DNA from: Styela clava
Taxonomy: Eukaryota
Assembly: GCF_964204865.1 (NCBI RefSeq)
Contig: NC_135263.1
Location: 11,408,001-11,472,000, forward strand
Length of the DNA: 64,000 nt
Direction: 5' to 3'
Shown here piece by piece: positions 1-64,000 of the stretch. The notes below the pieces were generated by a model. That model was not told where the DNA came from. It did no database searches and saw only the letters and a list, made by a program, of their open reading frames with translations. The translations under genes were made by a program, and so were the position numbers. Each line of letters begins with the position of its first letter. Positions within the stretch are counted from its first letter, which is position 1.

Positions 1-2713
1 TAGGACTGCATGGATTTTAGCATGTGGCTTTTATTTCAGAGTAACCACAAGTCCAAAGTGAATGAGCTTTCCATACTCTGACATCTCCGCTAAAACAGGG
101 GATGTTTTACGTTGTTTCTGTCGCAATTAAAAGATTTTTCATTAGCAACCTTTACAGTTAATGGGATACAGCGCTGTCTTGCGTATATTGCGTAAATCTC
201 ACAAACTGAATCTTGTACACAAAAAGTGTTTGATTAGCCGATTCAACTATCAGTACTCTTATAAAACGCAGTATATTTCATGGTAAATACAACTTGTTGA
301 AGATCTTCCCCAAAAAGTTTAGCCTGTCGAATTTTTGTCTACCAAGCTATTACTTCACTGTGTTTATTTGAATTGCTTTTTGAGCCATACTTTAGGATTT
401 TTATAGAGCATAAGTACAAAATACTTACACTATTGTGCGGGAAATAATGCTTGCCCCTTTACCTTACTCTTGCTATTATTAATTCATCGACTCCTGTAAA
501 GTATAAAGAAAAAAACGTCAAAAAGAATACGCCACAAAATTTACGATGAAATAGAAATAGGATTTAAAAAACAAAATAATAAGTAAGAAAAAAATAAAAA
601 TAAAAACAACACAATAAGTTAGCCGGAACAAAACATTTTAAAACGTTTCACAAGACTTTTTTCTCTCATAATTATAATGCTTCTTGTCGTTGAATCTCTT
701 TTATTCTTGAGAAAATCTGTGGGAGATTTCAGACTGTAATGTTGAAAAAATGAATAAATGCACGCATAGATTTTTTGATAGACAATATATGTCAAAAACC
801 GCCGATCTTTTAAAATGTCTTGTTGTCCTATAGTTTATAATGACCACTCTTATTGAACAAAATGACATCAAATGTTTTTTTCTAATATTACAATGAAAAA
901 AATTCTGATAATCCGAAAAAAATGTTATCTTCGCTTTGCAAAAATACTATCGAAATTTCCTCTGATCTTTGTGTTTTTTTATGTTGTGGGAAAAATCCAT
1001 GAAATTCCCATATTTTTTCTATGTCCATTTGCCAAGATGTTCTTCTGAATAGTACAAAATTTTGAAGCTATGGTATACAACCTAGGTCCAGTGCTTCAAT
1101 ATGGATTTTATCATATTACCTAATGTGCATGGAATAATTTCTCACCTTAACTCGAATATTGAGGGTAGCCTACAAGACAGATACTATAAACAACTTAATT
1201 GGTCGATGACCAACAAATATCTTTTGAATATTATTACTTTATAACATTGAGATCATATCAAATAAGTACATATATATGCCTAGGTCAAGGAAATCAGTCT
1301 TACACTTTTGAAATCTATGTATCGCAGTCGCAGTTTAGAATTCGGTTATGTGTTAATACGAATCGATTGAAAAGTGAAGAATTAGGATAACTATACTTGG
1401 GTTTTCAACCAGTAAATAAATCAAATTCTGCATAAAAGTAGAAGCTTGAAATGCAAGTAAGTTTCCCTTTTGCAAAGTTTTCGTTATGAAACGTTTTTCT
1501 TTGTTATGCCATGTACAAATAAACGTATTACGTGTTCAAAACAAATGAGTCAAGCGCTAACAAATATACGTAAATTTATATGTAAAAGTAATCTATATCC
1601 CACACACTAAAATACTTTTGACGATATTGGGTTTTTCGAGAACTCGTGTGTGGCAAACTACCGATCAAGTATTGTCCTCCTTTCATCCAACCACTTTTAT
1701 TAATTAAAATAAGGTGCATCAGAGCTACCAGAGATAAAAAAAAAATTCCGACTGGTCGAAAATATGGTCTGGAATTTTTCGCTTTGCAAAAATACCGTAG
1801 AGATTTCAATGGACCCATGTATGGAGAAAATCCTGTCAAATTTCCCAATTTGTTCTTTGTTCAATTTGTTTATATAAATCAATGAATCTACACTACATTA
1901 TCCTATGAACATGCATCCATTCTTTCGTCTTCACATAAGTATTTAGGCTACAATACAGAATATACTATGAACAACAAACTTTGTCGGTGGCCAATGAATA
2001 TCTTTTGGGTAATGTTACTATAACATTGGGATGATGAATTTTCTTTTTCTTTTTCCCATGTTTATTTCTTATGCAAACATCTAAGATAAAAATGAACATG
2101 CCATAAATAGAAGTTTTTCTGTACTGTACTTAATTCTCCCTATATATAAAATCGGCCTGGTACAAACTTTACTAATTAATTTGGCATAACCTAGCTAAGT
2201 TTGAGTCGTATTAAAAATCAAGACGCAGGCTGTTTTGCATACATAAATTAAAAACTGAATGTTCCTTGTTATTTTATTCATTATCATTAAAATGCACCAA
2301 AATTGAATAAACAGGTTTATACGTCGTTTTAAAATTTTGCAAAAAAGGGTATTTAAAACAAATCAGACGCAATTTCATCATCTATCCGAGTAATATGTTG
2401 TCCTTTATCTTCTAATTTGTGTAGTGAATTCTTTTAGCTGAGACAAATGTACGATTTATTCACTGCAAAAACAAAAACAAATCAGTCAATTGTGTGTTTA
2501 AAAAAATCCTTTGCATTATCTTAAAATCTAGCTTCAAAATCCAAGTTTTAATTAAGCCTAATTTCGATTTTAAAAAGTTTATGTACAAATACGATTTAAT
2601 CAATTATCGTTAAATTTTCAGGCAACAATCTCTTTTTTCATTTACTAATAATTCAACTACAATTTATTATTTTATTTACTTTTCAAACACGCAAGAAACA
2701 GCAATTACCATGT

Positions 2714-3844
2714 TTAGAATTCATCTGTGGATTCATCATCTTTACTATTTTGTTTTGGGAAATCATTAACATCTTCAAACATCTCTAGATCCTCAGCATC
2801 TTGTTTTTCAGAATCTGAATGCTAAAATTAAAGAAGAATTGACAATGCATATCAAAGTCTATATAACACAAATTCAATCAAGATGCATTTTGAAAATAAC
2901 AAAATATATAAAAAAAAATTCAATTAATTGGACAAATTTATCCGTTAAAAGTGTATTTACAACAGCGCATTTCTACAAGGATAAATTGAATAGTACAAAC
3001 AGATTCAGTTTCTGTTGGTCTGTTGCAAACCAGATTAATTTTTGTCTCACCTCGTCAGGTTTGTCGCTGGCTGTGTCATAACCATAACCAACAGCACTGT
3101 TTCTGTAAATGAACAACAATGGAAAAATTGGTAACAGCAATAAAAATGATAGGACAACAATTGAAAGAAAAGGTCGCCCGCTCAGAAACGTTGCAGGACA
3201 AAATAACAAATATAAAGAAACTATTTGATCACAAGAAAGGAGGATAACTTTTTATCCAATTACTACTGCTTCATCGGTTATAAGACGATGGGCCACTTAT
3301 GAGTAGCGGGTATTATAAGGTATTATGACAGGACGTAACCGACTAACGAATGACATAACTCGGACATTGCTGAATTCAGCAATCCTCCCAGTCATTACCA
3401 TGAGTATTACACAAAAAATCCGTCCATATACTAATGATGAATTGTAATCGTACTTATAAAAGTTGAAATATGCAAATTTTATCTTGACCCTAAATGATTG
3501 GCTTATATTGAGAATTTCATTTGTTTGCAAACATGGGAAAAAATATATCTATATATATATATAATATTGTTTTACATATGGCTTGATTGGAGTCTCTTAA
3601 GCTCGTTGCCCTCTTCCGTAATTTGGGTGCCGTGATTGACTATTTTTTCAGCCAAGTTTCCGATGGTCATCATCAATCTTTGGTAGCTCTGGATACTGCT
3701 TTTAAGTTTTGTAACTTCTTTCTCTTTTCCTTCATATTTTTCTTTGTACGGCGTTGGGCATCGTCTGCGTCGACCCCAAGAATTCCCAGTATCGAAAGCA
3801 AGAATTGACAGTAGGACTATTTGGATTAAAAATACGGAATTCAT
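2714..3844 (-). CDS. Cluster gene 1: secreted prepropeptide (142 aa), Lys/Glu coiled-coil subtype
   Basis: Exons 3844-3576, 3102-3051, 2821-2714, all GT-AG, phases 2 and 0. Signal MNSVFLIQIVLLSILAFDTGNS, then WGRRRRCPTPYKEKYEGKEKEVTKLK...SSHI NSAVGYGYDTASDKPDE HSDSEKQDAEDLEMFEDVNDFPKQNSKDDESTDEF*. A further donor (2708) and acceptor (tttttgcag, 2463) indicate a non-coding last exon. Confidence 0.85.
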
Positions 3845-6800
3845 TCTTGATGATTACGGTTTAAATTCTCTTATATTCTTGAAATATTCAAAAATACGTA
3901 TTAAAAAAAAACAGCAAAAAAAAATTTTCACAACAATTAGAGGAATATTGAAAGATTTTTAGTTTCCGCACTAGGTAAGAATAGCAGTAGTCGAGTAGAT
4001 TTGTCATTTAGAAAGGCAAATAAGGGATCAGTACACAAATATATGAGTACAAATAGCGTTATTGTTAGTTGGGAAAAAAATACCTAACAAGATGACTAAA
4101 TTATTAACGTATTTTGCTAACGATTCGGTAGTATTTCTATAATGAGATTCCACATCTTTAGGTTAAGGTAGTAGGTAAGTGATAATAGGGAAGGGCAATT
4201 GAATATCGCCAGGATCCCCGAATTTAAATGGGAATTCTCATCTGTATATCATCCTAATTATTCTACTAATTCTTAGAGTGTACTTGGGTTAAAAAATGGA
4301 TTGAGCAGAAATCGCCCTAGTCGTTAATGTGTTAGCTATAGGTAAAGTTGGGTGGGCTGTGATAATATAGTAAAATCACTCGAACACTCATATTCAAACA
4401 CGTAAACATTGCAGGTTACAAATCCTGGGGTGAAAGATAATATCAGCCACCTCACCCAGAACGTAATAAATGGGGTGTATAATACCGAACCCGGAAGTTC
4501 TTCTCATCCAAAACATACAAAAGTAGTATAATAACGCCCAAGATTCCAATCACAAATCTACTACTCCGCACCAGAAGACACAAACACCAATAAAATGGGA
4601 CAAGTTGCTACTGCCTAATTTATAGAGCTCTATGCTGTCGATTTAGGTATTCCACCAGAAGAATTCACCATATGTAATGAACAACTCATTGTTCATGCGA
4701 ATATACTTATTAAACTGAAAACACGCGAGGTCTTCAGATCCGGAATTTTGATCAAAACTCCTTTTCAAACTGTCACTTAAAAAACCCATAGGGTTCTGAA
4801 TACCAAACCGGAAGGTACATAAATGTGGATTCTGATCAACAATAGTAATGTCATAAAGATAAAATTCCCCTATTCATAACCTCCATATGCCAAATCTCAA
4901 ACGTTGAAATTCTAATGTTGGGTTTTAGGGATAAATTCGTTATTTTAAGTAAAATTTATAAAAATAATAAAAATTCTCCAAATTCATAAATTAGGTCGAT
5001 AAAGGGCCCGTTGTAATTATACAACAGATGCCAACCAAAAATATAATTGGATCGATGACACCAGATGCTAATTAGTATTCCAACCCGAATCGATAACCCT
5101 AACGGAATCGATATCACCATACGCGCATACGTATATAAGGTTTCAAGAGGATATTTGAAAGGTATTGAAGAAGTGAGGTATTGAAGAAGTCATGTATTGA
5201 GAGGTCTTGTATTAGGAGTCGAATCGTCTTGATAAGTGTCGTCTCGTTTCTCGATGTCGTCATGTCTTAACAATCTTCTGTATTCTGTGTCTACAACATT
5301 AAACTACATCAACAACATGTGCCTATATGCTACAATTTCTTAACCGGGCTAAAAGGTCACTTTTGGGAATTTCATTTTTTGTCTTGCTAATGTTAGTTAG
5401 TTGAGAGTTTTAAGTAGAAAATATGAGTTCACTACCTCCACTAACGTGAATTGAAATAGACTGATAATGCTTTTTACTTAACCATAGTCATTATAATGTT
5501 TCAAGTCGTCACTCAAGTAAAGAGGGTTGTTTTTCACGGAACTGTGAGTTCAAAAATTATCTTCATTTGATCACAACTGAAAGTCGTTCAATGATTTAAA
5601 TAAGAATAAATTAAACAAATATACATTCAACTCTGGCTCTGAGTCTGAGGGATCATAAAATTTTACTGAAACGTATGTCGCCCGAAACTTTTTTGGTTTT
5701 AGTTGATCAACATGACTCTGACATCCTTGTCCGAAACTTAGACTCTACCACACCGACTAAAAATCATTTTAAAAACCAAACAAAAACTGCAAAACATTCA
5801 ACTCTGGCTCTGAAGGATCATGAAATTTTACTAGACTGGATCAACTAGATTCTTACATCTTAGTCCTGTCAAAAATCGCTTGAAGACCATAGCTCACACT
5901 GACGTACTTGAAAGTGCGGATGACAATGTGTGATTGATTGTTTTTTGGTGGGTTACATTTGTGCCGTAGAAAAGTATAATTCACATCATTACTACAACGT
6001 GTCACACGAATTTTAAAGGGTTGGCGTTCGTTTCTTCAAGACCAAAGACGACCGAAATGTTGGATAAATCAAACTAAAACCAAATTGCGATTTACTTTAG
6101 TTTCGTCACGAAGCTTATTGTTTCTACTTTTGCTTTTGAAACACTGTAAATTTTGTTCATAAAATGTAAATTTTACGTCACACTTACGTGGCCCGCCAGC
6201 CTAGATGGGCAAAGTTTCAAGCCCCAGGTCCAAAGACCTTGCCCACCTTTGATCATTCTATACTATATGATCCGATGAACATGAAAATATTTTCTCGTCT
6301 TTACATAAGTATTTAGGCTACAATACAGAATATACTGTGAACAACTAACTCGGTCGGACGCCAATAAATATATTTTGGATAATGTCACTATAACATGGCG
6401 ATAAGATATTTTAGCTGATGTTCATTTCTTAAGCAAATCTTGAAGATGAAAATATACAAGCCCAAAATCAAAGTTTTCTAAACTCAATCTGGTACAAACT
6501 TAACTATTTAATCTGGCGTAACTTAGCTCAGTTTGAGTCGTATTAAAAAGCAGCCCCGTTATGCAGACATAAAAAAAATTCTGAATGTTTCTTGTTATAT
6601 TATTTATTATCATTAAGATGCACTAAAAATCAAATAAACAGTTTATACGTCGTTTTAAAATTTTGAAAAAAAATTATTTAACAAATCAGACGTAATTTCA
6701 TCATCTATCCGAGTAATATGTTGTCCTTAATCTTTCAATTTTTGTATTGAATTCTTTTAGTTGAGACAAATGTACGAATAATTTACTGCAAAAACAATTG

Positions 6801-7068
6801 AAATAAGTCAGTCATGTATTTAAAAATATCCCTCGATTATCTGGTAGCTTCAAAATTCTAGTTTTAATCAAGCTTAAGTTAGATTTTAAAAAATTTATAT
6901 ACAAATACAATTTACTCTATTATCTTTAAACTTTCAGGCAACAATCTATTTTTTACTCACTGACAATTCAACTCCAATACAATGTTATTTTATTTTTTAA
7001 ACACGCAAGAAGCAGCAATTAACTTGCATATTACCATGTTTAGAATTCATCATCTTCACTATTTGTTT

Positions 7069-8296
7069 CTAGAAATTATTAACATCTTCAAACATCTCTA
7101 GATTATCAGCATCTTGTTTTTCAGAATCAGGGTTCTAAATAAACAAGAATTTACAATGCATATCTCAGTCAATATACCACAAATTTAATCGCGGTGCGCA
7201 TGGTGCGTTATAAACATAACAAAATATATAAAAAAAAAAAGATTCAATTAATTGGATAAATTTATCCGTTCAAGTGTATTTGCAACGTGCTTTCCACAAC
7301 GATAAATTGAAAGGTACAATCAGTATTAGTCACCTCGGCAGGTTTGTCGTCGGCTGTGTCATTACCAATCGCACTGCTCCTGTTAAAATAAATAAACAAC
7401 AATGAAAAAAATGGTAACAGTAATAAAAATGAAGGAAGACAATGGGAAGAAAACGTCGATTGCTCAGAAACGTTGCAGGATAGAATAACAAATAAAAAGA
7501 AACTCCTTGATCACGAGAAAGAGCATATCTTTTTATCCGATCCACACAGCTTCATCGGTTATAGGACAATGGTGGGCTAACTACTTATGCGTAGGTGAAG
7601 TTATTATAACAGGACGGAACCGACCAACGAATGACATAACTTGGATGGACATTGATGATTTCAGCAATTCTCATGGTCATTACCAAAAGCATTACTAAAA
7701 AATAAGCTCACATACTAACGATGTAGCCACACTTTAATTAAATTGAAAGCCTCATTAAAATCCTGTAGTTGTTCAAAATTGAAATCTATTCAATTAGATA
7801 TGTTATATAGTTTTAACATCATGGAAAAATAAAAACACAATAGTAATTGATCCATGCTATGGTTATGTATCTTTTATCAAAATAAAAAATATAATATGTT
7901 CAAATAAAGAGGGTCATGTTGAGTTCAATTATAAAAGTATGCAAATTTTCATATTTACATTGAGAATTTTATTTTTTTGTAAACATGGAAAAGGAAAAAA
8001 TATGTATATATATAAGATTTTTTTTACGTATATCTTGAATGGAGGTTTTTAAGCTCGTTGCCCTCATTCGTAATCTGAGTGCCGTGATTAATTATTTTTT
8101 CAGCCAAGCTTCCCATGGTCATCATCAAGCTTTGGTAGCTCTGGATTCTCTTGTTTAGTTTTGTAACTTCTTTTTCTTTTGCTTCATATTTTTCCTTGAA
8201 CGGTTGTGCGCAACGTCTGCGTCGACTCCAGGAATTTCCAGTATCGAAAGCAAGAATTGCCAGTAAGACTATTTGGATTAAAAACACGGAATTCAT
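7069..8296 (-). CDS. Cluster gene 2: tandem paralog of gene 1 (126 aa; acidic tail shortened by an apparent 1-nt deletion)
   Basis: Exons 8296-8028, 7379-7334, 7134-7069 (GT-AG). MNSVFLIQIVLLAILAFDTGNS WSRRRRCAQPFKEKYEAKEKEV...HSRYT SSAIGNDTADDKPAE NPDSEKQDADNLEMFEDVNNF*. Aligns to gene 1 across exons, introns and flanks. Confidence 0.82.
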
Positions 8297-11276
8297 TCTT
8301 GTTGATTACGGTTCGAATTCTCTTATATCCTCAAAATATTCAAACATAAATGTGAAAAAATTGTTAACGTCGAAATAAAAATCATTTTTCAACAATTAGA
8401 GTAGCATTGTAAGATTAGCAGTAGACGAGAAGATTTGCCATTCAGAAAAAAAAATAAAACAGCAATGCACAAATATATGGACAGAACATATCGTTATTGT
8501 AGGCTGGGAAAGGAATAGCTAAAAAGATAACTAAATTAATCGCGTATTTAGTTGGCGATAGTAATTATATTCGGCAGTATTTCTATATTTTAATTTTCTT
8601 ATCTTTAGGGTCAAGGTGTAAGCATGTGGTAATATGAAAGCGTAATTAGATATTGCCAAGATTTTTGAATTCAAATGGAAATATTCATTTGCATATATTC
8701 TAATAATTCGTAGAGTGAAACGGTGTATTGGGCTTGTACAATGACCTGAGAAAAAAATTCGTCTTAGCCGTTATTGTCTTAGCCATAGGTGAAGTTAGGT
8801 GAGCTGTGATAATATAATAAAAGCACTGGAACATTCATATTCAATGCGATTGCTCATGTCTATAAGTTAGCAAACAAAGTTATCAATTATATATTATATA
8901 GAAAGACAGCAGTCAAATATCGTATTTGATTGTTTTATGTAGTAAACTTTTTTTTGTTGGAAAAATTTAGTCATTTAGTTGACATTGCAGGTTGCAGATC
9001 CTGAGTTGAAACACAATGTCAGCCACCTTACTCAGGGCGTAATAAATGAGGTGTATAATACAGAACCTGGAATATTCAACCCCCTTTAATTAAAAACATA
9101 CATAAGTAGTACAAAAACGTCCAAGATTTCAATCACAAATCTGCTGCATTTTACTTTACAAAACTATAGCATATAATATCATTTGTAGATATTAGAGGTT
9201 TCATTTGTTGTCTCATCCAAGATGAGACCCGTCTCACGTTTAAAAGATACAAACACCCATAAATTGGTAATTGCTATCTACGACCTGATTTATAGAGCTC
9301 TATGATGTCGACTTGGGTTTTCCACCGGCAGAATTCACCATATGTAATCAACAACTCATAGTTCATGCGAATATAATTATTAAACTGAAAACACGCGAGG
9401 TCTTCAAATCCGGAATGTTGATCAAAACTGCTTTTCAAACTGTCACTTGAAAACCCATAGGGTTCAAAACACCAAACCGGAAGGTCTATAAGAGTGAATT
9501 CTGATCAACAATAGTATTTTCGTGAAGATAAAATTTTCCTACTCTCCAATATGTCTCGCGATTGTTAATAGTTGGCTGAGAGTTTAAATAGGAAATAGGA
9601 GTTCACTACCTCAACTAACATGAATTAGAACAGACTGATAATGTTTTTTACTTAACCTTAGTCATGATAATGTTTTTTGAGTCACCACGTAAGTACGTAA
9701 GTGAAGATGGATGTTTTTCACGGAGCTGTTAATTTAAGAAATTATGTTCATTTGAACGCAACTGGAAGTTATTCTAAAAACCAAATCAGACTTGCAAAAC
9801 ATTCAACTCTGGCTCTGAAGGATCATGAAATTTTATTATAACGTAAATTGTCCGAAACTTTTTTGGTTTTAGTTGATCAATTAGACCCTGACTACTTAGT
9901 ACGAACTCCGATTTTTAGAAATTTGACAATACTCGATAACTGTCAAAAATCGCTTCAAGGCCATAGCTAACACTGACGTATATAAAAGTGCGAATGACAA
10001 CGCGGAATGGTCTTTTGGCGGGTTGCATTTGTGCCGTAGAAAAGTCTAATTCACATCATTACTACAACGTGCCACGCGAAATTTATAGGGTTGGCGTTCG
10101 TTTCTCCAAGACCCATCACGACCCAAAGGTTAGATATCATGAATTTTAAGCCAAGCATGTTGATGAATATCCTCGCATGGTGAAGTAAGATTTTATATTT
10201 ATCTCTGGGGCGATAAAACCTATAACACGGCATTAATACGGTGGAGCGCAGCCCATTGTCAGGTTACAATTTTAGGGTATGGGAATATTCACCGTAATCA
10301 GTCGTTCTAGAACAGACACATGCCGTGATGGCAAAAGAAACCTTCGGTATGTTTTTCTTGCTGTCCGTATCAAATATGAGTGGCAATTATTTGAATACAA
10401 TCATAAATAGAAGCTTGACCTAATACTTTTTCATAAACCATAGGATTGATTGATTTGCAGAACACAGCACACAACTACCACGAAAGTAAGTTTAATTTGC
10501 ACTATTTCTCAGAAAGAAAAATCCTAAAATCACTGAACGATTATCTTTGAATGCAGTGGACAGAATTGATTGGTGAGTGTGATTCCACCTCCATTCTTTT
10601 TTTTAATTTGCGCGCTTGGTAATACTAGAATGAAGCTATTCGACAAATATAAAGTTACTGACATTTCTGCTTGTTCGTGTTGAATAATTTGTATCTAAAG
10701 ACAATATGCAACTGCAATGTAACCCGCTGGAATATGTTTTTTGTGTGAATGTTTGCTTTTTTTCTGATTTAAATATGCCATTCTATGAGTGGAAGCACAC
10801 GACAACCCTGCCAAGGAAAAACAAAATTATCTGCAGCAATATAGTATATTGTTTCTGAATAGATATATGATATAAAAAAAAAAAATGATCAGCAATCGTA
10901 ATCAATGAACATGATCAAGCATAGTACATATATGAACTAAACTTAAACACATGTCGAGTCGAAATTCGTTTGGTCATCATGGGGGAAAGACGTTGTTCTT
11001 TGATGAGCATTTCATTCAGAAATTCACCTGTGAAACGTGAAGCAGAGATTAGTGGTCAATATTAAATTGTTTGTAATATTAATGTATTATATGTATTTAT
11101 TGTATTTGTATTATCGGAAATATTTAAAGCCAAATGAAACATTTTTAAATCCCCATTCTGTAAGAGATATTTCAATCCATTCATGTCCTAATCATCGTGC
11201 TGGCATAAACTAAGTCCTAATACTATGAAATCGCTAAATTAAAAATTGTTAACTTTTGATATGCTATTTTAGACCT

Positions 11277-12544
11277 TTATTCTCTCTTCTTGCTTTCTTC
11301 TTTTTCTTTTTCTTCTCTTTCTTCATTTTCTTTAGCTTCAGCAGAATCGTTATCAAACATTTCCTGCTCATCGCTATCGTCTTCAAAGTTGTCTGCTGAG
11401 TCTTCGTCAATCTGTGGTGGAGAAGTGATTAATTGTACACAAATCATACATGCTTGTCTTAGATATCTAATCCGCAAAATAATACACATTTTGACATTTG
11501 CGAATAACAGCAACATGGTATAGATTTTAAATTGCCAATTGTAGGCTGTGTAATGTTGTTCGCTGTGTTGCGGAATCATAATAAAGCTAACACGCGAAAA
11601 ACTTTCACAAAGAAAAGAAATAATCAAAATCCAAAATTAAAAGTTTGAGGGTAGGACCCTAATAATAAAAATGACAAATATGTAATAATATAATATAATA
11701 TAATAAAAATGTCTACCTGGCGTTTAAATTATTATAATGAGAACAGCAAACAAACAATTTAATATTAAGGAAGAACTTTTCAAGTTTCGTATCAGTATCA
11801 GTAAATTTTTGCAAATACACGCCTTATCTTGCCTTGTTTGAACACTAAAATTCTCATAAATAAATAACATTATTTTGCTATATTTCAACATGGCTGCTGT
11901 AGTTCTATTTTGTCTTTTGCTATGACAAGCAAATAAAACTGTTAACTCACTTCTTCGTCATTTAGTATTTCATCGTCAAGTTCATCCTCATCTCCCCAAC
12001 GGCGTGCAATTTTTCTGCAAAATAAAAATAAGGGGGTTTATTTTTGGTGCTTAACCCAGAGAAAAAAGTTGTAAAAAGGGCTTAGAAGAATAGAACTCAT
12101 TCTCATTTCACGATGCTGGTCGCGGCTGTCTATTCAACAATGATCCAAATCTATTTAAAAAACAAAAAAAAATTTGACCTGAGCATAATAATGACATTAT
12201 TTTCAAAAATTAATATGCGACTTTTGCGATTAATTTTCAACCTACATGTTTGTGGTATGGTGTGCTAGCAACTCTCTTCCTATTTTAGTCACTGCTCCTC
12301 CATATTGTAACGCTCTGACCCCCAAACGGTGAATGTACGTGAGCAACTGTGTGTAATGTCTTTGAATGACACTGTATCTTTTTGCTTTCGCTCGATAACG
12401 GTTGAGAATACTATGGTAATGAGCCTTGTAATTGAGATGGCAGGAATGTCTACGACGGCGACGCCTTCTTCGCCACCAGGAGTCGCCACTTTCGAACGCG
12501 AGCATCGCCACAAGCGCCAACACAATCACTAACTTCATCTGCAT
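11277..12544 (-). CDS. Cluster gene 3: secreted cationic His/Tyr/Arg-rich prepropeptide (165 aa)
   Basis: Exons 12544-12246, 12014-11951, 11411-11277. MQMKLVIVLALVAMLAFESGDS WWRRRRRRRRHSCHLNYKAHY...HHTTNI KIARRW-G-DEDELDDEILNDEE IDEDSADNFEDD...KKRE*. Acceptor ctttcag 4 nt before the ATG. Donor 2 nt after the stop, next acceptor at 11028. Confidence 0.88.
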
Positions 12545-13682
12545 TTTTCTGAAAGTTAGAATTGAGGGTATTACTTTTTTGTATTTGTTATTTAATAAAA
12601 TGTATTTGCAGTATATTTGATTGAATAGTATCTATTCATTCAACTTGAAGTACGGAAGTTAGTACAAAATTTTACAGTAGGAATATTGGTCAGACACACA
12701 AAGAAAAATTTGTCAAACGCGTACTGAATGTTTTGTGTAATCTTATAAGTTTTCGTGACTTTTCGTTTAAATGTACAAATCAAAAACACAATTTTGATAA
12801 TCATTGGAAGCAGAATCGACGAAATTAGAATCGAATTCAAAATACTCTGATAATTTGCTTTAATAAAGCGAAGCAAAATAAAGTCTTGAACAAAGACAAG
12901 ATATGTGTAACGTTGAGCCACTGTATGTAGTAACTATATCTGATTTGATTTTCTTGGTCATAATGTATTTTACCCTAATCACTCTTTTTGATAACTTTCT
13001 TTTTACAACAAACATTATTGAACTCCGATTGCCAACGAGAAACTCGAACTGTTTATTTACAAACCTTGTATCCACCGACTTGCCCAATAATCGTCAATGC
13101 CAAAATCTTCCGTCTGTATTTTTAACCTTTGCAAGCATCGTATTATATAGAAGCCAGAATTGAGAATTTGCTTAATAAATTTGTCTTAAAAGCTGATTCC
13201 GACAATAGAATAATACACTATTATATTATTACTTTTATTGAAATTCAATTCGACGAGAATGAGGATATCCGTATATTAGAAAAATATGCAAAGATGAAAT
13301 CGTGGGTTCATGCTAAAGTCTATTATTAAGCAAAATTACTGATTGCCATATGGTAACTAGATTTCAAATAACCAATATGTACAAAGGCATATTCATATTT
13401 TTCATTACTGTCGGAAATTGTGCAAATGGTAGTTCAAATTTCAGACTAAGCAGAATTTTAATACAAAAAGATCGTTAAACATATTACCGTTTTTGAAGAA
13501 AGGTATGCTATGATCAGTCATTTAGTTTTGACATTCAATACATATTAGCATACTTTCATGATAATGATTCCGCTCAAACAAATATATATTCTGTGTTATT
13601 CTGTGAGTATGCCCTTCCTGATGGGTTAGCTAAGCACGGTAATTTTGTGTTGTGTCTATGTGTGAAATATGTTCGGCTACAC

Positions 13683-13990
13683 CAGGGGGGAGCAAGGTTT
13701 TAGAACTATGGGCCAAACATTTTGCTCGTCTAGATTGCCGGGCCATATAAGTGTGACCTATAAAGTTACATTTCATAAACAACGTATACAGTGTTACAAA
13801 AGCAAAAGTGGAAAACAACAAACCTCGTGCAAAAACTAAATCAATCGCAGTCCCAACAAACTTCTTGACCTATTTTTTAGATAAAACATCAAAATTTGGT
13901 TTTAGTTTGGTTGTGGCTGCATCAAGCGTGCCAGATTAAATTAACCAACGGGCCGGATTCGGCCCGCGGGCCGCAGTTTACCCATGTCAG
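13683..13990. mobile_element. hAT-type MITE
   Basis: Starts CAGGGGGGAGCAA; ends with ggcccgcgggccgcagtt and a degenerate TIR. Perfect 8-bp TSD GGCTACAC (13675-13682 / 13991-13998). Confidence 0.8.
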
Positions 13991-14789
13991 GGCTACACGC
14001 TAAACATCAGCGCTGAACTCGGCGCCAGGGCTTTCTGTCGGGCTTAAAGATAATAATTATTGAACACAAATTTTTATATCGTGACTTCGCGCAAGATGTG
14101 TTCCAGCTTTCCAATATCTTGCTGAGAGATTTACCGTTTACTTATTGGCAATGATAAGTTGGGGATCTTTAACTATTCGATATCATGCGGGCCAGTTCAT
14201 CTAAAACAGACGTTCTTGATGTACCAAATTAATTTCAGGAAAGGTCATATAGAATATAAATTTGGAAACAACAACGAAGCGTGATTTTCGGGAAGAGTTT
14301 GCGCAGAATCCACAGATCCAATTGAGTTGGAACATTGTGTTTGATAATATAACAAATTAGGCTTGGTACTTCTTTTCGGGTACTGATTAATCTATTCATT
14401 TCAGTGTTGTTGGACTTTAAAAATTCTAGGGATTTGCGCATAAACATTATATTTTGACGTACATTTTGCCTTAAAATTCATACATGTCGGGGGGAGTCGT
14501 GAACAATCGTCTTATTTTATAGATCGATTGATCACGTTTGATTTATTACGTGACAAAAGCGTTGTTGTCCAACAGATAATAATATTGAACATTTATTATT
14601 TATTAAAGATACTACAAACTTTAAAGTACCCTGAATAACCGAAGCAAAAATTATGCATTATATATAGTGTATTTCCAAATACATAAATAATAAAATGACA
14701 TTCTAAACTTTTATTCAAAAAAGCAAGATCGGGAAGGTTTGATTCGTTTATGTAACATTGTGTTCTGTCGGTCGATACTCTTCACTTTA

Positions 14790-16007
14790 CTAAACTTCCC
14801 GAACAAAATCTCCAGCTGAAAAAAAATAGAATATCTTCAATGGTAATGACGGTTACAATGGTAAAAAATTGATTTTGAACACAATACTGACCTACGAATC
14901 CTTTTTTTAAATTATTTTCGTTGTTGTAGTTAGGTTAAAAAAATGACTACTGAACCAATTAATCAAAATTATGGCAGTTAATAGGAAAGATAAAACTGTG
15001 GTGTTGTACAAAGTATTGTTAAAGTTTAAATCAGTAACATGCGATAGTTTCAAAATAAAAAATAAAAAAATATATCAAAGTTCCGGGGTGTGCCGAATAT
15101 TTCTAATTACAAATCTTTCAGTAAAGCCTATTTTTAAATTACTTACCATGTTGGGGAAGTCCATTTTCCTGTTTCTCTTCTTTTTCCTCGAACAGATGTT
15201 GATCGTCATTCTCTTCATTGAAGTTGTCTTCTATTGCGTCATTCTGTTTTAGAAAAATATATTTATTGAACATGTCGTCCGGAATGCAGCACTTGGTAGT
15301 TTTTGATGACCACTCTCCATGCAACTGGCCCTCACTTTTCACTCGTTATTTCAAGACAAATCAATTATATCAATGCTTCAAAAGTAGGATTAATGGAATT
15401 TTCTCAATTAAACATCGATATATGTGAATAGTTCTGCTGTAAAAATGAAACTTGACTGTTTATTTGCTTTTGTATATTTATAACTTAATTCACTCTCCCA
15501 AAACTTCTTTGTGTTTAAGTATTGAATTAATAATACCTCACTAAACTTACCATGTTGTCAGAAAACAAGTCATCATCAACTAAATCGTCATCTCCATAAT
15601 GATAGGCAATATGTCTGCAAAATAAAAATAATATAATCAATGAACACTATATTATATCAACAGCAAAAGTTTTATCTTAGGTAAGTGTTAAAACTTTCAT
15701 TAGTTACCACATACCTGTGCCTGGCATGTTGTGACAACAACTGTCTCCCGATTCCGGTCACGTAGCCACCATATCTAACAGCTTTCACTCCAACACCATG
15801 TACGTACGACACTAGAGCTTTATAGTTGGCTAGAACGACTCGGTATTTTGATTGCAACGCTCGGTACAATCTCAGAGTATTCAAATGATGAGATTTGTAC
15901 GCGTTGTAATAACGTCTACTTCTCCTCCGTCTCCTAGACCAGGATTCTCCAGATTCAAAAGCAAGAATTGCCACCAAACCCAACACAAGCAACAATTTTT
16001 TCTGCAT
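14790..16007 (-). CDS. Cluster gene 4: secreted cationic His/Tyr-rich prepropeptide (159 aa), no Cys
   Basis: Exons 16007-15715, 15614-15551, 15243-15147, 14815-14790 (phases 2,0,1; 480 nt open). MQKKLLLVLGLVAILAFESGES WSRRRRRSRRYYNAYKSHH...HARHR HIAYHY-G-DDDLVDDDLFSDNM NDAIEDNF...LPQH AGDFVREV*. The true start is the ATG at 16007, not the TTG used in the ORF track. Confidence 0.9.
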
Positions 16008-16515
16008 TTTCACTGAAAGCAAAAATCAAAAAATATTGTATTATTCTGGTAGAGATATGATCAGGTAAAGCTGTGATTACGGTGATTCGATTTGCCGAAC
16101 AATGCTTTGCTGTACCGTGCATGTTCACCATGTATGTTCTGTCTAAGATTAGTAAATATCATGGATTATCAACGAAAACCTTCAACACAAAAAATAGCAT
16201 CATTACCCACTTAAAATAGGAAAAATTGGTCTACGGCGTCTTCGGTATGAAAATTTAGAAGTGGCCAAAAATGCGCAAAAATGTGGAAATATTTGGTGAT
16301 AATTTCAATAATACAAATAATAATAATAATACAATAATACAATAATTCAACAATACAAATTCAATAATACAGAGTTTTTATAAACCATTGGTAAAAATAG
16401 TAAGATGGTTTTTGGATCGGCATCGGCAATGGTAAAATTTATTTCGTTTTAAAATTGAAATTGAGCGAGTCGCTGTAGGTTTGATGCAACTCTGTATTCT
16501 CACCCTCTACTCACC

Positions 16516-16523
16516 TATTTATA
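16516..16523 (-). promoter_or_regulatory. Putative TATA box of gene 4
   Basis: TATAAATAGG about 510 nt upstream of the ATG, the same 10-mer as at gene 5. First-exon donor not resolved. Confidence 0.4.
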
Positions 16524-17041
16524 AATTCAGGAAGTTTTGAAGGAATCTTTGACACCTTTCAGTCGTTCCACAAAATATCCTATTTTCTGGCAGCTATTTA
16601 TTCATATTCACTTGTTTTCATAAAAAAAATCAAGTGGAAAAAACATTTCCGTTCAAATGTCGACCCCCTGCTTGTTTGGATTTTGAACCCAATAAGGGAA
16701 TTCCGTTTTTATTCGCCGGTATATTGGCAGTTATGGAGAGGTCAAAATGATAGTCAAAACATGAACGTAATCCAATTCAGAAACCATTTCCTGACAGCAG
16801 GTGACAAAAATGTGCAATTTTTGCAAAAAATATTCGCTCAAAAATTCAAAAATGATATATATGGATTTTATTCATTAAGCTAGATTAGTTACAGAAATGA
16901 ACAAGAGAGATGGCCGATCTGCATCATTGCGGCATCCCCGTTGTCTGACATTGCGAAATTGCTCTCTGGGACAGTGTTTTGAAATTTTCATTTTAGTTTG
17001 AACCAAATTAGAGACACCAATGTTTTCATGTTCATCTATGC

Positions 17042-17882
17042 CAGTGGTTCTTAACCTTTGTGAGCCTGCCGAACCCCTGCGCTATTCTGCAATCTCCCGC
17101 CGAACCCCATCGTACTGAACGGTTGAAATTAGAAGCCAAACCGTAACGTTATAAAGCGGAAGCTAATTCTTGCAAGGTTATAGAATATGAACATTGTGAT
17201 GAAACCTTAGATATCAATAACCATGTGGGAATAACCATTGTTTTGTCACAATGGCGTTGGCGGCAGAAAGAGCAGATGGTTTTTGTTGTATAAGTTTTGC
17301 TGGTGAACCGGCGAAAACTGATAAAAAATAACTTTGAAAATCCGAAAGATGATAATATACTCCATAAACGTTGGTAGTTCAAGCAATTTGTTCTCAAACT
17401 TTAAACTGCGCTGAAATGCGAATAAAATCGTTTGCCAATAGTTTTATTTTACAGAAATAGAGATAGGATTAATTCGGCGCCATATCGAGGTTGTCCTGAA
17501 TGGATCATAATAATTTCGGATAAAGCTCTGCGATAAACTACTCCTTGTCGCAAATTTATCACCTAGTGAAATTCAAACACGCTCTGATTTTGCATTCATT
17601 CATGTACAATTACTGCCTATCTTCGATTTATCCGTAAAATTGAGTTAATTTTTATTAGTACGGTGGAATATGAATAAGGGTAACACCAATTAATTGTTTC
17701 ATTCAATTGTTCAAGTCATTAGTAATTAGTCATCATGAACTATAGTTATTTTTGCATAATTAGTATGCAGGGTGATAAAAAAGTCTCATAATATGCAACT
17801 GTTTCAGAGCACCTTCGTCGCACCTCTGGAACAGCTCCACCGAACCCCAGGGGTTCGATCGAACCCAGTTTAAGAACCACTG
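17042..17882. mobile_element. hAT-type non-autonomous element
   Basis: TIRs CAGTGGTTCTTAA / TTAAGAACCACTG; 8-bp TSD ATCTATGC. Confidence 0.9.
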
Positions 17883-19955
17883 ATCTATGCAATCAAACGT
17901 GGGCCATTGTATACAACAGCACAAAAACATGTCTTAACGACGGCTCACCTTTAGCAGCAGCATGGATTATGTTTACATGAGTTACAAATTGTTTTAGAGA
18001 AAAACGTTGTTTTAACATTTGCCTAAATTTACAAAATGCAAACTTATTTTCCTGCCGCGTACGATTTTATAAAGCATGATACGATAATTTTATGAAAGTA
18101 TTTTTAATATTCTGATTAGTTTGATTGTTTCTAAAATGAATGTTGATTAAATGAGCATGATATATTTGTATAGATGTTAATAACTTTTCATTATAAGCAA
18201 ATTGCTTCCTCGCTGTTTTGCAAAATGATATCACGCAAACCTATTTGCATTCAGTTGATGCGTGGCTGATCTTTGTTGTCTACAGTAATGGTAAAGTGGG
18301 ATACGTTTGTCGAAAACGCGTAGGAAACTGGAAAGTAGAAAACTGCATATCTATTTATGTTACCATCATTGGCCTTCTCAAAATACCGTTTTCATACCCC
18401 AAAGACGCAAACAAATGCACTCAGACCCTGTTGGTGTAACCCCGATATTTTATGAGTTATTATGCCATTAGTACCGATTTAAATGGTATTTTATGGGCTA
18501 CTCGAGGCTATCAAGCTCTATTGTTTTTTTTCGTTCCTCTGACATGTATATTTGGGCTTGGCTTATTTGCTTATTAGATTCGTTGTATAGAGTTAATGGC
18601 AGAGAGATGTCGCAAATATTGCACATTGTAACGTCCGGTTTTAAAAAAGTTTCAAGTCAGTTAATTTTTAGAGAAGTCCGGCATGATCGGCTTTGGGTCC
18701 GTGTTGCCTCTTGCATAACTCGTGAATAAAATAGGCAAATCAAAAAGAGGACATGCACCAGGAATCATAACATCCTATTACGCACACCATCTATGTATAC
18801 AAAATATCTATTAGAGTCTACCCACTCAGGATAGCCCACATGAGCAGGATGTTATCACGCATATATCTACATCCTGTTGTTGCAAAATCCAAAATACCAT
18901 ATACATGATTATATGCGCAATTATTTCTTCTATGATTTATTATTATGACCGACACAATAACCACGTATGTGACGCTCATATGTGGGTCAATGGTTCTTGC
19001 GAGATTCACCATGTGGCTAATCTTTTTTTTTTGTATGTGTTCAGTCTAACCATATTATGCAAGGGCATTATCAGGGTTTTGCAAAAATTGAAAATCGCCC
19101 CATATTTGCCTTATGACTGATGTTCACAGCCCGAGTAAGAAATCTTCTACATTTCAAATAATATATAATACTTTGCGAAATTATTTTTATATCAAGATTA
19201 TAGAGACTTCAGATACTGACAATAATCTGATAAAAACATGGAGCCAGTCTGAGAACGGGAGCGTTTATCTGGTACAACTGGTGTTGTACGAAATGACACT
19301 TTATGACGTCACAGAGTTATCGTTATATTGCTTTCATTTTGTAAGAATAGAAGTCATTGCCTTGATTTCATTGTTGCTCATGATTGCATTTTTCTTGGTT
19401 TTAACCTGTTGTAAGCCATTTGTCTCTATCGGGCTACCAGACTAGACTTTGACGTTTGATCTTGGCGACTGAGTAATCCAGCATACACGACAGAATGGTT
19501 GACGGCCTAAGGCTCAATCAAGAGACTTTGGACGCCAAAAGTGTATACACTGTAATACGTGAATCGGTGTCACAAAACAATAATCTTCAGTCGAAATTAA
19601 AAGAATGACCTTAGTTCGTGGTTGGTGCAACAGTAATCGACATACATGCCACAACAGTTTTGAGAGACCACGAAAATATTCTAATTTTGGAAACTACCAA
19701 TTTTAAGCAACTCATATCATTTAATTAATATCATTTACAAACACTTCAAATTTGGCCGCTCTATTTATCCCTGACCAATAGTAACATCACAAATATATTC
19801 AACAACTTAGAAGCGTATTTATTCCATCATTATTATACATATCATGATTAAATTAATTAAAATGTTTCTGTTTATGATAAAACTGAATATTCTTTAACTG
19901 CAGTGCAACAATTAATATATAAGCACTATTTTTCTTTAGTTAGATTCTGGGAAAT

Positions 19956-20855
19956 TTATTCTTCCAAATTCTTCACAATTTGATCAACTTGATCGGCATC
20001 TTCAGCTTAAAATAAAATGAGCAAAATGAATTATTTTTACATAAAAAAAAATAATAAAAATTGGAATAGAAATTATTTATTTTCCTTGTACGTCCTTTAT
20101 AGTACATACCTTCAATGTCATCAATATATTCAGGGAGAGCTGCCACAAGAGAATTCAAATCCATGTTCTACAAAGATAATGTGAGAGTAAATTTCCAATT
20201 ATAGAAGTTCGAGTATTTATTGGCATGATTATTTTAGGTAAAAGTCTATTTGTAAATCTAATGTGATGTCGTTTCAAAATTTACAAAAATCGTGTACAAT
20301 TTTTTGCTATATAAATTTATAAAGCAATATGCAGAAGCTAAGCTGATACCTTATTTAGCAGCATATCTTCATCTTCAAAAGCAGTGCGTCTGAAAATATC
20401 AGTCAATGAATTAATTTGAACACGATATTTGTGCCGGTAGTTACCAGTTAGGCACACTTTCTTGAGCCCTGTCGATCGCAAAGGCCCCACACGGTGTCGC
20501 AATTGTCGAAATGAGCTAAATATAGTACTGAACAGATGGTCCAGGGATCCACGCAAAGTTATTCTTATTGGCATCTTATGGAAAATATTCTCATCGACTA
20601 TTCCATTAAATACCAGTCAACCAACCTTTGTTTGGAAGGCAGAAGATGAGTTTGTTGGTTAAGTTTTTTCAGTGATCTCATCAATGAGTGGTATTCTTTC
20701 TTTATACGGTTGCGTTTCTTCAACAACGCCATATATCTTTGCCGCTCGTTTTTTGTAAGTCGGACTTGACCCTGGTGAATTGAATTACTCACGCTTGCTT
20801 TACTCGCAACAACGGCAAAGATGACAACAAGGGCAAGGGCAATCACAAACTTCAT
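19956..20855 (-). CDS. Cluster gene 5: highly diverged member (125 aa): signal, Lys/Arg-rich helix, acidic tail
   Basis: Exons 20855-20626, 20389-20350, 20167-20110, 20005-19956 (phases 2,0,1; 378 nt open). MKFVIALALVVIFAVVASKA...RLTKNERQRYMALLKKRNRIKKEYHSLMRSLKKL...KQR RTAFEDEDMLLNK NMDLNSLVAALPEYIDDIE AEDADQVDQIVKNLEE*. Last-exon context ttttaag|CTGAAGA is the same as in gene 8. Confidence 0.82.
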
Positions 20856-21583
20856 CTTCTGTCAACAAGATATGCTTGTTTAAATTTAGTTTAATCCGAC
20901 TTGAATAAAGTATATGTCATACAAATGTATGGCTGATATTATACTTTGAGTTCTCAACTTTTTAATACACCAATGGATGACACAAAAAACTGCATACCTT
21001 ACCACCATTTAAGCTGGCCAAGAATCTTAAAATTTGATTTTTTTCTGAATTGATAAAATACATGCTATTCTATTCTGGATTACAATATGAATAATTGTCC
21101 GTTTTTGGTTGCATGTGATTTCATGGATGCCAAAAATATCTAACAAACCTAATTAACAGGCATTTTATTGGCAAATCTACAAATAAACAATCATGTACAT
21201 TATGGTGTAAGAGAATTCAGATTTAAATGAGAAATGGAATTTATTTCGGCATAAATTGCATTTCTTTTTTCTCTGAAACTTTTTAGAAAGAAAAGAATCA
21301 CTATGAATTTAATATAAAAACAAGTATTTTGCTGAATTCCATTGAATTAGGAGTAGTTAAGAAGTTTTTTTGTTAACGTTTCGTGGACAATGGTCTACCA
21401 AAAAGCCCAAGATTTACGAAACAGAATGGCAGCATTTTATAAAGAGATGAGCGAGCTAATGTTTCATTAGGAATTCTCAATTTAATATTTGGGGATATAG
21501 GAATTGTTTAACTAACCTAATTTAGAGTCAATTGATTAAATTACAACTTCTAAACAACGTAGTTTTTCGTTTCTTTCACTTAC

Positions 21584-21674
21584 CCTTTCTACTATTGCAA
21601 CAAAATGTTTTTTCAGTCTTTCTGTCCGTAACTTTTCCAAGTAGAAATTAACCACCGGTCCGATCCTATTTATA
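21584..21674 (-). promoter_or_regulatory. Putative TATA box and non-coding first exon of gene 5
   Basis: TATAAATA at 21674-21667; donor AGG|GTAAGT at 21583; acceptor gacag 3 nt before the ATG (20859). Confidence 0.6.
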
Positions 21675-22415
21675 GCTGATATGGGTTTTTTATAAAAGTC
21701 ACGGGACATTGAGATATTTTAAAACAATCTGTCTTTTGTGATTGAAAAATTTTTAATTCATACTTCCAGTGTCGTTTGATGGTCAAGCCATTCATAACTA
21801 TTCAAAATAAAAACAGGCTTTCAACATATGATTCTATACCTGAATAAACGTTGCGGTTTAAAATTCACGCATCTCCAAACATAGGAAGGACAGGCAGGTG
21901 ATGTCGAAATGATTATCTACTCATTTTATTTAATATGGCATCAAGCATACGTTGTGTAAACCGATCTGTATCGTTTTGCCTTTTGGCTTTTATTGTTATT
22001 ACCAATCCACAACGAAACAAAATAGAGTTGAATAAAGCATAAACTTATTACCAGGATCAGAAATAATACCAAAATTTTTATAAAGTTTGGCGATCCAACA
22101 CCGTAACGCAGATTTTCTCTAATGGCAAAGTAATTAACCAGATATGTACCAATGAGATTTTGCTTCTCCCATTTGAAAGTAGCAAACAATTTTGCCTGAA
22201 TGAATTTTTCTACATGAAATTAAAACGCAGGATTCAAGAGTCGTTTATTGGCAAAGTTACCCTATTAGCCCACGCAATTCACACATTCACAAATGTCAAA
22301 CTTTGTATAAAAGATGTACGAAAGTATTTGCAAAATATTTTTTATTTGCATAAAAAAATATTTGATTATATTATTGACGTTCCTAAAAATCGATAGAATA
22401 TTCTACACTCTACAC

Positions 22416-22911
22416 CAGGGGTGTGCAACCTTTATTACAACAGGGCCAGATACAAGTAACTGGGTGAAGCCGCGGGCCGCACCTTTATTTAAGACAGCTA
22501 TTCTCGCAGACACAAAAAAGTTGTTCATTTTTGTTATTGATCTTACATCATTGTTAAGGGTCCTTGCAGAAATGGTGAGGTAAAACGCATAAATTTCCAA
22601 AGAAAACTGCTATTCAAATTTATTGGCACAAAAACTTTAAACGAATTCAGTGCGAAACACTTTTTTATAACATTGCGTATATTGCAACAGGATTTCGCTA
22701 GCCAGTTTTGCTAATATAACAGTGGCACTCAGGTACTGGTATAAGGTTTGTGACGAGAAGAGATTGGAATTGCTCGCACGTACGCATGCGTTACATATAC
22801 TAAAATCTTGTTTCGCGGGCACACCATTCTAAGTTGGCACTTCTACGCGGGCCACGCAATTTTTTCTTGTGTGCCGCATTTGGCCCGCGGGCCGCAGTTT
22901 GCACACCCCTG
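22416..22911. mobile_element. hAT-type MITE
   Basis: TIRs CAGGGGTGTGCAA / TTGCACACCCCTG; 8-bp TSD CTCTACAC. Confidence 0.92.
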
Positions 22912-23073
22912 CTCTACACCGTAAATGAAAAGCTTTATTATTTTATACTGATAGACCACCAAAGATAACAGATGTGACACTCGCACAATAATTTTATATT
23001 CGATCAATTTTTGTTTTGAGGTATTGATTAATGGGCGCTCCCGTAGTATGTGAACCAAGATGGCAAACAGCGT

Positions 23074-23207
23074 AACGTAGTATGTGTGACATGTTAGGGT
23101 TAGGCCATTATTTTGTTCCAATTTTTCTCATTTTAGTTCTATTACGATTTCGGGGACTCCCTTACTGAAAGTATGGCCTAACCATAACCTGGTACACATA
23201 CTACGTT
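23074..23207. repeat. Short inverted-repeat (MITE-like) element
   Basis: aacgtagtatgtgtgacatgttagggttaggccat pairs with atggcctaaccataacctggtacacatactacgtt (about 35-bp arms). Confidence 0.6.
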
Positions 23208-25095
23208 CCGGTGATTTGATGTAAAAAATATGGCAAATATAGGCACACGAGTCAAATTACTTACCGCAGTACTGCCTTAATAAATAATATAATAGCAAAA
23301 AACGATCTATATGTAAACTCCATTCCTAATTATAACAGAAAAATTGATTTTGCAAAGTGTGTCACGCGTCCGTAAGGCTTTAGAAATAAGCCACTCATAT
23401 GCAGAAAATTTCAATTTTCAAAGGCATTTTTATAACCGTTTCGTGATAGTCCACCAAATTTTTTGAGCCTAATCCGAGTAAATTAATCTTACATATTTAC
23501 CATTCTCGGCGTATCGGGTTACTCAGAACGGAGCACTGGTACCTTTAGTTTTTGATGACATGATGATATCCCAGTAATTCTTACCTTTGTCGTTGTCGGA
23601 ATAGTACTAAAGTTGGCCTGACTGCCAGAGACGGCATATTAAAAAATTAAGTAATTGCCATACATATAGCTGAGCAAAGATTTTGTGAGAATTTTAGCAG
23701 TGCAGTATTGTTAAGAACAGATCACAACGCAGTTACTTGCGTAAAAGCGAGTTTCTATATCTACAAATGCAACACATCTAAAATAGGAATCAAAGTCCAG
23801 TTTCGATTTTTAGAGAGATATCAACCCTTTCTTTGGGTGTAGAGAAATCTTTGGTACAATGGATTGAATTACCGTGAAAAGTCGATATACTTTACATGAC
23901 ACAATAAATTGAAAACCACTTGATCAAACATACAATTTAAATTAGTAAGTTGTTTATTACGACAAGATATTAAATTCATTGAGAATGAATTGTTTCCCTT
24001 TTGCCATTTGTGGATTCTCATACCGAGTACCAGATCCCATTACCCATTGCAACGTACATGGGTTTATATCATATGACTATTGGTTCCAATTCCTGCAATT
24101 GAAGCTAATAAAATATATTATATTCAATTTTACACACCATTAGAATATGCAATACAAAGAGCGATTCCCCCGTTAGAAGCATAGGATTCAATCTTTTATC
24201 GGAGAGTATAATTACAAAACTTTCGTTCATATTTCCATACAGGAAAATAATTCGGATTTAATTTATACGCAACGGGATAACTTTTTCTGTGGATATCAGT
24301 TGTCGAGGAGTCAATTTGTGCAGTTTATTTTCACCTATGAAAAACCGAAAAATGAATTCCAAACAACAGTGAATTTATTTATTCAATTCTGCATTCACAA
24401 TTGATTATATATAAAAGTATGACAATACGAAGACAATTTTTTAGCTAACCAAAGTTGGTCTGTTTTTATATGGTTATATTTGAAATTAAAATTCAGTCAA
24501 ACAAGTATTATTCGAAGCCGTGCCTCTGTATCGTTAAAATGTCAATAAACTTAATGTAGGCCTATATTATCTTATAATTCCATTAATCCAATCTACATAT
24601 TAAAATTATTCAGGACATCCTGAGAGGTTTATCTCATTTGTGGGTGGAAAAACAATAACTAACAAATCTTTATTTTGTTTTAATGTAGCTTTGCAAAAAA
24701 TAAGCATGTTTAAAATAACACCTGCCGGGGAAATAAAATTTAAAGTCGAGCAAACCTTCATCGAGAACACAACTAAGTTTCTCTAAAGTGGGTTACTAAT
24801 TGTAGACTTGATAAATGGTTCGGAATGTAATTTGGTTATTTTTCGTCAAATTTACGGACTAAAATGTGCAAAAATTGAATATTTTTTAACCAAAGTAAAA
24901 TACTTATGCCGAATATTCTCATATTGCCTCATTGATGTTTTCTTTTTGGGTTTTGAGTAGGTACTTATGAGTCTTTCAATAAAATGCTATAAAAACTCAA
25001 ATGGAATTTTTTTTATTTTTTAACGGATTTTAGCTGTGCTGATATCACCGCTATAAAATAATTTCCATAATTTCGATTCAGTTCGATCAATAAGG

Positions 25096-26609
25096 ATGAA
25101 AGTGAGATTCTTGATTCTTTTGGCACTTGTGGCGATCCTCGCCTTTGACGGTGGAGATTCTTGGAGTAGACGTAGAAGAAGAAGAAGACGTTGTCCCCCT
25201 ACATATACATCACAGTACCGCTCAGTGCGGAAACTTTATACTGCTTTGTATACACGCCATGTTAGTGTATTGGGTAAATACAAAGGTTTGCTTGCATTCG
25301 TCCTTCGAGAGGGTAGAAATGCAAAGAGATACGGCTACCAGATGAAAGCTCTTGGACAAAAAATGATTGCTAAGTTCTACAGCTACAGGTGGAACAAATT
25401 TGACATCTTACTTCATTATTTGATGCTAAAATACATATAACAATACTTTTCTTACAACCATATCGCATGGTATTTTTGTAGCAATCATAAACAATGAAAC
25501 AAAGCTAATTCACTCCAGCTGTGTTAATATTGAAATCTTCCGAGCTGTGTCATTTTTATGATCCTATAGAATTACAATAAAAAAATGGCTAATTGCTATA
25601 GTTTGTAAGAAAGTCACTGTATATAGTGATGAACAAGAAGGCAATGCTCAAATATATGGACATGAAAGCCGAAACGAAGTAGTAGCGTAACCACCACCAT
25701 ATGATTGAGATGTTATCACGGAACCACAGCACTCAATTTTTATTTCACGTTTTAATTTCACGTTCATATAATCAAGTTTACTTTCTAAGCGTTTTTGTTT
25801 TCGGTGTATTTCTATGTGACTTTCGATTTTCTTTATAAATATTCTCTTATTCTTTTTACGATTATTTATTACATTTCAGGAAATATGCTTATGGGGATAT
25901 GGAATTTGAGGACGAACCTTTTATAGACGAGGTAGCAGCGAGTAATATGTTGAGTTTTATACTTTGTAGGATCTGAAGTTTAAATTAGCTAATTCCATTT
26001 ACCAATTGCTATATTTATATTTATCAAGTGTCTTCCCAATCATTATTACTGATTATTTTATCCAAATCTTTGGAAACCCAAATATTTAATATATTTCTAT
26101 TCGGTAATCTTCTATTACAAAAAGTTAAAATCCTACAAAGATGTTATATAAAAAAATACTAATACGTTTGTTTTTCCTCACTCAGAGCCATGATTTCGAC
26201 GATGATAATATCAGTGAACAAGTCAACGATGATCAGGACATGTTTCAGGATTCAGAAGATTTTTCTGAAAACGAGGACGAAGAAGAAGTCAAGCAACTAC
26301 CCGATGAAGGTAACAAACCAAATGAATATATAAAAATACAACCATCTTGAATTTTTTTTATCCTAATGAGACACTAAACTTTGCTGTCGATCGATCGTAA
26401 CAATTTGTACTACAAACGTTATGAGATGAGTGAAGAATTTAAACAAATATTAAATTGCACAATTCAATCTCAAATCCGATCGCGGAGTGCGCCCGGTCCT
26501 AACAAAATCATAAAATTATGATAAACAGGACCAATTAAATGACAATTTCTTTTTATATTAAGTGCAAGACACCGATTCAAACGTGATAGAATCTCATAAA
26601 AAAGAATAA
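25096..26609 (+). CDS. Cluster gene 6: secreted cationic Tyr/Arg/Lys-rich prepropeptide (171 aa)
   Basis: Exons 25096-25388, 25880-25931, 26186-26309, 26563-26609 (phases 2,0,1; 516 nt open). MKVRFLILLALVAILAFDGGDS WSRRRRRRRRCPPTYTSQY...FYSYR KYAY-G-DMEFEDEPFIDE SHDFDDD...LPDE VQDTDSNVIESHKKE*. Confidence 0.88.
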
Positions 26610-27054
26610 GAAGAGTCAAGGGGACGGACACAAGGAATTCGAAGTTGAATTTACCTTGAACAACATTTTTCTTTTGTTTTTTTGGATGAAGGACATTGGA
26701 AATTAATTTTTCAATATTAAAATGATGTAGCTGCAATTTTGTTTGATTTTTATTGTGTAGTTTGTAATTGAGTTATTCAGAGATTCAAGACGAAGAAAAA
26801 TCACACATTTCCAGCAAAATTTCAATATAACTTATTTCCGCGTCTTTATGAGATCTCTATTCAGAAGTAGCCTATAGTTGCATTTCTAGTTGTGAGGGTC
26901 AAAATTTCGTAAAACTTTCAAGACTTGTTCAGCATTATTTATTTTCGTGATGTAACGCTTTGTAACATTGCGAGATCCCCGATTTTCAACCAAATATAAA
27001 CGACTTGGGACGCGTCACATTTATGACCGTACTACATCCCTAAAATCCTCATCT

Positions 27055-27933
27055 TGTTAACAGCTCTACGAAAGTAAATACGGTGGCACGATAAGAGTTA
27101 GGCAGAAACATAGGTGTAACTAAAATTTAATGCTAAATCTGAATTGGAAAACGGAGAGTGGGTTGCTCGGCGTTAGGTATTCCATCTGGCGGATGCGCGT
27201 TTTAAATCAATGGATGAGTCAAGCAAGGTGTCAGATTTAGGCACACAGATGTTCCATGTCATACGCGTTTATTGTAAAACGGTTGACTGTAAATAAAGTG
27301 AAATAATCAATAATTAATCACAAGATGAAGGCAGAACAAAAATGCATAACCAGAAAGTTAATAGAAAATAAACTTACATATGATAACGCTCCAAAGGCCT
27401 AAATCGACAAGAAACTGACAGGTAACGTGAACGATCACGTTATTAGAATATAATAGCAACTAAATTTAGAAAGCAGTTATGAAATGAAAGCAGAATGAAA
27501 TATAAAAATACATGAACAATTAAAGCAATAATTGACGACGATGGTCATATGGGTCCCCGGTTACGATACCCTCACCACAGTTCTACTACCTAACGAGACC
27601 AAATGCCACCCACACTCTAAGTCAGTAAAGCGGATATTGCGAAACCACACCACTGACACCATAACAAGATTAAACAAGAACGTCCTACGACGCGTAAAGT
27701 CGAGATGCAAGAGCCACGCGTGACACGTCAGGTGCAGTAAAGCCCGCGAAATTCGCGTCAAAACCGAAAAGCAATTATCGATAAAAATTAGCCGGTCGGA
27801 ACACAAGGAAGAACAGCGTTCAAAATAATAATCAACTGAAAAGAAACTTTTATCGCCGACACAAGGTCAATTCAGTAAGCAATATAAAATAAGTAAACAA
27901 AATCAAAATTGAGAATATTACTGCACATTAACA
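27055..27933. mobile_element. Possible solo LTR (879 bp)
   Basis: TGTTAA...TTAACA termini; flanks TCATCT / TTATCT (6 bp, 1 mismatch); AATAAA on the minus strand near 27270. Confidence 0.5.
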
Positions 27934-30153
27934 TTATCTTAGTGAATATAGGCCTAGACTGAAATATCTTGCGCAGATTAGGGAAGAAGTGAGGAAATAT
28001 AGGAAAAGAACACTATCGCAAGAGGGAATGGAGTTTCATTGTCCGACACTGTCATAGAGTCCACAATAGGCCCACTAATCGCGATAGGAAAACTGGGGCT
28101 TCTGACGCAGTCAGTTACAGAAAACCGCCGCAGCAGCGCGGCTGGTCTTTATTAATTAGTGTGAAGAACAGCCTGGTTCCCATTGTCATAATAGCCGATG
28201 GCATAACTCCTCAGGTACTGCCGATGATTATATTGCGGCTACAACGATGTTTATATTCCGTTTAGTTCGGTGTTCAATAATTTCAATGTTTATAATATAT
28301 ATATGGCACATTGGCGCTTGGGTCTTAGCAATTCTGTATTCTGGTCATGCTTTATGCTGGGTACTACACTTAGAAATGGATATAATTTATGTTACAGACA
28401 CACGAGTAAGCAATAGCCGAGCAATAATTGAAGATGCCCATATCTAAATAATTTAGGAATTAAAAAAGGTTTACGAATTGAACGTATACTTTTTGATTTC
28501 CTCGACCGAAAAAAAGAATGCATTTAAATTGAATTTAGATTTAAAATTCTCAGTTGATAGCCCACGTAAACTTTTTCAAACGTATGCATCTGTGTTCGAA
28601 AAAGAATATATTTCCATGTTTACGTATTTTCACATGATGCATTGCAACTTTGAAATGTGGTAACGCAATAAGAGCAAAATTTGGGATGTAATATCGAGCC
28701 CAATACAAATCGTAAATAAATTTAAAAAAAAAAAAAAAATCATCCTTTCATGAACTTTCCATTTTGAAAACTAAAATATAGAAATCTATTAGTCTATTAG
28801 CTGCAAAGGAAAGTATTTTTACGACACTCCCAGTAACAACAACAATTTGTCAAAACAATCCATATACAATACAATTCGTGTTAAATTATAACTGAAAATA
28901 ATAAATTTTATTAAGTCTGTCGCATATTCACAGAGCCACTTAGACGTATCGAAAGCATTCTATAATCGATCGCACATGCCGGGTCGACGAAGTTCTAAAA
29001 ATAAAGTCTCAAGTTGCATAACACCTTATCATTATATCTTGTTGGATTATTCATTATTGGGGACTGGGGTATGAAGTTTAAAATGTCGTATGAGTTGAAA
29101 TTATCTTTTTAATGTATTCAACCATAATCAGACATTTTTAACACATGTTATGTAACGCATCCATATTGCTACAAAATTCACGCCCTGTATTTATATCACA
29201 GTGTTGTACCCGGGTATCTTCAATATGATCTATCAGCATTTTTTGCTTGTTCGAAGAATGTTAAACAAAAAAAATGGTCGATTTGTCGTAAAAGGCTAGA
29301 ATATTTTACCTGATACAATGCATCAAAAGCCTATGTATCCAACATCGAATTCAAATTTGTAATTTTATTATCATCACAAACTATTGAATGTGTGAAAATG
29401 AATTGTTTCCTTCTTTGCCATTTGTAGATTCTCTTACCGAGTGGTAGATCACATTACACATTGCAACGTGCATTCTTTTTATAACACAACAAATGGTTTT
29501 AATTCATGCAATTGAATCTATCAGGATATCTTATACATTATACTCGATTTCATAAATCAACACAATGGACAATAGGGCCGTGACAGAAGGCGGTTCCCTA
29601 GTTGGCAGCATAAAATTCAAACATTTTATCAGGACTATAATCATTTTATATTCTACATATCTTCATGAAAAAAAACTTAATTCAATATAAACCAAAAAAG
29701 AAAACTTACTGGTGATTGAATGGCGACTGCCAAGTTAATGAATGTTCAAACGTTCTCGATTTCGGCAGTATATTGTCTTCACTACAGAAATACCAGCAAA
29801 TGAATCCTTCCTACCTCGAAAGAATCATGCATTCACAATTGATTGTATAAAAGGTACGGATGATTGAAGGCAGTTTTTCAGCGAATCATAGATGATTTGT
29901 AGTCAAGTAGTTATATTTCAAATTCATTTAAACAGGCATTATTTGAAACCGTGTATTCCGTATTATTGTGATGTGAATGAAATGGATGTAGGCATATGTT
30001 GTCTTGTGATTCCATTCAATTAATTCTACATATTGAAATTACTTAGGATATCCTGTGTAGATTATTTCGTTTGTGGAGGGAGACACAATACCTAACTATC
30101 ATTTATTTTGTTTTAATGAAGCTTTACAAAAGAAAATACTACGTTCAAAAATG

Positions 30154-30234
30154 TATAAATCAGAGCTATAAGCGAGATAAAATTCAGACTCAGGCAGCCT
30201 TCATCGAAAATACAACAAAGTTTTCAAGGTGAGT
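30154..30234 (+). promoter_or_regulatory. Putative TATA box and non-coding first exon of gene 7
   Basis: TATAAAT 30154-30160; Inr-like TTCAG about 30 nt later; donor AAG|GTGAGT at 30229. Homologous to 24700-24795 upstream of gene 6. Confidence 0.6.
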
Positions 30235-31733
30235 TACCAACTGTCTGCGAAATATATACACTGTTAAAAAAATTTTCCCAAATTTACTAAAAAAAAATGG
30301 CAGCAAAAGTACTGGCCCCATGTAAAAAAAATTACGAGCCCTATCAGTAGTATTATGAACAGTATTTTCAGTAAATTTACAGAGATTGATGGTAGCAAAA
30401 ATTACTATAAAACTGTAAAAAATACTACTTTTTTGACGGCAGTAAACCTACCCACCAGTAGTAATATTTTTTACCTTAAAATAGTAAATAAAATTACTAT
30501 CTCGATGGCAGCTACCTTACCCGACAGTAGTACCATACAATACTAGCATGATGGTAATTTCTCACTCGCGATGACCGAACCACTACGAGAGTAGCAAAGC
30601 TATTTACTAGCACGACACAACAGTAAACACACATATTACAGTTAAAATAAAAAAAACGAGATTCTGGAAACGAAAATCATTTTATTACAATTGATATTTT
30701 TATAAAACCATAAATACACACTGAACGCCTTTAAGGCTTGTAAAACAGTTTCGAAAGAAATTTCAGAAAATATATGGTCTACAGTCAAATTTAAACACCT
30801 ATTAGGAGACGTTGAAGGCTATCCATGCAATAAAATGAGGGCACAAGTTCTTGTAGGACATAGGAATTCTGTATGTAATGGATCAAAATCGAGTTTCTAT
30901 TGGCACTTGTTAGAAATCTGGTCTATACATTTCGAGGTCTATTTATTTATCTCAATAGATCCAAATAAAGTCAAACAAGAAAACGTTTTAGGACTGGGTT
31001 GTTTAGTTGACAAACTTATTTTGAAATCAAATTTCTGGATACCAGGCTATGAGACGCTGGCAAACGTGACATAATAACGAGACTATTGTAAGAATTTCAC
31101 GATTTTTTGCACTTTACTCTAATTATAATGTTTCAAAATGAAAATTTTGGGAAATATCATGCAACCTATTTTGTAGCTATGGCAAGAGTTTCAAAGATGA
31201 CAAATTCTAAAGTTAATTATGCAAGATAATTTTCAAGATAAGATTTCAAGGGGCGTGAAGTCGAAGAGCGGGAGTTTGAGGATTTTGGTAGGAGCATGAG
31301 TGGGAGTTCTAAATTTTGAAGCTTGCGGAGTCTATAGAGTTAATCATAGTCGGAGTTTATCCACACTTATGAATAGAGTTTGACTGGACATTTTTAAAGC
31401 TCATGAGCTAGGAGCAGAGTTTGCAGAAGTTGCAAATTCAAAAATGTTAAAATTGATAAAACTGGACAAAAAGTTACACTAAAGCAGCTGGCATAGCAGC
31501 AGTCAAATCTTATAAGATCAGGGAGTCAAGAGTTTTAATTCATATTTTGAAAGAGTCTTGAGCAGAAGACGGAGTCATATATTTGCAAATGTGGGAGTTG
31601 ATAGTCATGAGTGGAAGCCAGAAATTTTGTGGTTGAAGAAGATTACGGAGCAGAGTTTGTTTAAAATTATCCAGACTTCACACCCAACACACAGCTAAAT
31701 CATTTTTTATCAAATTAATCGATCAGCCAAAAG

Positions 31734-31864
31734 CAGGGCTGCGAACTCGAACTTCGAAAAACTCTATCAAATACATGAACTCAAACCCCTGACCAGGGTA
31801 ATGAACTCGAACTTGAGAAACTCAATCAAAGGCATGTGAAAATTTGATCGAGTTTTCACCCCTG
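31734..31864. mobile_element. Small hAT-type MITE nested in the CACTA element
   Basis: CAGGGCTGCGAACTCG ... CGAGTTTTCACCCCTG; TSD GCCAAAAG / GTCAAAAG (1 mismatch). Confidence 0.65.
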
Positions 31865-31906
31865 GTCAAAAGTGATGTAAGCTGCAGTAACACCACCAAA
31901 GTTTAC

Positions 31907-33960
31907 TTAAACATCAATTTCTAACAACGGCACATATAACGCCTGTGATAGATTCACTCTTCTTGCAAGGCCGATTACTTTTGCATGAACGTCTTTGCCT
32001 TTACTTTTTTTCGACTTAGTGCCTCTGGGGTTTATGTCACCGAAGAACCTGAAAAAAGACCGAACTTAAATGGCGAATAGGTTTCACATATGAAATTTGG
32101 AAAACGTCCTGTCATCTCACCACCAAAATAGTAAAAACACAAACACTGGACAAAAATAGTAAAAATGTCAGGTATTTATAATGTATCGTGCCTTGCCAAG
32201 GGATAAACAAAAAACTGCCAGTGGGCCAGGAATGCAATTGCTAAACCAAGAAGCACCAGATCCTCCTAGCCTCCAGTTGTCGCAAATCGCAATAGGCTCA
32301 TCCGCTCGTTGACATTCGATTGCAAATGCAGCAATTGAAAAATATTGTATTAATTTCTGTCATTAGTAATGATTTTTTGCAAATATATCAAAAATTTCCT
32401 GCTACAAAATGGAGAGCACAGTGACATCGTTTGAAATTGAAGTTCACTAAAATAGGATTGTTGTGAGTTCATTTTTCACATATGGATGTAAAACATATTA
32501 GATTAGGAGGAAACATGTGTGGTACCGCCAGTCAGTCTATTATTAACCACCTAAAACTGTTTAACTAATTAAATTATTCTCAGCCCCACTTATGGCCCAG
32601 TCCCCAGGATATGGACACCATGAGTTTGTGCAAGTCCAGTCACATATTTCCTTTTCACAACCCATTTTTTGTATTGTATGTCATCAAATAACACTACATG
32701 ACAGAAGAAACAGGTAATTCGTCAACAACGTGTACATTGTGCCAACAGCAAGAATTATATCAGCACTGTAGACTAGCACATTTTTTCTTACCTCTGAATA
32801 AAATCAAACGTCAGCAAGGCCTTCTTTGGATATTCTATGTTGAAAACATAGAACGAAGCAAACTGAAAAGCTACCGCTTCAAAAAACGATCTACAGGAAC
32901 ACACCACTTCTCGTTCAGCGATGACGTAAAAAGTCTCAGCAGTCGCTACCGTGTTACCTGAAACACAAGATTGTAAACTTTAGCTTCGAATCTATAGGCT
33001 TATGAATAAAGTGAAAGTCACTCGACAGGTTGATTAATCTTATTATCTCAACTTCTAAAGCCAACTAATAACAAATACACTTACTAGAGGTGGATGATTA
33101 GTGATTTTTTTGATAATATGCAATTACACAATTATTAATTGTATAATAGTACGATCATCTCCAAATTGGCTTTGGCTATATATCTAACATAGCAGACATG
33201 GATTTGTTCTTATTTTCACTCACCGTTGATAGCAAGCGCAACACTGATAAAACGAAGGGAGAACTTATTACATTGATGAGGCTTATGATGCGCATTACGT
33301 TCTTTCAGAAATAATATATTTCATATTTCAAGCAATGCATACTGTGACGCAACAGTTAAAGCAGGTTGCATGACAGAAGCTGGTGATATTATTTTATAAT
33401 AATCACAACTGAGAAGTATATGGCGACACAAAATGGCCTTTGAAAAAGTTGCGCAGAATTAATCACAGGAAAACAGCTATCATATCATTTTTCGAAATTG
33501 TTCCCGATATTCACAATTACATCGCTCACCTCTAACACTTACCTATGCAAGCAATAAATGGAGATTTTGGAATATCTTTTAATATCTGGGAAAAAGTGGT
33601 TTCTTTCTGAAAATAGGCAAAGTAGTGAATGTATATGCAAAAAAATTCCGTTAACCACTATCATGCAGTTAGTTTCCAATTAATTTGCAGTCGGCTCACA
33701 AAACTTTATACGAACAGTGTTGTGCAGAAGTTACATTACTCTTGATGCAAAAACTTTCAAAAAAAAGTACTTTACACAAAAAAAGCATAGAACATACCTG
33801 GAAACACTTAAATATTTGGTTTAGGTTTTCTCCGAAATAATAGGCGATCAACGTGACCACCCCAGTCGATTTTGGTAATTCAGTTTTCAGACTCTTTGAT
33901 TCCGATTTTGAAGAACTTATAAATTCAGAAATTTTCTTATTGGTTGAATATTTCAATGTT
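31907..33960 (-). CDS. Transposon-borne spliced gene fragment: C-terminal domain of the SAMD3-like/EnSpm accessory protein type
   Basis: Four phase-compatible GT-AG exons: 33960-33798, 33606-33543, 32957-32792, 32048-31907. They give ...GVVTLIAYYFGENLNQIFKCFQ KETTFSQILKDIPKSPFIACIG NTVATAETFYVIAEREVVCSCRSFFEAVAFQFASFYVFNIEYPKKALLTFDFIQR FFGDINPRGTKSKK...VHAKVIGLARR...DV*. The FYVFNIEYP...FIQR...INP motif is recalled from animal EnSpm-derived proteins. 5' exons not found. Confidence 0.72.
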
Positions 33961-33972
33961 CTAAATAATAAT

Positions 33973-34354
33973 GCCTGCTAAAACGCTTAAAAACAGTGAA
34001 AAACCGTCAAAAAACACCCAGAACCCTGCTAAACGCTTAAAAACAGTGACCAACCGTCAAAAAACACCAAGAACCCTGCTAAAACGCTTAAAAACAGTGA
34101 AAAAACGTCAAAAAAACACCAAGAACCCTGCTAAAACGCCTAAAAACAGTGAAAACCCGTCAAAAAACACCAAGAATCCTGCTAAAACGCTTAAAAACAG
34201 TGAACAACCGTAAAAAAACACCAAGAACCCTGCTATAACCCTTAAAAACAGTGAAAAACCGTCAAAAAACACCAAGAACCCTGCTAAAACGCTTAAAAAC
34301 AGTGAAAGCCCGTCAAAAAACACCAAGAACCCTGCTAAAACGCTTAAAAACAGT
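33973..34354. repeat. 51-bp minisatellite, about 7.5 copies
   Basis: Unit aaccctgctaaaacgcttaaaaacagtgaaaaaccgtcaaaaaacaccaag; lies inside the CACTA element. Confidence 0.95.
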
Positions 34355-35517
34355 CAAATAATACAGTGTAAATTGTGAAATCGCCAAATACGTTCCGAAC
34401 AAGATGGCCGCCTTGTAGACTTTGTAGGTATAGTTGAATTCATCTGTCTGTTACCGGTACCGTACCTATTGTTGCCACTGACTTGTAACGTTTGAACGTA
34501 TCCTATCACCATAGGCTACCGGTAAGTTACATCTATTCCGAAACAAATACTGAAATAGCCAATTCAGATTTTTACTCTTGGTCGTCGATATATACCGGTA
34601 CCGGTAAGACGGCGAAACTAACGCAGTGTGTAAGCATGTCGCTGTATACAGGTAGGCTACGGTACCGGTACCATTAGATGCTGATGTACACGGTATTTAA
34701 AGAATATTTTGGTCTACCAACTACAAGTCTGCTACTGTAACACAAACATGCTCAATTAACGCATGAAAAGCTACAAAAACCAACCGCCTAAAATAAACAT
34801 CCACTAACGACAAAGAGCCTCGCTTACCGAGTCCTAATTCCTGAACCAGAAAAAGCGCGGGCTACAGGCACGTGACATTTGAGTGATGTCATAATTGGCA
34901 CATTACCGGTACTAAATGACCTATGACCGGAAAGAGAAGGATTAAAATATAGGACACTTTGATCTCTGCAAAAAGTACCAGTACCGGTACCTCAATATTC
35001 AGACCACTACCCGTGGTAAATTCGCAGCTACCGTACAGACCGTTGCTAACACAATCATCAAACTCAGACTCACGCTATTGCATACTTAACATACGTACCG
35101 CATTCAGTTTTCATACGCACGCAACCGATGCTGAGCTCCCAAACAGCTTAGCGTCCCAGCCGAGATGCGCGGCACAAGGAAACTCGAAATCAAAAATGCT
35201 GCGCACGCAACCTGCCCCGTGGAGTTTTTGCGGATGAATATTTGGACAAATAGGTCCGCTTACTTCCGGAAAAATAAGATATAAAACAATATCTTATCTT
35301 GTCTAATGCAATAGCAAAACAATCAGAATTTTTGGGTGATGAACCAAAATAATTCTAGAATAAAATTAATTCAAATTAATTTGATACCCAGAGCAAAATT
35401 TAGATGAAATTTTAAAGTATTTAAATTTGCTTCGTGACTATATCGCATGCGTAGGTAGATAAATTCGTTCATTGGAAAGAATAGTTACTCGTAAATTAGA
35501 GGAACTTAGATTTTTTT

Positions 35518-35663
35518 TACTTTTTCCAAGTATACAAATCTTTTTACTATTTTTCTGTTATATTAATTACTAACTGATCAGTGAAATTACTACTTTTTCC
35601 AAGTATACAAATCTTTTTACTATTTTTCTGTTATATTAATTACTAACTGATCAGTGAAATTAC
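35518..35663. repeat. Perfect 73-bp tandem duplication
   Basis: tactttttccaagtatac...gatcagtgaaattac occurs at 35518-35590 and 35591-35663. Confidence 0.95.
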
Positions 35664-35872
35664 TATTCATTAGTAAACTATTAACAAACAAGCACCCTGA
35701 TTGGCTTAGCTAAGCAAGTCACGTGATTTCAATAAAATACTCGAAAAATTAGTAAAAATTTACTAGAAAAATTAGTATATTTACTAATTTTTTTAACAGT
35801 GTAGCTTAAATTGAAATCTTTGTATAAAATAATTTTGCAACTTTCTATTCAGTTCAACTGTATCAAACAAGA

Positions 35873-36998
35873 ATGAAAGCACGATTCTTGATTCTTTTGG
35901 CACTTGTGGCGATCCTCGCTTTTGACGGGGGGGATTCTTGGTTTAGTCGTAGACGACGAAGGCGTCACTGCGCACCATCATTCAAATCAAGCTACTACGC
36001 ACTACTGAGGCATTATCGTGCCATGTATAGACGCCACATTCACGTACTGCATATGTACAGAGGTTTGGTTTCATTCGTCCTTCGAGAGGGTAGAAATGCA
36101 ATGAAATACGGTAACGATGTGAGAAATCTTGGGCGAAAAATGATTGCTCAGTTCCACAAACACAGGTAAAAAAAATTTTCTAAGCCTGACGATTAGAAAA
36201 CCGTCAAAATATTTTTCCACCACAGGGCCGCATGATATTTTCGCAGCAATCAAGACCATCCTCCAGCTATGTTTTCAAGTTTTGTGAACCAATAAACATG
36301 CGAATAATGATGTTGTGCAGTCCCCATATATTTTGAAAAAATTATCATGAAATATACTAATACTACGTGTTTATATCCTTTATATAAATATTTATTACAT
36401 TACAGACAATATACTGGCGATATAGAATTTGAAGACAAAACTTTCATGGACGAGGTAATAGAGAAAATATGTTTTAGACTTATTAGGATTGAATTTAACT
36501 GTCAATTACTATATTTATATACATCTATATTACCAAAACTTTAATCGCAACAAGTATCTTACATAAAAAAATACGTTTATTCTTGCTATCTTAGAGCCAT
36601 GATTTTGACGATGAGAAGTTCGATGAACAAGATATCGATGATCAGGACATGTTCCAGGATTCAGAAGATTTTGAAAACGAAGACGAGGAAGAACTCAAAC
36701 AATTATCCGGTGAAGGTAACAAAACATTACCAACAAACCAATTAAACAATAAAATATTTTGAGCTTTTTGTCATCTCAATAGGACGATAGTATTTGAGGT
36801 AACATCACGATTTTTTTAAACAAAACTGATAAATTACATTGATTTTAAAAGTTAGATTTATTTGCATTATTCAAACTCAAACTGGATCAGGCCCGATCCT
36901 AATTATAAACCCAAGGCTCTTTTAGAATATTATTTATTTTTTATTATTAAGTGGAAGACACCGATCAAAACATCCACGAGACTCAACAAAGAGAATAA
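35873..36998 (+). CDS. Cluster gene 7: paralog of gene 6 (169 aa)
   Basis: Exons 35873-36165, 36406-36454, 36595-36715, 36952-36998 (510 nt open). MKARFLILLALVAILAFDGGDS WFSRRRRRRHCAPSFKSSYY...FHKHR QYT-G-DIEFEDKTFMDE SHDFDDEKF...LSGE VEDTDQNIHETQQRE*. Confidence 0.9.
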
Positions 36999-38379
36999 TG
37001 AGAGAGAAAAGACAAATACGAGAAATCAGGGGGGTAAATTTACCGAGAAAAAGATTTTTACATTTTTTTTTTGAGTTAATGATATTCATGTTTTATATTT
37101 AACAACGATGGATCTGCAATTTTGTTTCAAGAAAAGAAAAACCTCGCCGGCTCAATTTCTCACGCTTTTCATATCTCAGTTTAGAAATGGCCTTGTTGCA
37201 TTCCATTCATGCAGAGTGAAAGTAATGTGAAACTTATAAATTTTATTGAACTTCGTTATACTGTTAACATTAGGAATGTTGCATATAGAAGATGAATAGA
37301 TATTTATTAAATCTAATCACCGGGCAGTAATGATGAATTGTACTGCAAGTGTTCTTAATATGGTTCTTTCGATTTGCGGGCTTGCGACCCATTCAACGAC
37401 TTTAAAACATCTCGCGAGAATTTTAATTTCCCGCCATATGGATCATTTTTGAAATGGGTGTACGAAATGTTACATTAATTTATACCATTTATATATATAT
37501 ATTAACCATTTTCATGGCTTTCCATGAAAAATTTAATCACTGTCAAAGCAGTACCGCTTTGTGATTTCACATTGTCCATATCTTCTGTGACGTAACCAAA
37601 TTACCATATTCCCCGCCTTCTACGATAGAATTCCCTTTAACACGCGGTGCACGCTCAATTTATGCATTGGGGAGAATGCTACCCTTATGTGTGTCTAGAT
37701 TTATTGTTGATTAGTTCCCTGATAAGTTCTGATTAATCCTGTATCATACATTAGAAAATGATTGTCAAGTTTGAACTTTGAGACTTAGAATGAGAATGTT
37801 ATTAGGTTTATTATATCCTGAATGAAGCAGGAACTGAGGAATACCCTACCATAACTTACCAGTACTGGTACCCGGACTGCCCTAGCTTTCCCAGGTACTG
37901 CGGCGATAATGATTTATGCGTCTAGTCTAATCGTGAAGGAAAATACAAAATGAGTCGAGTCACAACTGTGGTACCAAATCCTCACAGTCCTGGTAGCCTA
38001 CCGTTTTTTATCTTACATTCGCCCTAGCTTATCAAAAGCTCCCGTCTCCACTGGCCCAGAGATCGGTGACATGTAGTCGCGGAATCGCTACAAATAATTT
38101 TTGATGACGTTACCATACAAAAATTCTAAACAATAACAGAAAGAAGAACAAGAATACCAACAACAACTCAATAACAAAACGATTCATAGGTACATTTCGT
38201 GTCCATTGAAAGGGAAAATTGAAAATCTAGTATGAATGGGAACTTGTTTCAATACACATAGGCGCTGGGGTCATTGCAAATTGGGCTTCGGACCAGTTCA
38301 CATTACTACATTCAGATATTTGTATTATTTTATTCGCTACTAGTAATGAGAAAACAGTTACGCGCCAAAATGACTAATA

Positions 38380-39582
38380 CAGAGGCGGGCAACATACGGC
38401 CCGCGGGCCGGGTCCGGCCCGCGACGAGATTTTGACCGGCCCGCTGACTGTATCCAACCACACTCTGTAATGTGGTCCAACGAATCATTCCTGAAAGTTG
38501 CCGATCGCTCTACTCTGACCGCACTGTCAGAGCGAGCTGGTGAAATAAACAATTGCCTTAGTGAACAAACAATGGACCTTCCCCCGACCTTTAATCTCCG
38601 AAAAATTCTTTCTATATTTTACCATTGCAAAATTTTCGGGGCTTATTTTAAGAGTGATTTCGCGAGCTGGCGCCTGTAAAATGGGGTATGTGTTTCAAAC
38701 CATCATTATGATTCATCGCATAGAACAATCTGTCTTTCAAGAGTACCGATAAAAAATTTAAGGCCAGTCTATCACAGCTATTTCTACACTAATTCTTTAT
38801 TACTGCAATTAAATTAAAACTCATAAGAAGACAGAGTGATCATTGAATTATCCGATATATATTTAAATTTCCGAAACACAACTGAAATCTAACGAATAGA
38901 GTTCAAAAACGAGATAATGTTTACGACCACGCCTGAAAATCTGTCTAAGGGAGAAAAGTGTCTGAGCGGATACGAAAATGTGACATTGTTACGTCACTTT
39001 TGCACCTTGCTGATTGGCCAATGTCACGAAGTAAACAAGGAAGTTGATGCTCGGGGAAAGGTCCATTACGTTAGCACACTTGTTAAACAACAAAGCAAAG
39101 AGCGGTGTAAACATTCCCCACTACTGTTATATTTGGATTCTAAATATAAATAGATTTTATATTAGGTTTTATTAATCAGGGAATACCCCATGAAACGTAA
39201 ACTTGACAGAGTGTCGAGATTTAACAAAGATTGGATACCGAAGTATTTTTTACAAAGGTTGGCAACAAAGCAGTATGTTTACTGTGTGGTCAAAGTGTTG
39301 CGGTATAAAAAGAGTACAACATTAGTCTTCATTATGTAACGAAACGTGGAAACTATGGCAATAATTTATCAGCAGTGGAACGGCAAACTAGAGCAAAAGT
39401 ACTGGACAGAAAACTTGCTAGGCAGCAGAATGTTTTTTAAACGCGATTTATAATTTTCTTTCTTGCATTAGCAAATAAATATGTGATTAAGATATTGAAT
39501 ACTATTCATGTAATAATCCGGCCCGTCGAGGCCTTCATTTTCCCACATCTGGCCCGCCGACTAAAGAAGTTGCCCACCCCTG
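38380..39582. mobile_element. hAT (Charlie-like) non-autonomous element
   Basis: CAGAGGCGGGCAAC ... GTTGCCCACCCCTG; ggcccgcgggcc subterminal palindrome; 8-bp TSD GACTAATA. Confidence 0.9.
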
Positions 39583-40224
39583 GACTAATAATAGGTATTC
39601 TCCGGTAGCTCCTATAAACTGTTGTCTATTATAAGAAGCTGTATTAATAACCGTGTACCATCAGTTAACCTTATTAAACCATAAAAATAAATACAACAGA
39701 GGACATTTAAAATAATCAAGAGAAATTGCCTAGCAGTAACATATGGTTAACAATATCCGTGTTCATGGACCTGACAGTGTGTCGTTTGACAGTTTGGAAC
39801 CTCGGCCGTTCAGATTTTGTTTTCGTGTAACGCTAGTCTGCATGTCGCTACATCACATAGCCAGACAACGTATAGTCTTGCTATTGAGGCTCATGTTTTG
39901 TACCGATATGCGGTGCAGTGTATGAATAATCATTACGTTTAAACACAGAAATAACTTGTAGTCTACCTACTGACCGATAATCTATATCGACAAAAAGTCG
40001 GGTCACATATTTTACGAGGTAATTCTTTGTTTAAATACGGCATTTTGAAATTGAGATCACTATAGTAAACATATGGCTGAGTTCATACCTAAAAATTTTA
40101 CAGATGGAAAATATACTTGTCTGTAGGTTCTGTTAAGTGTCATTTACACCAAATTGATAATTTTTACAAATGGTATTGCAGTATACAATTATCTGTGACT
40201 GTATCATAATCTTGCTAGCTTATG

Positions 40225-43200
40225 TCACCCCATGTGATTCTTGTATATACCCGAACATGATAAATATTGATTTGATCATTTGTTCTTTGTTGTTGGTATT
40301 TTCAGTTCATGGAAATCAGACAGAAGAGAACATGAACCAAAAATGGATAACTGAATCATTCGTGAAAATGACCACGCCTACCATATCTTGTGTTGGGGGC
40401 TTGGGGCAGGCATATAAGTGAGTACAATCCTATGGGATACAAAATGCACAACAGGTCCCAATAGCCCATTGCAAGTCATGTAGTATACAAAATAAAGCGT
40501 GACATTTGACATTTTACCACACGGAAGCGGAACTGATTACATAACCTTTCGCTTAAAATGTCTTATCCGTGCAATAATGTGTTTCTGTATCCTGCACAAA
40601 TGTCACTAAATGAGGGAGGAAAATGATAAATGAGGGAGGAGCACACTCTCTGTGGTCTCACCCCATGTGATTCTTGTATATATAGCTACTAACCCCCAAA
40701 GGTACCCCATTTCATGTTGAAATCATCATGACAAAGTTAATTTTTCCCAAAATTCGAACAAAGACTTTCGTAGGAATCAAATTACACCAGGTTTAGGAAC
40801 ATAACAGGTTCCATCCAGTCATTATCAAATTAAAATCTATATTCTCAAGACCTTTGGCACTGATTGAAATAATTATATCTAAGTTCCCATCCGTACGATG
40901 TACATAATTACCCTTGTTGAGATAATAGGAATTTCTGTTTATAACGTGAATCACGAGCTCACGTTTACAGTATTTAATAAGGTTTATGATCAACGTATAA
41001 ATACGACTCCGATATCTTTCGATAAGGAGAGAGAAGACGATGTAAACCATTCAAAGCGAGTGTGGATAAGTGTTTTAAGATTTGTATTCTGTGTGTTGTG
41101 GAAATTTACAAATAAAAACATATAGAGATTTTTAACGCATCTTCATTCACGTGAAGCTGAAGGGTGAACGGGTGACTTGCAAGTCAGAGACAATCTACGA
41201 AATAGCAATATACGGTAACATCACATTCATCTAACAATCATTTATGCTATATATATACCCAAACATGATAAATATTGATTTGATCATTTGTTCTTTGTTG
41301 TTGGTATTTTCAGTTTATGGGAATCAAACAGAAAAGAACATGAATCAAAAATGGATAAATGACTCATTCGTGAAAATGGCCACGCCTACCATATCTTGTG
41401 TTGGGGGCTTGGGGCGGGAATATAAGTGAGTACAATCCTACCTTGCTGGGCTACAAAATGCACAACAGGTTCACGTCGAAGACGAGTCGATAATTGAGCA
41501 ATTTCCGGCACATCAATAAGGTCGATATTTTGCAAGTATGGTCTATAGATAAGTTATAGAACTCGCTAAAAATTATTCGTGTTTTTATGCTAGGTAATAT
41601 TACACCATATTGCAACAGTACAACTTAACCGAAATACCGGTAGGTGCTCGCCACTAATACAGTCTAGTAATACTGTAATAATTAGTTCAGAAGATCCAAG
41701 GTGCTGCAGAGACACACAAATAGGTTCGAAGTTCACGATGCAAACGAAGAGACTTTATTAAAATAGTGTAAAATCCACGCTCAAAGCAGATAAAATAAGA
41801 GCGACAAAATACGGTCATTACCAAGCGACAGCAGAAGCAAGAAGAGTGACACTGCGAATCCGCAGCAACGGTTCACATATGCAGTGGTGGTTGGAGTCGA
41901 GTAACTGAAACCAACTGTCCGGCAAATTAGGGCTCAGACTCCACACACCAATGCCTATGCAATACCTAGACACTAAATATAAATAAAATACAAAATAATA
42001 AAAAATAGGACAATTCCAGTCCCGCCACAATATCATGGTTGCGTACATTCTGAGAATCCTACATAAAATTCTTCAACTTACCCTTCATGAGGTAAATGGC
42101 AGAATACTACCAAACAGTCTACCGGCAACGACCCAATAGCCCATTGCAAGTCATATAGTATACAAAATAAAGCATGACATTTGACATTTTACCACACGGA
42201 AGCGGAACTGATTACATAACCTTTCGCTTAAAATGTCTTATCCGTGCAATTATGTGTTTCTGTATCCTGCACAAATGTCACTAAATGATAAATGAGGGAT
42301 GAGCACACTCTCTGTGGTCTCACCCGATGTGATTCTTGTATATACCCAAACATGATAAATATTGATTCGATCATTTGTTCTTTGTTATTGATATTTTCAG
42401 TTTATGAAAATCAAACAAAAAAGAGCATGTCCAAAAATGGATAAATGACTCATTCGTGAAATTGACCACGCCTACCATATCTTGTGTTGGGGGCTTGGGG
42501 CAGGCATATAAGTGAGTACAATCCTACCTTGGTGTGATACAAAATACACAACAGGTTCACGTCAAAGACGAGCCCATAATTGAGCAATTTCTCGCACAAC
42601 AGTAAGGTCGATATTTTGCAAGTAAGGTCTATAGATGAGTTATAGAACTCGCTAAAAAATATTAGTTTTTTTATGCTAGGTAATATTACACCATATCGGG
42701 GTTACGTACATTCTGAGAATCTTACATAAAACTCTTCATATTATCCTTCATGAGGTAAATGGCAGAATACTACCAAACAGTCTACCGGCAACGACCCAAT
42801 AGCTCATTGCAAGTCATATAGTATACCAAATAAAGCATGACATTTGACATTTCACCACACGGAAGCGGAACTGATTATATAACCTTTCGCTTAAAATGTC
42901 TTATCCGGGCAATAATGTGTTTCTGTATCCTGCACAAATGTCACTAAAAACATTGTTAAAGTATAAATTAGTCAAGAAGTTGAACCTCTAAACTGCAAAC
43001 TACAAATCATTTTGTACGGCACGCAATGGGAGGTTTGCCCATTCGTTTTTTTTATGCTAGGTCATATTACACCATATCGTAGTTGCGTACATTCTGAGAA
43101 TCTTACATAAAACTCTTCATATTACCCATCATGAGGTAAATGGCAGAATACTACCAAACAGTCTACCGGCAACGACCCAATAGCTCATTGCAAGTCATAT

Positions 43201-43420
43201 AGTATACAAATAAAGCATGACATTTGACATTTCACCACACGGAAGCGGAACTGATTACATAACATTTCGCTTGAAATGTCTTATCCGTGCAATAATGTGT
43301 TACTGTATCCTGCAAAAATGTCACTAAAAACATTGCTAAAAGTATAAATTAATCAAGAAGTTGAACCTCTAAACTGCAAACTACAAATCATTTTGTACGG
43401 CACGCAATGGGAGGTTTGCC
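40225..43420 (+). repeat. Multiplied upstream modules of gene 8 (putative promoter/first-exon block x3, downstream block x4)
   Basis: gttgggggcttggggc..TATAAGTGAG block at 40413, 41421 and 42507; one copy at gene 9 (51726). cccaatagc.cattgcaagtc...gtcactaaa block at about 40457, 42132, 42795 and 43176; one copy at gene 9 (about 52335). Confidence 0.85.
41611..42029 (-). mobile_element. Probable solo LTR (419 bp)
   Basis: TG...CA ends and a 4-bp TSD ATAT. The empty site (acaccatatcg...gtacattctgag) is visible at about 42690 and 43070. AATAAA on the minus strand near 41755. Confidence 0.7.
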
Positions 43421-44105
43421 CATTTTTACTGGCGCGTAATAATATAGCAACCATTCGGTATATGGTTTCAGTATGCATTAGCATTTAGTGGTTGTACTTG
43501 AATTTACTACCGATTGAGTATACAGCACCTTGCGATGAGCAAGTTCTCATAAAATAAATTATTATCCATATCTACCTGTAGGAAATGCTTATCATAAAAA
43601 TGTGAAACGAGTGAATCAAATAGGATTTTACACCCGTTTCATATACTATAACAATATGAAGGTTTTTACTGGCGCGGTGAGAGTGCCAATGTGACAAAGT
43701 TGCTCTTTTTAATTAAGCATTTTTAATGAGAATTAAAATTAGATTTTTAGTAATGTGAATTTGGTAACGCGTATTAAGCATTTTTAATGAGAATCATAAA
43801 TAGATTATAGTAATGTGAATTTGGTATCGTGCTTTTATTTCAATTCTTAAAAGACCATACGATTAAAGCACTCGTGTACTGAATATTTCAACATACAGAG
43901 ATTGGCATTACTTGCACACACGCAATCTCGCCAGTCAGGTTATATTACGCTATGAACAGCCCATCCTGACAAGTTCATGTGAATTTAAACACACTCCAAA
44001 AGAAGCACTTTGAAAAGGACACAATATCACTATTGTTGGCTAAATTTCTTATCAGCTTTTTACAAGGTGAATTCTATTTTTTAGATTGTGTAATATCGAA
44101 CAAAT

Positions 44106-45516
44106 ATGCAAACCAAATTGTTGATTGTTCTTGGTCTTGTGGCGATTCTTGCCTTTGAATGTGGTGATTCCTTTTGGAGAAGAAGGCATTACAGAAGAAG
44201 ACATCACTGTTCCTACTCCTACAAGGCTCACTACTATTCCATCCTGAGGCACTATCATACTGTCAACTCAAGATACCACGTCATCTTGAGGAATTACAGG
44301 ATCCTTGTCAATTACATACATCACGTTGGCGTCAAAGCACTCCGATACGGAGGCCACGTGACTGCCATAGGAAGACAACTTCTTCATCAGTATTCCAGAC
44401 ACCAGTAAGCAATCCCCGATCAATATTAGTGTGTTTAATATGAAAATAGACGGCGCTTTTAACAATTAAAGTCTTTGTGCCGAACAATATTAGTGGCACA
44501 CAGATTAATGTCGAGATGCCAAGGATAAAAAGTTTAATTTCTAGAATTAAAAAAAGTTTGTAATACCCTCTTTTCTACAATTTAGGAATGAAAATTCTAT
44601 ACTGTTTGTGCTATCTTCTACCCCAAAATTAAAAACTGTATTTTAATTGAATTTTCGGAATTTTTATCTAATAATCACCCCGCCTAACGTTCTCAAAATA
44701 AGATCGTATTTTTCGGTTTTATGTATATTTGCCAAAATAAGTAGCCCTCTTTGACGTGTGTAGCTGAATGAACGTAATTTTGCACCAACTACTAGATTCT
44801 AAGTATTACGAAATGCGTTGATTGAGGATTGTTATATATTCCGAGCCAATAAAATTTGAAAATTTATCATATTTCAGCCATATATCTCATGTCTACGGAG
44901 ATGAAGAAGATATCGAAGAGAGTGATCTTTTTGCCGAAAAAGATGTTCGTAAATTTATTTTTATTTGAATAAAATTTGGAAGTCATTTACCGTTTCAAAT
45001 AAATCGAAATATGCCAACTTTGATCTCATGTTTTAAATTATTGACAACAAAATCAAGATGTGACGTTATATTCACGATAACCACCATAATGATGTCAAAT
45101 ATCTTTAACTTTAACCACAATGCTTTACTACTTGCATTCAAAAGAATGCTCACTATATATATGTCCGAGAAGAACGAGTATTGATATATATAAAATATCA
45201 TTGTACGTTAAGAATATTCGAACTGATAAAAATAAATAATATTGATCTTACATAAACTTTATCAACAGAATGATAGTTTCGAACAAGAATTTGATGACCA
45301 GAACGATGATCGGGATATGGTCGAAGACTCTGAAGATATGAGTGAAAACGAAAATGAAGAAGACCTGAAGGAACTCCCCGAAAAAGGTGAACATATTTAA
45401 GTTGTGTTACTTGTGTTGTAAAAGGATTGATGATTGTTGTTAAGCCTTTGATTTGAATGATTTTCTTATTTTAAGCTGAAGACGTCAACAAGGATCATAA
45501 TCTCAACGACAAATAG
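44106..45516 (+). CDS. Cluster gene 8: His/Tyr-rich, clavanin-reminiscent prepropeptide (174 aa)
   Basis: Exons 44106-44404, 44878-44944, 45269-45386, 45476-45516 (525 nt open). MQTKLLIVLGLVAILAFECGDS FWRRRHYRRRHHCSYSYKAHYY...YIHHVGVKALRYGG...YSRHH HISHVY-G-DEEDIEESDLFAEKD NDSFEQEF...LPEK AEDVNKDHNLNDK*. Confidence 0.9.
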
Positions 45517-48277
45517 TCTGCTAGGAGAAAATGACAAAATTTTACAACCTGACCTAGAACCGAAGCTGAAACAAATGTTGTCTATAGATAGCTCTATGCG
45601 TTCATAGACCATACTTATGTGAACTTTTCTTTATCCTTTCACGTGAAATTGTCATTGTCTGCATAATCATAAATATACTGCATAAAGAAAAATTTTGACA
45701 AAATTATTTATACACAAACATCCGTGTCAGTGTTGCTTCTCAGTGCCACGTCATATTCAATGAAAAGATACGTTGTAGCGTTGGATTCAGCTTTATTAAT
45801 ACGAAATGCATGCCACAAAATTAGGTTAGATGATATCCAATATACAGCATTAGATATGTCAGGTCGGGGTCTATTCGAGATTCAGTCAGCAAATCTTCTA
45901 GAAGGAAACAGCAAAATGTTTCAGACAGCGTTATCGAAATAGATGAAGTGGTGAAGATGAACCATGTGGTATGGTGAATAGTCCTTTTCAAACGGAATTT
46001 ACGTCTTGCCCACGGTGATATGAAGACATAAACTGCAAAATAAAGTGAATGATTGAATATACTTCTCTAACTTATAATTAATATCAAAACCAACACAGAG
46101 AATAGGGAGAGAAAAATGACAAATACGTGAAATCAGGGGGTTCAACTCACCAAGACAGAGATTTTTCCTTTTTTTTTTGAGTGAATGATATTCATGTTTT
46201 ATAATTAACAACGATGAATCTGCTATTTTGTTCGATTTTTAATGTCTTGAGACGATGAAGTGATAATAAAAGTTCAGTTTCTGCAATTTTGTTCAATTTC
46301 AATTCTGTATTCTATCATCGAATAAAAAACGATTCGAAGTAAGAAAACATCACCGGCTCAATTTCTCACGCTTTTCATATCTCAGTTTAGAAATGGCCTT
46401 GTTGCATTCCAGTCATGCAGAGTGAAAGTAACGTGAAACTCATAAAATTTATTGAACTTCGTTATACTATAAACATGAGGAATGTTGAATATAGGAGATG
46501 AATAGATATTTACTAAATCTAATCCCCTGACAGTAATGATGAATTGTACTGCAAGTGTTTTTGACATGGTTCTTTCGATTTGCGGGGTTGCGACCCATTT
46601 CAACGACTTTAAAACATCTCGCGAGAATTTTAATTTCCCGCCATTAATTAAATGACTGCCATATGCATCATTTTTGGAATGGGTGTACGAAATGTTACAT
46701 TAATTTATGCCATTTTTCATATATATTAACCATTTTTAGGCTTTTCATGAAAAATTTAATCACACTCAAAGCAGTACCGCTTTGTGATTTCACATTATCC
46801 ATATCTATTATGACGTAACAAAATTACCATATGCCGCGCCTTTGGCGATAGAATTCCCTTTAACACACGGTGGACGCTCGCTGCATTTTATGCAGTAGGG
46901 AGATTGAGAATGCTAGACTTATGTGTGACTATACTACTGACTTTTCTGTCACGTAAAATATTCAATTCGTGACAGCTACGAGAATCTATAAAAAAAAATT
47001 CTATATTGATATAATTGTGTCCAACGTAACTCACAGTTGTGTATTCTTTCATCAAAATTTAAACATTACTAGTCTAAAATACCGCTTAATCTGTTGACGT
47101 AAAAATCTGAGATAAACATGTCTAATTGTATTTAGTGTCGATACTTTTATGTGATCTTACGAATTCGTTGTCGCCGTTAGAAAAATCTCAAAATCTGTAA
47201 TAAAAATCTCCTATAGTACAATTAAATACATATGGAGTATATCAGTTAATCAAAATTGCATCTTTATCGCCTCGAAATCCCCGCGGAACGACTTTTTCGA
47301 CGGATAATAACAATTTTTCTGTTGTGCAAAGTAATCAATCCATGACCGATACTGCCATATTTAAAAAATGTCTTGATTTGTTATAATATACTTGTCTTCG
47401 ATTTAACCTGCGGCGGCGTCACCAAAATAAATGCCTCCCTACCCTAAAAGACCACGTCAATCCGCTGATATAAAAATGTGTGGTAAACATCCCGGTTATA
47501 TCTAGTTTTGATCCGTATTTTTGCTTTTTTGCGGATTCGACAAATCTGAGCTGTACTTGAAACAATGACACCGCTCTATAGCAAAGCTGTCACTCAGATT
47601 ATTTTCAAGATGAAACAGTTAGAAAAAAAAAAACATATCTGCTATAAAGTCTCACGGAGTAAAATGTATTCATACATCACCACGAACCTTATAATATGAA
47701 TCATATAATATAATGGATAAAAAGGTAAAATCCGCGCACAATTGATTGTGTTTCGACTTTCGATTCTAGTGACGTTATGATTCTCAACGCCGTCCAAACT
47801 TATGTGTGCCCTAGAGCGCTAGGCACACGAAATTTCGCATTTTACAATGTCTTGAAAAACTTTTTTTCTGTCGCGGGCCTTCCACAATTGTTTAAGGTTT
47901 CATAATTTAGTATTTTATATTGACGCCTTTCAATCAAAAAATTTGCGTCTCCGATTCACTCCTTTATTTGACTTCAGCATCTCGACGCCGATGATTGTAT
48001 AATGACTCTCAGGGAATTCACAATTCTGGGCAATTACAAAAGAAAGTGATTATTATCGTTGTCGTGAAATAATTTTTATGATTCAGAGAGAATAGATATC
48101 AACTTTAAAGTGTTCACGGCCTAAATAACACGTCACGCTGACAAAAACAATCGGCGATTTAAGCAAAAAGCTGTACGAATTGCCCAAAAGTATGATTTGA
48201 TAAAATAATATTCAATATTTCACAATTTTTTAAAGGGCAAAAAGTAACTCGACAGTAGTAGTAGTAAGTCGTTAAAC

Positions 48278-49561
48278 CAGGGGTCACCAAACTACGGCCC
48301 GCGGGCCGGATCCGGCCCGCGGCGTCATTTTATCCGGTCCGCAATAACACGCAAAAATGGCTAAATTTTTTTCCAAGGAAGATTTTCACGAGCATCGTCG
48401 TCCTTGTTTATTTCGTAACATTGGCCAATCGGCAAGATGCAGAAAAGTGACGTAATAACACTTTTGTCACCCTAACAGATTTTCAGTCGTGGTTGTAAAC
48501 AAAACTTCGTTTTTGCGACTTTGAATGCTACCAGTACGTAACGTTTTCTGCGATACACTTGTACACTCCTGGCGCTTGCTTTCGACGAAACTGTTTGTTT
48601 TTTGTGCTAAAATAAACGTCGAATGTGCATCTTGTGCTAACAGTACTGTAATCCCTCGCGTACTGCTCCAATTTCAAAAGCCACACTAACTTTTGTACTG
48701 CTTTAATGCGGATATTCATGTAGGTATGTTACAAAAAAATTGAAGTTCTTCCGATTTAAATAAAAACTAACGGAGATATCGGAATTTTAGTACCGCCCGA
48801 CTGCCAATTTTTTCCATAATGATTGTATTACTTTTTTGATAAGAACTGTACTAAATATGGAAAAATAACACATATCAATCACTAATCTTTCGATGTGCGT
48901 CATATCTATGGTATATTGAGATAATTTCAGGATTTTATTCTGGCAACTGTCATTGACACCGCCGAATGATCGTCGCAAATAAACGCTGGAGTTGTGCATG
49001 ATAGTTTGACAGTGGTTCATTGTGGGTAATAATTAACGATGTTCTGATTGTACGAACTTCATAAAAATTGGTACGTATCAAGTTAGACAAGAAATACACA
49101 CGTCCATATAAATTTTATTGGTGTCCATAGACAATATCAATAATTTGCACTACGTATAACTGGAGCGTAATTTTTAAAAGCGTCGAATGTTGGGAAATTT
49201 ATGCGCATGAAATTCAAATACCAGATAATAGTTGTTTATTTTATCTAAATTATGTCAAAATTTCATAGAATTCCAAGATACAGGAGGCAGTCGTTTTTAT
49301 GAGCGATATTTCAACACGGCGTAACGGTACTTAGCAAACGTGATGCGTACATTTTTTGTCGCGGATTTTGTAACATTTCTAATTCATGACAGCAACGTTT
49401 TGATAACAGCTAAACTCCTTGGATGTTCTCGATCTATATTCTGCGATATTCCCAACATTTGTGAATTTATTGTATTGCATTGACAAAAATATTCATCCGG
49501 CCCGTTTCAACACAATTTGAGTCATACCCGGTCCGCGGACAAAAAAGTTTGGTGACCCCTG
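48278..49561. mobile_element. hAT (Charlie-like) non-autonomous element
   Basis: TIRs CAGGGGTCACCAAACT / AGTTTGGTGACCCCTG; 8-bp TSD CGTTAAAC. Confidence 0.93.
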
Positions 49562-51932
49562 CGTTAAACGAGTAGTTTTAGTTGAAGTAGCGAAGCGTTT
49601 CCGAAAGTAGCCAAATATGGCAACACTGCATCGCGCATGCTTATCTACACCAAAGTGATTATAGTCACTACACTGATTTCGCGTACAGATTTCGGCCTCT
49701 CGTCGATTGCAGGTAAATATTGCATGTTTTTCCAATCAATTCGTGGAATTGTTAGTTTTTGTTCAAATGTAGAATGTTTGTGACACTACAAAAATAAATA
49801 TCTGAATCTGCCTCAAATCACTTGGCGTGCCATGAGAAATTCTCTCGCGTGCCACAATTGGCACGCGTGCCAGGGGTTGCCGACCCCTGCTAGCTATTGA
49901 GGCTCATGTTTTATACCGATATTCGGTGCAGTGTGGGAATCATCATTACGTTTAAACACAGAATAAGTTGTAGCCTACCTACTGACCGAGAAATCTATAT
50001 CGACAAAAAGTCGGGTCACATATTTTACGAGGTAATTTTTTTTTTAATACGGCATATTGAAATTGAGATCACTATAGTAAACCTATGGCTGAGTTCATAC
50101 CTAAAAATTTTACAGATGAAAAATATACTTGTCTGTAGGTTCTGTTAAGTGTCATTTACACCAAATTGATAATTTCTACAAATGGTATTACAGTATATAA
50201 TTATCTGTGACTGTATCATAATCTTGCTAGCTTATGTGATGTGCAAGATTGGTTTTATTAAACCCTCATGCCTCTACCAACGCATCTGACGGTTGTCGAA
50301 GTTACTTGCTGGCTCACTTTGCCGATTAACAAAATAGACGGCAGAAAGAAAAAAAATATCAAATCAAGCATCAAATTACAGCATTTAAAAGAAGTAAAAA
50401 ATGACTTAAGCGTTGTCACGTGAAATCACATTGATTTCGCAAGCATGTAAAATCAATGAAAGCCGTGTGGAAGTCTCTGAGAAAGAGTGCTATATGTGGA
50501 GAAAACCTACACTTCATCAATCTTCAATACATTTTTAGTGAAGTTGGAAACAGGAAATAGGCATAAAATACTCGAAGAGCTGAAAACATTTCCAGCACTG
50601 ATTTTATAGTTTTATTCAAAAGTTTTATTTTCAAATAAAACACAAATATGTGCGCAAAACCTTGAATCTAGCTCTATCACACACAAGTGTTATAAAAAGA
50701 TGGTACCAAAAGGTTCGTTTCGTTTTGGACATCTTGAGTTTAGGCTTTCATTTTCATCAACTGCTTATACTGCGATAATATACAAAAGCAGTATGCTCGT
50801 CAGCTTTGCATTTTAGAGTGTTTACAGATTCAGAGAGTTGTAAATATTTTGCTATTCGCTATAAAACTATTTGTAACCCATAAAAATTGCGTTATATATT
50901 TGACTGACCATCTGCACTTGTATACACGATATTCTAATACAATGTAGATCATAGGCATGATGTAGATCTCGTTCTTGAAAAAATGTGGTGGTTTGAGCGA
51001 TTACACAGTAGATATAAGTGGAAACAATTGTTTTTGAATGATCTCCTAAAAACGCAATAAACTCCACGAGAGAGATTTCACCAAAGTCTTCAGTTGGTCT
51101 CGCTCACGCTAGTTCTATTTATATGTATAGCTCGGGTACTACAGAGCCAGGCCACGCAGTGATTTTGAGATCGTCATAATATACATACAAATACATGGAA
51201 ATACATACCAAATACATGGAAATGGGAAAGCGATTCCGAAAAGCCACCTCGGGTGATGTTCTGTAGTCGTGAATGTTCGCTTTTGACTGATACATTGCCC
51301 ATATTACTCATCACCGGCTTACGCAAAATGAAAGAAAAATAGCACGGTATGGTGGGCTCGGATCTATTAGCGTTTCATACTTTATAAGAAACGAATCCAT
51401 ATCAGGCGAATATGCAAGAAAAATCGACGAAAATAATTGATTTCTGTGGAATACCATAATAAATGCAATTCGCGGCACGTCTTCAAAACGAGAAAGCCTT
51501 GATCACACATAAATGAGGGAGGAGCACACTCTCTGTGGTCTCACCCCATGTGATTTTTGTATATACCCAAACATGATAAATATTGATTCGATCATTTGTT
51601 CTTTGTTGTAGGTATCTTCAGTTTATGAGAATCAAACAGAAAAGACAAAAAATGGATAAATTACTCATTCGTGAAAATGACCACGTCTACCATATATATC
51701 TTGTGTTGGGGGCCTACGGCAGGCATATAAGTGAGCACAATCTTACCTTGCTGTGACACAAAATGCACAACAGGTCCACGTCGAGGAGGAGTCGATGATT
51801 GAGCAATTTCCGGCACATTAGTAAGATCGAAATTTTGAAAGTAAGGTATATAGGTGAGCTATAGAACTCGCTAAAAAATATTCCTTTTTTTATGCATCAT
51901 ATCGGGGTTGCGGACATTCTGAGAATCTTATA

Positions 51933-52263
51933 TAGGAAGTCCTCGACTTACGACGTTGTTCCGTTTTTGAGAAGCGGTGTAAGTTGGAACATTATACTGT
52001 ACAGTACATAAATTACTCTATAGGCCTACATATCGTACTGTTTTGTAAAGTATGGTACAGTAATAAAATGTACAAATAATGCAAAAAGTAGGCGATGTAA
52101 AATACGAAAACCAATGAGCCCAACGCACTGATTTTCTTGATCACAGTGATCCAGTTTAAGGGCTTAGATATTACAGTACAGTAATATCTTTTATATTTTT
52201 TGGAGTGCGTTAGTAACCTCGAAACAGCGCAAGTCGCGACCGTCGTAACCCGAGGACTCCCTG
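51933..52263. mobile_element. Tc1/mariner (Tigger/pogo-like) MITE
   Basis: Degenerate TIRs TAGGAAGTCCTCGACTTACGAC / GTCGTAACCCGAGGACTCCCTG. It interrupts gagaatctta-ca-taaaactc, which is intact in the paralogous copies at about 42715 and 43096. Confidence 0.8.
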
Positions 52264-53081
52264 AATAAAACTCTTCATATTACCCTTCATGAAGTAAATG
52301 GCAGAATACTACCAAACAATCTACCGCCAACGACCCAATAGCTCATTGCAAGTCATATAGTATACAAAATAAAGCATGACATTTGACATTTTACCACACG
52401 GAAGCGGACCTGATCACATAACCTTTCGCTTGAAATGTCTTATCCGTGCAATAATGTGTTTCTGTATCCTGCACAAATGTCACTAAAAACATTGCTAAAA
52501 GTATAAATTAGTCTGAAACTTGAACCTCTCAACTGCAAACTACAAATCATTTTGTACGGCACGCAATGGCAGGTTCGCCAAATTTTACTGGCGCGTAATA
52601 ATATTGAATCAAATAGGATATTGCACCCGTTTCACATTCTAGCTTTTCTTGGCGCGGTGAGAGTGCCAAGGTGACAAAGTTGCTCTTTTTAAGCATTTTT
52701 AATGAGAACCAAAATTAGATTTTTAGTAATGTGAATTTGGTATCGCGTATTATGCATTTTTAATGAGAATCATAAATAGATTATTGTAATGTGAATTTGG
52801 TATCGTGCTTTTATTTCAATTCCTAAAAGACCATCCGATTAAAGCACTCGTGTACTGAATATTTCAACATACAGACATTGGCAACACTTGCACACACGCA
52901 ATCTCGCCAGTCAGGTTCTATCACGCTATGAACGGCCCATCTTGACAAGCTCATATGAATTCCAAAACACTCCAAAAGATGCACTTTAGAAAGGACACAC
53001 ATATCACCATCGTTGGGTACAGTGCTCATCAGCTTTTTACAAGATAAATTATATTTTTAGATTGTGTAATATCGAACAAAT

Positions 53082-54447
53082 ATGCAAACCAAATTGTTGA
53101 TTGTTCTTGGTCTTGTGGCGATTCTTGCCTTTGAGGGTGGTGACTCCTTTTGGAGAAGAAGGCGTCGTAGAAGAAGACATCACTGTTCCTACCCGTACAA
53201 GGCTCACTACTATTCCACCCTGAGGCACTACCGTACTGTCAGCTCAAGGTACCACGTCATCTTGAGGCATTACAGGATACTTGTTAATTACATACATCAC
53301 GTTGGCGTCAAAGCACTCAGATACGGAGGCCACGTGACTTCTATAGGAAGACAACTTCTTCATCAGTATTCCAGACACCAGTAAGCAATACCCGAACAAT
53401 ATTAGTATATATGTGTAATATGGCAATTTAATAATTATAGTCTTTTCGACCAAGAATGAAGAGTTTCGTTACTAGAATTTAAAAAAGTTTGTAATACCAT
53501 CATTTCTACAATTTAGAAATGAAAATTCCATACTGTTTGTTCTCTCTTCTACCCCAAAATTAAAAACTGTTTTTGAATTAAATTTTCGGAATTTCTATCT
53601 GGTAATCACCCAGACTAACGTTCTCAAAATAAGATCGTATTTTTCAGTTTTATATATATTTGGAAAATGAGTTGCCCTCTTTGGCGTGTGTAGCTGAATG
53701 AACGTAATTTTGCACCAACTACTAGATTCTAAGTATTACGAAATGCGTTGATTGAGGATTGTTATATATTCCGAGCCAATAAAATTTGAAAATTTATCAT
53801 ATTTCAGCCATATATCTCATGTCTACGGAGATGAAGAAGATATCGAAGAGAGTGATCTTTTTGCCGAAAAAGATGTTCGTAAATTTATTTTTATTTGAAT
53901 AAAATTTGGAAATCAGTTATCGTTTCAAATAAATCGAAATAGGCCAACTTTGATCTCATGTTTGCCTAGTTTTAAGTTACTGACAACAAAATCAAGATGT
54001 AACGTTATATTCACCATAATGATGTCAAATATCTTTTACTTTAAACTTTAATCACAATACTTTACTACTTGAGTTCAAAAGAATGTGCTTACTATATATG
54101 CCGAGTAGAACAAGTAATGATATAAAATATCATTGTACGTTAAGAATAATCGAACTTATTAAAATAAATATTATTGATCTTACATAAACTTTATTAACAG
54201 AATGATAGTTTCGAACAAGAATTTGATGACCTGAACGATGATCAGGATATGTTCGAAGACTCTGAAGATACGAGTGAAAACGAAAATGAAGAAGTCCTGA
54301 AGGAACTCCCCGAAAAAGGTGAACATATTTAAGTTGTGTTACTCGTGTTGTAAAAGGTTTGATGATTGTTCTTAAGACTTTGATTTAAATGATTTCTTAT
54401 TTCAAGCTGAAGACGTCAACAAGGATCATAATCTCAACGACGAATAG
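53082..54447 (+). CDS. Cluster gene 9: recent paralog of gene 8 (174 aa)
   Basis: Exons 53082-53380, 53808-53874, 54201-54318, 54407-54447, the same lengths as gene 8. Nine amino-acid differences in exon 1; exon 2 is identical. Confidence 0.9.
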
Positions 54448-55813
54448 TCTATTATAAGAAAACGACATGATTTTACAACCAGACATGGAACCGAAGCTGA
54501 GACAAATGTTGTCTATAGATAGCTCTATGCGTTCATAGACCATACTTGTTTAAACCTTTTTTTATTCTTTCACGTAAAAGTGTCATTGCTTGCATAATCA
54601 TAATATACTGCATTAAGAAATATTTTGACAAAATCATTTATTAGCACAAAGATCAGTGTCAATGTTGCTTCTCAATATCATGTTATGTTCAATGAAAGGA
54701 CACGTTGTAGCTTTGGATTCAGCTTTATTAATACGAATTGCATGCCACAAAATTAGGTAAGATGATATCCAATACTGTATACAGCAATATACATGTCAGG
54801 TCGAGGTCTATTCGAGGCTTAGTCAGCAAATCTTCTGTGTATTTAATTTACAAAATATATTAGAAATACCAGCAAAATGTTTCAGGCAGCGTTTTCGAAA
54901 TAGATGAATTACTTTTTGGTATGTTGAATAGTCCTTTTCAAACGGAATATACAACTTGCCCACGGTGATATGAAGATTTATACTGCAAAATAAAGTGAAT
55001 GGTTGAATATAATTTTGATAAATATCAAAACCAATATAGAAACTACAACTTCTTACGATAGAATTGATTAAAATCATATATATGTATATGCATTTCGGAA
55101 CTTACCTTAGGTAGCGCGACATGCGTTGGTCAACCAATTCAGCAACGACTACGTCTTACGATAAAGGTTTTTCGAAGCATGCAGGGGTACGGCATATAGT
55201 GGAATCGGCATATTTCCAGTTGTTACTGAATTTCGAGTTTGCTTTTTACTCTTATTCGAAGAAGACGAACATTTGCAGGCATTACAGCAGCATATACAGT
55301 GAAAAACAGAAAGAACAAATGCGAAGGAAATTCCAATCCCAGCACATTTCACATACCTCGAAAGGCGAACTAAAAAAATGAAAAGGAAATCCAGATAAGA
55401 ACACTTTTGTATTTAAAAATCTCATTCCCATAACTACATAGACGTGTGTTATTTTAGTTTTATCCCGTGTTAAAGACACGCTTGAAATAAAGCTAAAGAC
55501 ATTCATAAATTAATGGCGATAAGCAGACCCCTTTTACGCGTTCACAAAAGTATTAATATATATATGCAATATTTGCCCAGCACCTATTTAGTTGTTCTAC
55601 AATGTCGGTGTCTTTGAGAACATACCCAGCACAAGTACAAAAACAATCGAATTTCGTATCTCCATTCCAGTCCCCGTACCTTTTTCTCATCGGCTCGGTT
55701 TCGCGCCAAGCTCTGTTCGCGAACAGCGTGGTGATTCACCGTGGAGTTTCCGCAGTGAAATATTACAATTTAAATCAGTGCTGAGAGACGACGAAAACTA
55801 ACCTAATCATACC

Positions 55814-55988
55814 CGCATGTATTAGCTTTATATTTACCACAGTTATCCACTTCGCTTACGAGATCAAATAAACCCAGACTGATTTAATATAGGCCATTCG
55901 CAGTTTTGCTTTACTAGTACTCGTACTTGCATCTGCATGGCTTAATCTTTGAGTCAAGCATATCACTACTGGCGAGATCAAACAGATA
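55814..55988 (-). pseudogene. Degenerate 5' fragment of 18S rRNA, with probable 5'ETS at about 55989-56130
   Basis: The minus strand reads TATCTGTTTGATCTCGCCAGTAGTGATATGCTTGACTCAAAGATTAAGCCATGCAG...AAACTGCGAATGG...ATTAAATCAG...TGGATAACTGTGGTAA...AGCTAATACATGCG, the universal 18S 5' end. It has substitutions at normally invariant sites and stops after about 175 nt. Confidence 0.93.
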
Positions 55989-57820
55989 GCTGCAGCAGCA
56001 GCGCTCGGTCCCTGCGGGGCCGCTCGTCGCTTTCGTTTGCGGCCGAAGCAATCGCCTGCGGCCGTACTCTGCTTGGACGCGATGTCCACGCACTCGCCAG
56101 GCGAGTGCTTTGCTTTTCGACTTTACTCGCCCTACCTGTACCTTGCCCTTCTGTATCCTGTTTTTCACATTGATCTATATCACCGAAACAGCAATAAAAT
56201 CCACCACGGCAACAGCATCCCTCTGAAACACATGATTTACTATTCAACATTGCAATATGCCAGATAAACCGAATATGCCAAATTTCATAGAGTATGGTAG
56301 CTAATGTTGTGTCACAGAATACTAGAACATCAAAAGATGTTCGTCTCGCTCTTAAGAAAATCAGAGTTTCGCAACTCCAAAATGTGGAACAAGTTTTGTG
56401 GGTGCAACTTGTTGGTACCAAGCACCCCGCTTGAAATCCTACAAAAGTTTATTTCAGCTATAACATTATAAAGTATAAAGTAGTAAAGAGCCATATTTAC
56501 AAATTATATCGCATTGAGAGTTATGGAAAATTTTTGTTATGTATTCGCATTTCTATAAAACGCGAAACTAATTATTGATATATACTATATATCTATGGAG
56601 CTGAAGAAGAACTTAAATATATACTCTACCCACCTGGACAGTGGTATCCTGCTCCGCAGTAATCGTAGGCCTATAAATAAAGAGCATTGCTGAGTTTTAG
56701 AACGATATTCAGTATAAGCAGAAAACGAATTTTCTAACGCTTTATACCAGAGATCGTCAATCAATTACTTAGAAATCTGAACAAACTTTCATGAACACAT
56801 AAGCGACGCAAAAATATTTCAGTTGAAAATGGTTGTGGGGGCAAAATTTATTCTTTCACGTGAAAGTGTCATTGCTTGCATAAAATAATCCTAAAAATAA
56901 AATCATAAAAAATAAATAAAACCACAAAATATTTACCCGTACCTTGGATTCTACGATGATTGTCAACAATATTCCAACAACAAAGAAATTCATTTTGTGA
57001 ATTCGACCGATATATGTCAAAACAAATACTCACTTATATATATTTATATACACTTATCCTGTAATAAAATTTTAATGACACTTCCCTGCTAATTTTTAAT
57101 TATCATTATTATCTATGAATATAATCAATTTGGACGGAAAGCCATCACCAGCCTCCACTGCAATCTACTGAATGGATCAGAAATATGATAATCGTCAAAA
57201 GAAACAAATATTTCCTGATTATCATATTACAATATCACAATAATATAATATTTAGATATTGGTATATTTCTATCAGAATATCACTAGTTTATTTTTTTTT
57301 AACAATTTTACAAAGATTCAATATAATCTCAAAAACAATGTTAGAATATGTAACATAAATATTGTGTAGTGGGCTTAGATAAATTTGTTTGTGAAACATC
57401 ATTTCTCACCCACGCTCGAATCCTATTCTTGATATTCTTTTGTTTCGCAGTTTCGTGGGCTATTTCCTTGTTATTGAATGACAGGGCAAAAGGCGGTTTA
57501 CACCGTTGATATATCATAAATTGTTGCTAAACTGCTATCAAATATTACAAATGAAAATATTTACGATCATAACGTATATCTGCGTACAAAAAAAAACATA
57601 ACACCCTCTTAAAGATCAATTGAAAACATCCTATTAAAGTATATCTTTGCATAATTCGCGATGAATCTACACTGATATACTTAATACCCTTCGTTACCGC
57701 GACGTAAAACTGCTTTATACTTCAAATTTTGCACTTCAATATATTGATAATTGAACAATCCTAAAGCGCCAGTGATATATTTGGAATAGTTTATATATAC
57801 ATTGAAAAGGCATCATAGAG

Positions 57821-58540
57821 CAGGGGTCCGCAACCCCCGGCACGCGTGCCAGTCATGGCACGCGACGAGATTTTATATGGCACGCGGCGTCGTGAACATT
57901 TTTCCAAAAAAAAACATGATTTAAAATGTTAAAATATTGAAAATAAATAACCGTACATGCGGTGCAAAACGCGTGGTTATTTTTGCTTTGTTTTATTGAT
58001 ACGTCAATATAATTTTTTTCAATATTTTCACGACATTATTGCCCGCTTTCATGCTGGTATTTGCGTTTTATTACCAATTTCAAGAATTGTTGATCTGCTG
58101 TGAAAATGTCGTTGACAAATTAAACGTCATTTTAAAACCTACACACAAAAAACTGACTGAGAAGAATGAAGCTTTTAAAAAGGATCTTTCACGTTTCAAA
58201 AAAGCAAAGTAGTATTTTCAACAAAAGTCATTCTCAGTGGAATTCAAAGTACGGAAAGTGGCCATAAAATGCAGACTGTATCGCTAATCGTTGGAAGCCT
58301 TTTACCGTTGGTAATTTCATTAAAAAGTATTTATCAATTGTTTCGAAGTTCTCTTTGAGAATGTGCCAAATAAAAATGTCATTCTCTCAAGAAATTAAAA
58401 TCACCCAGTGTCTGCTCTGAGTGAGAAAAAACAAGGGCAGGTATCTTACTAAAACCTAGGGTTATTGTGAATATTTCTTTGTATATTACTCGTGTTGTTT
58501 CTCGATGAGGTAACGGTGGTAACGGTTTGATATTAAACAA
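57821..58540. mobile_element. Truncated hAT-like element (one end only)
   Basis: Begins CAGGGGTCCGCAACCCCCGGCACGCGTGCCA. The same end type occurs inverted at 49860-49889. No matching second end; right boundary approximate. Confidence 0.55.
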
Positions 58541-58542
58541 GC

Positions 58543-59640
58543 TTCTTATTTTAAGCTGAAGACGTCAACAAAGATCAGAATCTCAACGACGAATAGTCTG
58601 CTACAAGAAGAGTCCTGCAAGACAAAATCTGACCTGGAACCGAAACTGAAACAAATGTTGCCTATAGATAGCTCTATGCGTTCATAAACCATACTTATAC
58701 TTTTTTTTTCATTATTTCTTAAACGTGAAAGTGTCATTGGCTGCATAATCATAAATATACTGCATAAAAAAAGTTCTGACAAGATCTTTTATTAGCTCAA
58801 AAATCAGTGTCAGTGTTGCTTCTCAATAACATGTCCTGTTCAATGAAAGGACACGTTGGATTGTTGGATTCAGCTTTATTAAAACAAATTGCACGCCACA
58901 AAATTGGGTAAGATGATATCGAATATACAGCAATATATATGTCAAGTCGGGGTATATTCGTTTAGTCTTCTGTGTATTTAATCTCCAAAATACAATACAA
59001 ATAACAGCAAAATGTTTCAGGCAACGTTATCGAAATAGATGAAAAGCCTTTTGGTATGTTGGATAGTCGTTTTCAAACGGAGTTTAACACTTGCCCACGG
59101 TGATATAAAGACATTGACTGCAAAATAAAATGAATGGTTGAATATAATTTCGATGAATACCAAAACCAATTTAGCAACGACTACGTCTTACGATAGAATT
59201 GATTGAAATCATTTATATATATATAATTCTTTCGAAACTTACCGTAGGTTGTGCAGCATGCAGGGGTATGGCATGCAGTGGAATCGGCTTATTTTTATTT
59301 GTTACTGAATTTCGAGTTCGAAGACGAACATTTGCAGGTACCACAGCAGCATTTACAGAGCACATAAACAGTAAGAAGGAATAAGAAGGCAATTCCAGAT
59401 GCAAATAATTTTGCATGCCTTCGAACACGACCTAGAATAGGTAAAAAGTAAATCCAGATAAAAACACTTATGTATTTTCAAATCATCATTTTCAAGTTAT
59501 TCACATAACTAAATATAGATGTGTTTTATTTTAGTTTAACCCATGTTAAAGACACGCTTGAAAAAAGGGCGAAAGAAATTCATAAATAAAGACTATGGCG
59601 ATATGCAAGGCCTTCGTTTACGCGTTCACAAAAATGTTAA
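58543..59640 (+). pseudogene. Orphan last exon and 3' flank of a gene 8/9-type copy
   Basis: ttttaag|CTGAAGACGTCAACAAAGATCAGAATCTCAACGACGAATAG (58556-58596) is followed by about 1 kb matching 54448-55560. No upstream exons are visible; the preceding DNA is hAT-like. Confidence 0.8.
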
Positions 59641-59642
59641 TA

Positions 59643-59647
<5 letters not shown>

Positions 59648-59715
<68 letters not shown>
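59648..59715. repeat. (TA)n microsatellite
   Basis: About 34 uninterrupted TA units. Confidence 0.98.
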
Positions 59716-59717
<2 letters not shown>

Positions 59718-62335
59718 AATACGGTAGTTAAGTAGACATACCGTGCTAAAAAAGCGACAGTTATGTAGACGGAAAAATTGGGTAGACATTTTCCTGTCCG
59801 CTTAATTATTCCACGTTCCATAATTAAAACGTTTTGCGATATTTTGCTGAAATCTCTTTTTCTCTGATAAAACAGTATCAAAAATAATATGTTCTTTCAA
59901 TATTTTTTAAATAATAGCACATTTTCGCCAACTTTAATGGGACAGTAGTTCTGCTGGTTTATAATCAACGGGTTTAATTTTCGTACATAAAGTGGACATT
60001 TTATTTATGCAAAAATCTTTTAATTTTTCGGTATATGTTTTTACGATTTTTGGAGAGTAGGTTTGATAATTTTGATACAATAACCAGGCAGAACATGAAG
60101 ATCGTCCGTTCTGTTTTTTGCAATATAAGCTCAATAAACTGAAAAGGACCTCAATTCACACTCCGTACTAAAGAGGCTTTGTGTCGCAATAGTAAAACTG
60201 TCGGGTTCGCCGAGAACTTTGCCGTTTGCCGTTTACCACGTTTGCCGTTTTGTTCGCAAGTAACCTGGGCGCCGTGAGGGGATTGGGATCTTCATGAGTG
60301 CGTGATTGCCGAAATTTAGATAAAATAGAACAGTTGTGTTTGGAGAAGCGTTCCAAGTCTTTTGTGTCAGGTGTTATCAGTTACCCAGTGAATTGAAGTC
60401 GAGTCATAATAACTTGAAACAAGGATTTCAACGTCACCGAGGAATGCTGCTGGAAATCATCACTCATCGGATAAGGTGATTAGTCATAACGATTTTTAAT
60501 ATTAGGGTTACTATATTTTTGGTGTTGAGATTTTTCACGTAATCCAGATTATCAAAATTTAGACCATCAAAATAATGATACGACTGGGTTTGCGTTTGTA
60601 AAAGTGTGTAATTCAGAAGGATTCCAAATCCAGACGAAAATACAAACGAAGAATGTGAAAATTCAATGAATTCAATTTTTTGTCGAAAAAGAAGGATATA
60701 CGAGAAGTGAGTGGTTGACGTTTGTATAGTTTGGTGTAAATAAAAATATCTAATACACCGCTCCATATTAGATTAAAATATTTCCTCTTCGGAAAACAGT
60801 TTTGAAGAATTGCATTGCTAGCAATTTTGTTTTGTGATTTGGCACATATCCCTGAGTTATTTTACCATCCTCATCTAGTTATTTACTGGGCTGTATTTTT
60901 TGTTCACATTTAGGTGACTCTCCAACGAGATGGCCCACGTTTCAGAACTTGGCAGACGGAAATGCGGGTAGTGATTCGGAGAAAGCTGTGCCAGGAGGTG
61001 ACTAAATGAGTTTGCTATGCTTGTTTTTTTATTAAATACGGTATCGTAAATTGATACCAATGAATGGTAATAAACCAAATCATAATATCATTTGTAGCCC
61101 ATCACAAATAGCGCAGCTATCTACGAATAATTGTAGTGCACCGTTTAGAAACCTGGTTTATTTGAGTAATAATGCAATTATCCATTTCAAACATTTCGTT
61201 TGTTCGATCAATCAAGAGTAGCGTAATTCTGAATTGGACTAAAACACTGTGATGATGTTTCGTGACTTATGCATGTATTTTTGACCAAAGTTTCAGATAA
61301 GTCAACAGAGTATACCGCACCATCTTCAGAGTCACTTTCAATAAGCAATGTAAGTGATTTCAAAGAAAACCATATATATGGAAAAGAAAAATGCTGTAAA
61401 TCAATTCAAAAAAAAGCTTCTAAACAAAAGCGAACCAGAAAAGAAACTACGAAAGAAAAATAATTGCACGGATTGGTATATCTTGTGAGAAGTTTATTGT
61501 AAAGCTTTAAGACATCTCTGTATAATTCATAAAGATGAACCGGCAGTGAGCATAATCTTGTCTCTCCTCAACAACTTAACCTAGTGGGCATATCCACATT
61601 CGTATACATACTTGGCACACATTTTTACTATTCAATTATAAATTCAAAATAACAATCATGTTTTTGTATTCCGAGTTGGTGAAAAAATTTTAAATAAATT
61701 GTGCAAAGATTCTAAATTGGTATTGAGGTTCAATAATTTCATTTTGATCGCTTGTATAGTTGACTGTATAATCAATCACTGCTATAATTAGGCGCCCTGA
61801 TAGGTTGACATTTGAGTTATAATTGGTGTAATGTTTCTCATTTTAGTTGACATGGCAAAATTTCGTTTCGCATTCATAGGCCCCATTGAAAACGTCCCTT
61901 AATTGAACATTTGAGATATGTTGTGTATAATGTTTCTCGATATTTTATTCAGAATTTCGTGTTTTAATTACATACCTTCTGAAATGGTTGAAATTTTTTT
62001 TGACTGCTTCTCAATATTATTGCCATTCCAAAATATCATTTTGCATTTACATGACACACTTACGTAGCTAAGTAGATGACGATTTGCGATTTATTTTCTG
62101 TTTTGTTTTTCAATATGGTTTCAAAATTTTGTTTTATAATATTTGTCACTCTCAAGTTATCGGATAGGTGAACAGAGATAAATTTTGAGCAATTTTCCAC
62201 AACATCAAAATATGATTAGTATTCGAAATTTCGTATTTCAGTTAAATTTCACACACTGTGAAGTGTAAGTGTGTGAGATATATTTTGTGTAAGATTTCTC
62301 AATACGATTCCAGAATTTTGTTTCAATAGTTGTAT

Positions 62336-63730
62336 GCCACACTTAGGTGGTCGGATATGCGGACATTTGAGATATATATTTTGTGTAATGTTTCTCAAAA
62401 TTATTTCAGAATTTTCATTTCAATTTTTGCATGTCCACACTTAGGTGGTCGGATAGGTGGACATTTGAGATATACTTTGTGTAATGTTTCTCAATATGAT
62501 TTCAGAGTTTTCATTGTGATTGTTTTATGCCACACTTAGGTGGTCGGATAGGTGGACATTTGAGATATACTTTGTGTAATGTTTCTCAATATGATTTCAG
62601 AGTTTCCATTGTGATTGTTTTATGCCACACTTATGTGGTCGGATAGGCGGACATTTGAGATATATTTTGTGTAATGTTTCTCAATATTATTTCAGAATTT
62701 TCATTTCAATTTTTGTATGCCCCACTTAGGTGGTCGGATAAGTGGACATTTGAGATATATATACTTTGTGTAATGTTTCTCAATATGATTTCAGAGTTTT
62801 CATTGTGATTGTTTTATGCCACACTTAGGTGGTCGGATAGGTGGACATTTGAGATATACTTTGTGTAATGTTTCTCAATATTATTTCAGAATTTTCATTT
62901 CAATTTTTGTATGCCACACTTAGGTGGCCGGATAGGTGGGCATTTGAGATATACTTTGTGTAATGTTTCTCATTACGATTTTGGAATTTTCATTTTAATG
63001 TTTCATGCCACACTAAGGTGGCCGGATAGGTGGACATTTGAGATATACTTTGTGTAATATTTCTCAATATGATTTCAAGAGTTTTCATTTTGATTGTTTT
63101 ATGCCACACTTAGGTGGTCGGATAGTTGGACATTTGAGATATACTTTGTGTAATGTTTCTCAATATGATTTCAGAAGTTTCATTTCAATTCTTGTATGCC
63201 ATACTTAGGTGGCCGGATAGGTGGACATTCGAGATATAGTTCGTGTAATGTTCTCAATATGATTTCAGAATTTTCATTTTTATGTTTATTGCCACACTTA
63301 GGTGGCCGGATAGGTGGACATTTGAGATATATTTTGTGTGATGTTACTCAATATGATTTAAGAATTTTCATTTAAATGTTTAATGCCACACCTAGGTGGC
63401 CGGATAGGTAGACATTTGAGATATACTTTGTGTAATGTTCCTCAATATGATGTCAGAATTTTCATTTCAATTTTTGTACGCCTCACTTAGGTGGCCGGAT
63501 AGGTGGACATTTGAGATATACTTTGTGTAATATTTCTCAATATGATTTCAGAATTTTTATTTCAATTCTTGTACGCCACACTTAGGTGGCCGGATAGGTG
63601 ACATTTGAGATATATTTTGTGTAATATTTCTCAATATGATTTCAGAATTTTTATTTCAATTCTTGTACGCCACACTTAGGTGGTCGGATAAGTTGACATT
63701 TGAGATATATTTTGTGTAATGTTTATCAAT
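62336..63730. repeat. 95-bp satellite, about 14-15 copies (decayed copies from about 61790)
   Basis: Unit gccacacttaggtggtcggataggtggacatttgagatatactttgtgtaatgtttctcaatatgatttcagagttttcattgtgattgttttat. Confidence 0.96.
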
Positions 63731-64000
63731 ATTATTGGAATGCCATAATTTTGACTTGGTATTGATATCTTGACACTCACAACATAGCATCTGTTTAATC
63801 TATATGTTGCACCATAGGGTTGGAATAGGCGAACATTTGTGATATGCTCTGTGTATTTCTCAGTTTCAAATATATAACACGTTCGGATCAATTTGTTTCG
63901 ATTTGTCTACCTTCACGTTGCATTTCGAGTATTTTTTGATATGGAAGATTATTTCCAACACCAAACAAAGTGCATCTCCCTTGCACGAAAGACTGAACAT

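Follow-up and report, generated by a model that had tools for sequence, protein, structure and literature searches.

What does a cluster of nine paralogous genes on a chromosome of the ascidian Styela clava encode, and do its products belong with the antimicrobial peptides of this animal? No invertebrates are more closely related to vertebrates than the tunicates, and S. clava has yielded the clavanins and styelins, which serve as templates for peptide antibiotics. The nine genes lie in the window, i.e., the whole 64-kb stretch of DNA analysed (C18:11,408,001-11,472,000). The cluster is a tandemly duplicated, lineage-restricted S. clava family encoding secreted prepropeptides and, judged from sequence, an uncharacterised branch within a larger candidate host-defence peptide family.

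Gene models and transcripts

Of the window genes, each with three to four coding exons, five are read from the minus strand and four from the plus; the stop codons of genes 1 and 9 form the outer coordinates of the cluster at positions 2714 and 54447 of the window.

Gene 1: 2714..3844, minus strand; coding exons 3844-3576, 3102-3051, 2821-2714; gene 1/2 subtype with a K/E-rich domain
Gene 2: 7069..8296, minus strand; coding exons 8296-8028, 7379-7334, 7134-7069; gene 1/2 subtype
Gene 3 (LOC120341236): 11277..13093, minus strand; coding exons 12544-12246, 12014-11951, 11411-11277; 5'UTR exon from ~13065
Gene 4: 14654..16014, minus strand; coding exons 16007-15715, 15614-15551, 15243-15147, 14815-14790; 3'UTR to ~14654
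Gene 5: 19956..20855, minus strand; coding exons 20855-20626, 20389-20350, 20167-20110, 20005-19956; read from sequence, divergent
Gene 6 (LOC120341295): 25096..26609, plus strand; coding exons 25096-25388, 25880-25931, 26186-26309, 26563-26609; RefSeq protein P0001 maps exon by exon
Gene 7 (LOC120341446): 35873..36998, plus strand; coding exons 35873-36165, 36406-36454, 36595-36715, 36952-36998; RefSeq protein P0002 maps exon by exon
Gene 8: 44106..45516, plus strand; coding exons 44106-44404, 44878-44944, 45269-45386, 45476-45516; open reading frame plus exon reading
Gene 9: 53082..54447, plus strand; coding exons 53082-53380, 53808-53874, 54201-54318, 54407-54447; read from sequence

A first-pass annotation of this DNA had proposed nine genes splicing with shared intron phases. 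All nine of its exon-1 open reading frames were located where it had placed them, and GT/AG-bordered downstream exons were found for every gene; the phases are 2, 0 and 1 in the six four-exon genes (genes 4-9) and 2 and 0 in the three-exon genes 1-3, in agreement with the proposal wherever those introns exist. The model of gene 1 is based on the exon-1 open reading frame, a phase-2 donor and exon 3, with exon 2 placed via DNA similarity to gene 2. The RefSeq protein P0005 is a relative of gene 1, and its end agrees with the C-terminal end of gene 2 (..EDVNNF). P0001, P0002 and P0003 reproduce the models of genes 6, 7 and 3, respectively; P0003 matches exon 1 of gene 3 exactly and its tail exons at 90-95%, and the Arg run of gene 6 has eight Arg in the window versus six in P0001. 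P0004 is a variant of gene 4 with a shorter Arg run, and the tail exons of gene 9 match P0001, P0002 and P0004. At least five family genes (gene 3, a gene 4-like gene, genes 6 and 7, and a gene 1/2-like gene) are already in RefSeq as "uncharacterized protein LOC…", so the expectation that gene finders would easily miss them did not hold. In the searches and structure predictions below, these RefSeq proteins stood in for genes 3, 4, 6 and 7, and genes 1, 2, 5, 8 and 9 were handled exon by exon.

The expected spliced transcripts were found for two genes. RNA contigs from three studies (up to four runs) contain the exact GT..AG joints of gene 3 (12014>12246 and 11411>11951), together with a 5'UTR intron (12548>13065), and contigs from two of the same three studies (runs X1, X2 and X5) contain the joints of gene 4 (15614>15715, 15243>15551 and 14815>15147), which is covered by a single 677-nt contig. 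Contig depth was very high for gene 3 in run X1 and for gene 4 in run X5.

The cluster continues past the window, a genome search having placed two further gene 1/2-type genes 9-14 kb leftward, for a total of 11 genes on C18. Within the window, genes 8 and 9 are 91% identical in exon 1, and Rfam and tRNA scans over the 64 kb returned nothing.

Precursor architecture and predicted structure

Exon 1 of eight of the nine genes aligns over ~100 aa and, as first described from the letters alone, encodes a signal peptide with the leader (I/M)LAF(D/E)xG(D/E/N)S, then Trp and an Arg run. L15, A16, F17, G20 and S22 are invariant in the aligned proteins, and the W is followed by 4-8 Arg encoded by mixed CGN/AGR codons, so the runs are not a DNA microsatellite. 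The N-termini of all nine proteins comprise M-x(2-4) and 13-16 hydrophobic residues, and two A-x-A-like candidate signal cleavage sites, between ILA and F and between GDS and W, satisfy the -3/-1 rule as judged by eye. Because the latter fits this rule, W-Arg(n) may be the mature N-terminus, which would place the Arg run inside the mature product. In genes 1-3 and 6-9, and also in P0006, a relative from another species, the Arg run leads directly into a single Cys; gene 4 has none. Gene 5 has neither Arg run nor G-D, and keeps the phases 2, 0 and 1 and the 'AED' start of the last exon.

In genes 3, 4 and 6-9, the six for which this switch had been claimed, basic sequence gives way to acidic sequence at an aromatic-Gly-Asp junction, which is conserved, with an invariant Gly, in seven aligned proteins including P0006. 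Genes 1 and 2 carry the variants G-Y-D and G-N-D, respectively, and gene 5 has no such junction. The layout of signal, cationic helical domain, Gly-Asp and anionic tail is that of tunicate antimicrobial-peptide precursors, as had been proposed. From the Arg run to the Gly, the domain spans 66-74 aa, or 74-82 aa counting the run, close to the 70-85 aa expected for the mature region. It is rich in Arg, Tyr (10-16%) and His (up to 11%), with conserved Gly; Tyr occurs at heptad spacing in genes 3 and 4 (measured on P0003 and P0004) and, by eye, in genes 8 and 9. The description of this domain as cationic was right for most genes (net charge +11 to +14) but not for the gene 1/2 type, which is barely so (+2); given these near-neutral genes and gene 5, without Arg run and G-D, cationicity is not the conserved feature of the whole family. 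The acidic tail (-10 to -29 overall, and -18 to -29 where it faces a domain of +11 to +14) more than offsets the positive domain, leaving the full pro-protein at a net charge of -5 to -15.

Hydrophobicity recurs every 3.5-3.6 residues in all nine genes, and seven of the nine beat shuffled sequences at 0.05 or better. AlphaFold2 predicted long helices (pLDDT 80-90 across the cationic domain), among them one long helix for exon 1 of gene 9, and the acidic tail was also predicted to be helical. The mean helical hydrophobic moment of the domain was 0.33-0.48, versus 0.58 for a styelin-like S. clava protein, P0009. In P0003 the predicted helix breaks at YGG, a hinge that the gene 9 model does not reproduce; with pTM also low (0.34-0.38), we do not claim a helix-turn-helix fold. 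Foldseek matched the P0003 model to no PDB structure at E <= 0.001; what it returned were generic helical hairpins. The leader is more strongly constrained (dN/dS ~0.14) than the helical domain (0.22-0.91). A conserved leader joined to a faster-evolving mature domain is the usual pattern in antimicrobial-peptide and toxin families.

Relatives in S. clava and other animals

A profile search of 1.84 billion representative proteins recovered S. clava proteins, P0009 and a single relative from another species (P0006), and nothing else. P0006 shares the Arg8-Cys head and the Y-G-D junction, and is not from S. clava since its best match in that genome is only 34% identical. The family is otherwise undescribed, as had been supposed: Pfam gave nothing above noise for seven exon-1 proteins, the ESM Atlas gave no usable match, word-index protein searches with the window proteins returned RefSeq LOC proteins only, six LOC numbers are mentioned in no paper, and no paper or named family describes the window genes.

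One link between the family and known tunicate peptides is P0009, which matched the profile of the eight exon-1 proteins at E 7e-4 (1.84e9 proteins). It carries the same leader (xGDSW-polyArg) ahead of a cationic peptide, GWF...FYKRHK, which appears to resemble the styelins, and its gene has the four-exon coding plan of the window family together with its intron phases (2, 0 and 1). A genome search found the same leader in gene clusters on chromosomes C3, C2 and C8; the C3 loci match the exon-1 profile at E 2.5e-8 to 1e-6, and a gene pair on C2 is matched by exon 1 of the divergent gene 5 at E 1e-8. The first exon of these relatives specifies typical cationic helical peptides; their later exons are acidic. 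Leader, exon plan and intron phases are thus common to the window family and to these putative styelin/botryllin-like poly-Arg precursor genes, and together with the peptide motif they suggest the link to styelins and botryllin. Canonical styelin precursors (81 aa) are not known to carry an Arg run. Approximate styelin C and D patterns found no gene in the S. clava genome, and one locus (L041), a three-mismatch pattern match, was rejected as chance. Word-index protein searches returned nothing for a styelin-like C3 exon; for P0009 their sole match was an abalone EF-hand protein, which is unrelated.

Styelins A-E of S. clava and botryllin resemble the window family in having a signal peptide, a cationic helical peptide, Gly then Asp, and a long polyanionic tail, and the botryllin precursor is similar in length (158 aa, PMC9966394; about 160 aa in the window). 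Botryllin, a styelin-like peptide of Botryllus schlosseri, is made in morula cells, whose granules contain furin, and kills bacteria and yeast (PMC9966394). The styelin/botryllin type is defined by a 32-37-aa cationic peptide with a conserved KHK motif (PMC9966394), whereas the window domain is 66-74 aa long, Tyr/His-rich, less amphipathic and usually has one Cys at its start; KHK is absent from all nine window proteins.

The designation 'clavanin/styelin-type' was supported, by leader and gene plan, for styelin/botryllin-like genes and failed for clavanin as a statement of homology. The clavanin gene, whose first and last exons were read from the genome at C1:10,574,7xx (...SHVF-G-DDQQ...), shares with the window family an aromatic-Gly-Asp junction before an acidic tail and richness in His, and IHHVG and SHVYGD occur in genes 8 and 9 in clavanin's order. 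However, its leader (MKTTILILLILGLGI...) is without the ILAF/GDSW motif and without an Arg run, and it differs in its acidic N-terminal pro-piece, 23-aa His/Phe-rich mature peptide, exon plan and chromosome. As the similarity is confined to two short motifs of 9-12 residues (E 0.019 and 0.002), we rejected the window genes as clavanin homologues.

Two further comparisons are limited to architecture. Dicynthaurin and halocidin of Halocynthia aurantium are single-Cys dimeric tunicate peptides (PMC10608444) and, like seven of the eight Arg-run genes and P0006, have one unpaired Cys in an otherwise Cys-free cationic helical peptide; they are 15-30 aa long with no sequence similarity to the window family, whose peptides may likewise dimerise. 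Insect cecropins, which are C-terminally amidated helix-hinge-helix peptides, share the basic amphipathic helix, a conserved Gly-containing hinge candidate (YGG here) and possible Gly amidation, but are unrelated in sequence, and the window domain is about twice their length and accompanied by an acidic tail and a poly-Arg leader.

The cluster and its poly-Arg-leader relatives on three other chromosomes suggest that the secreted cationic peptides of S. clava greatly exceed, in number and variety, the few that were purified in the 1990s, and the conserved leader provides a handle for mining other ascidians.

Proposed processing and alternative roles

A host-defence role for the processed cationic helix is plausible, and we lean slightly towards it. 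After removal of the signal peptide, a furin-type convertase would cut at the Arg run, with the acidic tail keeping the cationic domain harmless inside storage granules until its removal at the Gly-Asp junction; as in clavanins and styelins, the Gly there may donate an amide. Once freed, the long cationic helix, which might dimerise by a disulfide through the single Cys and might have its Tyr converted to DOPA, would act on microbial membranes or polyanions. Counting against this role are the length of the putative mature domain, two to three times that of any known tunicate helical peptide, its hydrophobic moment below that of P0009, the near-neutral gene 1/2 type, and gene 5 without Arg run and G-D. 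The cluster nevertheless supplies unusually long Tyr/His-rich helical candidates, in which poly-Arg cleavage, Gly-Asp amidation, DOPA formation, disulfide dimerisation and activity are directly testable.

A bolder version, which we consider distinctly doubtful, is that the family represents animal host-defence effectors of a new structural class: a ~70-residue Tyr/His/Arg-rich helix, forming a disulfide-linked coiled coil or helical bundle paired through its single N-terminal Cys and Tyr/Gly heptads, released from a charge-masked poly-Arg-leader precursor. Since both have the order IHHVG ... SHV(F/Y)GD, the 23-residue clavanins may, in this version, be internally deleted descendants of gene 8/9-type genes.

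Tyr/His-rich composition, conserved Gly, Tyr heptads, long helices suited to coiled-coil assembly and very high contig depth in some samples would also suit structural or adhesive precursors, i.e., morula-cell DOPA proteins that phenoloxidase would oxidise and that would become cross-linked into tunic, wound plugs or extracellular traps, with the acidic tail blocking premature aggregation. Styelin D and ferreascidin are examples of the DOPA-containing peptides and proteins of tunicate blood cells (PMC3039461), and styelins have been proposed as phenoloxidase substrates (PMC9966394). We regard this role as unlikely, if worth keeping in view, as the leader and gene plan are common to short cationic peptide genes, the products are small, and structural proteins seldom evolve as fast as the helical domain does. 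Were the products structural or granule-matrix proteins, they would still explain highly abundant transcripts of unknown role.

It is improbable that the unprocessed zwitterionic protein is the functional form, its basic helix and acidic tail pairing within or between molecules, e.g., as granule-matrix or coacervate cargo or as a carrier buffering charged granule contents. The net negative pro-protein, the helix predicted in the tail and the full architecture retained by the near-neutral gene 1/2 type are consistent with such a form, but the conserved Arg run and aromatic-G-D junction resemble processing sites, and known relatives with the same layout are cleaved.

Finally, the family might encode convertase-released signalling peptides (hormones, cytokine-like factors, or gamete or larval cues), which would fit the signal peptide, the poly-basic site and the candidate amidation Gly, yet this is very improbable, given that such genes are rarely amplified to 11 fast-diverging tandem copies, that no short repeated peptide units lie between dibasic sites, and that a 70-aa amphipathic helix with a charge-balancing tail is atypical of them.

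Gene models and transcription of the cluster

The window, placed at C18:11,408,001–11,472,000 of the S. clava genome, is AT-rich eukaryotic DNA (31–39% GC), in which we located nine open first exons of 76–100 codons, each with a hydrophobic, signal-like N-terminus. Using a word-index protein search, the exon 1 products of genes 6 and 7 were found to be 98% identical to the RefSeq "uncharacterized protein" entries LOC120341295 and LOC120341446 of Styela clava (169 aa each). Downstream exons were placed in all nine genes via GT/AG borders together with similarity to RefSeq proteins, giving four coding exons in genes 4–9 (intron phases 2, 0, 1) and three in genes 1–3 (intron phases 2, 0). Gene 5 displays no ILAF motif, no Arg run, and no G-D junction; given that it shares both the exon plan and the "AED" start of the last exon with the other window genes, it is a genuine paralogue, albeit a divergent one.

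RNA-type contigs from three independent studies span the exact joints of gene 3, with a 5′UTR intron among them, and contigs from two of these three span those of gene 4. All are GT..AG on the minus strand, and intron depth lies orders of magnitude below exon depth. The nine-gene cluster of spliced paralogues proposed by the first-pass annotation is thus borne out, with exons located for all nine members and RNA joints matching the predicted junctions for genes 3 and 4. A 3-nt allelic difference was also noted in RNA contigs at the exon 1/2 border of gene 3. Contig depth, a poor measure of expression, reached ~1e5 for gene 3 and near zero for gene 4 in one RNA run (X1), and in the thousands for both genes in another (X5), which suggests very strong, sample-specific expression. 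Contrary to the first-pass expectation, these genes have not escaped gene finders, since RefSeq already models genes 3 (LOC120341236), 6, and 7, together with a variant of gene 4 (LOC120341431) and a copy of the gene 1/2 type (LOC120341095).

Between genes 3 and 4 lies a dispersed repeat of ~182 bp (window 13760–13945), probably a SINE- or MITE-like element, with 2,988 first-look candidates in the genome, and 39 other scored copies that are 84–86% identical; numerous short RNA contigs whose loose ends are unrelated lie on it. At window 33974–34358 and 42666–43424, we noted a 51-bp tandem repeat (7.5 copies) and, on the upstream side of gene 8, a directly duplicated stretch of 381 bp; an 80-aa 'PAKTLKNSEKPSKNT' ORF was rejected as a spurious product of the 51-bp repeat. 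A 95-bp satellite (window 62274–63736, 15.4 copies, 88% matches) lies at the window end, where GC and AT skew are both strong.

Layout of the predicted precursors

An alignment of ~100 residues unites eight of the nine first exons, in which L15, A16, F17, G20, and S22 are invariant and are followed by a Trp and a run of 4–8 Arg. The run is encoded by a mixture of CGN and AGR codons and is therefore kept at the protein level, which rules out a mere DNA repeat. Its length varies between the assembly and the RefSeq proteins in two genes:

Window 25162–25200: Arg run of gene 6, eight Arg in the assembly versus six in its RefSeq protein (P0001)
Window 15915–15950: Arg run of gene 4, SRRRRRSRR in the assembly versus RRR in the RefSeq variant (P0004)

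Charge and length were measured on the RefSeq proteins, in which the stretch from the Arg run to the conserved Gly (the domain) spans 66–74 aa. Cationic-type domains carry a net charge of +11 to +14, 7–11 Tyr, no more than eight His, and usually one Cys that immediately follows the Arg residues. Beyond the Gly, these types have a tail of 54–68 aa with a net charge of −18 to −29, which makes the complete pro-protein acidic. In the gene 1/2 type, the domain is K/E-rich at only +2 and the tail is short (31 aa at −10).

All nine domains show a hydrophobic period of 3.5–3.6 residues, and in seven this periodicity is stronger than in shuffled sequences at 0.05 or better. AlphaFold2 predicts confident domain helices (pLDDT 80–90) both in the gene 3 protein (P0003), where a two-residue break falls at a conserved YGG, and in exon 1 of gene 9, modelled as a single 63-residue helix. 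Because pTM is low in both, the models are compatible with either a hairpin or an extended coiled coil and do not separate the two. In the proteins of genes 3 and 4, Tyr recurs with heptad spacing, at domain positions 10, 17, 24, and 31; by eye, the spacing in genes 8 and 9 is apparently alike. The P0003 model gave no fold match in the PDB, the Atlas gave no look-alike, and Pfam gave no family for seven first-exon proteins. Single exons and RefSeq proteins served as input for these searches and models.

Using the Nei-Gojobori method on exon 1 of the four closest pairs, dN/dS was ~0.14 in the leader and 0.22–0.91 in the helical domain, with the top value in genes 6/7, all from small counts. Constraint on the leader combined with rapid change in the product is the pattern of antimicrobial-peptide and toxin families.

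Relatives beyond the window

When the S. clava genome was scanned with a profile built from the eight first exons, further copies of the window leader emerged at the following sites:

C18:11393465–11393734 (+) and 11398818–11399084 (−): two genes of the gene 1/2 type, 9–14 kb left of the window
C3:16.14–16.22 Mb: leader-bearing cluster of at least 10 genes
C3:7.75–7.78 Mb: leader-bearing cluster of four genes, one with stop codons
C8: single leader-bearing gene
C2:24385037–24390100: gene pair without the Arg run (L018, L020), the nearest relatives of gene 5 (E 1e-8)

The two left-flank genes, one of which encodes P0005 (LOC120341095), bring the C18 cluster to 11 members. Throughout these relatives, first exons encode typical cationic helical peptides and later exons are acidic. 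In the C3 arrays (L011–L027), an xGDSW-polyArg leader comes before a short cationic helical peptide, with acidic exons downstream, and one copy (L027) contains two TGA stops. In the C2 pair, a gene 5-like signal is followed by a long helix rich in Tyr and Arg, the junction R-G-D-E-D, and then acidic exons.

With the same profile, HMMER matched only the S. clava proteins and two others (P0006 and P0009) among 1.84 billion representatives. P0006 (163 aa, from a Logan transcript contig) shares the Arg8-Cys head, from which a long basic helix leads through a Y-G-D junction into an acidic tail. Since even the closest match to it in the S. clava genome reaches only 34% identity, P0006 comes from another species. 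P0009 (LOC120342944, on C3) has a window-type leader with Ala replacing Ser before the Trp, then a 40-aa, +11 peptide starting GGWF and containing FYKRHK, and finally F-G-D and an acidic tail; the peptide appears styelin-like. Its gene comprises four coding exons in phases 2, 0, 1, as in the window genes, and the third intron (L028, C3:16179277 region) apparently has a GC donor (G|GCAAGT) rather than GT.

A clavanin gene, located with a pattern based on published clavanin A (PMC4904370), differs from the window genes in exon plan and in chromosome (C1). The sequence ...KSEEEK-[23-aa peptide ending SHVF]-G-DDQQ... in its last exon confirms the Gly-Asp junction cited for clavanin at the outset, and its signal exon (MKTTILILLILGLGI) is without the ILAF/GDSW motif and the Arg run. 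Two clavanin-type genes lie ~36 kb apart (C1:10538359 and 10574749; L038-L040), with a signal exon that ends in phase 2 and precedes the peptide exon by ~1.1 kb. Clavanin and genes 8/9 have IHHVG and SHVYGD in common, identically ordered; BLASTP alignments cover 9–12 residues (E 0.019 and 0.002, as single comparisons), and we regard this likeness as a lead, not as homology.

Predicted role of the window genes

The best single reading of the window genes is a role in host defence, to which we give slightly better than even chances, where a cationic product would be masked by an acidic pro-piece and released by cleavage. This reading is favoured by the analogy with the botryllin precursor, by the single-Cys dimeric helical peptides that exist in tunicates, and by the aromatic-Gly-Asp junction, which is conserved, with an invariant Gly, across seven aligned proteins including the other-species relative. 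According to the botryllin paper (PMC9966394), botryllin derives from a 158-aa styelin-like precursor stored in morula-cell granules that also hold furin, and the freed peptide kills bacteria and yeast. Counting against host defence are the long domain, its only moderate amphipathicity, and the near-neutral subtype.

The main rival is a Tyr/His-rich cross-linking or structural protein, which could coexist with defence, as a cross-linking role alongside defence has been proposed for styelins. Second to this, the unprocessed zwitterionic protein may itself be the functional form. Lastly, W-Arg(n) might represent the mature N-terminus instead of a pro-piece, with the GDS|W site fitting the signal-peptidase rule.

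Follow-up and report, generated by a model that had tools for sequence, protein, structure and literature searches.

Gene 8 and the C18 cluster

The window, a 64-kb stretch of contig C18 in the 377-Mb genome of Styela clava, contains nine related reading frames. One of these, a 100-codon frame at 44106–44408 on the forward strand, is just the first exon of a four-exon gene, designated gene 8, which corresponds to RefSeq LOC120341366 (174 aa); in a homolog search, the frame was 100% identical to this protein over the query, and the protein extends for 75 further residues beyond exon 1. The gene has the following features.

44106–44404, + strand: exon 1 (residues 1–99 plus 2 bases), with a phase-2 GT donor; joint 44404>44878
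44106–44171, + strand: signal-like peptide, residues 1–22 (hydropathy 2.08), with a putative cleavage site
44178–44210, + strand: poly-Arg/His patch (residues 25–34) and Cys35, which is nearly invariant in the family and absent in gene 4
44214–44402, + strand: predicted long helix, residues 37–99, continuing to residue 106 in exon 2 and carrying the heptad face
44878–44944, + strand: exon 2, encoding the helix end, Tyr106-Gly107-Asp108 and the start of the tail (net charge -8); ends in phase 0
44894–44902, + strand: Tyr106-Gly107-Asp108, putative cleavage and amidation site; Gly107 is invariant in 11 of 11 aligned rows
45269–45386, + strand: exon 3, acidic tail (net -16); ends in phase 1
45476–45516, + strand: exon 4, coding to the stop (net -2); RNA-type contigs run to about 45704

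The joints 44404>44878 and 44944>45269 were present in contigs of all three RNA-type runs (from three studies) and the joint between exons 3 and 4 in contigs of two of the three, the RNA-type status of a run being our guess (nine runs were so guessed, none of them recorded as RNA). A fourth run, with DNA-like cover of the introns, had none of the gene 8 joints. Some RNA-type contigs carry gene 9 letters, and three X1 contigs agree with exon 1 of gene 8 at every letter. These splice joints make the 100-aa frame an exon, and it was therefore rejected as a complete protein. A phase-2 donor lies at or near the end of eight of the nine window frames; that of gene 5 is a candidate donor.

The other members in the window are as follows.

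3576–3844, - strand: gene 1 exon 1; Tyr-poor and Glu/Lys-rich, core four residues shorter, period 3.48
8028–8296, - strand: gene 2 exon 1; gene 1 type, period 3.49
11277–12544, - strand: gene 3; three coding exons (exon 1, 12544–12246), four Tyr, Trp-Gly-Asp site
15147–16007, - strand: gene 4; exons 1–3 (exon 1, 16007–15715), without Cys
19956–20855, - strand: gene 5, a divergent member or a neighbour; candidate exons in phases 2, 0 and 1, acidic tail
25096–26609, + strand: gene 6; four coding exons (exon 1, 25096–25388)
35873–36998, + strand: gene 7; four coding exons (exon 1, 35873–36165)
53082–54447, + strand: gene 9; near-copy of gene 8 (91% identity) with the same four exons

Gene 5 has a different signal, lacks both the poly-Arg patch and Gly-Asp, and is missing from the database matches. 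Four further genes lie in the 40 kb upstream of the window and none was seen in the 40 kb downstream; together with the nine genes of the window, these give a C18 cluster of at least 13 genes. Of the four upstream genes (C18:11387808, 11393465, 11399084 and 11401070; L022–L024), two are of the gene 1 type, and the other two are shorter and keep the register with Tyr at intervals and with small residues.

Several further observations were made on the cluster. Exon 1 of genes 8 and 9 differs by seven silent and nine replacing codons, exon 2 by none, and exons 3 and 4 by six replacing codons and no silent ones. A leftover of a gene 8/9 3′ end, from about exon 4 onwards, is found at 58526–59649 of the window (73–82% identity), with no exon 1 match nearby. 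An acceptor-like triplet precedes the ATG by 3–21 bases in seven of the nine window genes (genes 3–9) and by 0–7 bases in the styelin, clavanin and C3 genes, and it could reflect trans-splicing or a first exon that carries no coding sequence. Tandem repeats occur at 33974–34354 (period 51), 42666–43424 (period 381) and 62274–63732 (period 95), as well as at 43712–43826 (period 61), about 280 bases upstream of gene 8.

Relatives outside the cluster

Seven proteins matched at E ≤ 0.01 among 2137 candidates, all of them from Styela clava and all named "uncharacterized"; the C18 genes are already annotated in RefSeq, but as uncharacterized. A representative library gave eight matches, from which we dropped P0021 and P0022, ENA repeat proteins without the signal–helix–tail layout. 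P0020, an unnamed protein, keeps both the precursor layout and the register, and because its long matches to the C18 genes are at most 34% identical, it probably belongs to another species. A search for relatives of P0020 returned only P0020 itself among 73 candidates.

P0023 (LOC120342944, on C3) has the family signal and poly-Arg patch, but these are joined to a 50-residue styelin-like helix. Used as a query, it gave 24 matches, including clusters at C3:16.14–16.22 Mb and C3:7.75–7.78 Mb. The first (C3:16142285–16218770; L007–L019, L036–L043) holds about ten exon-1 copies with the family signal and poly-Arg start, some styelin-like, as P0023 is, and others with a very short exon 1 of about 40 codons; these copies may be undescribed defence peptides. 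The second (C3:7750266–7776300; L030–L033) comprises four genes with the same start and with amphipathic helices rich in Arg, Lys, Val and Gly, whose period, measured for three of them, is 3.61–3.78; in the copy at 7770660, a stop follows 45 codons.

Other searches gave no relatives. Nothing in Pfam rose above cut-off for the nine exon-1 frames or the nine full proteins, and none of 54 candidates of 176–2000 aa was a longer homolog, which is weak evidence. Against the PDB, a sequence search returned seven rows, the best of which (E = 0.59, a designed four-helix maquette) was not significant, and Foldseek, for which a single helix is a poor query, gave no matches. Two queries of the ESM Atlas yielded no usable match, a result that indicates neither novelty nor absence. 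In the titles and abstract openings covered by our literature search, with subscription journals mostly outside it, no long heptad peptides or C18-type cluster was found for Styela, and a search by accession prefix gave no match.

Anatomy of the precursor

Across the seven relatives, mean identity is 0.55 in the signal and 0.28 in the helix. AlphaFold2 drew residues 37–106 of gene 8 as a single unbroken helix (pLDDT 83–90 over residues 41–100, pTM 0.30) followed by a disordered tail; its input was a shallow alignment of 11 rows, from which long single helices are readily drawn. Residues 23–107 carry a net charge of +15 and contain 15 His and 12 Tyr, and the acidic tail of 67 residues has a net charge of -26. 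The same layout recurs in all nine database proteins, with +7 to +22 in the cationic part and -11 to -29 in the tail. The family precursors are 127–174 aa long, and their putative mature parts are 73–84 residues long; that of gene 8 would be a peptide of 84 residues, 10.6 kDa and pI 10.8. The Gly at position 107 is followed directly by Asp in seven of the nine family proteins and preceded by Tyr in six. Thus, as read from its sequence, gene 8 appears to contain each element of a signal, a cationic amphipathic helix, a Gly-Asp boundary and an anionic pro-region.

Eight of the nine family proteins have furin-type Arg sites in the poly-Arg patch, and gene 8 has none; the His-Tyr break in the poly-Arg run and the Cys in the signal are found in gene 8 alone when it is compared with gene 9.

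The helix had also been proposed to be long enough to span a membrane. Over 19 residues, hydropathy peaks at 0.49 in the mature part of gene 8, compared with 2.08 in the signal, which speaks against a span by a monomer. Across all nine mature parts, the best window is 0.15–0.92, and the signals reach 1.70–2.08; a monomeric transmembrane helix was therefore rejected.

A conserved heptad face

The original prediction described a Tyr heptad followed by a Gly heptad in gene 8. All of the residues that it named are in place: Y43/Y50/Y57/Y64/I71, with I46/V53/I60/L67/V74 three residues later, and G75/G82/G89 with A78/V85/L92. Genes 3 and 9 do keep four Tyr in register, and genes 4, 6 and 7 keep three Tyr and one His, the His being at position 43 in gene 4 and at position 57 in genes 6 and 7. 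The three Gly are retained in all six Tyr-type genes (3, 4 and 6–9). Genes 1 and 2, overlooked in that prediction, have Ala75, G82, G89 and Y64. Both patterns are thus present. Because A78/V85/L92 continue the Tyr register (71 + 7), the stripe extends as a single series over eight heptads. The face of the gene 8 helix therefore reads Y43-Y50-Y57-Y64-I71-A78-V85-L92, with apolar residues at +3 and a +4 series that ends in G75-G82-G89.

We assessed chance in two ways. First, in shuffles that keep composition, four Tyr at a spacing of seven had p = 0.013 in gene 8, 0.008 in gene 9 and 0.001 in gene 3, and three Gly at that spacing had p = 0.003–0.019 across the six Tyr-type genes; the shorter unbroken Tyr runs of the His-interrupted genes were not significant (0.07 in gene 4, 0.32 in gene 7 and 0.62 in gene 6). 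These tests are post hoc, because the residue and the spacing were picked after they had been seen. Second, conservation, which is the better test of the heptad, was compared among the seven positions x to x+6 over residues 39–96 in the seven relatives. Mean identity was 0.50, 0.38 and 0.42 at x, x+3 and x+4, and 0.15–0.20 at the other four positions, a contrast that was matched by 2 of 20000 column shuffles (best of seven registers). The fraction of apolar or small residues was 0.90, 0.76 and 0.70 at these three positions and 0.18–0.38 elsewhere. The opposite face of the helix is variable and cationic.

Coiled coil or straight helix?

The hydrophobic period separates the sequences into three ranges: 3.48–3.50 in gene 1 (3.48), gene 2 (3.49) and P0020 (3.50); 3.53–3.56 in the six Tyr-type genes; and 3.61–3.78 in four of the five shorter C3 relatives, control segments that were delimited by eye and could contain some intron read-through. 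The fifth control, C3:16142285, gave no clear helical peak, and the gene 5 segment, cut to 26 residues, was uninformative.

Might the helix then be an ordinary amphipathic antimicrobial helix, longer than usual or trimmed, which acts as a monomer at surfaces and owes its heptad look to helical periodicity and common ancestry? We consider this quite unlikely. Gene 8 itself (period 3.54–3.55) has about equal power at 3.5 and 3.6 (5.6/6.1 and 5.9/5.4 in two computations), as an ordinary helix could have, and over its roughly 60 residues a heptad period of 3.5 and a straight-helix period of 3.6 are not separable. The sole indel of the core, of four residues, is about one turn and would be tolerable in a plain helix. 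Residues 64–75 align with the styelin-like core of P0023, the Ile-His-His-Val-Gly stretch is also present in a clavanin gene, and the furin-type Arg sites of the other eight family proteins are likewise consistent with this reading. Against it stand the period of 3.48–3.50 in genes 1, 2 and P0020, with clearly lower power at 3.6 (9.4/3.9, 9.1/3.6 and 7.2/3.4 at 3.5/3.6, respectively), the retention of particular Tyr, Leu and Gly residues among sequences that are about 30% identical overall, and the narrowness of the apolar stripe.

The period of the Tyr-type genes fits heptads with one stutter, yet it is also near that of a straight helix. In genes 1 and 2, the core is four residues shorter, and an unbroken a/d series runs through both conserved Gly; the gene 8 sequence can be read as this a/d series plus one four-residue stutter near residue 60, which would account for the shift of period in the Tyr-type genes. 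Three points weaken this reading, namely that a plain helix also tolerates one turn, that P0020 has a period of 3.50 without the deletion, and that gene 8 is too short for 3.5 to be told from 3.6. The autocorrelation of residue classes at lag 7 was no higher than in the short relatives (0.29 vs 0.36), and the median hydrophobic moment of the long helices (0.28–0.38) was lower than that of the styelin-like P0023 (0.49).

A conserved face opposed to a variable cationic one fits a coiled coil, which is the likely reading of the gene 8 helix on this sequence evidence. The prediction of an oligomerising coiled-coil helix is supported in part: the period, the AlphaFold2 model and the conservation favour an extended helix that keeps one face for packing, and in our judgement the helix quite probably associates with itself through that face. 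A core that uses three positions and is lined by small residues along one half tends towards tight bundling or a higher oligomeric order.

Proposed mode of action

What might such a peptide do? We propose, with a probability of about 0.5, that gene 8 encodes a styelin-type defence precursor, from which an 84-residue peptide is cut at Tyr-Gly-Asp, bundles as a coiled coil, and attacks or traps microbes. In this process, the signal would route the precursor to secretory granules, likely those of haemocytes, where the acidic tail (net -26) could mask the helix (net +15, 15 His) during storage. Cleavage before Asp108 would be followed by the consumption of Gly107, leaving a Tyr-amide end. The helices would then pack through x, x+3 and x+4; bulky Tyr would occupy the first half of the interface, Gly would let the chains approach closely in the second, and the bundle might be locked by a Cys35–Cys35 bond, as in dicynthaurin. 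The outward Arg/His face would bind anionic microbial surfaces, and some Tyr might, like those of styelin D, be converted to DOPA by hydroxylation.

A structural cross-linker, in place of an antibiotic, is the main rival reading, though an unlikely one. According to this scheme, granulocytes would release coiled-coil rods in which Tyr is converted to DOPA and, together with His, binds metal or is oxidised by phenoloxidase, so that wounds are sealed, tunic is hardened or trapping nets are built. Tyr accounts for 12 and His for 15 of the 84 residues in the putative mature peptide of gene 8, and the fact that one face is conserved down to residue identity fits self-assembly better than contact with lipid. 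The Tyr that precedes the conserved Gly in six of the nine family proteins recalls the catechol amines reported for plicatamide and morulin Pm (PMC3039461); DOPA-protein fragments have been proposed to link tunicin fibres (PMC5465252), and botryllin, described in extracellular nets, has been suggested as a phenoloxidase substrate (PMC9966394). However, the gene 1 type has three or four Tyr and P0020 five, Tyr within a packed core would be poorly exposed, and the precursor layout is that of proven microbe-killing peptides. The gene 1 type is also weakly cationic (net +6 to +8); being Tyr-poor as well, it may not share a single function with the rest of the family, which suggests that the members of the C18 family differ in job.

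The defence and cross-linking roles are not mutually exclusive. We speculate, as a rather unlikely combination of the two, that a styelin-type precursor was lengthened into self-assembling coiled-coil rods with DOPA (from Tyr) and His aligned every seven residues, and that blood cells release these rods to build cationic fibres or nets, cross-linked through catechols, in which microbes are killed or trapped and by which the tunic is sealed. If so, the C18 genes would be the missing precursors for DOPA polypeptides of the ferreascidin or morulin type, and we infer that the terminal Tyr-Gly could be the source of a C-terminal catechol amine.

It is highly improbable that the family serves outside defence, whether it compacts cellulose or sulfated polysaccharide (in gametes, tunic or mucus nets, for instance) or packs the contents of granules. 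Strongly cationic rods would bind any polyanion, but the tandem expansion, the faster divergence of the helix than of the signal, and the styelin-like layout all favour the defence precursor.

The ascidian defence peptides listed in the reviews consulted have 8–37 residues per chain. The three Styela clava clusters, which have one signal and poly-Arg start in common, form a series within a single genome, with about 50 residues in the styelin-like peptides and 84 in the heptad helices. Such a series lets one ask by what route a short helix that acts on membranes turns into a rod that assembles itself. Because the peptides can be synthesised, their oligomeric state, their killing at sea-water salt and their catechol cross-linking are directly testable. 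If DOPA were present, there would be genes to assign to the DOPA polypeptides of ascidian blood, which are known from their chemistry. A screen described as restricted to precursors of 50–100 residues without Cys (PMC7387483) would miss the C18 family.

Comparison with known systems

How is the family related to the known peptides of ascidians? The true styelins lie on C10 and the clavanins on C1; the gene 8 cluster lies on C18. No match to Pfam Styelin (PF17562) or Clavanin (PF05452) was obtained for any of the seven Styela clava cluster proteins or for P0020, and P0023 scored 11.3 bits on PF17562, against a cut-off of 27. The family nevertheless resembles the styelins in several respects. 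First, all seven family genes compared and the one styelin gene have a phase-2 intron followed by a phase-0 intron, with the conserved Gly in exon 2, and in the styelin gene the exon with Gly-Asp is followed by an acidic one; we estimate that the phases alone would agree by chance in about one case in ten, and the third intron differs, being in phase 1 in the family and in phase 0 in the styelin gene. Second, the signal is 22 residues long in both, and the two are 35% identical across 26 columns, with a modest probability of 69.8; signal peptides resemble one another anyway. Third, the styelin and clavanin genes found in the Styela clava genome likewise place Gly-Asp after the mature peptide, and published accounts describe styelins and clavanins as cut before Asp, Ciona precursors as ordered signal, cationic, anionic (PMC7387483), and both styelins and clavanins as amidated (PMC10608444). 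The original prediction had set the helix apart from short helical antimicrobial peptides. Its length and register do so, but its precursor layout and first two intron phases are those of the styelin gene.

The family also differs from the styelins: it has a mature part of 73–84 aa rather than 31–37, no Pfam match, another chromosome, a heptad face, poly-Arg patch and single Cys, and no KHK motif, which is given as a styelin feature (PMC9966394). P0023 stands between the styelins and the family, with an hhalign probability of 98.8 and with the signal, the poly-Arg patch and intron phases 2 then 0 in common; the match comes mostly from the signal, poly-Arg patch and acidic tail.

Clavanins and clavaspirin likewise combine a His-rich cationic helix, a Gly-Asp boundary and an acidic tail, and short motif likenesses, such as the Ile-His-His-Val-Gly stretch, occur in the Styela clava clavanin gene. 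In contrast to the family, clavanins are peptides of 23 residues, with the mature peptide and the tail encoded in one exon at the C1 locus.

Dicynthaurin and halocidin of Halocynthia aurantium, reported as single-Cys disulfide dimers (PMC10608444), are helices with one disulfide and a possible model for Cys35, through which a dimer may form; their chains have 15–30 residues, and they are set beside the family by description only. Ferreascidin, morulin Pm and plicatamide, compared here by their described chemistry, are rich in aromatic residues and His, as is the gene 8 peptide. The C-terminal dehydro-DOPA or dehydro-TOPA amine described for plicatamide and morulin Pm (PMC3039461, in which styelin D is also said to carry DOPA) may be set against the C-terminal Tyr-Gly of the gene 8 peptide. 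Human dermcidin DCD-1L is a long helical defence peptide reported to form a helical bundle and, with Zn, a hexamer (PMC5654962); it is anionic and has 48 residues, and the likeness is a functional analogy with no evidence of homology.

Botryllin of Botryllus schlosseri, whose precursor of 158 aa falls within the 127–174 aa of the family, is by analogy the closest worked example for the mode of action proposed for gene 8: it has been described as styelin-like, stored in morula-cell granules, able to kill microbes and present in extracellular nets (PMC9966394). Our best reading of the sequences is that the gene 8 family represents a long, probably bundling variant of the styelin-type precursor, outside both the styelin and the clavanin families.

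Follow-up and report, generated by a model that had tools for sequence, protein, structure and literature searches.

Our analysis of the window (the whole 64-kb stretch of Styela clava DNA under study) suggests that the product of its gene 8 is a secreted prepro-peptide like the defence peptides of ascidian hemocytes, in which a long helix would bundle and the acidic tail would act as a generic polyanion. We favour this explanation tentatively, and the function it assigns is a predicted one. The gene itself is real: it lies on the forward strand and consists of four exons encoding 174 aa. Exon 1 (44106..44404; residues 1-99 plus 2 nt) carries the signal, a Trp-poly-Arg piece, Cys35 and a heptad helix; exon 2 (44878..44944) carries the end of the cationic peptide (HxxxH at 100-104, Tyr106), Gly107 and the start of the acidic tail, which continues in exon 3 (45269..45386; predicted to be disordered, with pLDDT <50 and helix-free) and ends with the stop codon in exon 4 (45476..45516). 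Introns 1 (44405..44877; 473 nt, phase 2) and 2 (44945..45268; 324 nt, phase 0) are joined at GT..AG in contigs of all three runs presumed to be RNA (from three studies), and intron 3 (45387..45475; 89 nt, phase 1) in two of the three, none of the runs being recorded as RNA; a fourth run covers the gene 8 introns with no joint. One X1 contig that crosses introns 1 and 2 agrees with gene 8 wherever gene 9 diverges from it. The existence of such spliced contigs rules out an annotation artefact. The protein is identical to NCBI XP_039265789.2, the uncharacterized product of S. clava LOC120341366; a second acceptor 6 nt beyond that of intron 3 would lead to a 172-aa form, and a 172-aa isoform X2 is listed by NCBI.

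Gene 8 belongs to a set of nine tandem paralogs (g1-g9) in the window. All share intron phases 2 and 0, followed by 1 in those that have a fourth exon. The first five lie on the reverse strand: g1 (2714..3844) and g2 (7069..8296), with Glu/Lys-mixed heptad helices of net charge about +6 and +7, respectively; g3 (11277..12544; LOC120341236), with 8 His and a tail of -25; g4 (14790..16007), with 7 His, a tail of -18 and no Cys35; and the distant paralog g5 (19956..20855), which matches the others in intron phases and has an acidic tail, but has no Trp-poly-Arg piece, Cys or Gly-Asp site and is counted as a member on its exon structure. On the forward strand, gene 8 is accompanied by g6 (25096..26609; 1 His, 23 K/R, tail -27), g7 (35873..36998; 7 His, tail -27, with an NCBI model of the same length) and g9 (53082..54447; LOC120341008), a recent duplicate of gene 8 with 91% protein identity. 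The models of g5 and g6 are sequence-only. The array of nine, together with conserved signals and divergent mature parts, supports the reading as defence precursors. The signal shows a dN of 0.02 in three close paralog pairs, and the mature parts of genes 8 and 9 (dN 0.049, dS 0.138) are under purifying selection, which rules out positive selection on gene 8. For the helix of g7 versus g6, dN (0.34) nominally exceeds dS (0.24). The paralog tree has weak resolution, with 2 of its 9 branches starred, and the order of events was not read from it.

Several further features of the window were observed. Genes 8 and 9 arose from a tandem duplication of ~9 kb (36984-46099 versus 46091-55040); their exon 2 is identical and their tail dS is 0, whereas the introns differ by 7-8%, a hint of gene conversion or constraint. 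An older tandem duplication (1887-5735 versus 6257-9905, 75-86%) gave rise to g1 and g2, the last exon of g2 ending earlier than that of g1 (126 versus 142 aa). At 58543-59149 we found an orphan last exon of the genes 8/9 type with its 3' flank (80-82% identical) and no upstream exons, which reads as a truncated tenth copy. Two satellite arrays were noted (62274-63736, a 95-nt unit repeated 15.4 times; 33974-34358, a 51-nt unit repeated 7.5 times, whose open frame matches nothing in Pfam), as well as repeats of 150-450 nt dispersed ahead of genes 8 and 9 (40225-43445 and 51509-52604), possibly a non-autonomous mobile element; those upstream of gene 8 include a 381-nt tandem pair (42666-43424). 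The broken frames at 38330-39339 presumably resemble a decayed DNA-transposon gene, and Pfam gave no support to the transposon reading.

A profile built from eight first exons (g5 was left out) had eight matches among 1.84 billion representatives, namely four members of the family in S. clava, P0013 (with 3 His and an identity of 24% to gene 8), P0016 and two repetitive ENA proteins (P0014 and P0015) that were dropped as chance matches. The homolog search with gene 8 kept one of two candidates, the protein itself, and that with P0013 only P0013 among 73 candidates. Two ESM Atlas searches gave no usable match, Rfam had none, and Pfam scans of the family found nothing near a curated cut-off; none of the 11 family members scanned matched the Pfam Styelin model (PF17562) with an E-value of 10 or better. 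The Pfam scans and PDB searches contained no clavanin row, short models being insensitive; Pfam presumably holds a clavanin model. P0016 is the styelin-like product of S. clava LOC120342944 on another contig and the weakest of the profile matches (E 7e-4; hhalign 98%), and it speaks for the defence-precursor reading. It has the signal, the Trp-poly-Arg piece and the Gly-Asp boundary in common with the family, but most of the similarity comes from the N-terminal signal and poly-Arg, which weakens this link. We observed that this uncharacterized protein has poly-Arg before a styelin-like start and a 92-residue acidic tail, and it is a candidate new peptide of the styelin/botryllin type; its match to Pfam Styelin is weak (E 0.46), and a search with it for short styelins kept 0 of 3. 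We found no paper naming four of the paralog ids or describing such a family in the literature covered, to which most subscription journals, including those with the clavanin and styelin cloning papers, do not belong. Apparently, then, the family is a long-helix variant, new to the literature, of the ascidian precursors with an acidic tail.

Judged by its sequence, the gene 8 precursor is laid out like those of the styelin/clavanin type, with signal, Trp-poly-Arg, cationic region, Gly-Asp site and acidic tail, the boundaries 22|23 and 106|107 being predictions. The predicted signal peptide (residues 1-22; 44106..44171, forward strand, as all features of gene 8) is the best-conserved part of the family, and its cleavage is placed by the small residues at -3 and -1 that mark signal-cleavage sites. 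The Trp and poly-Arg piece (residues 24-32; 44175..44201), which in gene 8 is broken by His28 and Tyr29, is possibly an N-terminal pro-piece that is clipped off, as suggested by the poly-Arg that precedes the styelin-like start of P0016. A single Cys35 (44208..44210) ahead of the helix is present in seven of the eight aligned window paralogs (it is absent in g4) and is a candidate for an inter-chain disulfide. Eight ungapped heptads (residues 43-98; 44232..44399) are followed by Gly107-Asp108 (44897..44902), the predicted site of cleavage and amidation, common to g3, g4, g6, g7, g8, g9, P0013 and P0016. Styelins and clavanins are described as being cleaved before D or DD (PMC7387483). Tyr is the last residue of the predicted peptide in g4, g6, g8 (44894-44899), g9 and P0013; several ascidian peptides have a dehydrodopamine C-terminus (PMC3039461), so this end may be oxidised rather than amidated. 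The order of signal, cationic amphipathic helix (its helical moment is matched by 4 of 500 shuffles) and anionic C-terminal region is thus found in gene 8. A C-terminal anionic region is reported for 17 of 22 defence-peptide candidates in Ciona (PMC7387483), in a screen confined to Cys-free proteins of 50-100 aa, which the 174-aa gene 8 with its Cys35 would not have entered.

AlphaFold2 predicts a single helix at residues 39-98 (from exon 1) or 37-106 (from the whole chain), a shape that the original prediction did not mention, and a low-confidence, helix-free tail. Residues 43-98 carry the uninterrupted a/d hydrophobic repeat of a coiled coil, with large hydrophobes at 14 of 16 a/d positions (2 of 5000 shuffles reach that) and Tyr at four consecutive a positions, the others being Ile, Ala, Val and Leu. 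The register is kept in all nine rows tested (1 to 105 of 5000 shuffles), including the weakly charged g1 and g2; in P0013 and six genes of the window it continues for 56 residues without a break. Conservation within the family is highest at a, d and e, and Gly occupies 23 of 72 e positions in the nine rows; as a design rule, Gly at e favours higher-order coiled-coil assemblies. Each of the seven His in the gene 8 helix occupies a b, c or g position and faces outward; none is at a, d or e. Overall, these features suggest that the long helix of gene 8 may bundle as a coiled coil, the oligomer being a prediction. On the other hand, the family helix period is 3.51 on a binary scale and 3.55 and 3.56 on two continuous hydrophobicity scales, the latter values falling between 3.5, expected of a coiled coil, and 3.6, expected of a helix that faces lipid; the helix may thus be simply amphipathic. 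A prediction of a four-copy complex of residues 30-99, run without an alignment, scored 0.03 and is uninformative either way. Structure comparisons returned no match in Foldseek and only generic long helices in VIA-align (best Z 7.0, uninformative). In the PDB, residues 68-99 had no sequence match, and the nine rows obtained for gene 8 (best E 0.13), AN1 zinc fingers, were rejected.

We propose that, once the signal is removed, the precursor would enter secretory granules, its tail masking the cationic chain during mildly acid secretory transit as a generic polyanion, in the manner of defensin and frog pro-pieces. Cleavage at Gly107-Asp108 would release a C-amidated chain of 74-84 residues, depending on whether the poly-Arg is clipped; the freed 8-nm helix would use its a/d/e face to form a coiled-coil bundle, which Cys35 might link covalently, leaving Arg, Lys and His outside to bind nucleic acid or the anionic surfaces of microbes. 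At outer positions of gene 8, His would stand in place of Arg/Lys, with the tail unchanged, which would make its charge more pH-dependent than that of its paralogs, in the manner of clavanins. What counts against an antibiotic role is that g1 and g2 keep the heptads at a net charge of only +6 and +7 and with many Glu.

The persistence of the register in these weakly cationic paralogs speaks for a structural product. According to this alternative, which has a small though appreciable probability, the tail would keep the chains fluid in acid vesicles, and after release at pH 8, as the His lose their charge, they would form bundles or fibres that are cured by zinc-His binding and by DOPA cross-links made by phenol oxidase, in the tunic, a wound plug or an extracellular trap. 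On this account, evolution would have turned a styelin-type precursor into a structural or trapping material set by pH, with bundles or barrels fixed by zinc and DOPA, a derivation to which we give a similarly low probability, and the paralogs would tune its pH dependence through Arg-to-His exchange on the outer face. The eight heptads, the outer His and the 12 Tyr are consistent with it: styelin D of S. clava carries DOPA (PMC3039461), making the 12 Tyr candidate DOPA sites, and granulocyte DOPA products are reported to cross-link the tunic (PMC5465252). The mussel protein mefp-12 provides a precedent for a His-rich predicted coiled coil (PMC13022425), but its His-Zn sites are predicted within the coil, and the gene 8 helix has no His at a, d or e. 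Nor are the His conserved (1 in g6, 3 in P0013, 1-15 across the paralogs) or enriched in metal-site spacing: gene 8 has five His pairs at i+3, i+4 or i+7, a number reached by 90% of random placements. One motif agrees with the suggestion in the original prediction that His and Tyr could bind metals: the HxxxH of His100 and His104, which only genes 8 and 9 have and which sits at -7/-3 relative to the predicted C-terminus. This is the motif alone, equally far from the end as His17/His21, the proposed zinc anchor in the 23 residues of clavanin A (PMC8424629). In addition, blunt 8-nm rods have no evident means of end-to-end assembly.

The original prediction proposed that the tail is matched to the histidines, so that the precursor would be near neutral in an acidic granule and unbalanced at seawater pH. 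Its counts are exact: residues 23-106 contain 13 R and 2 K, 15 H, 12 Y and no D/E, and residues 108-174 contain 16 D and 16 E against 1 R and 5 K (net -26). With standard pKa values the precursor has a pI of 5.7 (5.3-6.7 across His pKa of 5.5-7.0) and a net charge of +2 at pH 5.5, but near-neutrality, within 5 charges, is confined to about pH 5.2-6.7 and is lost at pH 4 (+21); with the poly-Arg clipped the neutral range shifts to about pH 4.6-5.9. The expected imbalance at seawater pH was borne out by a computed net of -12 at pH 8.1. From pH 5.5 to 8.1 the precursor changes by 14 charges, more than any other of the six cationic paralogs (range 4-14, with 4 for the His-poor g6), and its shift in the +/- charge ratio, from 1.13 to 0.57, is likewise the largest; without His counted, the balance is -11. 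Near-neutrality in this range combined with the largest swing of the six means that the idea of titration holds.

The matching of the two parts did not withstand comparison among the paralogs. Tail and cationic charge correlate over all nine genes (rho 0.73 with His, 0.69 without) because three weakly charged genes drive the correlation, and in the six cationic paralogs rho falls to 0.22 and 0.06, with 0.04 for His versus tail charge. Five of these six have a tail of -25 to -28 whether the peptide has 1 His or 15; K/R and His trade off (r -0.87, n=6). When peptides and tails of g3, g4, g6, g7, g8 and P0013 were shuffled, the real pairings were no tighter (288/720 in acid, 448/720 at neutral pH); g9 (a near-duplicate of g8), P0016 (with a different helix) and g1, g2 and g5 (weakly cationic or without the Gly-Asp site) were left out of this test. 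In fact, the cationic part of gene 8 is left at +5 by its own tail and equally by those of g3, g6 and g7, which belong to peptides with 8, 1 and 7 His. Gene-specific charge tuning of the tail was rejected in view of the shuffled pairings and the interchangeable tails. Mutational drift at the outer positions may account for some of the His, as His28 and His51 each represent a single CGT-to-CAT difference between genes 8 and 9.

A tuned switch, with the tail set to the His-protonated peptide in a neutral complex or coacervate of the acid granule and release at seawater pH, is accordingly unlikely. It agrees with the pI and the ratio shift, and in each of four database sequences of genes 8/9 the residual charge is +4 or +5 when His is included, but these rows are near-duplicates. 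Botryllin pro-peptide is reported to be kept in morula-cell granules (PMC9966394), and a review mentions acid conditions in S. clava hemocytes (PMC5198042); a value for the granule pH was not found in the literature searched. At pH 8.1 the peptide would still be +15 against a tail of -27, so that pH alone need not release it. Overall, the interpretation in the original prediction is partly supported: the pH dependence of gene 8 is real on paper, and the matched peptide-tail pair is unsupported. The charge cancellation is the known net-charge balance of defence-peptide pro-pieces, an established, loose rule (PMC7073735), as expected if the tail were a generic polyanion.

We regard as more improbable still that monobasic cleavage produces clavanin-size, amidated, His-rich C-terminal peptides, with the helix merely an amphipathic monomer lying on the membrane. 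The HxxxH at the position found in clavanin A, the peak of gene 8 itself at 100.5-101.5 degrees on continuous scales and the size of known S. clava peptides (23 and 31-32 aa; PMC10608444) are in line with this scheme. Against it, the chain has no dibasic site beyond residue 32, g3, g6, g7 and P0013 do not have the C-terminal His cluster, and the 56-residue register is unbroken, with conservation that tracks a/d/e. Least probable are hetero-oligomer subunits or signalling ligands, none working alone, in which the cationic g3-g9 pair with the Glu/Lys-mixed g1 and g2: oppositely patterned paralogs of one cluster do share the register, the Gly stripe and the Cys, and disulfide-linked dimers are known from tunicates (halocidin and dicynthaurin; PMC10608444), but g1 and g2 are still net positive.

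Tunicate defence peptides in the literature covered are helices of 15-37 residues. The gene 8 family keeps the precursor layout of tunicates with a helix two to three times longer and a conserved heptad face, and may therefore act as a bundle. Its nine paralogs, with 1-15 His and a near-equal tail, form a natural series for comparing tuned with generic pro-pieces, and the same series bears on whether His-for-Arg exchange gives pH control. If assembly upon a rise in pH were true, the family would represent a small, synthesisable chordate counterpart of the His-rich glue proteins of mussels and a link from blood-cell peptides to tunic hardening.

Compared with known systems, gene 8 resembles the styelins and P0016 in having a signal, a cationic helix, a Gly-Asp boundary and a long acidic tail, and its Gly107, Trp24 and 12 Tyr are possible sites for modifications of the styelin type, which comprise amidation, DOPA, bromo-Trp and hydroxylated Arg/Lys. 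However, styelins are Phe-rich peptides of 31-32 aa (PMC10608444), and the predicted gene 8 product has 74-84 aa, one Phe and one Cys, thus sharing neither their length nor their Phe-richness. With clavanins, which are His-rich, cut before acidic residues, amidated and provided with an HxxxH zinc anchor near the C-terminus, gene 8 shares these traits as observed or predicted, the anchor as a motif only; clavanins are reported to be more active at pH 5.5 (PMC5198042). On the other hand, they are Phe-rich and 23 aa long (PMC10608444), no clavanin chain occurred among nine PDB sequence matches to P0001 at E up to 10, and the His-richness of clavanins and clavaspirin is no general trait of the gene 8 family. 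By these comparisons gene 8 appears to be neither a styelin nor a clavanin. Botryllin is a 37-aa peptide from a 158-aa precursor (PMC9966394), in contrast to the predicted eight-heptad product of gene 8. Dicynthaurin and halocidin of Halocynthia aurantium are helical and form inter-chain dimers through one Cys (PMC10608444), as gene 8 with its one Cys might; their chains of 15-30 aa were not matched in sequence, profile or PDB searches.

The mussel mefp-12 is, like gene 8, a secreted marine His/Tyr-rich long helix (a likeness by description). It is described as stored in acid and released at pH 8, with phase separation and curing that depend on Zn and pH, and as having zinc-finger-like domains and conserved His predicted inside the coil (PMC13022425), whereas the His of gene 8 are outside and variable, and an acidic tail is added. 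In alpha-defensins, frog peptides and Ciona MAM/PAP, as in gene 8, the charge of the cationic peptide is approximately offset by an anionic pro-part. For Ciona, anionic helices are described in the tails (PMC7387483), in contrast to the predicted disorder of the gene 8 tail, and the charges in the gene 8 family are much larger, about +25 to +30 versus -18 to -28.
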